Source: Myxococcota bacterium
Lineage (GTDB): Bacteria > Myxococcota_C > UBA6777
Length of the DNA: 37,987 nucleotides
Assembly (NCBI GenBank): GCA_023150835.1
Contig: JAKLKB010000077.1
Location: 1-37,987 of the forward strand
Reading direction: 5' to 3'
Shown here: positions 1 to 37,987 of the stretch, one piece after another
Position numbering within the stretch: the stretch's first letter is position 1
How the letters are laid out: the number at the start of each line of letters is the position of its first letter
Notes under the pieces: model-generated
Seen by the model: the letters and a program-made list of their open reading frames with translations, nothing else
Database searches by the model: none
What the model was told of the DNA's origin: nothing
Made by a program: the position numbers and the translations under genes

Positions 1-154
1 ACTCTGAAAACGTCGCTCCGCTCGTGGTTTGGAAAGCATCGTTCACTTGGGCAAGGTCGATACGGGGGGGGGGGACTTCGGTGCGTTGGCAACCTGTCGT
101 AAACGACAGAGCAGCGGCAAGTAGGAACCACTTCATGCTCTTCAACATAGGCAT
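1..154 (-). CDS. Putative lipoprotein, N-terminal part (runs off the left edge)
   Basis: Manual translation MPMLKSMKWFLLAAALSFTTGCQRTEVPPPRIDLAQVNDAFQ shows a basic n-region, hydrophobic h-region and lipobox-like TTG-C. AAGGAG lies upstream; start is 154 or 148. Not in the ORF track because it is truncated. Confidence 0.7.
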   Translation of the reverse strand, partial: MPMLKSMKWFLLAAALSFTTGCQRTEVPPPRIDLAQVNDAFQTTSGATFSE

Positions 155-417
155 TCGCTCCTTGTTTGTTTCCATGCTCGTCCGTCTCTTTTGGAACGGA
201 CGCTACGTGAGGAAGGTATCTCGTGATCTAAGGGTGATCTTCCTTTGGGCCAAAACGGGGGTCAATCTACAACGGTTCATTCCATTTGACAAGACCTATT
301 ACAACCCCCTCCTCGCGCACCTCAGTAGGTCCCTCGTTGACCTCCCCCCCCTGATCACGCTAAAGGCAAGAAGCCCGCCCCCAAACCCAAGGCACCCTAC
401 ACGAGGAGAGCCCGACG

Positions 418-1773
418 ATGATCCGCGTCTCTGTGCTGCAAACCGATCTCTATCAACTCACGATGATGGCTGCCTACGCACGCGAGGGCATGAATCCACG
501 TGCGACATTTGAATTGTTTGTGCGAAAACTCCCGAACAACCGAAACTTTCTTGTGTGTGCAGGACTCGAAGAAGCCCTCGAATCCTTGGAATCCTTGCGC
601 TTCCTCCCCGAAGAGATCGAGTACTTGCGCGAATTACCGAGCTTTGCGCACATCGACGCGACCTTCTTTGACAGCCTCCACACCTTCCGATTTACAGGCG
701 ACGTTTGGGCCGTCCCTGAGGGCGAGATCGTCTTTGCAGGGGAACCCTTGTTACGCGTAACGGCCCCCCTTCTCGAAGCCCAACTGGTCGAAACCATGCT
801 GCTTTCGATCCTCAATATGTCCACCATGATCGCCAGCAAAGCCGCTCGCGTCGTCCTCGCTGCCCAAGGCCGAAACGTCATGGAGTTTGGAACACGACGC
901 GCTCACGGACCCGAAGCTGGGCTCCTTGCCGCACGCGCCGCTTATATAGCCGGATGTGTCGGAACTTCCAACGTCGAAGCGGGCCATCGCTACGGCATCC
1001 CTGTACTCGGCACTTGCGCCCATTCTTTCATCATGTCCTTTGAAAGCGAAGAAGAAGCCTTCAAAGCCTATGTTGCGGCTTTTCCAGAACACGCCACGTT
1101 GCTGATCGATACCTACGACACGCTCGAAGGCGCACGCCGCGCAGCACGATCGACCCCGAACCTACGCGGGGTCCGGCTGGATAGCGGTGATCTCGCCCAA
1201 CTCGCGAAACAAGTCCGCGTGATCCTTGACGAAGCAGGGCAACCCAACGCACGCATCGTCGCAAGCAACGACCTCAACGAAGACAAGATCTCCGAACTTC
1301 TCGCATCCAACGCCCCCATCGATATCTTCGGCGTTGGAACCGAACTCGCCACGTCCAAAGATGCCCCTGCCCTCGGCGGCGTCTACAAACTCGTCGCCCA
1401 AGAAGACTCCCTCGGACACATCCGCTATGTCCTTAAAAATAGCCCCGACAAACCCAGTTATCCGGGCGCAAAACAGATCCATCGCTTCTTTGATCCCCAA
1501 GGGATCGCCCTTCACGACGTGATCGCACTCGCCGATGAACCTGTCCCACCCCACGCCAAGCCCCTCCTGTCTTGTGTCATGCAAGACGGCAAACGCACTC
1601 GACCCGCCCCCTCCCTCGCTCAGATGCAAGCCCACCATAAAAACGCCATCGCCTGCTTGCCCGCTGCGCTTTGTGCCTTATCTTCCTCTGCAACGTATCC
1701 CGTCCAACGCTCGGCCAAGATCGATGAAGCTCGCCAAATCGCCCTTGATGCCATGCCCAAATCTACGGATTGA
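418..1773 (+). CDS. pncB: Nicotinate phosphoribosyltransferase
   Basis: Motifs TDLYQLTM, EFGTRRAHG, GTCAHS (phospho-His), LIDTYD, GVRLDSGD, FGVGT, GGVYKL; GAGGAG RBS upstream. Confidence 0.95.
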   Translation: MIRVSVLQTDLYQLTMMAAYAREGMNPRATFELFVRKLPNNRNFLVCAGLEEALESLESLRFLPEEIEYLRELPSFAHIDATFFDSLHTFRFTGDVWAVPEGEIVFAGEPLLRVTAPLLEAQLVETMLLSILNMSTMIASKAARVVLAAQGRNVMEFGTRRAHGPEAGLLAARAAYIAGCVGTSNVEAGHRYGIPVLGTCAHSFIMSFESEEEAFKAYVAAFPEHATLLIDTYDTLEGARRAARSTPNLRGVRLDSGDLAQLAKQVRVILDEAGQPNARIVASNDLNEDKISELLASNAPIDIFGVGTELATSKDAPALGGVYKLVAQEDSLGHIRYVLKNSPDKPSYPGAKQIHRFFDPQGIALHDVIALADEPVPPHAKPLLSCVMQDGKRTRPAPSLAQMQAHHKNAIACLPAALCALSSSATYPVQRSAKIDEARQIALDAMPKSTD

Positions 1774-1782
1774 TCGATCTCC

Positions 1783-4707
1783 ATGACCCGCAAACGACGC
1801 TTCCTTCTCGATGGCTCTGCCCTCGTCTACCGCGCTCACTTCGCCTTTATCAAAAACCCCCTCCTCAACTCCCGTGGTGAAAATACCAGCGCCGTCTTTG
1901 GCTACATCAATATCCTTCTCAGCCTCCTTGACCGCGAATCCCCCGAAGAGATCGCCGTGATCTTCGATTCTGCGGCCCCCACCTTCCGACATCAACTCTT
2001 CCCTGACTACAAGGCCACCCGCGAAAAAATGCCCGACGAGATGGCCGAACAACTCCCCATCATCCGCTACATCACCACCAGTCTCGGCATCAAGGTGCTG
2101 CACCAAAGCGGCGTCGAAGCCGACGATATCATCGGTACTCTCGCCGTACGCGGCGAAGCCGAAGGCCGCGATGTACTGATCGTCTCGGGCGACAAAGACT
2201 TTGCCCAACTCGTCACCGAGCACATCCACATCTACGACCCGGGAAGAGGCGGAAAACACGGCAAAGATCCCGAACGCATCGCCCCACCACAAGTCCTCGA
2301 AAAATACGGCGTCCCACCCACCGAGATCGTCGACTACATGGCCCTGCTCGGCGACCACTCCGACAACGTCCCCGGCGTCAAAGGCATCGGCGAAGTCACC
2401 GCCAAAAAACTGATCGCCGAATACCACGATCTCGACAACCTTTACGCCCATCTCCCCCAAATCTCCGCCTCCATCCGCACAAAACTCCATGATCAAAAAG
2501 ACATGGCCTATCTCTCCCGCAAACTCGTCACCCTCCAAACCGATGTCGCGATCTCCACCGACACCTCCAACCTCTCACGCGGCCCCGTCGATGCCAAAGA
2601 ACTCTACCGCCACTTCTCCGATCTCGAATTCCACAACCTCCTCAAACGCATCCCACAGATCGCCAAAAGCGATGCTCCTCTCCCCACCTCCATTCCCCAA
2701 CAATCACCCCAAGGACAGTACCACCTGATCCGCGATCTCGACGGACTCTCCGACGTTATCGCTACCTGCCGACACGCCGGCCAACTCTTCTTCCATCCCC
2801 TCTTCGAATATGACGAGATCCGCCCTCATTACTTCGCCTTCGCCCTCTCCCACGGTACCCAACAAGCATGGATCGCCATCCCTCAAAATTTCTCTCCTGC
2901 GCTCTCCACACCCCAAGCCCAACCGCCACACACCACTCCAGATCTTTTTGCCACCTCCTCCCAAAGCCCCCTCTCCACCGAGCCGCCCACAACTTCCCAA
3001 ACCAACGACCTCTCCGATCTCCCTCTGTTTGCGGTGGCTTTTTCACCCTCTCCCCCTACCCAACGACCCAACCCTCCGATGACATGGGCCGCTTGCCTTG
3101 AAGCGCTCAAGCCCCTGCTCGAAGATCCAAACCTCCCCAAATACGGACATGATCTCAAAGAGAGTCTGTTGCTCTTTTCCGAATACGGCATACAACTTCG
3201 AGGACTCACCCTCGACACCTTGATCGCCGCCTACTTGATCAATCCCAACCGCCCCAATCAAGAACTGGATTCTCTCGCTCTTCAGATCCTCTCCTATCGA
3301 AAAAGCGATGCAGACGAGATACGTGGTACAGGCCGAAAGCGCCGAACATGGGGCGAAGTCGACCACGCAGATATCGTCCGATTCCTTGGTGAAGAGATCG
3401 ATCTGATCGGCCAACTGGCCCCCCTCCTGCGCATACAACTCGAAGCAGGCCCGCTGTTTCCTCTGATGCAAGAACTCGAAAACCCCCTTATCGCAGTACT
3501 CGCAGCGATGGAACGCCTCGGAGTCGCACTCGACTTGCCGCTACTCAAGAACCTGCATGACGAGATGGATGGACGCTTGCAACAGATGATGCTGGATATC
3601 CAAGCCTACGCCGAAGATCCCCAACTCAACGTCAACTCCAACCAACAGATCGCTCAACTCCTTTACGAAAAACTCCAGATCCACACAACCCTCGGCATCG
3701 ATCTCAAAAAAACCAAAAAAGGCACCGCCTACAGCACCGACAGCGAAACCCTCGAACAACTTACTGATCACCCACTCCCTCGGTTGATCCTCGATTATCG
3801 CGAACTTCAAAAACTCCTCTCCACCTACATCGACGCTCTCCCCGTCCTCACGCGCACCGATGCACAAGGCGTCCCCCGTATCCACACCCGCTTTCGCCAA
3901 GCACACACCGCAACAGGCCGTCTCTCTAGCTTTTCCCCCAACCTACAAAATATCCCCACACGCACCGAACAAGGCCGCGCCATCCGCAATGCCTTCATCG
4001 CTGGCCCCCCACAATGGCGCATCCTCAGCGCCGATTACTCGCAAGTCGAACTCCGACTGCTTGCCCATATCAGCCAAGATCCCGTACTCACCGACGCTTT
4101 CCACAGAGGTATCGACATCCACGCCCGCACCGCCGGCTTAATCTTCGATATCGACCCTAGCGAAGTCACCCCCGCACAACGCAGCGCCGCAAAAGCCATC
4201 AACTTCGGTATCATCTACGGTATGGGCCCACCACGCCTCGCCAAAGAGATCAACGTCAGCATCGAAGATGCCGCGCACTTCATCAAAGCCTATTTTGCTT
4301 CGTACCCCAAGGTCAAAGCCTACCTCGACGACACCATCGAATATGCCCGTAAAAACGGTTACGTCGAAACCTTGCTCGGGCGAAAACGCGCCATCCACGA
4401 CCTCGACTCCGAAGATGCCCGCACACGCGCCGCCGCACGCAACATCGCCGTCAACACTCCCATCCAAGGCAGCGCCGCCGATCTGATCAAACGTGCGATG
4501 ATCCGCATCCAACAGCGCCTCCAACAACAATCCCTTTCGGCCCGTATGCTTCTCCAGATCCACGATGAATTACTCTTTGAAGTCCCACCCGACGAGATCG
4601 ACCCCCTCTCCCAACTCTTGCGCGAAGAGATGCAACAAGCCATGCCCCTGCGTGTCCCTCTCGTCGTCGATATCGGACACGGACCCAACTGGGCCGAAGC
4701 GCACTAA
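1783..4707 (+). CDS. polA: DNA polymerase I
   Basis: 5'-3' exonuclease motifs (LLDGSALVYRAHF, EADDIIGTL, GDKDF, GDHSDNVPGVKGIG) and family A motifs (TGRLSSFSPNLQNIP, SADYSQVELR, KAINFGIIYG, QIHDEL). Confidence 0.97.
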   Translation: MTRKRRFLLDGSALVYRAHFAFIKNPLLNSRGENTSAVFGYINILLSLLDRESPEEIAVIFDSAAPTFRHQLFPDYKATREKMPDEMAEQLPIIRYITTSLGIKVLHQSGVEADDIIGTLAVRGEAEGRDVLIVSGDKDFAQLVTEHIHIYDPGRGGKHGKDPERIAPPQVLEKYGVPPTEIVDYMALLGDHSDNVPGVKGIGEVTAKKLIAEYHDLDNLYAHLPQISASIRTKLHDQKDMAYLSRKLVTLQTDVAISTDTSNLSRGPVDAKELYRHFSDLEFHNLLKRIPQIAKSDAPLPTSIPQQSPQGQYHLIRDLDGLSDVIATCRHAGQLFFHPLFEYDEIRPHYFAFALSHGTQQAWIAIPQNFSPALSTPQAQPPHTTPDLFATSSQSPLSTEPPTTSQTNDLSDLPLFAVAFSPSPPTQRPNPPMTWAACLEALKPLLEDPNLPKYGHDLKESLLLFSEYGIQLRGLTLDTLIAAYLINPNRPNQELDSLALQILSYRKSDADEIRGTGRKRRTWGEVDHADIVRFLGEEIDLIGQLAPLLRIQLEAGPLFPLMQELENPLIAVLAAMERLGVALDLPLLKNLHDEMDGRLQQMMLDIQAYAEDPQLNVNSNQQIAQLLYEKLQIHTTLGIDLKKTKKGTAYSTDSETLEQLTDHPLPRLILDYRELQKLLSTYIDALPVLTRTDAQGVPRIHTRFRQAHTATGRLSSFSPNLQNIPTRTEQGRAIRNAFIAGPPQWRILSADYSQVELRLLAHISQDPVLTDAFHRGIDIHARTAGLIFDIDPSEVTPAQRSAAKAINFGIIYGMGPPRLAKEINVSIEDAAHFIKAYFASYPKVKAYLDDTIEYARKNGYVETLLGRKRAIHDLDSEDARTRAAARNIAVNTPIQGSAADLIKRAMIRIQQRLQQQSLSARMLLQIHDELLFEVPPDEIDPLSQLLREEMQQAMPLRVPLVVDIGHGPNWAEAH

Positions 4708-4869
4708 CACGAAATCCGCCCGTTGTGTACACATCATTTGGACTATCGTATCATACGAAATCCGCCCATCGTGCGAGCGCAAATCGTAGGGGCAGCCCCC
4801 TGTGGCTGCCCTATAATCAAGCGTCTACGTATTCTCCGTTGTGTACACATCATTCGGACTATCGTATCA
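4708..4869 (+). repeat. Repeat family R2 (MITE/REP-like): one internally deleted copy (~4708-4753) followed by a full copy (~4751-4869)
   Basis: CCGTTGTGTACACATCATTYGGACTATCGTATCA occurs at ~4720 and ~4836, and ACGAAATCCGCCC at ~4709 and ~4755. Central hairpin GTAGGGGCAGCCCCCTGTGGCTGCCC at 4786-4811. Confidence 0.85.
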
Positions 4870-4927
4870 CACAAATCCCTTGCATCAACCACCGTATCAT
4901 CGGCATTACCAAAGGATCATTTCTCGG

Positions 4928-6823
4928 ATGGCGACCTCTTCTCTACCCTCCCCAACCAGCACCAACACACAACACGTCCTTGCACGCTACCAACAGATCA
5001 TCACCGAACAGCGGCAGATCGCAGCCGAACGCAAAGCCCGAGGCCAACGTATGCCTTGGATACGCGGCGGACTTTTTCTCATGCTGATCGTCTTGCTCAG
5101 CCTCGGACTTTCTGGAGAACTCTTTGTCGGTTGGTGGCTGCCTACTCTGGCCGTATGTGCGGCCTTTGTGTACGCGGTCTCACACCACCGTCTGCTGCGT
5201 CGACAACAGCAAGACGCCGAACTGATGGCCGCTGTATGCCAACGCGGCATGGATCGCATCGAAGATCGGTGGCACACCTTTGCTCGACGCGGTGAACGCT
5301 TCCAAGACGACGATCACCCTTACGCCCAAGATCTCGATATCTTCGGACAAGGCTCCCTCTTCCAACTCCTCCACACCATGCACACCCACTTCGGCGAAGA
5401 AACCTTGGCACGATGGCTCTGTCAGGCCGCTGCCCCCGACGAGATCAAACAGCGCCAAGCCATCATCGCCTCCCTCGTCCAACACAGCCCAATGCGCCGC
5501 TCCCTCGAACGCGAAGGCATCCGCCTTCAACTCGAAGAAGAACCCCAAGCCCAAGACCTCCCCGACCCCGAACCCTTTCTCCGATGGGCCGAAGGCGGCG
5601 CTTTTCTACAAGACAAACCCTTCCTCAAATACTGGATCTGGATCTCCCCTCTCTGGGTCTCCGTCGCTTTTCTTCTTCAACAAACCACCGCAACGATTAG
5701 CGCCGCGTGGTGGGCCTTACCGCTTTTTGCCCAACTCCTACTTGCTTACGGTATCGGTGGAAACGTCGTCTCCATCCTCGCGAGCGTCTCCATGCGAGAA
5801 AAAGTCTTCTTGCTCTACGCTTCGCTGTTCTCCGTGATCGATCAAGAACAAACCGAAGAAAACTCCCCTCTTCACGCCCTTCAACAACAACTTCGCGCCC
5901 AAGGAGCCGCTCCCCACAAAGAGATGGCCCGCCTTCAAAAGATCATTGATATGAGTGACGTCCGTTACTCCGGCCTGATCCACTTCCCGCTCAACACCAT
6001 CTTCTTTTGGGATCTCCACTGCCTGACTCGCCTCGAAGCTTGGCAACATCGCGTCGGTCCCAAAGTCCGCTCTTGGTTTGAAGCACTCGGACAGATCGAA
6101 GCTCTTTGCGCACTCGCCACCTTCGCCGAAGAATCCCCCGAAGCGGTCTACCCCACCTTCGCCCAAACCACCGAAGACATCTGCTTCGACGCCAAAGATC
6201 TCTCCCATCCTTTGCTTTCACGGCGCTCCCGCGTCGCCAACGATCTGCGCCTCGACAACCAAACCCCCCTCTTGCTGCTCACAGGCTCCAATATGTCCGG
6301 CAAAAGCACGCTATTACGCACCATCGGTATCAACGCAACGCTCGCTTATACGGGCGCACCCGTCTGTGCGACCTCTCTCCATCTTTCTCCCCACCTTCAA
6401 ATCGCCACCAGTATGCGCATCAAAGACTCACTCGAACACGGCGTCTCTTTCTTTATGGCCGAACTCTACCGACTCAAGCGCGTCCTCGATCTCCGACAAC
6501 ACGACAAACCTCTCTTCTATCTCCTCGACGAGATCCTCCACGGCACCAACACCCTCGAACGCCGCATCGCCGCCCTCGGGATCATCGCGCAACTTCTCGA
6601 CTCTCGTTCCATCGGCTCGGTCTCTACGCACGATATGGAACTCAGCGAAAAATGCAAACGCTTCCAAGACAAAGTCCGCTTCGCTTATCTCAGCGATCAG
6701 ATCGCTGATCGTCAAATGCGCTTTGACTACAAACTCCGACAAGGCATCTCCCCCACCACCAACGCCCTCAAGCTCATGGAGATCGTCGGGATCGAACTCC
6801 CCGACGGTGCGCATTCTTGGTGA
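4928..6823 (+). CDS. MutS-related ATPase (domain V only, with transmembrane segments)
   Basis: Walker A GSNMSGKST, Walker B LLDEILHGTN, STHD, plus HPYAQDLDIFG; two pairs of hydrophobic segments and no mismatch-binding domain. Start set at ATG 4928 because the in-frame extension to 4841 runs through repeat R2. Confidence 0.88.
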   Translation: MATSSLPSPTSTNTQHVLARYQQIITEQRQIAAERKARGQRMPWIRGGLFLMLIVLLSLGLSGELFVGWWLPTLAVCAAFVYAVSHHRLLRRQQQDAELMAAVCQRGMDRIEDRWHTFARRGERFQDDDHPYAQDLDIFGQGSLFQLLHTMHTHFGEETLARWLCQAAAPDEIKQRQAIIASLVQHSPMRRSLEREGIRLQLEEEPQAQDLPDPEPFLRWAEGGAFLQDKPFLKYWIWISPLWVSVAFLLQQTTATISAAWWALPLFAQLLLAYGIGGNVVSILASVSMREKVFLLYASLFSVIDQEQTEENSPLHALQQQLRAQGAAPHKEMARLQKIIDMSDVRYSGLIHFPLNTIFFWDLHCLTRLEAWQHRVGPKVRSWFEALGQIEALCALATFAEESPEAVYPTFAQTTEDICFDAKDLSHPLLSRRSRVANDLRLDNQTPLLLLTGSNMSGKSTLLRTIGINATLAYTGAPVCATSLHLSPHLQIATSMRIKDSLEHGVSFFMAELYRLKRVLDLRQHDKPLFYLLDEILHGTNTLERRIAALGIIAQLLDSRSIGSVSTHDMELSEKCKRFQDKVRFAYLSDQIADRQMRFDYKLRQGISPTTNALKLMEIVGIELPDGAHSW

Positions 6824-6850
6824 ACACGGCTTTTTTGGGGCCAACTGCGT
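6821..6850 (-). repeat. Repeat family R1, left-part fragment
   Basis: Reverse complement ACGCAGTTGGCCCCAAAAAAGCCGTGTTCA matches the start of the copies at 19759 (ACGCAGTTGACAAAAAACCCGTGTTCG) and 29481. Confidence 0.65.
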
Positions 6851-6956
6851 CATACGATATCCGAGTGATGCATAGACAAAGGAGAGTACGTAGATGCCCT
6901 ATAATTGGGCAGCTGCCCCTACATCTTTACGCACACAACGGGCGGATCTCGTATCA
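6850..6956 (-). repeat. Repeat family R2, inverted copy
   Basis: Reverse complement TGATACGAGATCCGCCCGTTGTGT...GTAGGGGCAGCTGCCC...TCTACGTACTCTCC...CATCACTCGGATATCGTATGA aligns along 4751-4869. Its ends ATACGATATCCG / CGGATCTCGTAT form an imperfect terminal inverted repeat. Confidence 0.82.
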
Positions 6957-7013
6957 CTGCGGCGATAGATGTTGTGGGGCGTTGCCCCATAGGCGTTAGG
7001 TTAAGCGCTTGTT

Positions 7014-7055
7014 GGCCCCCCACCCCAGCCCTCCCCCGTGAACAGGGGAGGGAGC
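7014..7055. repeat. REP-like GC hairpin between convergent genes
   Basis: CCCCACCCCAG-CCCTCCCC-CGTGAACA-GGGGAGGG-AG with an 8-bp perfect stem. A short TGGGGC-GTT-GCCCCA hairpin lies nearby at 6975-6989. Confidence 0.6.
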
Positions 7056-7161
7056 GAAAGTCGGAAGCAGCGGGGATGTTGTTTTTTCGTGACGCACGCT
7101 GTATGCACGAGACGCAGACGCTCATCCTCGACCCTCCGGTGTTTCCACCTTAACAAGGCGC

Positions 7162-7229
7162 GTATGGGGCGTTGCCCCCACGCCGTTGCCACGAGCGCGG
7201 CTCCCTTGACTCCGTATGGACGGGACGAT
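7162..7229 (-). repeat. Repeat family R1, right-half fragment
   Basis: Reverse complement ATCGTCCCGTCCATACGGAGTCAAGGGAGCCGCGCTC...GGCGTGGGGGCAACGCCCCA matches 10858-10921. Confidence 0.8.
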
Positions 7230-7963
7230 TAGCGTTTTTCAGACAAGCGCTTGCGATCCCACACAACTTCGTGACCGTCCTCTACAAAGTGCAGCCTTAC
7301 AGTATCGGCCTCTTGTGGACGGCGCGTAAGAAATCCCACCAAACACACCGCATACGGGGATCCCAAAGCACCCGCATTCAAACACAAGCAATCATCGACA
7401 AGATCAGCCCCTCTTGCTTCGTGGATATGGCCGCACACCAAAAATCCCCGATGCTTCGACGCATGAGCACGAATGGCTTCACTCCCAACGTGCTCTCCGG
7501 TGTGATACAGCCGATCCAACTCCGTTCTCACAGGCGGCGCATGACACAGCAAGATATCCACCTCAGGGATCGCCAACGCCGCGATCTCTTCTTCGTCCCA
7601 CTCGTAAGGAAACCCAAACCGTTGCGGCCCCGCACCACCGATCCCAAACACCCGAAAACCCGCGATCTCTGCAACTCGTCGATCGATCTGCCCTGCACCA
7701 TCGAGATCAGGGAGATCGTGATTCCCTGCCACCCACAAAAACGGCTTTCCCAGCGCGCCCACCCGCTCAAAGATCGCCTCGGTCGACGCATGGTATCTCG
7801 CCAATCCACCGAGGTTTGAGCGCGCATCGCCCCACAATGTATTCACCCCAAGATCGCCCACCAACAAGACCCCATCGACCTCTCGACGCTTCACCACCTC
7901 CAACACACGATCCAACATCTCCAACTCACCGTGTATATCACCGATCACCGCCAACTCTGACAT
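7229..7963 (-). CDS. Calcineurin-like metallophosphoesterase (Icc-related)
   Basis: All five motifs present: GDIHG, VGDL, GNHD, HAPP, GHIHE. Confidence 0.92.
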   Translation of the reverse strand: MSELAVIGDIHGELEMLDRVLEVVKRREVDGVLLVGDLGVNTLWGDARSNLGGLARYHASTEAIFERVGALGKPFLWVAGNHDLPDLDGAGQIDRRVAEIAGFRVFGIGGAGPQRFGFPYEWDEEEIAALAIPEVDILLCHAPPVRTELDRLYHTGEHVGSEAIRAHASKHRGFLVCGHIHEARGADLVDDCLCLNAGALGSPYAVCLVGFLTRRPQEADTVRLHFVEDGHEVVWDRKRLSEKR

Positions 7964-8112
7964 CGCACCGTTCCTCTCTTATTGACTTTGGCTTTTGTGT
8001 GGCAACATTCTTCCTCCAGAACGTCCCCACCGTTCGCAGGGTTTGCCAAATACTTCACTCACAAAACGGGTTCCTTCCACCAAGGCAACTCGCCCCACAA
8101 CGCGAGGCTTTT

Positions 8113-8565
8113 ATGGATTCCATCTCTGCACTTCTTGGCGACGACCACGATCGGCTTGACGCGATACTGGCCCAATTCCTCGAAGAAGACGATCTACCCA
8201 CTGCCAAGAAACTGTTTGCCGCCTTCGATCTCGGCTTACGCGCCCACATCGACTGGGAAGAAGACTTGCTTTTTCCTGCCTTCGAGGAAAAAACCAGAAT
8301 GACCGACAGCGGTCCAACTGTCGTCATGCGCATGGAACACGCCGAGATCAAACAACACCTCCTACACATCCAAGCCTCCATCGGTACAAAAGAACTGGCC
8401 TCCGCTGTAGAAGACTTATTACAGGTCCTCTTCCATCATAACCAAAAAGAAGAACGGATCTTGTACCCTTGGATCGATCGTGCTCTCTCTCCCAAAAGAC
8501 TCGCCAGCATGATCCAGCGCATCAAAAGCGAACAAGAAAAACTCCTTCCCCCCGCCACCCCTTAA
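8113..8565 (+). CDS. Hemerythrin (HHE cation-binding) domain protein
   Basis: DHDRLD, HIDWEEDLLFP, MRMEHAEI, HNQKEERILYP. Start set at ATG 8113; the extension to 7414 overlaps the opposite-strand phosphoesterase. Confidence 0.9.
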   Translation: MDSISALLGDDHDRLDAILAQFLEEDDLPTAKKLFAAFDLGLRAHIDWEEDLLFPAFEEKTRMTDSGPTVVMRMEHAEIKQHLLHIQASIGTKELASAVEDLLQVLFHHNQKEERILYPWIDRALSPKRLASMIQRIKSEQEKLLPPATP

Positions 8566-8626
8566 ACGTACCGCATCGCCCCTACCCAAAAAACGCTCGA
8601 TACGTCAGATGTTTCGAGGAAAATCA

Positions 8627-9730
8627 TCACTCCTCCCCACCAAACAACCGAACCTCCGGCCTTTTTTGATCCGCACCAAGGCGCTGCACATCCTCCGCCA
8701 AAGGCTGCCCACGCGAGACAATGTACACATACTCTTTGTTCCTCAAGTGGCTGATCTTTCCAACTTTTTCACCCTTTAGGTTGTGGATGCCGATCTGCGC
8801 CCCCACATAACGCTTAAAATCATTTTCGAGAGTCGTGATTTTTCCTTGCCCTTCCCAAAGACCCGAAAGCATCGCCTCCATCTCTTCGCGCAGGATGTAT
8901 CCCTCGTTGTTAAAGGAGACCACGATCACAGGCGCACGCACAGCTTCCAACAACTGCCGTAATGCTCCCGCAAATCGCGGGCGGGAATTAAAGATGCTTT
9001 GCCGTTGTCGAACATCCACTCGCTTGCATGCAATGCCGTAAACTTCGGGCTTATCCCATCGAACCAAAGACTCCCAGATGTGATAATTTCCGAGATATGA
9101 ATGCTGGTTATAGGGCGGATCAAGGTAAGCCACATCCGCTTCCCATCTTTGCACCGCTTCCAACGCATCAAGGCACGTCACCTGCCCTTTTCCATGCGCT
9201 GCACGTGGCAACACCTCAGGGATCCGAAGCTCCAAATCCTTGTAAGAGCGCGCTGCCCACGTTTTTAGATAGGCCATCTGTAGCCCTGTCGTCGAATCCA
9301 CCCGATCTGCCGCCTCCATCAACGAAACCAACATCACAGCTTCCAGATCAGGCCCCAAGCCTTTCGCAACCATCGCTTCGCGGATCGCGTCGATCCGTTC
9401 CCCGTTTTTGGGTTGAAAAAAGCGTGAACGCACACAAAAAGTCTCTGTAAAATACCCTGCTTGCCCTTTGAGATCGTTGAATTCACGCACCAGCTTCTTC
9501 GCATCGTCGAGGATATCTTCGGCGTCTGCTTGCACATAACAACGTGCCAGCGTGGCTGCATACGCATTGCAATCGTTCGAAAAGACTTGATACCCCGCAG
9601 CTTTCAACGCATGTCCGACTCGCGCTGTCCCAGAGAAAAGATCGATCACTGTCTTTGCCTGTGTAGCCTGCTTGACAGCTTCCATGATCACAGGGATCAA
9701 CGTTCTCTTTGAACCGATGTATTTGATCAC
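8627..9730 (-). CDS. N6-adenine DNA methyltransferase (D12 class, Dam/FokI-like), apparently orphan
   Basis: IKYIGSK, motif I DLFSGTARVG, motif IV YLDPPYN; probable GTG start at 9730. Confidence 0.9.
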   Translation of the reverse strand: MIKYIGSKRTLIPVIMEAVKQATQAKTVIDLFSGTARVGHALKAAGYQVFSNDCNAYAATLARCYVQADAEDILDDAKKLVREFNDLKGQAGYFTETFCVRSRFFQPKNGERIDAIREAMVAKGLGPDLEAVMLVSLMEAADRVDSTTGLQMAYLKTWAARSYKDLELRIPEVLPRAAHGKGQVTCLDALEAVQRWEADVAYLDPPYNQHSYLGNYHIWESLVRWDKPEVYGIACKRVDVRQRQSIFNSRPRFAGALRQLLEAVRAPVIVVSFNNEGYILREEMEAMLSGLWEGQGKITTLENDFKRYVGAQIGIHNLKGEKVGKISHLRNKEYVYIVSRGQPLAEDVQRLGADQKRPEVRLFGGEE

Positions 9731-9834
9731 AAACGACACCCCGACCTTGCATTCGCGTCTTGCGCGCCCGACCATCCCGATAGATCGGTATTTCAAGATA
9801 AATCCACCCGAACGACGGGACACTTGTCGATTCT

Positions 9835-11115
9835 TCATCCCATCCAACCGAGTTCCAATCGGACGAGTTCTCCTTCCGAAGGGGCCACCAACACCAAGCC
9901 TTTTGATGCGTGCATCGGGTCGTAGATCTCAGGCAGGCGATACGCACCTGCCTCCACGATCTCCGTTGAAAGCATCGGAAACATCCGTCCATCGGTCTTT
10001 TTCACTTCGCGCTGTGAAGGGATCCACCACGTATAACTCCACCCTTCGGGAAGATGCGCACCGATCTCCAGCGTCAACCGCCCGAAGGTATAACGTGCGT
10101 TGATCTCGACCAGCGCCCGTTCGATCGCCAGATCCCCCAAAGATCCCGTCATGGCGTCGAAACTAACAGGCCCACAATATCCCTCCGCAGCGACGGCGTG
10201 GATCGTGCGCCACGCATCCGAAAGCGCCGAAGCTGGCGGTTCCCATCCATACACACGCCGATTTCCCCGATGCTGGCCGCTTTGTGCAGTCAACAGCAAA
10301 CAGGTACCAAGAAAACGGCCCGTTCCATCCGCTGCGATCTCGAAATGCAACGAATACTCTCGCGTCTTCTCGATCCAAGGCTCAAAAACCAACGGAGTTC
10401 CCGCCACCAACAAACGCGATGCCCAGATCCGCGCATTCTCTTTGAGTTCATGGGCTTTTCCAAGCACACGCTCGCGCCCACTCACCCCAAACGGATGCTT
10501 GAGTACCCACTCAAACGAACACGCACGAACAGCCGCCTCCATCGCTTCGATGGTTCGGATGATCTGGCTTTGCGGCAAGGCGATCCCCAAACGTTCTGCG
10601 ATCTGTTGCGAAAAGCACTTCCCATTCACGGTCGTCACCACACCGATATCGGGCTTCTTCTCGCGCTCCAAACTCTCCGAAAACATCGACTCTAGCCGCA
10701 AAACACGGGGCGTCCTTCCCCACGCCAAGAACTGATCGCCTTCTTGCGCAACAGACAACGCATCGCGCCCATGCTCGGGGCAAGGCCGATGCAGCCCTTC
10801 AAAAAAGCCGCCTTCGTGCAAGTCCAAGCGGCGCAGCGGTGGGTTTGAAAACCTCTCATCACCCCGCCCATACGGGGTCAAGGGGGCCGCGACCCCTTGC
10901 GGGGTGTGGGGCCGCGCCCCACAAACACAATCCACCGTGTCCTTCTCCAAAACATCCAGCGGAAGCACTCTTGCCTCCGAACATCCCGGCAATAACCGCA
11001 AGGCGCTGCCCCACCGTGTCGCAAAGTCGACAAAAAACTGCGAGGGCTGATAGCCGGTAGAACGAGCCAGTTCGTACTCAAAATCGAAGTTGGGGTAGAT
11101 CCAGCGTATCGTCAT
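9835..11115 (-). CDS. ATP-grasp-like protein carrying an in-frame R1 repeat
   Basis: WVLKHPFGVSGR, VFEPWIEK..EYS, GPVSFDAM and LVEINARYT match the ATP-grasp pattern; ATGA overlap with the upstream DUF455 gene. Confidence 0.78.
   Translation of the reverse strand: MTIRWIYPNFDFEYELARSTGYQPSQFFVDFATRWGSALRLLPGCSEARVLPLDVLEKDTVDCVCGARPHTPQGVAAPLTPYGRGDERFSNPPLRRLDLHEGGFFEGLHRPCPEHGRDALSVAQEGDQFLAWGRTPRVLRLESMFSESLEREKKPDIGVVTTVNGKCFSQQIAERLGIALPQSQIIRTIEAMEAAVRACSFEWVLKHPFGVSGRERVLGKAHELKENARIWASRLLVAGTPLVFEPWIEKTREYSLHFEIAADGTGRFLGTCLLLTAQSGQHRGNRRVYGWEPPASALSDAWRTIHAVAAEGYCGPVSFDAMTGSLGDLAIERALVEINARYTFGRLTLEIGAHLPEGWSYTWWIPSQREVKKTDGRMFPMLSTEIVEAGAYRLPEIYDPMHASKGLVLVAPSEGELVRLELGWMG
10788..10933 (+). 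repeat. Repeat family R1, copy A (inside the ATP-grasp CDS)
   Basis: GATGCAG...AAAAAAGCCG...GTCCAAGCG...GGTTTGAAA...TACGGGGTCAAGGGGGCCGCGACCCCTTGCGGGGTGTGGGGCCGCGCCCCACAAACAC. Confidence 0.88.
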
Positions 11116-12041
11116 GGCTTGGATGACAGCAGATCGAGTTTGATGCGTGGAAGCGGCGGAGCATCGGGCGGCCGCGCAGGTTTTTGAGATGGAGCAGTCG
11201 GCTGTTCCACCAAATCTGGAGCGGGCTGACGATCGATCTCCGCCATCCGCCGAATAAATTCATCATCCAAACCCGCCATCCGACGGCCCTCTTCGTTGAA
11301 CTCGAAACCCCGCGCCCGTGTGGGTGTGCAATATGCCGGCAGATGCGACAGAAAATGCTCGAAAGCGCTGCTGCCTTTGGGGGTATAGTGGCGCAACCAA
11401 TGACCGCCAAACCGCACGTGCATCAACTCGTCCGCAAAGATCCGCTGCATCAAAGAGGCCGCTTCGTGATCGTCAAAGCCCCGAAATATCCGCTCATAAT
11501 ACGGTGCATGATCAAGATTCGCTTGTTCGAGCGTCAGGTGCATCGCACACACCCACGTCAACGGATCTTTGATCTGCGGGGCGATCCGCCAGAAATGATC
11601 ATTCAACGGAAAGTCCCCAAACTCCGCGCCCATCGCACGCACACGCTCGACATACAGGCGCGTATGTTCTTGTTCATCCAAGATGATCCGCACCAGCCCC
11701 ATCCGAAAACCTCGCGGTGCCGTCGGAAACGCCAACAGCGCCCACGCCATCATCTCCAACGCCATCAGTTCATGGTTGCCGAACGCATGCAGCGTGCGCA
11801 CCCGCATCTCTGGGTCGCGCAAAGATTCGATGTGTGGAAGGCGTTTGCGCTGGCGTTTGCTCGCGATCTCCAGATGCGGAGGCCGTGAAGGACATTGCCA
11901 CTCGACCGCATCCCCCGGCTGTTCATCCGATAGCGTCGGGATCCCATGCGGCACGCGCATCAACGCAGCCGCTGGATTTTCCAGCTTGCCCTCCAACGTA
12001 TCCGCATAAAAGATCTGCTCCGCAAATGCCCGAATCTCCAT
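11112..12041 (-). CDS. DUF455-family ferritin-like (di-iron) protein
   Basis: LHAFGNHELMALE, DEQEH, EQANLDH and DELMHV give the paired ExxH ligand pattern. Start is 12041 (MEIRAFAE) or 12065. Confidence 0.85.
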   Translation of the reverse strand: MEIRAFAEQIFYADTLEGKLENPAAALMRVPHGIPTLSDEQPGDAVEWQCPSRPPHLEIASKRQRKRLPHIESLRDPEMRVRTLHAFGNHELMALEMMAWALLAFPTAPRGFRMGLVRIILDEQEHTRLYVERVRAMGAEFGDFPLNDHFWRIAPQIKDPLTWVCAMHLTLEQANLDHAPYYERIFRGFDDHEAASLMQRIFADELMHVRFGGHWLRHYTPKGSSAFEHFLSHLPAYCTPTRARGFEFNEEGRRMAGLDDEFIRRMAEIDRQPAPDLVEQPTAPSQKPARPPDAPPLPRIKLDLLSSKP

Positions 12042-12197
12042 ACCTTTCTCCTTCTCGTTCGACATTGTTCGGTGCGGTTCGAGTCGGATCGCTATAGCCG
12101 ATCCCATCGAAAGAAGATAGAGCGTTGAACATCCCCAAACATGGGGTTTTGTCCACAAGCCACCCCCATCCGCAAAGAGGCTCGTTTTTAAGAGAAG

Positions 12198-12345
12198 CGA
12201 TGCAGTTGACAAAGCCCCCCCGTGTTCGCGGTATTTCAAGCGACAAAGCGGTCGGTGTAAAGCAACGATGATCTCTTCGCCAATACGGGGTCAAGGGGCG
12301 CAAGTCCCTTGTGGGGCGTGGGGTAAAACCCCACAAACACCATCC
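12198..12345 (+). repeat. Repeat family R1, copy B (intergenic)
   Basis: CGATGCAGTTGACAAAG...CCGTGTTCGCG...TCAAGCG...TGATCTCTTCGCCAATACGGGGTCAAGGGGCGCAAGTCCCTTGTGGGGCGTGGGGTAAAACCCCACAAACAC. Confidence 0.88.
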
Positions 12346-12405
12346 CACCGCGTGACACCTACCTACAGCCCACATTTGCTCTGCTTTGTGGCGGTGAGGT
12401 TCGCG

Positions 12406-12434
12406 TTGACAGCGCACTAAAGCTTGTGTACCTT
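12406..12434 (+). promoter_or_regulatory. Putative sigma70 promoter for the acyltransferase-SDR operon
   Basis: TTGACA (12406-12411), 17-nt spacer ending TGTG (extended -10), then TACCTT (12429-12434), about 90 nt upstream of the start codon. Confidence 0.55.
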
Positions 12435-12522
12435 TGCGCCCGAGTTGACCGATGTTTGCATGTTAGAGCGGGCTGCAAACGACAGATGGCGAATGTGTAC
12501 GCGAAACGCAGAGGAGAGGGCG

Positions 12523-13380
12523 GTGTCATTTTTGATTTATGATGACGTGGCAGAGCGTGTCGAACGTCTGGATATCCCATTTAATCTCTATGGTTATGAC
12601 TCTTTTGGAGTCTCGAAGCAGTATCTCAAATACTTCTACAGCATGTTGACCTTTTTTTACCGACATTATCTGACTGTCACAGTCGAAGGCATCGAAAATG
12701 TTCCCGACCAAGGGCGTTGCATGGTGGTGGGCAACCACTCGGGTGGGATCGCTCTTGACGGCGGAATGGTCGTCAATTCGATGCTTCTTGAACGCGAACA
12801 ACCGCGCCTTGTTCACGGAATGGCCGACAAATTCCTCAACAGCATCCCTTTCACTTCGGTTTGGCTCAACCGTGTCGGCCAACTGACCGGCCTTCCCGAA
12901 CATGCTTTGCAACTTCTCGAAGCGGATCGTGTCCTGATGGTCTTCCCCGAAGGCGCACGAGGAACCGCCAAACTTTACAAAGAACAATTCTCTCTGGTTC
13001 GTTTTGGAACAGGCTTTGTGCGCCTCGCGCTCCAAACCCGCTCCCCCATCGTTCCCTTCGCGTTTATTGGCGGAGGTGACGCGATCCCAACCATCCGAAA
13101 CTTCAAGGCCCTTGGGCATCTGCTCGGGGTTCCATACGTGCCGATCACCCCATACATTCTGCCACTTCCGCGCCCTGCCGTTCACTGCCATATCGTCTAT
13201 GACAAGCCAATGATCTTTGAAGGAACAGGCTCCGAAGAGGACGATATTATCGAGGGATACGTTGAACAAGTCAAAAGCAAGATCGCAGACCTGATCGAAC
13301 GAGGCCGCAAAACTCGCGATACCACCGTCGCGATCCGCATGGGCCGAAAGATCGAAACCGACGAAGAGGGGCGCGCATGA
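12523..13380 (+). CDS. Lysophospholipid acyltransferase family protein (PlsC-like)
   Basis: NHSGGIALD (HX6D variant), VFPEG, GFVRLAL, PIVP; GAGGAG RBS before GTG 12523. Confidence 0.9.
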
Positions 13381-14288
13381 AGATCCTCATCACCGGAATG
13401 TCCGGCCAATTGGGCCGAAAAGTCGCGGAATTTATGCACCACCAAGGCCACCAAGTCATCGGCGTGGATCGCCGACCTTGGCCCGATCCGCCACGTGGTG
13501 TCGAGATGTATAACGTGGACATCCGCAAACGCCCCGCTGAAGACGTCTTCCGCACACGACGCCCTGATGCGGTCATCCACATGGCAACCGTCACACACTT
13601 TACAACCGCTGCCGATGAACGCTTTCGGATCAATCTTTGGGGAACCAAGGCCGTCTTCGATTACTGCCATCAATACGGCGTCAAACAAGTCCTGTTTGTT
13701 GGGCGCCACACCTGCTACGGTGCCGCTCCCGACACTCCCCTATACCAAAACGAAGATGAACCACCCGCCGGGATCGCGACGTTCCCCGCGCTTGCAGACC
13801 TCGTCTCGGCGGATCTTTACGCAGCATCCGCCATCTGGCGTTATCCTGATATCAAAACCGCCGTCTTGCGCCTCTGCTACACCCTTGGCCCTTCGATGCG
13901 GGGAACCCTCTCGAACTATCTTCATGGCCCCCGTGTCCCCACCGTCTTGGGCTTTGATCCGCTCTTCCAATTCATGCACGAACAAGACGCTGTCTTTGCC
14001 ATCGGACTTGCACTCCTTAGCCAACTACGCGGCGTCTTCAACGTCGCAGGCCCCGAACCCCTCCCTCTCTCTGTCTTGATCCGTGCAACGGGCCGCACCA
14101 ACGTCCCTCTTCCCGAACCTCTCTTCCCCTTTGCGATGGGCCGCTTTGGCTTCCCCAAACTTCCCCTCGGTGCCGAAGAACACATTAAATATCCCATCGT
14201 CGTCGACGACCGCGTCTTTCGCAAAGCCACGGGCTACGAAGAAGCCTACAGCGCCGACCAAACCACACAAGCCTTCCGCTACTCCTAA
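13377..14288 (+). CDS. NAD-dependent epimerase/dehydratase (extended SDR)
   Basis: [11 protein letters not shown] Rossmann motif, [22 protein letters not shown] overlap with the acyltransferase. Confidence 0.88.
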
Positions 14289-14343
14289 CCGACCGCTCAC
14301 CGCCGCTCAAGCTCTCTGTATTTTGGTTGGGTTCCCATCAGCC

Positions 14344-16119
14344 CTATAAAGGAAACAACGGCCCCCCCTGCAAGATCGTATGCCCTCCGATCGCCGGTGG
14401 TTTCCACCGAAGCAACGCTGTTTTGCCACCCGTCAAAAACACCAAGCGCGGATCTTCCAAAGGGACGCGGAACCGAAAACGCGCTTCTGAAGGCCGACCA
14501 TCCGACAACAACGACACCACTTCGACATCCATCAAATTGATCCGCACTTTTTCCCCTACGCGCATCGGTCGATCCGTTCCGCGAAACAACGCGTCAAACA
14601 CCTGCACAAAGCCACCATCAGGCCGCAATCTCAGCGTGTAGGCGTCTTCGCGCAGCACCCGCACAGGCCGCAACCCCGGCCCCAAGATATGCAACGAGCG
14701 GTAGGTTGGCGGATACAAAAAAGCCCGATACAACTGCACATTCAAATCCAGTAGCGAGGCGCTGCTGTTCAACAAAACGTACACCCGATCGTTGTCATTT
14801 CCTTCCATCGGAAAAGAGCGGGCCTTTTCTTCAATCGCTCTCCCCAACAGCGTTGTCATCTGCGTGCGCAACGGCACAGACAACGGCGAGATCACAAGGT
14901 GCAACGCCGCCAAGATCCCCACACTCGCTCCCCAAAATCTCGATAAATCCGCCCCCTTCGCAGGCTCCCACCTCCTCTGAAACAACAGCGCCAACAACCC
15001 CATCCCACCGATCGCCACAAAAAACAACGAACGATCATCTGGAAACACCGCACAGACCGGCAAGATCGAAAGAAACATCCCCAGCCCCAAACATCGCACC
15101 ACCTTCGACGACCGCAGCGGCCACAACATCCAACACACCCACACAGACACCAACACACCCATCCCCCAAACCAATCCTTGTTGCCCCCGAGACAACAGCA
15201 CGTACGCCGACGAAGGAACCACCGCCCACAACGACATCCACAAGATCGGCAGTCGCTCCACCACCGCAAAAACAAACGCAACAGGCGAAAGCAGCGGATC
15301 CACATACATGGTCGTGCCCACCACCCCATAGCCCAACGCCCGATACACCACGCGCCAACCAATCACCACCACCGCATACGGCCACAAAGCCAATCCGCCA
15401 CGAAACCACCCGCCACGATCCAAAAAACAAGCATACGCAAAGAGATACGCTCCTGTTGCGATCCCTGCCTCCGCGCTCAACACCGACAGCGAAACTCCTA
15501 TCCCTCCGACCACTGCACCCCATCTCCATCCCTCCGCACGCCATCGATCATGCCCCCACAACGCGATCACGCCCCAGAAAACCGCCATCAACCCGTTCCG
15601 ATTGGCGATCCATGTCACCGGCATCGCAAATCCCCCATACGTCGCAAAGCAAAAAGCCGCTGCACCCGCCACCCAGCCCTCCCCCAACCAACGCCGATAC
15701 AACCGCAACAACACCCACACCAACAACGCAAACCACAGCACATTATGCAAGTGCATCCACACCGCACCATCCGGCCACAAACGATAATCGATCGCATGCG
15801 ACAACGCCGCCAACGGACGCCAAAAGGACAAGCGCAACCCAGACGTCGACCACCAAGGCGCATAGCCTTTTTCCATATACGTCCGCAAATGCCCTTCATC
15901 CCGAACGAATGCAAACATCTCCATCACGGGACGTTGCGAAGGTGGCCCCAGATCCGAATGCCCCAAAAAGCACCACCGATGCGAATAATCATCCAAAAAA
16001 TAACCCTGAAACAGGCTCGGCGACATCAAGACGCACACCAACACCACCAAGCCGCCCCCCACAAAACGCCCGCCACACCAACGCAAAAACTTTCCGCGCA
16101 CCCACATCGGCCACCTCAA
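14344..16119 (-). CDS. Polytopic membrane protein, GT-C glycosyltransferase-like
   Basis: LDDY after the first TM segment, FWRPL, HLHNVLW, WIANRN, SAEAG; about 11-12 hydrophobic segments followed by a soluble C-terminal domain. Confidence 0.7.
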   Translation of the reverse strand: MRWPMWVRGKFLRWCGGRFVGGGLVVLVCVLMSPSLFQGYFLDDYSHRWCFLGHSDLGPPSQRPVMEMFAFVRDEGHLRTYMEKGYAPWWSTSGLRLSFWRPLAALSHAIDYRLWPDGAVWMHLHNVLWFALLVWVLLRLYRRWLGEGWVAGAAAFCFATYGGFAMPVTWIANRNGLMAVFWGVIALWGHDRWRAEGWRWGAVVGGIGVSLSVLSAEAGIATGAYLFAYACFLDRGGWFRGGLALWPYAVVVIGWRVVYRALGYGVVGTTMYVDPLLSPVAFVFAVVERLPILWMSLWAVVPSSAYVLLSRGQQGLVWGMGVLVSVWVCWMLWPLRSSKVVRCLGLGMFLSILPVCAVFPDDRSLFFVAIGGMGLLALLFQRRWEPAKGADLSRFWGASVGILAALHLVISPLSVPLRTQMTTLLGRAIEEKARSFPMEGNDNDRVYVLLNSSASLLDLNVQLYRAFLYPPTYRSLHILGPGLRPVRVLREDAYTLRLRPDGGFVQVFDALFRGTDRPMRVGEKVRINLMDVEVVSLLSDGRPSEARFRFRVPLEDPRLVFLTGGKTALLRWKPPAIGGHTILQGGPLFPL

Positions 16120-16164
16120 CCGTCCACTCCCCCATCCTTACGCATCCATCGACGTATCCGCAGA

Positions 16165-17520
16165 TCAATACGGGTTTGCCCCGTGTGTGTCGTTGGGGCG
16201 ACGTGCGAGGATGTACGTAAACGAGCCTTGGCCGCCTGTATTGGCATCACGCAGCGCACGCTGGAACCGCGCATAATCCGCAGGCGGCATGGTTTGACAA
16301 CCGATGCTCGACGGGCTGTTGCTGTTCCCCGCGTGGATCTGGATCGCCGAAGCGCTGTAGCGTCGGTCGGCTTCGCCGCCATCGATCACGCCGTCCCCGT
16401 TGGTGTCGCGGGCGCTATTGCGGAACTGCCCATCATCCACAGGATTATAGCGGTTTCCGCCTTTTCCACCTGTGCGAGTGTTATAATCATACACACCGGG
16501 TCGGATGTGGGCGACATCGCCGCGACCATCGCCGTTGACATCGGGGCTTGCGGAACTGCGGAACTGTCCGGGGTGTGAAGCAGAACGCATCGGATCGCCA
16601 GACACTTCGACCAGTCGGCCATTTTCTGCACGAAATACCGATGTTTCGCCCGAATAGCTGCGTGCAAAATTGTTTCGTGCGGTCTGTGAAGCGCTTGCAG
16701 AAGGAGCGTCTTGATCGATCTGGATCGCGTAGGCGCGGCCATTTTGGGGGGGCCACTGACCATTTGCTCGCAACAAAGCTTCGGCCTGTTGGGTGCGTTG
16801 GGCGCTGGTGTCGCCCCATCCAGAACTCACTCGGCCATTGCCCGTCACAAAGCCGCTTGCATCGGGCGCTGGTGTATTGGGGGCCGGCGCAGGAACGTTG
16901 GGAGCGGGTGTATTGGGGGCGGGTGCAGGGGACTGTCCACCGTTGGCGCGTTGCAGGGCTTCGAAGGTGCGCGGTCCCACGACACCATCGGCATCCAAAC
17001 CGTGTTGGCGTTGAAAGCTACGCACAGCCTCTTGGGTGCGAGGGCCAAAGTCGCCGTCCACGCCAAGGGATGGTCGTGCGCCGGCTTGATTGAGTGCTTG
17101 TTGCAGATCCCGCACAGCGGGGCCTTCCGCACCACGGCGCAAGTTGTTTCCACCTTGGATGCTTTGGGCCAACGCGGAGCTTGGGCGTGTATCGCCGACA
17201 AAGTCAGGAGGCGTCGCACCTGTCGAAGGTTCGGGCATATTGGCGGTGCGTGTGCGAGCGCTTTGAGCAGCCGCAGCCGTCGAGCTTTGCGGGCTTTGCC
17301 CGGACGCGATATCGCGTTGGATGCCTTGGCGGGGGGGTTCTGTGGGTGCGTTTGTGGTGGGGCGCACAGCGTTTGCGAAAGGATCGCGGGCAGGCGTCAC
17401 TTGCGGGGCAGCTTGCGGAGCAGCAGTCGGTGCGTTGCGTTCGATACGTGCGGCACCTGAAGCTGCGCTTGGAGAAGAAACACTGGGTGGATTGGGACGC
17501 GAAGTGTTGTCGGTTTTCAT
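16165..17520 (-). CDS. Peptidoglycan-binding-domain protein with a C-terminal YkuD/L,D-transpeptidase-like motif
   Basis: PG_binding_1 pattern LRRGAEGPAVRDLQQAL...VDGDFGPRTQEAVRSFQRQHGLDADGVVGPRT, a Pro-Ala linker, and IHAGNSNSPSSIGCQT; GGGGAG RBS. Confidence 0.82.
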   Translation of the reverse strand: MKTDNTSRPNPPSVSSPSAASGAARIERNAPTAAPQAAPQVTPARDPFANAVRPTTNAPTEPPRQGIQRDIASGQSPQSSTAAAAQSARTRTANMPEPSTGATPPDFVGDTRPSSALAQSIQGGNNLRRGAEGPAVRDLQQALNQAGARPSLGVDGDFGPRTQEAVRSFQRQHGLDADGVVGPRTFEALQRANGGQSPAPAPNTPAPNVPAPAPNTPAPDASGFVTGNGRVSSGWGDTSAQRTQQAEALLRANGQWPPQNGRAYAIQIDQDAPSASASQTARNNFARSYSGETSVFRAENGRLVEVSGDPMRSASHPGQFRSSASPDVNGDGRGDVAHIRPGVYDYNTRTGGKGGNRYNPVDDGQFRNSARDTNGDGVIDGGEADRRYSASAIQIHAGNSNSPSSIGCQTMPPADYARFQRALRDANTGGQGSFTYILARRPNDTHGANPY

Positions 17521-17744
17521 TAGAAAAAAACTCCCCGAAGTAGAGACGGCACGCCGAAAGGTTCAACCCGCAAAGCGTACAACCATTGCACGCGTTGGCT
17601 CTCCTTTAGCTTCGGAGACACAAAAGCAAAGTTTCTTGTTTCTTTTCAAACCTTTCTCAAGTCTTGAGATTCTTTCACGGAAAAAAACCACGCTGAAACA
17701 TGTTCTATATTTTCGCCCTGCCTGCCCTGTGGTGGTACTGCGCC

Positions 17745-18935
17745 TCAATCTGCGCCCCACATCTTCGGAAGATACGGCGATTCTTTTGGTGATGCAACGG
17801 ATTCTTCGGTCACATCGGGCATCTCAAACGTCCAGATCAACCGCAACACCGACACCACATAATTCAGGAGCATCACTCCCCCGCAGATCAAGGCGATCGT
17901 CAAAAACACCTTCGCCATGTAAGGCACACTCCAGCCAAAATCCGCGTACAACCGATTGAGATCGCCCCCCGCATCCTCTCGACCGTGCATCGCTGTCCCA
18001 AACGGAGCCAAACGCGGATTGTACAAGATACCCCGCCATTGGAACGAAGCCGCCAAGAACGCGTACATGGCCACAGGCAGCGCAAAAAACCGTAGCACCG
18101 ACCAGTACAAACGCTGCGGCAACTCGTAATGAAATGCCACGATCACCAGCGCAGAGAGATAAAATTCCCCGCCGATCCCGCCAAAAAAAAACAGCTTTTC
18201 ATACGTCCGTGTGGACAACACAAAAGTGAAGATCCCTTGCAAACACAACAGTATCCCCGCCACCACGGGCATAAAATACCGACGCTCCCGCACGCCCGCC
18301 CAGATCATCACACCCAACAAAAAAGCCACGCAGATCCCCGCAACCACCGACGGATGCAAACTCACATTCGTCCACAAGATAAACGGCGTGGCGCGGCGAC
18401 TTGTCAGCCAACCGATCACTGCATGTCCCATCTCGTGAAAAAACACTCGCGCAGGCCCAAGCAGCGGCACGACAAACCCCACCATCGCCAACAACAACGC
18501 AACCATCGGAACCACCGTTTGGATCGCGATCTCTAACGCACGCTCTTGCACCGTAAAATATGCAGCCGTCTTCGACCCGACCCACGGGCGTAATCCCGCG
18601 CCCTGCAAGATCAGATCAACCTTCGCGATGATCTGCGCCCCCAAACTGCGCGTCTCCCCCCTCTGCCTGTCTGTAGGCGCATCAATAGACGCAGCGGAAG
18701 CCCCAGCGATCCCTTGCCTTGGGAGAGATGCGTCTTGCATCGACCCATCCTCCCGCTGTTTGTACTTCGCAAAGATCAGCCCACAACGTAAACAATCCAC
18801 AGCCCCCAATACCGACGCCACGCCACATCGCGGGCAATGCGAAAAAGAAGCTCCGCTCTCCTGTTCTACGCGCATACACCTCGTCTCCCTCACTAATTTT
18901 TCAAACAAGCCACTCTGTCGCTTGGGCGTCTGCAA
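17745..18935 (-). CDS. Membrane protein with N-terminal zinc ribbon and M50-like HExxH motif
   Basis: CPRC...CLRC; FFHEMGH within a TM region; a distal GGD; multiple TM segments. Start uncertain (18935 or 18875). Confidence 0.72.
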   Translation of the reverse strand: MQTPKRQSGLFEKLVRETRCMRVEQESGASFSHCPRCGVASVLGAVDCLRCGLIFAKYKQREDGSMQDASLPRQGIAGASAASIDAPTDRQRGETRSLGAQIIAKVDLILQGAGLRPWVGSKTAAYFTVQERALEIAIQTVVPMVALLLAMVGFVVPLLGPARVFFHEMGHAVIGWLTSRRATPFILWTNVSLHPSVVAGICVAFLLGVMIWAGVRERRYFMPVVAGILLCLQGIFTFVLSTRTYEKLFFFGGIGGEFYLSALVIVAFHYELPQRLYWSVLRFFALPVAMYAFLAASFQWRGILYNPRLAPFGTAMHGREDAGGDLNRLYADFGWSVPYMAKVFLTIALICGGVMLLNYVVSVLRLIWTFEMPDVTEESVASPKESPYLPKMWGAD

Positions 18936-18961
18936 ACACGGGCTTTTCCACTAGGCGGGAT

Positions 18962-19735
18962 CTAACCGAGATCAAACAGCCCACCCAGCCGCCGTTTTGC
19001 CTTCATTGCGAGATAAAAATCATCCCGCGTCTGCGCTTTCTTGAGATTGTAGGCATCGAGGATACGGTCTGAAAAACAATCCGCCGGTACCACATACACA
19101 GTCTCTGTTTGCTTGGCTTCCCAAGCAAAAAATTCATGCAACACCAGCGCCCACCCCTCAAAAAGCGCCTGAAAGCGCGCAAACGAATCGATCGCTCGGT
19201 GTGGCGTGTACATCTGTTGCTCGCTCAGATCGCAGATGTCTTTTTGGCCGCTCTGTTCGTTCGTTTGCCATCGGATGATCCGCATGGTCACTTTGGGGAT
19301 ATCCGCAAATCGTTTTTCCCACTCCATCACCAAACCCCCGTTCTGATCGGGTGGCTCTTCGGGAACCCACGTCAACTCCAAATTCCCTGCATGGATCGGC
19401 AATAACGCCGCAAGAAAATAATCCCGAAACGCCACCAACCGTTGATTCGGATCATCGAGCGCGTAGCTATCTGGATCGCTTTTTCCCCAAGGTGGGGGCC
19501 CATCCAACCCAGATGCCTCGTACCAACCGATCAGAGCCGCAGGATCGTAATCTTCCTCCTCTGCGGCTCTTCCCTTGGTCGCGTCTTCTCCGTGCTTCGA
19601 TGCGTTATGGGTTCCTTCGTCCTTGGTCGCGTCCCCCCCATACTTCGATGTATCTTCCGCACTCTCCGATGCTTTCGGACGATGCTTGGCATCTTTGGCT
19701 TGGGTGAACTCGTCTCGTTCGATGACAGAGGCCAT
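18962..19735 (-). CDS. Hypothetical protein
   Basis: 257-aa ORF with GAGGAG RBS, acidic N-terminus with a 16-aa duplication (SKYGGDATK/SKHGEDATK) and a globular-looking C-terminus. Confidence 0.7.
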   Translation of the reverse strand: MASVIERDEFTQAKDAKHRPKASESAEDTSKYGGDATKDEGTHNASKHGEDATKGRAAEEEDYDPAALIGWYEASGLDGPPPWGKSDPDSYALDDPNQRLVAFRDYFLAALLPIHAGNLELTWVPEEPPDQNGGLVMEWEKRFADIPKVTMRIIRWQTNEQSGQKDICDLSEQQMYTPHRAIDSFARFQALFEGWALVLHEFFAWEAKQTETVYVVPADCFSDRILDAYNLKKAQTRDDFYLAMKAKRRLGGLFDLG

Positions 19736-19749
19736 CGTGTTTGCTCCTC

Positions 19750-20436
19750 TTAGGGCTTACGCAGTTGACAAAAAACCCGTGTTCGCACTCGTCCAAGCGA
19801 GAGCGTCGTTGGTTTGGAAAGCAGTGATCTTTTCGGCAAACACGGGGTCAAGGGAGCCGCGCTCCCTTGCGGGGCGTGGGGTGGAGCCCCACAACACAAG
19901 CCCATCTGCGCAAGTCCTCTCCTTTGTGAAGTGATCTCGCTGCTTTCGGCGGCTTGCGAAGCGCTCTCGGCGGCTTGCGGAACAAGGCGGTGCGTCATCA
20001 AAAAATACCGAGAGCGCGGTACAAAGCCGCTGCGCTGATACAACCGCTGTGCCTGCGGATCATCTTGGCGCACTTCGAGGTGCATCGCAAATACGCCCAA
20101 CGCCCGCGCTTCTTCCGTCAACAGCCACAACGCCATCCCTCCGATCCCTTTCCCCCGATAATCCGGCCACAAAAACACTTCATCCACAAAAGCATCTCGT
20201 CCGCCAAACTCCAAACTATAGCCAAAGGCCAGCACCAGATAACCGACCACGCGCTCCCCTTGTGCGATCAACCAGATCGCAGCAGGGCCTTCTTCACGCA
20301 AACACGGTTCCAACGCACAACGGCGGCTCTCTTCTGTGTGCTTGATCCCAAACAGCGTATGGAAGGCTTCCACCATCGGCAACAACACCTCAAGATCCGT
20401 TTTCTTTGCACGCACCAAGTGGATTCTCTCTGTCAC
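19750..20436 (-). CDS. GNAT N-acetyltransferase with R1-derived C-terminal tail
   Basis: YSLEFGGRDAFVDEVFL, YRGKGIG (acetyl-CoA motif A), LEV...AQRLYQRSGF; AAGGAG RBS before GTG. Confidence 0.88.
   Translation of the reverse strand: MTERIHLVRAKKTDLEVLLPMVEAFHTLFGIKHTEESRRCALEPCLREEGPAAIWLIAQGERVVGYLVLAFGYSLEFGGRDAFVDEVFLWPDYRGKGIGGMALWLLTEEARALGVFAMHLEVRQDDPQAQRLYQRSGFVPRSRYFLMTHRLVPQAAESASQAAESSEITSQRRGLAQMGLCCGAPPHAPQGSAAPLTPCLPKRSLLSKPTTLSLGRVRTRVFCQLRKP
19759..19900 (+). repeat. Repeat family R1, copy C (3' end of the GNAT CDS)
   Basis: GCAGTTGACAAAAAACCCGTGTTCGC...GTCCAAGCG...GGTTTGGAAA...TGATCTTTTCGGCAAACACGGGGTCAAGGGAGCCGCGCTCCCTTGCGGGGCGTGGGGTGGAGCCCCACAACAC. Confidence 0.9.
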
Positions 20437-20458
20437 CCGATATCTCCTTAAAACTGTG

Positions 20459-20501
20459 TTTGATGCAGATCAAAAGCATCGTGGCGGATCTTCGATAGCC
20501 T
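20459..20501 (+). promoter_or_regulatory. FNR/Crp-family binding site with candidate -10 for nifJ
   Basis: TTGAT-GCAG-ATCAA (20460-20473) is an exact match to TTGAT-N4-ATCAA. TAGCCT at 20496-20501 would place the box centre at about -41.5. Confidence 0.8.
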
Positions 20502-20543
20502 GTCTTGGTTTGTACGACAAGAAGGCACCAAAAGGAGCGCAAG

Positions 20544-23500
20544 ATGAGCCACGACGAACGCTACGCTACGATGGACGGCAACGAAGCCGCCGCAGAGATC
20601 GCCTACAAATGCAACGAAGTGATCGCGATCTATCCGATCACGCCGTCTTCTGCAATGGGGGAATTTGCCGATACATGGGCTTCTGAAGGGCAAACCAATC
20701 TTTGGGGAGAGATCCCTCGCATCCAAGAGATGCAAAGCGAAGGAGGGGCCGCAGGCGCAGTACACGGCGCGCTCCAAGCAGGCGCGCTCACGACGACATT
20801 TACTGCCAGCCAAGGGCTGCTTTTGATGTTGCCCAACATGTTTAAGATCGCAGGTGAGCTGACCAGCGCCGTCTTTCACATCGCAGCACGCGCCATCGCC
20901 ACGCACGCCCTTTCGATCTTTGGCGATCACAGCGACGTGATGGCCGCTCGCTCGACTGCGTGGCCGATGTTGTTTTCAGGCTCCGTCCAAGAAGTCCATG
21001 ACATGGCCTTGATCGCACAAGCCAGCACCCTCAAAAGCCGACTTCCTTTTATGCACATCTTCGACGGCTTTCGCACTTCCCACGAAGTCATGAAGATCGA
21101 ACGCATCCGCGATGAGATCATCCGACAGATGATCGATCCCGCTGATATCGCCGCTCATCGACAACGCGCCCTCTCCCCCGAACATCCTGTGCTACGCGGA
21201 ACCGCCCAAAATCCCGACGTATTCTTTCAAAGCCGAGAGGCCGCCAACCGCTTTTATGCACAAACGCCCGCCATCGTGCAGTCTGCAATGGATCGTTTCG
21301 CTGCGCTGACAGGCCGTTCCTATCGGCTTTTTGATTACGTCGGACACCCACAACCCGACCGCGTCTTGGTGATCATGGGCTCTGGCGCAGAAACCGCCGA
21401 AGAAACCATCACCGCCCTCAACCAACAAGGCGATACTGTCGGCCTGATCAAGGTTCGCTTGTTTCAACCTTTTTCGATCCAGCACCTGCTTTCCGTCTTG
21501 CCCCAAAGCGTCCAAAGCATCGCTGTACTCGATCGCACCAAAGAACCCGCTGCTGTAGGTGAACCGCTTTATGAAAGCGTGGTCTCTGCCCTCGTTGAGG
21601 CCACACAATCCGAGCAACGCGAGCGCCTTCCCAAGATCGTCGGGGGTCGTTATGGCCTTGGTTCCAAAGAATTCACGCCTCGGATGGTCAAGGCTGTCTT
21701 GGAAGAAGCCCGACAAACCAAGCCCAAACGCCACTTTAGCGTCGGTATCCTCGACGACGTCACACACAACAGCCTCGTCGAAGACCCTCACTTCACCCCC
21801 CCCGAACAAGACATCACCCAAGCCATCTTTTGGGGCCTTGGTTCGGACGGAACGGTCGGCGCAAACAAAAACTCGATCAAGATCATCGGCGAAGCCACCG
21901 ACCTCTACGCCCAAGCCTACTTTGTTTACGACTCCAAAAAGTCGGGCGCTCGGACGATATCACACTTACGCTTTGGCAAGCAGCCGATCAAAAGCACTTA
22001 TCTGATCGAGCAAGCAGACTTTCTTGGCGTCCATCAGTTCGGACAGATCGAGCGTTTTCCGATCCTCGATTATGCCAAAAAAGGGGCCACCCTCCTGCTC
22101 AACAGCCCCTATGGTCCCGAAGCGATCTGGGAACAACTCCCTCGCCCCGTCCAACAACAGATGATCGATCGGCAGATCCGCTTTTATGTGATCGACGGCT
22201 ACCAGATCGCCCAATCACTCGGCCTTGGCAATCGCATCAATACCATCATGCAAGCCTGCTTCTTTGCCCTCTGCCCGATCTTGCCCCTCGAAGACGCCAT
22301 CCAACGCATCAAAGACGCCATCCAAAAAACCTACGGAAAACGCGGCGCTTTTGTGCTGCGCAAAAACGAACAAGCCGTAGACAACGCGCTCTCCGCGCTT
22401 CATCCTGTGCCGCTGCCCGACGCTCCTTCTTCACAAAAGACCCTTCCTCCCGCCGTCTCGCCACGCGCTCCCCAATTTGTCCAAGAAGTCCTTGCACCCA
22501 TGATCGCAGGGCAAGGCGACCAACTCCCCGTCAGCGCCCTTCCGATCGACGGCACCTATCCTCTGAGTACCGCGCAATGGGAAAAACGCGGCCTCGCCCT
22601 TTCTACGCCCGTTTGGGAAGAAGACCTGTGTATCCAATGCGGGAAATGCGTGATCGTTTGCCCTCACTCCGTCATCCGCGCCAAACGCTACGATGCCTCG
22701 GCCCTCGCCAACGCTCCCGAAGGCTTTAAAAGCACAAAAGCCCGTTGGAAGGAGGCTGCCACACAACTTTACACGCTCGCCGTCTCCACCGAAGACTGTA
22801 CGGGCTGCACTCTTTGCGTCGAGATCTGTCCCGTCAAAGACAAAAGCAAAGTCAGCCGAAAAGCCATCAACATGGAGCCTTTGCGCGAGCGACGCGACCA
22901 AGCCCGCCAACAATGGGAGTTTTTTGAAACCCTCCCCGAAACTCCCCGCCATCTCCTCCACCACAACAAAGTCAAAGATGTCCAACTTCTCGAACCGCTC
23001 TTTGAATTCTCGGGTGCATGCGCAGGTTGTGGCGAAACCCCGTACCTCCATCTGCTCAGCCAGCTTTTTGGCGATCGCTCCGTGATCGCCAACGCAACGG
23101 GATGTTCGAGCATCTACGGTGGAAACTTACCCACCACTCCTTGGCGCACCAACTCCGCAGGACGCGGCCCTGCATGGAGCAACTCGCTGTTTGAAGACAA
23201 CGCCGAATTTGGCCTTGGGATGCGCCTCGCCATCGACCAACAAGCCGCTTATGCACAACAGCTTGTCAAACAACTCACCGCCCCCCTTGGCGACTCGCTT
23301 GCAGAAGCCTTGCTTGCTCCCCAAGATCGAGACGATCCATCCATCGACGCCCAACGAGAGCGTGTCGCCCTGCTCAAACAACGGCTGCACGGGCGAGATG
23401 ACATGGCTTCCCGCGATCTGCTCAGTGTCGCCGATGCCTTGATCCCACGCGATGTCTGGATCGTCGGAGGCGACGGATGGGCCTATGATATCGGATTTGG

Positions 23501-24122
23501 TGGACTCGATCATGTCCTTTCTTCGGGCCTCAATATCAATGTTCTTGTGCTCGACACCGAGGTCTACTCCAACACAGGCGGCCAATCCTCCAAGTCCACA
23601 CCACGCGGAGCCGTCGCCAAGTTCGCCGCAGCAGGCAAACGTACCCCCAAAAAAGACCTTGGGATGCTCGCCATGAGCTATCGCTCGATCTACGTCGCCA
23701 GCATCGCGATGGGAGCGGACGAATCACACACCCTCAAAGCCTTCCGCGAAGCCGAAGCCTACAACGGCCCCTCGTTGATCCTCGCCTACAGCCCGTGCAT
23801 TGCGCATGGCATCGACATGACCCGCGTACTCGAACAACAGCAACTCGCCGTCAGTTCGGGATATTGGTTGTTGTATCGCTTCGACCCCACCTTGATCAAC
23901 CAACACCAAGCCCCTTTGCAACTCGACTCCAAAGCCCCCAGCACTCCGCTCAAACAGTACCTTTACAACGAGCTACGCTACCGTATGCTCACGCAAAGCC
24001 ACCCCGACACCGCAGCCCTCCTGCTGCGCGAGCTTGAAGCCGATATCCAAGATCGGTGGACTCGCTACGCCCAACTCGCCCAAGAGGTCACACAGCCCAC
24101 CTCCCCATCAACCCCCGCATAA
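20544..24122 (+). CDS. nifJ: Pyruvate:ferredoxin (flavodoxin) oxidoreductase
   Basis: YPITPSS, EMQSEGGAAG, GLGSDGTVGANK, two ferredoxin motifs (CIQCGKCVIVCP, CTGCTLCVEICP), GACAGCGE, GGDGWAYDIG; AAGGAG RBS. Confidence 0.97.
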   Translation: MSHDERYATMDGNEAAAEIAYKCNEVIAIYPITPSSAMGEFADTWASEGQTNLWGEIPRIQEMQSEGGAAGAVHGALQAGALTTTFTASQGLLLMLPNMFKIAGELTSAVFHIAARAIATHALSIFGDHSDVMAARSTAWPMLFSGSVQEVHDMALIAQASTLKSRLPFMHIFDGFRTSHEVMKIERIRDEIIRQMIDPADIAAHRQRALSPEHPVLRGTAQNPDVFFQSREAANRFYAQTPAIVQSAMDRFAALTGRSYRLFDYVGHPQPDRVLVIMGSGAETAEETITALNQQGDTVGLIKVRLFQPFSIQHLLSVLPQSVQSIAVLDRTKEPAAVGEPLYESVVSALVEATQSEQRERLPKIVGGRYGLGSKEFTPRMVKAVLEEARQTKPKRHFSVGILDDVTHNSLVEDPHFTPPEQDITQAIFWGLGSDGTVGANKNSIKIIGEATDLYAQAYFVYDSKKSGARTISHLRFGKQPIKSTYLIEQADFLGVHQFGQIERFPILDYAKKGATLLLNSPYGPEAIWEQLPRPVQQQMIDRQIRFYVIDGYQIAQSLGLGNRINTIMQACFFALCPILPLEDAIQRIKDAIQKTYGKRGAFVLRKNEQAVDNALSALHPVPLPDAPSSQKTLPPAVSPRAPQFVQEVLAPMIAGQGDQLPVSALPIDGTYPLSTAQWEKRGLALSTPVWEEDLCIQCGKCVIVCPHSVIRAKRYDASALANAPEGFKSTKARWKEAATQLYTLAVSTEDCTGCTLCVEICPVKDKSKVSRKAINMEPLRERRDQARQQWEFFETLPETPRHLLHHNKVKDVQLLEPLFEFSGACAGCGETPYLHLLSQLFGDRSVIANATGCSSIYGGNLPTTPWRTNSAGRGPAWSNSLFEDNAEFGLGMRLAIDQQAAYAQQLVKQLTAPLGDSLAEALLAPQDRDDPSIDAQRERVALLKQRLHGRDDMASRDLLSVADALIPRDVWIVGGDGWAYDIGFGGLDHVLSSGLNINVLVLDTEVYSNTGGQSSKSTPRGAVAKFAAAGKRTPKKDLGMLAMSYRSIYVASIAMGADESHTLKAFREAEAYNGPSLILAYSPCIAHGIDMTRVLEQQQLAVSSGYWLLYRFDPTLINQHQAPLQLDSKAPSTPLKQYLYNELRYRMLTQSHPDTAALLLRELEADIQDRWTRYAQLAQEVTQPTSPSTPA

Positions 24123-24138
24123 TCGAGGAGAACAAGCG

Positions 24139-25152
24139 ATGGATCTCAAGACCAATTATCTTGGCATGACACTCAAGCACCCCCTTGTGCCCTCTGCTTC
24201 GCCGCTTTCGCATGACCTTGATGGCCTCCGACGCCTCGAAGATGCGGGCGCTTCCGCTGTCGTGATGTTTTCTCTCTTTGAAGAACAACTCCATCTCGAA
24301 TCCGAAGCCCTCCACAACCTGCTCGACTATGGCCGCGAAAGCGTCAGCGATGTCACTTCCTATTGGCGCGAACTTCCCAACTACGCGAGCGGTCCCGATC
24401 GATACCTCGAACTGATCAACAAAGCCAAAGAAACCCTCGAACTCCCGATCATCGGCAGTCTCAACTGCACCTCTCTCGGAGGATGGGTGGATTTTGCTGC
24501 GCTGATCCAAGAAGCGGGCGCAGACGCCCTCGAACTCAATCTCTATCACATCCCCACCAACCCAGAGGCCTCCGCCTCCGAACAAGAAGCCCAATACATC
24601 GAGATCATCAAAGCCATCCGTGCCCACGTCTCGATCCCGCTGGCCGTCAAGCTCCATCCGTTCTTTTCTTCTCTCCCTCACACCGCCCAACAGCTCGCAC
24701 AACACGGAGCCAACGGACTGGTCTTGTTCAACCGCTTTTACCAACCCGACTTTGATCTCGATACCCTCGATGTCGCCCCTCGTCTCGTCCTCAGCACTTC
24801 CGACGACCTGCGTTTGCCTTTGTGGTGGACCTCCATCCTTTACGCAAAGATCGAAGCGGATCTCGCCATCACCTCGGGCGTCCACAACCACCTCGACGTC
24901 CTCAAAGCCATGATGGCCGGTGCTTGTGTCGCCATGATGGCTTCGGAGCTTTTGCGTCATGGCCTTGGCCGCATCCCGATCATCCTCAACGACCTACAGC
25001 GCTGGATGGAAGAACACGAATACGAATCGATCCAACAAATGCAAGGCAGCATGAGTCACCACAACGTCCGTCAACCCCAAGCCTTCGAGCGTGTCAACTA
25101 CATGCGCGTCCTTCACTCCTACAACGAAGACCCCACTGGCCGCCTCTGGTAA
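24139..25152 (+). CDS. Dihydroorotate dehydrogenase-like FMN protein
   Basis: MDLKTNYLGMTLKHPLVPSASPL, SLFEEQ, GADALELN, PLAVKL, LVLFNRFYQPD, TSGVH; GAGGAG RBS 16 nt after the nifJ stop. Confidence 0.9.
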   Translation: MDLKTNYLGMTLKHPLVPSASPLSHDLDGLRRLEDAGASAVVMFSLFEEQLHLESEALHNLLDYGRESVSDVTSYWRELPNYASGPDRYLELINKAKETLELPIIGSLNCTSLGGWVDFAALIQEAGADALELNLYHIPTNPEASASEQEAQYIEIIKAIRAHVSIPLAVKLHPFFSSLPHTAQQLAQHGANGLVLFNRFYQPDFDLDTLDVAPRLVLSTSDDLRLPLWWTSILYAKIEADLAITSGVHNHLDVLKAMMAGACVAMMASELLRHGLGRIPIILNDLQRWMEEHEYESIQQMQGSMSHHNVRQPQAFERVNYMRVLHSYNEDPTGRLW

Positions 25153-25177
25153 AACTGTTGCTGTTTGGGAACAAACC

Positions 25178-25393
25178 TTGACCGGATCACTCACCAAGGC
25201 ATTGATGTGCGGGCAAAGTGCCGTTCAAAAACTCTACGACCAAAAAGATCCAGAGCTTACTTTTTTTCGTAATACCATTAGCGAATTAGTCGCCCACCCC
25301 TTCGAGGATCGCGCTGAAAAACAACTGTCGGTCCTCATCGACCTCATCCACTCCGCCCAAAAAAGCATTCAGATCTTGCGAGCCAAACATTAG
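25178..25393 (+). pseudogene. Possible short ORF or gene remnant
   Basis: About 70 open codons with protein-like helical content (FFRNTISELVAHPFEDRAEKQLSVLIDLIHSAQKSIQIL), but no clear RBS; the stop overlaps the convergent gene's stop. Confidence 0.25.
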
Positions 25394-26553
25394 CGCGTGG
25401 CTGCCTTCACGTTTTGATGATACACCAACATCTCCGCAGGATCGGTCGTGATCTGGCTGCCTGATTTGTGCGGCCACGGATCGTAGAGAGCATTTTCGCC
25501 GCTGCCTTTGCCATCGTTAAAGAACAAGGCAAAGTGATTGCCACCGCCGCTCCCGATAGTGTCCACCAATTTGATGTTCATCTGATCGAACATCCCCTTC
25601 AAAGGCTGCTCTTTGCCGAGATAAGCAACATCTGTGTCGATGTATTTCTTCATCGCCCCGACACTGATCGTCTCATTTTTGAAGTCGTAGCCTTCTTTTC
25701 TCTCCACTTGGCGTAGCTGTTTGTACACGATGGTTTTGAGATCAGCGAGGTCTTGTTGTGTGACGTTGTTGTTTTTAATTCGCTCTTTGATACCAGACAA
25801 TTTGTCAAATTCTGGAATCTTTGCATCCTTCCAAACGGTCCCTCCGAGGTGTTCGGGCGTAGCGTTTCCTCGATCTTCGATCACGCGCACGAGATCTTGG
25901 AGGCCCTTTTGACCGCCTTGAATCACAGCCCCTGCCACAAGACACGTTGCTCCACAACCATTGGCGTCTGACTCATTGCTGAACTTCGTGTCGTACTGTG
26001 TAAACCCCTTCAATGATTCCATGCGTGCGCTTTTGTCACCAAGCAAGTCGACTTTTTTGCTCATCTGATCGGCCGTCGGATTCAATTCGGAGCCTGTGAC
26101 GCCTTTCTTGTAAAAGCGATCTTCGACCGCACCGCTGGTGCCGGGCCCTGTGCCAAATCCGCCTTCTTGGTTTAGGCGTGCCTGTTGGAGAGAGCCTTGG
26201 ATGCCACCCGTCGGCACAAAAGAAGGTGCCGCAGCAGGGGCCGAAGCACCCGAAGAAAGCGGGAGATGTTGAACATGCGCGGATTTGAGATGTTGTTGGA
26301 GCCCTTGCGAAAGTTGCGTATCCCCTTTGGGCGCGGGGGCTTCTTGTGAAAAAGCTTGTGTTGCTTGACCGAGCAGTTGGGCTGCGGCCTGCGTTCCTTT
26401 GTCAAAAACAGATTGTAGGCGTGCTCCCAAAGAAGAGGAGGGCGCTGACGATGGAGTGGTCGTTTCTTGGGTGGCCTCCGACTTTTGCGGAGCTTGTGTA
26501 GACGAAGATTGCGGAGTGGTCGGGGGTTTGGGACGTTGATCAAAAATACGCAC
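25390..26553 (-). CDS. Hypothetical protein with low-complexity N-terminus and putative papain/C39-like Cys-His-Asp domain
   Basis: AAGGAG RBS and GTG start; motif order TQY...NGCGATCL...GNHFALF...LYDPW. Confidence 0.72.
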   Translation of the reverse strand: MRIFDQRPKPPTTPQSSSTQAPQKSEATQETTTPSSAPSSSLGARLQSVFDKGTQAAAQLLGQATQAFSQEAPAPKGDTQLSQGLQQHLKSAHVQHLPLSSGASAPAAAPSFVPTGGIQGSLQQARLNQEGGFGTGPGTSGAVEDRFYKKGVTGSELNPTADQMSKKVDLLGDKSARMESLKGFTQYDTKFSNESDANGCGATCLVAGAVIQGGQKGLQDLVRVIEDRGNATPEHLGGTVWKDAKIPEFDKLSGIKERIKNNNVTQQDLADLKTIVYKQLRQVERKEGYDFKNETISVGAMKKYIDTDVAYLGKEQPLKGMFDQMNIKLVDTIGSGGGNHFALFFNDGKGSGENALYDPWPHKSGSQITTDPAEMLVYHQNVKAATR

Positions 26554-26739
26554 AGTAGGACTCCTTTACGCACGTTTCGCAGCGTGCGATCACAAAACAC
26601 GCTGCATGGCTTCACATAGCATCGCGCCCTCCACCAAAAAGTTTCGAGATGTGCGCGGTATCACACGTTGTTGCGATCGTCGATGAAAAGGCGTGACGAT
26701 GCGCTCGACTTCGCAGGTCGCTCGCAACCGCATCACCCC

Positions 26740-29325
26740 TCAACCAAGCAACCACTTGACGATCAAGCCAAGCAACAACCCCAACGCAAGCGCCACGCCG
26801 ATCAAGATCAGATTGGGTGTCGTGAAAGCGCTTTGGCCGATAAAGGTGTGGTGGCTGAGTTCAAGATCCGTAAAGTACATCGTTCGTGCAGCGGATTCTT
26901 CTTCGGGCGTAGTCTCCGAGGTCATCTGCGCCGCATAGGCCTTGATCAAAGGATGGTTGTCCTCGCGCATCTTTTGGAGAAGAACCAAGACTTGGGGGCG
27001 TGGAAAGCGCGTCAGTGTATGAAGCGCTTGAAAGCGCATATCATCGCTATAAGCAAAGGTTTTTTTGCGCTTTTCTAACAAGATCCGCTTGATCAACCCG
27101 ATGCTTTTGTCGTCATGAAAAAGACCAAGCATCCACACCGCACTATGGCGCAATCCCGGTGCTTTTTCCGTTTGTTCGAGTTCTTGCGCCAGCCAAACCA
27201 GCCCGTCAATCGATTGCGTACGCTGGAGATACTGAAGAACCAGCTCCTCCAGATCGGGAAGGTGACACAGCGCACGCGCTTGAAGCATCTTGAGCAAAAA
27301 CGCCCGAACCTTCGGGGAGTCATGCGCAATAGCCTGATTGAGCAACCGCTGTCGCTCTGCCCTCTGCAGCGGCTCAGTCAGACGGTGTAGCAGGTAGTCT
27401 TCAAAGATCTGCGGTGCAAAACGACGACTCAATTCGAGGATAACATCCTGTTGCTCATCCAACACCAGTCCCGAACGCATCCGCTCAAACAAGGACTTGA
27501 AAGCACTGTCCCGCTTTTGTGACGGCGCGTTGCGCGCCACTTCGATCAAAAGTTCGACTTGCTGTTGAAAAGCGCTCGGATCGTCTTGGGCTTTTTCGGA
27601 AAGCTCGTCGAGACATTGCGGAAGGGCCTGCTGCGCGAGTTCGGCAAGGACTTCGCGGGCATCTTTGTTTCCGCGTTGCTTGCCATCCTCGATCAGTTGA
27701 TGGACATGCTGCGGCTCAGCCACGTGATCAAGCAGCTTTTGAAGTCCCGCTTTTACGCTAACCGAATCGTCCGCCTCTCCCTCATCGAATCGGTTGAGTA
27801 GCTTTTTGAGCCCCGAATAGACCCCTTGTTCGATCTGTTGATCGATAAATTCTTGCAAAACCCCCACCCCTCCTTCCACAAATTCTTTGGACGGAGCTTG
27901 GCGGATCTGAGCAAGCAAGGCTTCTTGCGAGGCCTCGATGCGTTCGGGTGGCAGCGAAGAAAGCAACGATTGGCGCAACGCGGCCTGAAAAGGTTCGGTG
28001 TGCGAAAGCTGCATCACGTATTGCGCGAGAACATCGGGAGGCGTGTGTGCAAGCTGGCTAGCGATCTGTTCTTGGTAAGCTTCTCGCATCTGTTCATCAG
28101 AAAGACGCTGCGAAGACAGATGAAATTGTTGTACAGCAGACTGGATCTGTTGCTGAACAAGCAGCGGATCAACACCCAAACTTCCCGGGGGCAAGTTCGC
28201 GTTGGGAAGGGAAACACCCGTATGTTGGTGTTGTTGTGCGAGGAAAGCTTGGAGATAACCTTGGGCTTTTCCTGATCGAATAAAGTCTTCAAAACCATCG
28301 CTCGCAGCAAGCGCTGCGGGTTGCCAGTGGCTTGGAAAGCGCACGTCAGATTGTTGCGAAAGAGCGCTCCAATCCACACGCTGGAGCGGTGCAAGATCAT
28401 CTGAAAGCGGTTTGCCTTGGATGGCGGGCAGGTCCACCGAACTCAACGGCTGCGCCTCAGAAGCGGCAAGCAAAGAAGACGAAGGCGAATACACCGAAGA
28501 AAGCGCATCGTTGGACAAAGCGGGAGACTGAAAGCTCGGTAGATCAGCCATGCTCCCACGCATCGGATTTGCGCCTTGGATCGTCGGCCATTGTTCGGAG
28601 GTCGGGTTCGCTTGAAACAGATCAAGAATAAAACGCCCCGAACGAACATATTGCGCAAAGGCCTCGCCTTCTTTTTTGACGTTTTCTTCTTTTTGTTTCC
28701 CTTGATCCGTTCGCTCTTTTTCGTCGAACAGCTCTTGTAATTCTGGGGGAATCTGATCGGGTTGTAAGCCCAACTCTTTTAACAAACTCTCGCGATCCAT
28801 ACTGGCCATGAGTTCGCGCAGAGACATCTTGTCACGCACTTTGTTCGCACTACCACGCCTCAGGATCTGTCGGTTGATCGGGATGCTTGGAAAGCGCAAC
28901 ATCAGCCCATCCACGTCCAGCGCCCCGTCCACATCAGGGTTATGGCGCAGAGTGATCTCAAAAAAATCACCCAGTTCGTTGCGGTGGACCTCGGGCGGGA
29001 TCACCACCGTGTTGATGCCGATGGTTTGGAAGTGCGCGGAAAACTCGCGGCCAAACTGACGCTCTGGTGTAGGTCGGTTGAGAAGTTCGCCGTTGAGTTC
29101 GGTCCCTTCGGCACTAAAAAGCAAGGCCAAGAACGGCATCTTTTGGCAGAGGCGTTGGACTTCTTCGTAAAGGCGGGTATTGATGCGGCGCAGCATCTGG
29201 TGGCCGGGGGGATACATCTTGTGCGCGTTGGCAACCGCACGAAGTTGACGCAAGACATCAAGGACTTCGTCTTGTTTGGGCAGCGGAGCGTCTTGAAGGT
29301 TGAAGATCTTGCGGTCATTGCGCAT
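26740..29325 (-). CDS. Large helical protein with HEAT-like repeats and a C-terminal TM anchor
   Basis: N-terminal MYPPGHQM motif; LRHSAVWMLG, MRFQALHTL and PLIKAYAAQ resemble HEAT/PBS repeats; C-terminal hydrophobic helix; overlaps the kinase stop by 11 nt. Confidence 0.75.
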   Translation of the reverse strand: MRNDRKIFNLQDAPLPKQDEVLDVLRQLRAVANAHKMYPPGHQMLRRINTRLYEEVQRLCQKMPFLALLFSAEGTELNGELLNRPTPERQFGREFSAHFQTIGINTVVIPPEVHRNELGDFFEITLRHNPDVDGALDVDGLMLRFPSIPINRQILRRGSANKVRDKMSLRELMASMDRESLLKELGLQPDQIPPELQELFDEKERTDQGKQKEENVKKEGEAFAQYVRSGRFILDLFQANPTSEQWPTIQGANPMRGSMADLPSFQSPALSNDALSSVYSPSSSLLAASEAQPLSSVDLPAIQGKPLSDDLAPLQRVDWSALSQQSDVRFPSHWQPAALAASDGFEDFIRSGKAQGYLQAFLAQQHQHTGVSLPNANLPPGSLGVDPLLVQQQIQSAVQQFHLSSQRLSDEQMREAYQEQIASQLAHTPPDVLAQYVMQLSHTEPFQAALRQSLLSSLPPERIEASQEALLAQIRQAPSKEFVEGGVGVLQEFIDQQIEQGVYSGLKKLLNRFDEGEADDSVSVKAGLQKLLDHVAEPQHVHQLIEDGKQRGNKDAREVLAELAQQALPQCLDELSEKAQDDPSAFQQQVELLIEVARNAPSQKRDSAFKSLFERMRSGLVLDEQQDVILELSRRFAPQIFEDYLLHRLTEPLQRAERQRLLNQAIAHDSPKVRAFLLKMLQARALCHLPDLEELVLQYLQRTQSIDGLVWLAQELEQTEKAPGLRHSAVWMLGLFHDDKSIGLIKRILLEKRKKTFAYSDDMRFQALHTLTRFPRPQVLVLLQKMREDNHPLIKAYAAQMTSETTPEEESAARTMYFTDLELSHHTFIGQSAFTTPNLILIGVALALGLLLGLIVKWLLG

Positions 29326-32176
29326 GGTGGGTCTCGCGTATCAAAGCAAGAGAAGAGAAAGCCAAAGAACGCTGAGAGCGAAGGGGGGAAAGAGGCCGAT
29401 ACATGGGGCGTACCGAAGACGCACAACCCAAACAAGCAGCGCGCTCTTGGGAGGCAAAAACAGAACGAACAGAGGAGCAATGCCGTTGGCCAAAAAAACC
29501 CCGTGTTCGCGGACGTTCAAGCAAGAGTGTCGTTCGTGTGAAAAACGCTGATCTGTTCGCCCAAGACGGGGTCAAGGGGGCCGCGCTCCCTTGCAGAGTC
29601 TGGTACCTCGCCCCACAAAACCATTCAACGGCGTCGCTCCTACGAATAGCGCTATCTTGGAAGACAGAAGCAGAAAGAACAACGCGATCTTGAGACGCAA
29701 AAACACGGTGGGCCGGAGCTTTGCTGTCGATATTTGCGGGAGGACTGACACTGCGTTGCAGAAGATAAAAGCCGATGGCTGCGAGCGCCGTCACGGCAAC
29801 AAGCAGCAGCCAAAACAGCGCACGCGAGCGAGGTCGCTGATTTTTGGAAAAATCGGGCTGTTTGCGTTGATAAGCGCCTCGCTGCGCAGGAGGTTTGGAA
29901 GCAAGGCCGGGGTGACGAATTTCGAGTTCCTCAAGCGACAAGATCTGGTCTTTTGTGTCTTGCGGTGTGGTCGATGTAGCCGGTGTGGTCGAGCGTTCGG
30001 TATTTTTTTTCACAACGGGAAGATCTGAGTGACTCCCCGAAGGTCGAGACCCCGCCACCGTCAAGATCTGCATCCGCCCGATCGTCTGGCTGCCGGGTGC
30101 GGTGCCGTTCGCTGTTGGCAACGCAGGTTGAGAGAGCGCTTCGTCTTCAAAGCTCGACCCTTCGGACTCTCCCATGAGCTCGCCCTCTTTGTGGGAATAG
30201 TCTTCGAGCAAAAGTTCCATCATTAATTCAGACAGATTCAATCGGGGTTCTTCGCATCTTCGCAGGTGCTTTGCGAGACGCCCGAGCATCTCTTCGATCG
30301 GAAGCGGATCGTTGGGCAGTTCGGGTTGCCCAAGCCCTTTGAGCAGCTTGTTGGCTTCTTGACGGAGTTCTTCAGGTTCAAGGATCGGCTTGAGAGAACG
30401 TGCGGTGAGTTCTTCCGCTTTGAAGGTTTCGCCGCTGTCCTTCTCGAAGTGTTGGACTCCAACAAGGATCTCTCGAAGTTCTCGGCTGACGTCAAGCACC
30501 GAATCAGGCCGTTTTTCCCGCGATTTGGAGAGGCAACGCTCCACCAACTTTTGCAGCCGAGGCGGAAAGATCATATCGGGCCGGATCTGCGTCAGGGGCG
30601 GAGGCTGCGTGTAGAGGTGATCCATCAGGATCTTGACCATGTTTTCGCCAAAAAACGGAGGAATCCCCACGAGACATTCGTACAAAATGATACCGACGCT
30701 GTAGACGTCGGAGCGATGGTCGATATCGGTCTGTCCTGCGGCTTGTTCGGGGGACATATAACTGGGAGTACCGAGAAACATCCCCGTGACGGTTAGCTGT
30801 TGGGCATCTTCGCTGTTGAGTTTGGCGATCCCAAAGTCGATCAAACAAAGGTCTTCGAGCGGTCCCTTGGGGCTTTCGCGCAAAAAGATGTTGCCCGGCT
30901 TGAGGTCGCGGTGAACGATCCCGCGCTGGTGCGTATAAGCAAGCGCATCACAAAGTTGATCAAAAAAGCATAGAATCTCAGGAGGATTGAGTTTTTTTCG
31001 CCCTGTTTCAACGCGAAACTCACGAAAGTCCTGACCGCGCAACAGCTCCATTGCAAGAAAACAACCCAGTTCGTCTTCTTGGCCCGAAGAGACCGTCCGA
31101 ACGATGTGCGGATGTTCGAGAGAAAGCTGTACCCGCGACTCTCGCTTAAAACGATCCAACACACTTTGATCGGTGCTGAGTTGCATCGGCAAGATCTTGA
31201 CCGCCACTTCTTCGTTGGTTCTTTGATCGGTGGCTTGGTACACCGCCCCCATCCCACCTTGCCCCAATTTCTTGTGCAGCGCAAAACGACTCCCGATGAT
31301 CTTGCCGATCAATGGGTCTTTTTTGGTCTCTTTGGTCGGAAGAGAAGTGCGGATCTGTGCGTTGCTTTTCGGCGCTTCGGCAAGCGAAGAGGCGATCCCT
31401 GTGGATTCAAAAACATACGCATCGTCTTGGTTGTCAAAGTCCTCGGCGCTTTTGGCAGGAGGTTGATGGATACGAAGGCTCGGCTGATCGGCTGTTTTTT
31501 TGGGAGAGGCAGTCAAACCCTTTGAGACGGCGTTGGGTTGTGGTGTTGCATCGTTGGATATCCCCGAAGGAAGGGACATTAAGCCTTTGGGGATCAGGCT
31601 TGGCTGTGGGGTCACGTCTTTGTGGGCTGTGGTGGGCGGCGAGGTCAGACCTTTTGGCAGAGGGGCGGGCTGCGCGGTGTTGTCCTTGGAAACCCCGATC
31701 GGAAGGGACGTTAAGCCTTTGGGGATCGCGGTGGGATGGGGAGTCGCATCTTTGTTGACCCCTGCGGGTGGAGAAGAAAGCCCCTTTGGGAGTGTTGTGG
31801 GTTGTGCTGTGTTGTCTTTCAACAGATGCGCAGGAAGGGAAGTCAGGCCCTTTGCAACGGGGCTTTGGGGGGGAGCAGCGTCTTTCGCCACCCCCGCAGG
31901 CGGCGTTGTTTCTTCCACAAAGTCGTCGATGCCCAACGGGGCGGTTTTTTCCACAAATTGTATCGACTCAGGTTTTGTCGTTTCTTCTTGAAGCTGGGGG
32001 GGAAGGTGTGTCTTGGATGCCTGTTTCGCCTCGGGAGTGTGGGGAGAAGCATGCGAAACAGACGGTGCGCCGTCCGACGCAAGAGAAGACGCGTAGGGGG
32101 AAGGTTCGAAGTCGTCTTGGACGCCATCTCTCTCCGCTTCGGGAGGAGGTTGCATCATCTTCGGTGGATTCGGCAT
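29315..32176 (-). CDS. Hanks-type Ser/Thr protein kinase, membrane-anchored
   Basis: LGQGGMGAVY, VAVKIL, HRDLKPGN, IDFGIAK, GTPSYMSPEQ, SDVYSVG; TM segment LFWLLLVAVTALAAIGFYLL. Confidence 0.93.
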   Translation of the reverse strand: MPNPPKMMQPPPEAERDGVQDDFEPSPYASSLASDGAPSVSHASPHTPEAKQASKTHLPPQLQEETTKPESIQFVEKTAPLGIDDFVEETTPPAGVAKDAAPPQSPVAKGLTSLPAHLLKDNTAQPTTLPKGLSSPPAGVNKDATPHPTAIPKGLTSLPIGVSKDNTAQPAPLPKGLTSPPTTAHKDVTPQPSLIPKGLMSLPSGISNDATPQPNAVSKGLTASPKKTADQPSLRIHQPPAKSAEDFDNQDDAYVFESTGIASSLAEAPKSNAQIRTSLPTKETKKDPLIGKIIGSRFALHKKLGQGGMGAVYQATDQRTNEEVAVKILPMQLSTDQSVLDRFKRESRVQLSLEHPHIVRTVSSGQEDELGCFLAMELLRGQDFREFRVETGRKKLNPPEILCFFDQLCDALAYTHQRGIVHRDLKPGNIFLRESPKGPLEDLCLIDFGIAKLNSEDAQQLTVTGMFLGTPSYMSPEQAAGQTDIDHRSDVYSVGIILYECLVGIPPFFGENMVKILMDHLYTQPPPLTQIRPDMIFPPRLQKLVERCLSKSREKRPDSVLDVSRELREILVGVQHFEKDSGETFKAEELTARSLKPILEPEELRQEANKLLKGLGQPELPNDPLPIEEMLGRLAKHLRRCEEPRLNLSELMMELLLEDYSHKEGELMGESEGSSFEDEALSQPALPTANGTAPGSQTIGRMQILTVAGSRPSGSHSDLPVVKKNTERSTTPATSTTPQDTKDQILSLEELEIRHPGLASKPPAQRGAYQRKQPDFSKNQRPRSRALFWLLLVAVTALAAIGFYLLQRSVSPPANIDSKAPAHRVFASQDRVVLSASVFQDSAIRRSDAVEWFCGARYQTLQGSAAPLTPSWANRSAFFTRTTLLLERPRTRGFFGQRHCSSVRSVFASQERAACLGCASSVRPMYRPLSPLRSQRSLAFSSLALIRETHHAQ
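29478..29625 (+). repeat. Repeat family R1, copy D (inside the kinase C-terminal coding region)
   Basis: TGCCGTTGGCCAAAAAAACCCCGTGTTCGCG...TTCAAGC...TGATCTGTTCGCCCAAGACGGGGTCAAGGGGGCCGCGCTCCCTTGCAGAGTCTGGTACCTCGCCCCACAAAAC. Confidence 0.88.
31505..31905 (-). repeat. Six 66-bp (22-aa) coding tandem repeats in the kinase N-terminus
   Basis: KGL(T/S/M)S(L/P)PxxxxKDxTxQPxxx(P/S), with KGL recurring six times at 22-aa spacing. Confidence 0.9.
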
Positions 32177-32674
32177 TAACTGCTCCGTGACAGGAGACTT
32201 GGTTCCGTCCTTGTGTCAGGGCCTCACAAAACGCTGGCTCTGCGTGAGTCTCGTCGCGGTGGTATTCGATGATCTTCAAAGCTTTTCGCAGGCATTCCAT
32301 CGAGAAACCTCCGCGATCTCTGTTTCCCCGCAAAAAAACAGGGAAAAGTCGCTTTGCATGACGAGAATCCCCGCGAAGGTATCACCGACCCTTACAACCG
32401 TCAAGAAAGCAAAACAAACAAACAATCGACTTTTTTATCCATTATTCGGGGAAGATCGAAATTCGGTGCAGATCTACCATCCGCAAACAACCTACTCTCT
32501 AGGGTCTTGGTGTGCTGTTTCTTGTGAAAGAAGAGATATGGATCTTTTGCAGATCGCGCTTGACGATGTATGATCTTGGCGGACTGTGTTCGAGATCGTA
32601 CGACGGCCCAAGCGGCCCGATCAAGCCGATGGGCCGCTCTACTGAAACGCCAACAAGCAAGGAGCGACTGAGGA

Positions 32675-33844
32675 ATGAGCATTCGAGAAGCGATACGCGG
32701 TGTGGGAGATCGCCCCAGTTCAGCACGCGCCCGTGCCCGCCTTGCGATGGAATTGCAAGCCGAGGGTGTCCCACAATCGGCACAAGTCTGGGAAGCTGCC
32801 GCCAAGATCGCTTCCGCAAAGGGCGATTTTTTTCATGCGCTGGCGTTGTGCCGCTTGCATATACCGAAACAACAGCAAGGCCGTTTTTTAGAAGATCTGG
32901 TCCGACTGTATCGCAGCCCGATGGCCGGCGGAACACGGGCCCCTTCGGGTTATTCGCTGCGCCCGATCAAGTTTCAAATCCCCCTCCAAGAACAAGCCAT
33001 GCTCGCCCAAGCCGTCCAGATCGGCACCAGCCTCCAAGGGATCTATCCTGCCCCTTCTTTGCAGATCCCGACATTCCCCGTCTTCTGGGAGCTTTCGGAT
33101 GGCTTGTTGCTTTCGCTGCTACAAAACATCGTCCCTGTTCCGCTGCGAACAGGAGACGCCGTGATCATGCAAGGGCAGCGCGACCAAAGCTGCTACTTGT
33201 TGACGCATGGGCGTTTTCGCGTTGTACAAAAGCGCGACGATACCCAACAAGACGTCGTGCTGGCACAGATCCAAGCCCCCGACCTCGTCGGGGAGATCTC
33301 CTTGTTGACGCAAGTCTCACGACGCGCTTCTGTGATCGCTGAACAAGCCAGCCTTGCGTGGCGCCTCGATAGCCAGTTGCTCGAACATCTCGGACGCCAA
33401 GATGCGCGGATGCTACCCGAGTTTCGCAAGCTGCTCAAACATCGCCTTGTCAACAACCTCTTGCGCTCGAACCCTCTGTTCGCGGAACTCGACGAGGCCC
33501 ACCGCCACAACTTTTTGCGCTCCTTCGATCTGGTCCCTGTCGAACCCAATGCCGTCTTGATCCAGCAAGGACGGCCTTCTTCGGGGCTGTTCATCTTGCT
33601 TCACGGGAAAGCCGTCGTCGCGCAACAAGGCATGGATGGGCGCAACAAAGTGATCGCAGAACGCGGCGAAGGCCACGTCTTTGGCGCAGAATCCTTTTTG
33701 TACTCGCGCCCCTCTGGCACCTCTGTGGTGTTGCCCGAAGGTGGACTGGTTTTGCGCTTAAATCCGCAAACTTTCCAACAACTCCAACGCCAGATCCCGG
33801 GCCTTGAGCGCGTCTTACAAGCCCTCGCACAACAAAAGATCTGA
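32675..33844 (+). CDS. Tandem cyclic-nucleotide-binding domain protein
   Basis: Domain 1 GDAVIMQG...VGEISLLTQVSRRASV; domain 2 LIQQG...FGAESFL (degenerate); GAGGA RBS. Confidence 0.85.
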   Translation: MSIREAIRGVGDRPSSARARARLAMELQAEGVPQSAQVWEAAAKIASAKGDFFHALALCRLHIPKQQQGRFLEDLVRLYRSPMAGGTRAPSGYSLRPIKFQIPLQEQAMLAQAVQIGTSLQGIYPAPSLQIPTFPVFWELSDGLLLSLLQNIVPVPLRTGDAVIMQGQRDQSCYLLTHGRFRVVQKRDDTQQDVVLAQIQAPDLVGEISLLTQVSRRASVIAEQASLAWRLDSQLLEHLGRQDARMLPEFRKLLKHRLVNNLLRSNPLFAELDEAHRHNFLRSFDLVPVEPNAVLIQQGRPSSGLFILLHGKAVVAQQGMDGRNKVIAERGEGHVFGAESFLYSRPSGTSVVLPEGGLVLRLNPQTFQQLQRQIPGLERVLQALAQQKI

Positions 33845-33847
33845 TCC

Positions 33848-35101
33848 TCACGGCTCAAACGTGTTGAAGATCCCCGCCAGTTCGCGTGCTTCGATGATGT
33901 TGTCTTCGATGGAGCAATACGTCCACCCACCATAACGCCCCACCGAATACACGCCTCGCGCCGCAAGCTTCTTGCGTAGATCGTCCACAACACGCACGCT
34001 TTCAGTCGTGATATGCACGTACGCAGGGTCCAACACCACATGATGGTGGCTGACCAATTGATGCCCTGTGACGATCTTGGTGCGCTGTAGATCCAGCAAC
34101 ACCCGCTGCCGTTCGGCCTCGATATCCAACGTCTCCTCCAAAGCAGCCCCGATCTCGATGTAAAGGCTCATCCGATCGGTGTCAAAGATGTTGTCATAAA
34201 ATCCCACCCGATAAAAGCGAACGTCTCGCTCTGGAAAATACACCCAATGGATATCCGACCAGCCCTTGCGATCAAAACCGAGGTTGAACACCAACACCTT
34301 GTTCGATCGAAACGCTCCCAAAGGTGCTTCGATACCGCTCATCGCAACAAGCCGATCGAAGGGAGCGCTGGAGATCAGGTAATCAAAACCAATCGCTCCC
34401 TTGGAAGTTTGAGCCACTTTGTTGTGCAGATCCAGCGAAAGCAACGAAGTGTTGGTGCGGATCGCTTCGGGGCGAAGATCTCGCATCAAAGCGTGGATGT
34501 ATTGGATCGCCCCGCCCTTCGGGTAAGTAAAGGTCGCGTTGTACGAATGATTGTCGGGTTCACGAAAGTTGCGGATAATCCCGTCGAGATCGGCGTAAGG
34601 AAAGAACCGCCCCATCGCGTTGACATCCAACTCACCGAGATCACAAGCGTAAAGCTTTTCGTTGTAAGGAACCAAAAACTTTTCTGCGATCCCCTTGCCA
34701 AAACGGTTGTAGACCATCTCCTTAAAGTTGGTTGGTGGCTTGGTGTCCCGAAAATACAAGTGATACAAACAGTCGATAAATTCTTCTTGGGGTAGTTGAT
34801 GGATATTCTTTTGGAAGGGAAACTCGATCAGGTGATCGCGGTACAGGATCTTGGAACGTTTCACGATGGTGCGCACTTCGTCGGCCATCCGCTCCACCAA
34901 AAAACGCTCGATCTCTGGGCGTTTGAAGTGAAAGAAATGTCCCGAATAATCCCACACAAAACCATCTTGATGTACTGTCTTGCAGTAGCCACCGACTTCA
35001 TGATCGCGTTCCAAGATCACGTAATCATCGCTGTGGATGGCGTTTGCAAAGGCAAAACCACTTACACCCGCGCCGATGATCAAATACTTTACATGTTCCA
35101 C
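33848..35101 (-). CDS. FAD-dependent oxidoreductase (UDP-galactopyranose mutase / HemY-like family)
   Basis: [56 protein letters not shown]. Confidence 0.85.
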
Positions 35102-35229
35102 GTTGTGCGCTCCTTTGTTCGCTGGGACGCTGGCTTGGCATCCGATCGGCCCAATCTACGCCAAACGCGAGATTCGTGCAAAACAAACCTTCCGTCAAAA
35201 ACGCTGCGATCAGAAAAGAGCAGGTAGCA

Positions 35230-36123
35230 TTGAAAACAAAAAGACCACTGGTTGGGCTTGTTGAGACGGGCGACGGCTCGTGGAGCCTTTACCACGAAGA
35301 GTTGGGCGTTCATTATCGCTCGCAGCATGGGGCATTTACGGAGTCTCGCCATGTTTTTTTGGAGGGCTGCCGACTGGCATCGCGTGGGGGCGTCTGGCGC
35401 GTGTTAGAGTTGGGCTTTGGCGGCGGGATCAATTTTTTACACACCGCTGCGATGGCCCGCGCTTGCGGTGCCTCTCTCGAATACCGCACGATCGATTGGG
35501 CACCTGTCGCCCCCGCCATCCTCCAAGCCCTCCACCAACACGCCCCCCCTGAGATGCGGCCCTTTTCGGCTCTGGCTCAAGAAGTCACCGCACAAGCCGA
35601 TCCATCCGAGCTGCCCGCTCACACAAGATCACCACAAACCTACGCATCCGACACCACGACACAAGCCGATCCATTACAAACCCATCACTCCGACTTATCC
35701 ACCGATCATGCCGCCACACAAGCCGATCCATCCGACCTTATCGCGTATGCTGAATCCCCTCAAGGTGATATCCGCTTGTGGTTGTACCCCACACCGTGGC
35801 AAAACGCCGCGATCCCCCTCCCATCGGGCGCACACGCCATCTATCACGATCCCTTCGGTCCTCGCGTCAATCCCGAAGCATGGGGGGCGGATTGTTTTGC
35901 GTGGATGCGCCAACACATCGCAGACGACGGCATCTTGGCGACCTATAGCGCGGCGTCTCATGTACGCGCTGCGTTGGTCGCAGCAGGTTTTGCCCTCGCA
36001 ACGACCGCTGGCCCTGTAGGAAAACGTGAGATCACCTTGGCTGCGGTTGATCATTCTGTGTTGTCGATGTATACGCTTCTTTCCACAGAACGCTATCGCC
36101 AAAAAGCGCTCGCGTTGTTTTGA
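35230..36123 (+). CDS. mnmD: tRNA mnm5s2U34 methyltransferase (MnmC N-terminal / MnmD-like)
   Basis: TGDGSWSLY, HYRSQHGAFTESRHVFL, VLELGFGGGIN, YHDPFGPRVNPEAW, LATYSA, GKRE. Start uncertain (35176 or 35230). Confidence 0.85.
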   Translation: MKTKRPLVGLVETGDGSWSLYHEELGVHYRSQHGAFTESRHVFLEGCRLASRGGVWRVLELGFGGGINFLHTAAMARACGASLEYRTIDWAPVAPAILQALHQHAPPEMRPFSALAQEVTAQADPSELPAHTRSPQTYASDTTTQADPLQTHHSDLSTDHAATQADPSDLIAYAESPQGDIRLWLYPTPWQNAAIPLPSGAHAIYHDPFGPRVNPEAWGADCFAWMRQHIADDGILATYSAASHVRAALVAAGFALATTAGPVGKREITLAAVDHSVLSMYTLLSTERYRQKALALF

Positions 36124-36164
36124 CCCCACCCACCGCACACACCACACATCACAAGGAGTATCCG

Positions 36165-37313
36165 ATGTTTTCCTACAGCATTATCGGTGCGGGATTGGCT
36201 GGTCTGGCCTTCGCTGAAGCCTTGCACAAACGAGGCGTACCCGCAGAACAGATCCTCTTGATCGAAGAAACCCAACCTGCGGCGGGTTCTTCTGGAGCGA
36301 TCGGTGCGATGCTTAATCCCCTGCCCGGTCGCTCGCTGATCATGAAGGGCGGACATGCAGAAGCCTACGCCTACGCCTACCACTGGATCTTGCAGCACGC
36401 CCAAGAAGACGGTCGCGCTTATTGTCGCACCTTGCCGATACTGCGGCCTTTTGTCGAAGATCTCGGGGCCGAACAGATGCAACAGTCCTTTTTGCGTGGA
36501 CTCAGCACCTACCCCGCCACCTTGCACAGCGAGAACCTTTCCGCAAGCCAAGTCGCCGAACGCTTCCCTTGGTTAACGCAAACGGATGGAGCCTTGCTGT
36601 TTTCTCCCGCTCTTGCCGTAAACTACGGAGAGATCACATGCGGCCTCTTTGAAAAGCTCGAAGCCAAGGGCATCCGCACTCAAGTCGGTCACGCATTGCA
36701 GACCATGCAATACACCCAAGACAACACTTGGTGTCTTCGTCTCGCCGATGGAACCGAACAGATCACCAAGCACGTCATCTTTTCGATCGGAGCAGACCTC
36801 GATCTGTGGTTCCCTGATCTGCCGCTTCAAACCACAGGTGGCGAGTTGGCAGAGTTTCGTCCACCCGCAGGCATCGAGATCAACACCATGATCAGTGCCG
36901 CAGGATACCTCATCCCCAATACTGCGGGGACTTGGATCGCAGGCGCGACCTTCTGGCATGGCAAAAAAGCCTCCACCTCCACCCAAGAAGAGATCTTTTC
37001 GAGCCTCCGCGCCAAGATCGCTCGTATGCTCCCCGCCATCGAAGAAGCCGAACCGATCCGCTCGTGGTTCGGTGTTCGCGCCATCCACCCTGCGGATCGC
37101 TTGCCCTTTGTCGGCCCCTTGCCTGAACTCCCAAATGTCTCGATGCTTGGGGCCTTTTCGTCAAAGGGCTTGCTGTGGGGGCCGTGGAGTGCCGCTTGTC
37201 TTGCGGCATGGTTGGTCGACGGTGAAAACGCCATCCATCCGAGAACACACACACAGCGCGTCCCCGCAAGCGCATGGAAACCTAGCACCACCCGTATTTT
37301 GGGAGTCCCTTGA
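36165..37313 (+). CDS. FAD-dependent oxidoreductase, DAO/MnmC C-terminal-like
   Basis: IIGAGLAG, GSSGAIG, GYLIP, GATF, FGVRA, DRLPFVG, SSKGLLWGP; AAGGAG RBS; adjacent to mnmD. Confidence 0.82.
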   Translation: MFSYSIIGAGLAGLAFAEALHKRGVPAEQILLIEETQPAAGSSGAIGAMLNPLPGRSLIMKGGHAEAYAYAYHWILQHAQEDGRAYCRTLPILRPFVEDLGAEQMQQSFLRGLSTYPATLHSENLSASQVAERFPWLTQTDGALLFSPALAVNYGEITCGLFEKLEAKGIRTQVGHALQTMQYTQDNTWCLRLADGTEQITKHVIFSIGADLDLWFPDLPLQTTGGELAEFRPPAGIEINTMISAAGYLIPNTAGTWIAGATFWHGKKASTSTQEEIFSSLRAKIARMLPAIEEAEPIRSWFGVRAIHPADRLPFVGPLPELPNVSMLGAFSSKGLLWGPWSAACLAAWLVDGENAIHPRTHTQRVPASAWKPSTTRILGVP

Positions 37314-37987
37314 TGGCGATCGCGCACCCTCCTCTGCCTACGCCACCCTCCCCTCCTGAGGAACCGATCGATCCTCGGCTATTTCGGGAGCGCCCTTTCG
37401 GGCTGTGGGCGCTACAGCTTTTGTTGGCGGGTGGCCTTGTGTGGATGATGGTGTCAGGCTTGCGCGCCGTACAACAACGCGACGCACAGCGCAAAGCCTC
37501 CGAACGAGCGGGCGATCAGGCATGCGGCCTCCCTTTCCCCCACACCTCCCACAAAAAGCAGATCCTGATCCTCGCTCTTTCCGAAGACGAAGCCCGAGCC
37601 AACACCCAAGAAGGCACATCCCCCGAAGATCAACGCGGCCTCTCGCAATGGCTGCGCAGATCTTCCGCTGCATGGGGAAAGATCGGCTGGCATCTTCGAC
37701 CAAGTAGCTTGTGGACGCTCTCCAATCCTCCGCTCTCTCCACAACAACAGATCGCGATCTCCCGAAATCTCGCAGCGCGTTGCCAAGTCGATGCCGTCCT
37801 CTCCACCGTCCTCACCACATGGGCAACGCCCAAATCCCCCACCCTATCGACCCCCAACCATCACACTCATCCGACTCCCAAGTCCCCCATCCTATCGAAC
37901 TCAAAGCATCCGATTCATCCGACTCCCAAGTCCCCCATCCCACCGAACCCAACCCCCCCCATCCCATCGAACTCAAAGCATTCGAGT
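37313..37987 (+). CDS. Membrane-anchored hypothetical protein, partial (runs off the right edge)
   Basis: TGATG coupling with the previous stop. Manual translation MAIAHPPLPTPP...FGLWALQLLLAGGLVWMMVSGL... stays open to the window end. Confidence 0.65.
   Translation, partial: MAIAHPPLPTPPSPPEEPIDPRLFRERPFGLWALQLLLAGGLVWMMVSGLRAVQQRDAQRKASERAGDQACGLPFPHTSHKKQILILALSEDEARANTQEGTSPEDQRGLSQWLRRSSAAWGKIGWHLRPSSLWTLSNPPLSPQQQIAISRNLAARCQVDAVLSTVLTTWATPKSPTLSTPNHHTHPTPKSPILSNSKHPIHPTPKSPIPPNPTPPIPSNSKHSS
37826..37983 (+). repeat. Degenerate ~48-bp coding tandem repeats
   Basis: CATCCGACTCCCAAGTCCCCCATCC at 37868 and 37916; ATCGAACTCAAAGCAT occurs twice; peptide HPTPKSPI repeated. Confidence 0.75.

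Follow-up and report, generated by a model that had tools for sequence, protein, structure and literature searches.

A high-copy repeat inside three protein genes of a Myxococcota bacterium is very probably a MITE moved by an IS701-family transposase

How a palindromic repeat can come to be read, free of stops and in the same frame, within three unrelated proteins is the question raised by the 37,987-nucleotide stretch of Myxococcota DNA analysed here (the window). Three open reading frames do traverse the repeat, R1, in this manner, as the earlier note had recognised, and the four near-complete copies that it listed are all present. The limits it gave them were too narrow, because the terminal inverted repeats (TIRs) had been missed. 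Three copies, all on the plus strand, are complete: one at 19751–19918 (model positions 1–169, TIR with one mismatch), inside the ORF of a GNAT acetyltransferase; one of 169 bp at 29473–29641, in the low-complexity C-terminal tail of a Ser/Thr kinase; and one at 12193–12360, between a DUF455 gene and a divergent acyltransferase gene, which would be non-coding if the DUF455 gene starts at MEIRAF (12041), the start seen in the related genome G001. The fourth, at 10800–10934 (plus strand, model positions 20–155), is a core with decayed ends within a gene for an ATP-grasp-like protein. Profile matches also place minus-strand fragments at 7164–7249 (model positions 58–143), which bears out a fragment previously put at 7162–7229, and at 18891–18947 (model positions 22–78), which had been overlooked. 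The other fragment claimed before, at 6821–6850, corresponds to a short left-end piece on the minus strand, recognised by eye only at about 6819–6852, that consists of the T-run and the inner inverted repeat and abuts the stop of the gene at 4841–6823. Repeat analysis of the window groups the four near-complete copies into repeat families, and contigs of two further studies span the R1 junctions (X4 across 9835–10899, X4 and X7 across 10901–12245), so that the insertions are not an assembly artefact.

R1 is abundant throughout the genome. The source assembly (G000) measures 7.56 Mb and is 93% complete, and an nhmmer search with a profile built from the near-complete copies of the window returned 756 matches there, 387 on one strand and 369 on the other. 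With a second profile that included the terminal ends there were 795, again on both strands, of which 645 extend over 120 nt or more; summed, the matches amount to 106 kb, or 1.4% of the assembly. The proposal that R1 is a selfish element with a high genomic copy number is supported, and the six loci counted in the window are near the genome average, as one match per 9.5 kb predicts 4.0 in 38 kb. Once the flanks are put in register, the modal length is 168–171 bp, with no transposase gene inside. Identity of the copies to the consensus has a median of 79% and reaches 95% in none, which indicates that they are old and decaying. No Rfam match was obtained for R1, even at E values up to 1, and the family is apparently undescribed, although elements of this kind are already known.

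That kind is disclosed by the ends. Alignment of the registered flanks shows that R1 terminates in 17-bp inverted repeats, TAGGAGTTACGCAGTTG; one terminus reads TAGGA(G/C)TTACGCAGTTG, and the opposite one is its reverse complement. Searched with at most one mismatch, this pattern occurs 159 times in G000, 160 times in G001 and 4, 1 and 0 times in the relatives G002, G003 and G004, and the reversed control pattern has no match in any of the five. The ends are decayed in most copies, with at least 14 of the 17 TIR positions kept at both ends in only 27 of 643 aligned copies, and the inner hairpins are better preserved; this could mean that the core is under constraint, or just reflect subfamilies and poor alignment of the ends. 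Among 635 copies examined for target duplications, 53 had both ends recognisable, and 13 of these are bordered by exact, flush direct repeats (5 bp in eight, 6 bp in five). The copy in the kinase gene has (A/G)TTCG on either side, and clean duplications also surround a 116-bp sister element in G000 whose ends are those of R1. Empty sites, which like the duplications had been proposed as something to look for, were found as well: for the copy in the ATP-grasp-like gene in G002, G003 and G004, and in G001 for the kinase copy and for the second of the copies in a polyketide synthase (PKS)-like gene. We consider it very probable that R1 is a non-autonomous miniature inverted-repeat element (MITE) of about 170 bp, moved by a transposase of the IS701 family (ISAba11 group), and that its copies in genes are tolerated passengers.

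Evidence on the putative parent comes from other genomes. G001 holds a 220-bp element, placed between R1-type repeats, that retains 45 codons from the start of an NF049921-type transposase gene; these are 73–82% identical to transposases of 330–331 aa that score 331–344 bits on NF049921 (cut-off 250). The full insertion sequence (IS), about 1066 bp long, was found at locus L038 of another metagenome-assembled genome, with the exact R1 17-mer at both ends and a transposase scoring 348.9 bits on the same model; the transposase of L039 scores 345.7 bits. The repeat also lies upstream of the transposase gene at L039, L041 and L042, and is exact at L038, L039 and L041 with one mismatch at L042. The stop codon of the transposase falls inside the terminal repeat, and the long open frame of R1 ends at that same stop. 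Likeness to the ISAba11-group IS (NF049921) lies in 17-bp ends identical to those of the L038 element, in the 5-bp target duplications and in the deletion derivative of G001, which keeps the transposase N-terminus between R1-type ends. The two differ in that the L038 interior is unlike the 135-bp interior of R1, with its A-run, long stem and two hairpins, and in that R1 is far more numerous than the IS. ISAba11 itself presumably carries ends like those of R1, and a 5-bp target duplication is typical of its group. No NF049921 or DDE_5 transposase, and so no autonomous parent of R1, was found in G000 at its 93% completeness; the case for mobilisation in this host consequently rests on the identity of the ends. 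The suggestion that R1 is a palindrome of the REP/REPIN type moved by a linked HUH transposase (RAYT or IS200/IS605) has next to no chance of being right, in spite of the GC-rich hairpins, the high copy number and two marginal, partial Y1_Tnp matches in G000 (23–24 bits), since HUH elements do not make 17-bp TIRs with 5-bp target duplications, the same ends also flank IS701-family DDE transposase genes, and the R1 copies closest to the two Y1_Tnp fragments are 1.2 and 5.8 kb away.

What happens to a gene that receives R1 can be followed in four hosts. The ATP-grasp-like gene (9835–11115, minus strand, 426 aa) has a weak family assignment, based on sub-threshold LdmS and RimK matches and on PDB 7r8p at E 2.7e-5. 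Its codons 58–123 (10747–10944, minus strand) are lacking in the G002, G003 and G004 orthologues. Over these 66 insert codons dN/dS is 0.96, with values of 0.16 for the 57 N-terminal codons and 0.10 for the remaining 303 codons of the host part; the insert drifts neutrally. It is modelled as a disordered loop, with AlphaFold giving pLDDT below 50 at residues 58–126, and mostly 80–95 elsewhere; the insert is free of secondary structure as far as residue 118. The kinase gene (29315–32176, minus strand, 953 aa), whose stop overlaps the beginning of the following gene at 29325, was compared with G001, where the site is empty: past R1 the reading frame resumes the native C-terminus and closes at its original stop. 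The earlier idea of in-frame insertion therefore holds for the ATP-grasp-like gene and the kinase, and the kinase copy is not the read-through after stop loss that had been suggested for both C-terminal copies. Only the GNAT copy is a C-terminal extension: the last 55 codons of this ORF (19750–20436, minus strand) are R1 read on the minus strand up to a stop (19750–19752) at the element edge, the domain extends to about residue 141, and in G002 the orthologue terminates six residues past RYFLLT. The giant PKS-like protein holds two copies, in two other frames and in both orientations; the second is a true in-frame insertion, its site being empty in the G001 orthologue. Its insert shared by G000 and G001 differs, by hand count, at 16 of 39 aligned residues and by a 3-residue indel, in a host protein that is 92% identical. 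The survivors in genes are tolerated loops, apparently devoid of function.

Such cases had led to the proposal that R1 resembles the Rickettsia palindromic elements (RPEs), settling preferentially in frame within proteins and adding to them a module of some 45–60 residues. Internal copies read in frame number at least four, one more copy forms a C-terminal extension, the inserts of two proteins (ATP-grasp-like and PKS-like) remain open in both G000 and G001, and one of the six frames of the R1 consensus is open almost from end to end. The distribution of the family, however, is not that of an element favouring genes. Gene calls relied on ORFs of at least 100 aa and an in-house Markov model with 82% sensitivity at 1% false positives, so that coding counts are approximate; these crude calls span 79% of G000, yet 515 of the 645 copies (about 80%) are intergenic, with less than 15 nt of overlap with a call, and only five (about 1%) lie deep within genes. 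A genome-wide frame bias did not materialise either. For 454 copies (the other 191 had no exact anchor motif or were near a contig end, and the filter did not pick up the kinase copy) the 44 coding-like ORFs that enter R1 use all six frames (10, 6 and 13 on the minus strand, 5, 3 and 7 on the plus strand), and 27 of them terminate within six codons of the element edge. The three window copies share their frame because it is the only one that is almost fully open in the consensus, and the coincidence is a filter, not a preference. As for the added module, neither the near-neutral, disordered insert of the ATP-grasp-like protein nor the diverged PKS insert behaves as a conserved peptide, and the inverted-repeat ends and target duplications are those of a DDE insertion sequence. 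We regard this interpretation as largely refuted and very improbable. According to a review, R. conorii carries 44 integrated RPE copies, and close to half of RPEs sit in genomic ORFs (PMC10969869). The likeness consists of small repeats of about 150 bp that can lie in frame within unrelated proteins and leave them intact, and the difference is that about half of RPEs, against about 1% of R1 copies deep in genes, occupy ORFs. R1, unlike RPEs, also has inverted-repeat ends, target duplications, an identified DDE parent and a neutrally drifting peptide, the comparison being one of features rather than of sequences.

Also comparable are the QMITE1 and QMITE2 elements of Coxiella burnetii, MITEs which account for about 0.9% of the genome and reach a few bases into the 3' ends of genes or lengthen them (PMC5896051). 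Their overlap with gene ends parallels the prompt termination of most ORFs entering R1, and their genome share is akin to the 1.4% of R1; the 45–78 copies reported for them, however, compare with at least 650 for R1. Neither their sequences nor their parent elements are related to those of R1, and R1 adds true internal in-frame insertions. To explain its distribution as a MITE, we propose that a DDE transposase (IS701 family, ISAba11 group, NF049921) would act on R1 in trans through the 17-bp TIRs, and that each insertion duplicated 5 or at times 6 bp at the target. The element multiplied to at least 650–800 copies in the lineage of G000 and its closest relative G001, before and after their split, and selection would have purged nearly all insertions in genes, which may account for the intergenic bias. 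The survivors in genes are read in a stop-free frame, add a whole number of codons (169 bp and 5 bp, for instance, make 58 codons) and lie in a variable linker or tail, and the encoded peptide is a tolerated, disordered passenger in neutral drift.

Being a MITE is compatible with a later recruitment of R1 as an RNA element. It is conceivable, if rather unlikely, that R1 has also been recruited as an orientation-dependent element of transcript 3' ends, a candidate terminator or transcript stabiliser. Correia elements of Neisseria and SPRITE of the pneumococcus are MITE-type repeats with terminator-like activity and are, like R1, high-copy, intergenic and provided with hairpins. Read on its minus strand, R1 has a pair of GC hairpins plus a long closing stem, after which come 5–8 U in a row. 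Of the 240 copies between co-directional genes, 146 have this strand as the sense strand (p about 0.001). The median distances of these 146 copies are 40 nt from the upstream stop and 178 nt to the following start; for the opposite orientation they are 105 nt and 108 nt, respectively. Density per kb is 0.47 between convergent, 0.34 between co-directional and 0.28 between divergent gene pairs. The four near-complete window copies are all in the candidate orientation, conservation within R1 is highest in the A/T run and the stems, and several hairpin pairs are seen as two or three Watson-Crick types.

This bias in orientation and position is not predicted for a purely neutral parasite and hints at polar effects on transcription, yet a simple terminator scan flags none of the copies that it covered (10800–10934, 12193–12360 and 19751–19918). 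On the plus strand G-T pairs outnumber A-C pairs (3376 vs 1654), so that folding, if it differs at all, favours the strand opposite to the candidate one, and predicted energies are alike (−55.7 vs −50.5 kcal/mol). The failure to match Rfam also weighs against such a role, the in-frame copies inside genes share the supposed terminator orientation, and the bias could reflect the choice of targets or counterselection of polar effects. The core may be under selection, as the several Watson-Crick types in its stems and its better preservation relative to the ends would suggest. A broader and more doubtful extension is that the hairpin core of R1 has been kept by selection and recruited genome-wide as a 3'-end element about 40 nt after stops, while its single open frame would allow it to persist as disordered linkers of enzymes across speciation. 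If this were true, one MITE family would be shaping the ends of transcripts as well as the linkers of proteins in an uncultured lineage.

The four near-complete copies of R1 described in the earlier note were borne out at their positions, with a mean column identity of 76% when aligned, and a profile made from them matched the genome to which the window belongs (G000; 7.56 Mb in 239 contigs, 55.2% GC) 756 times, evenly on the two strands (387 and 369). The extent given to the element in that note held for the core, but the terminal inverted repeats had been missed and were revealed by placing the flanks in register: they read TAGGA(G/C)TTACGCAGTTG, with the reverse complement at the opposite end, and the best copies span 168–171 bp from end to end. 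A second profile, ends included, gave 795 matches in G000, which bears out the high genomic copy number anticipated in the earlier note; 645 of these span at least 120 nt, and R1 accounts in total for 106 kb, which is 1.4% of G000. Because a contig end lies no more than 300 nt away from 67 of the 795 matches, this count is a lower bound. At a density of one match per 9.5 kb, 4.0 would be expected in the window, which is therefore typical of G000. Three complete copies were located there by the second profile (12193-12360, 19751-19918 and 29473-29641), together with a core with decayed ends (10800-10934) and two minus-strand fragments (7164-7249 and 18891-18947), and a short left-end piece lies at about 6819-6852, also on the minus strand; the R1 copies form the repeat families D1, D3 and D4 of the window. 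As for distribution, six genomes of the phylum-level group were in the collection (G000–G005), and a first look gave 737 candidates in G000 and 657 in G001, its closest relative and of the same genus. The remaining four genomes, G002 (64% complete, also of this genus) and G003–G005, yielded no R1. The copies are old: the median core identity to the consensus is 79%, with no copy at 95% or more, and the median nearest-neighbour identity is 84.5%. Neither the window, at gathering thresholds, nor two copy-bearing loci, at E values as high as 1, matched any Rfam family, and our literature searches found no paper describing R1; among the titles listed, a search on MITEs in Myxococcota gave papers on arthropod mites or on unrelated subjects, and one on IS701 and MITEs listed nothing on R1. 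R1 is a real, very abundant and apparently undescribed MITE family of at least 650–800 copies.

With at most one mismatch allowed, the 17-mer that forms the terminal repeat was counted 159 times in G000, 160 times in G001, 4 times in G002, once in G003 and not at all in G004, and its reversed control pattern has no occurrence in any of these five genomes. Both ends were recognisable, at no more than four mismatches each, in 53 of 635 near-full copies, and in 13 of the 53 the ends are immediately flanked by exact direct repeats, 5 bp long in 8 copies and 6 bp long in 5. The same ends bound a sister MITE of 116 bp, with a 20-bp perfect internal palindrome and very clean target duplications of 5–6 bp (for example C47:1121-1236 and C136:63930-64045 in G000), for which 29 end pairs spaced 112 nt apart were counted in this genome. 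Another repeat family, at least about 250 bp long, opens with an R1-type terminal repeat and a hairpin and continues with unrelated conserved sequence (window 6960-7180; C75:24443, C156:1390, C138:116640 and C227:3115 in G000), and at least three repeat families are nested together in the intergenic stretch at 6824-7228 of the window. Unrelated to R1 is the dispersed repeat D9/I1, whose ends have the form ACGAAATCCGCCC...GGGCGGATCTCGTAT (window 4700-4890 and 6853-6961; 1215-1460 of locus L029, on contig C238 of G000), and tandem 24/48-nt repeats (D2) occupy 37800-37985, inside an ORF that runs past the end of the window.

The parent of R1 was looked for with transposase models and through the shared ends. 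In G000 there was no match to DDE_5, nor to NF049921, the NCBIfam model for IS701-family transposases of the ISAba11 group. In G001 a 220-bp element lies between R1-type repeats (one mismatch each) and still codes for the N-terminal 45 residues of a transposase of the NF049921 type, this peptide being 73–82% identical to the N-termini of proteins of 330–331 residues that score 331–344 bits on that model (cut-off 250). Metagenome contigs scanned with transposase P0003 yielded no relative; further examples came from scanning a single genome for each species. In the full element at locus L038, of about 1066 bp, an exact 17-mer precedes the start codon by 67 nt and an inverted one lies at the end; the transposase (349 bits on NF049921) has its stop codon inside this inverted repeat. 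At three more loci (L039, L041 and L042), from MAGs of several phyla according to their record titles, the terminal repeat of R1 lies upstream of the transposase gene. The ends shared with elements that carry NF049921-type transposases argue that R1 is a MITE derived from an insertion sequence of the IS701 family, ISAba11 group. Two other candidates for the parent in G000 were set aside: none of the five DDE_Tnp_1 matches lies between R1 ends, and where terminal repeats stand 400–5000 bp from each other, the DNA between them has ordinary genes or other repeats and no transposase. One of the five matches, at L029:1463-1883, belongs to a small decayed IS of a different kind, with inverted repeats of its own (GAGGGTGTTTGCGAAAAAGTG) and a broken DDE_Tnp_1 frame, which directly adjoins an R1 copy.

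The R1 consensus is open almost from end to end in only one of its six frames, the one common to the three window ORFs, which ends at a stop codon in the terminal repeat. This single long frame and the parent transposase gene share the same TAA (…ATA*; L038:1470-1499), so that the strand read in the window proteins is the sense strand of the transposase. That three proteins read R1 in one frame, as the earlier note observed, follows from there being one long open frame; the frame is open in 281 of the 496 copies with the anchor motif (of 645 in all), the other frames being open in 0 to 216. A preference for that frame, on the other hand, did not stand, since the ORFs entering R1 use all six. 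As a coding measure, codon-usage log-odds failed to tell coding from non-coding windows of 70 codons (39% sensitivity when the false-positive threshold was 0.5%); the home-made 3-periodic fifth-order Markov score used in their place reached a sensitivity of 82% with 1% false positives. Coding-like ORFs reading into R1 numbered 44 among 454 copies, the other 191 of the 645 having no exact anchor or lying near a contig end, and their frames were distributed 10/6/13 on the minus and 5/3/7 on the plus strand. In 27 of the 44 a stop falls within 6 codons of the edge, and R1 thus merely supplies the stop codon. Set against crude gene calls, which number 3996 ORFs and take up 79% of G000, 84 of the 645 copies overlie longest-ORF calls at their 5' end, 4 overlie a 3' end, and 42 lie inside a call, 37 of these within its first 350 nt, the ATP-grasp case included; most of the 37 are likely start-codon artefacts. 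Five copies lie deep in a call, two of them in a PKS-like ORF on contig C39. Coding copies of R1 are rare, not bound to one frame, and located in linkers or tails. With 515 of the 645 copies intergenic by these calls (overlap below 15 nt), frequent coding insertion is absent, and in this respect the proposal of an element like the Rickettsia palindromic elements (RPEs) finds no support.

In the ATP-grasp-like gene (9835-11115, minus strand), the internal in-frame copy claimed by the earlier note was upheld by orthologues devoid of the segment. In G002, G003 and G004 these are single ORFs that align with residues 1–57 and 124–426 and have a short variable linker in place of residues 58–123 of G000 and G001, a comparison which indicates that these residues are a genuine internal in-frame insertion predating the G000/G001 split. 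Between these two genomes dN/dS is 0.16 for the 57 N-terminal codons and 0.10 for the remaining 303, and 0.96 for the 66 codons of the insert: selection acts on the flanking parts of the host gene, and the insert itself is drifting. In an AlphaFold model based on a 5-sequence alignment (mean pLDDT 75.6), pLDDT is below 50 at residues 58–126 and mostly 80–95 elsewhere, and the insert is predicted to lack secondary structure up to residue 118. Both junctions are bridged by contigs from two other studies; two metatranscriptome contigs (X17 and X18) cover parts of the neighbouring DUF455 gene and, of the repeat, only the hairpins, not the body of the ATP-grasp gene. G001 alone (locus L002) has 9 extra residues where the insert borders on the host sequence downstream, owing to an in-frame tandem duplication of 27 nt (SAVQEGDRC / SAVQEGDQC). 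The stop codon of the DUF455 gene overlaps the ATP-grasp-like start (ATGA, 11112-11115), a pair kept in G001, and the two genes are probably one operon. The R1 copy at 12193-12360 is most likely non-coding, because the DUF455 ORF of G001 begins at MEIRAF, corresponding to position 12041 of the window.

For the two copies near C-termini, the earlier note had suggested read-through after stop loss. This does not apply to the Ser/Thr kinase (29315-32176, minus strand), whose native end is kept: its G001 orthologue, 87% identical, is without R1, and both proteins end in LAFSSLAL(I/T)RETHHAQ, followed by a stop that overlaps the start of the next gene. The 169-bp copy and its 5-bp duplication ((A/G)TTCG on both sides) make 174 bp, or 58 codons, so that the frame is kept and, given the native C-terminus, the copy is an internal in-frame insertion. 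Short units of about 33 nt, repeated in tandem, make up the kinase tail (window 29650-29760; L019:1790-1900); G000 and G001 differ in how many units they have and in the unit sequences, and the MITE lies inside one unit. In the GNAT acetyltransferase (19750-20436, minus strand), by contrast, the copy is a C-terminal extension: the G002 orthologue ends 6 residues past RYFLLT, and the G000 ORF has 22 residues more and then 55 R1 codons, up to a TAA at the edge of R1. The G001 contig stops inside the gene and so offers no close empty site. Directly downstream of the G002 orthologue is an ORF of 392 residues (L013:291-1469), which by eye resembles a TnpB (OrfB) of the IS200/IS605 type. Outside the window, the PKS- or PUFA-synthase-like ORF (2593 residues; C39:6550-14328, locus L043) has its two copies in opposite orientations and in two frames other than that of the window proteins. 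One is private to G000, its site being empty in the 92%-identical G001 orthologue, and sits in an 80-residue extra segment between conserved domains; the other is common to both genomes and has diverged far more than its host, with 16 of 39 aligned residues different and a 3-residue indel, as counted on the printed alignment.

It is also conceivable, if rather improbable in our view, that R1 was recruited for a role at the RNA level, for instance as a terminator, which would add to its explanation as a MITE and not replace it. Of 240 copies between co-directional genes, 146 have the minus strand of R1 as their sense strand (binomial p about 0.001); these lie at a median of 40 nt past the stop upstream and 178 nt ahead of the following start, the medians being 105 and 108 nt in the opposite orientation. 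R1 density peaks between convergent genes, at 0.47 per kb. The predicted minus-strand RNA has a long closing stem at its end, followed by a U-run, several hairpin pairs exist as two or three Watson-Crick types, and the core is kept better than the ends. A simple terminator scan, however, flagged none of the copies at 10800-10934, 12193-12360 and 19751-19918 (that at 29473-29641 lay outside the scan), and G-T pairs favour the plus strand. A simple promoter scan flagged nothing in the copies it covered.

As a MITE, R1 has company. In-frame fusions between MITEs and host ORFs are already in the literature, being termed "not unusual" in the review PMC10969869, where RPEs, nearly half of them in ORFs, are the extreme case, and PMC5896051 describes Coxiella QMITEs that overlap or extend the 3' ends of genes. 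R1 behaves similarly to RPEs and QMITEs but belongs to a different transposon family, which is identified, and lacks frequent coding insertion, the hallmark of RPEs. In proteins, R1 is represented by a few well-documented in-frame passengers.

The host of R1 is an uncultured lineage known from metagenome bins alone, for which the type of IS that would have moved R1 is now named. In such genomes R1 breaks assemblies, as the matches near contig ends attest, and inflates ORF calls, through the copies that overlap the 5' ends of longest-ORF calls, so masking it is advisable during annotation. The ATP-grasp-like enzyme, the kinase and the PKS-like synthase provide, from the comparison of occupied and empty orthologous sites, clean natural cases of a mobile element persisting inside working genes, and indicate positions at which these proteins tolerate about 60 extra disordered residues.
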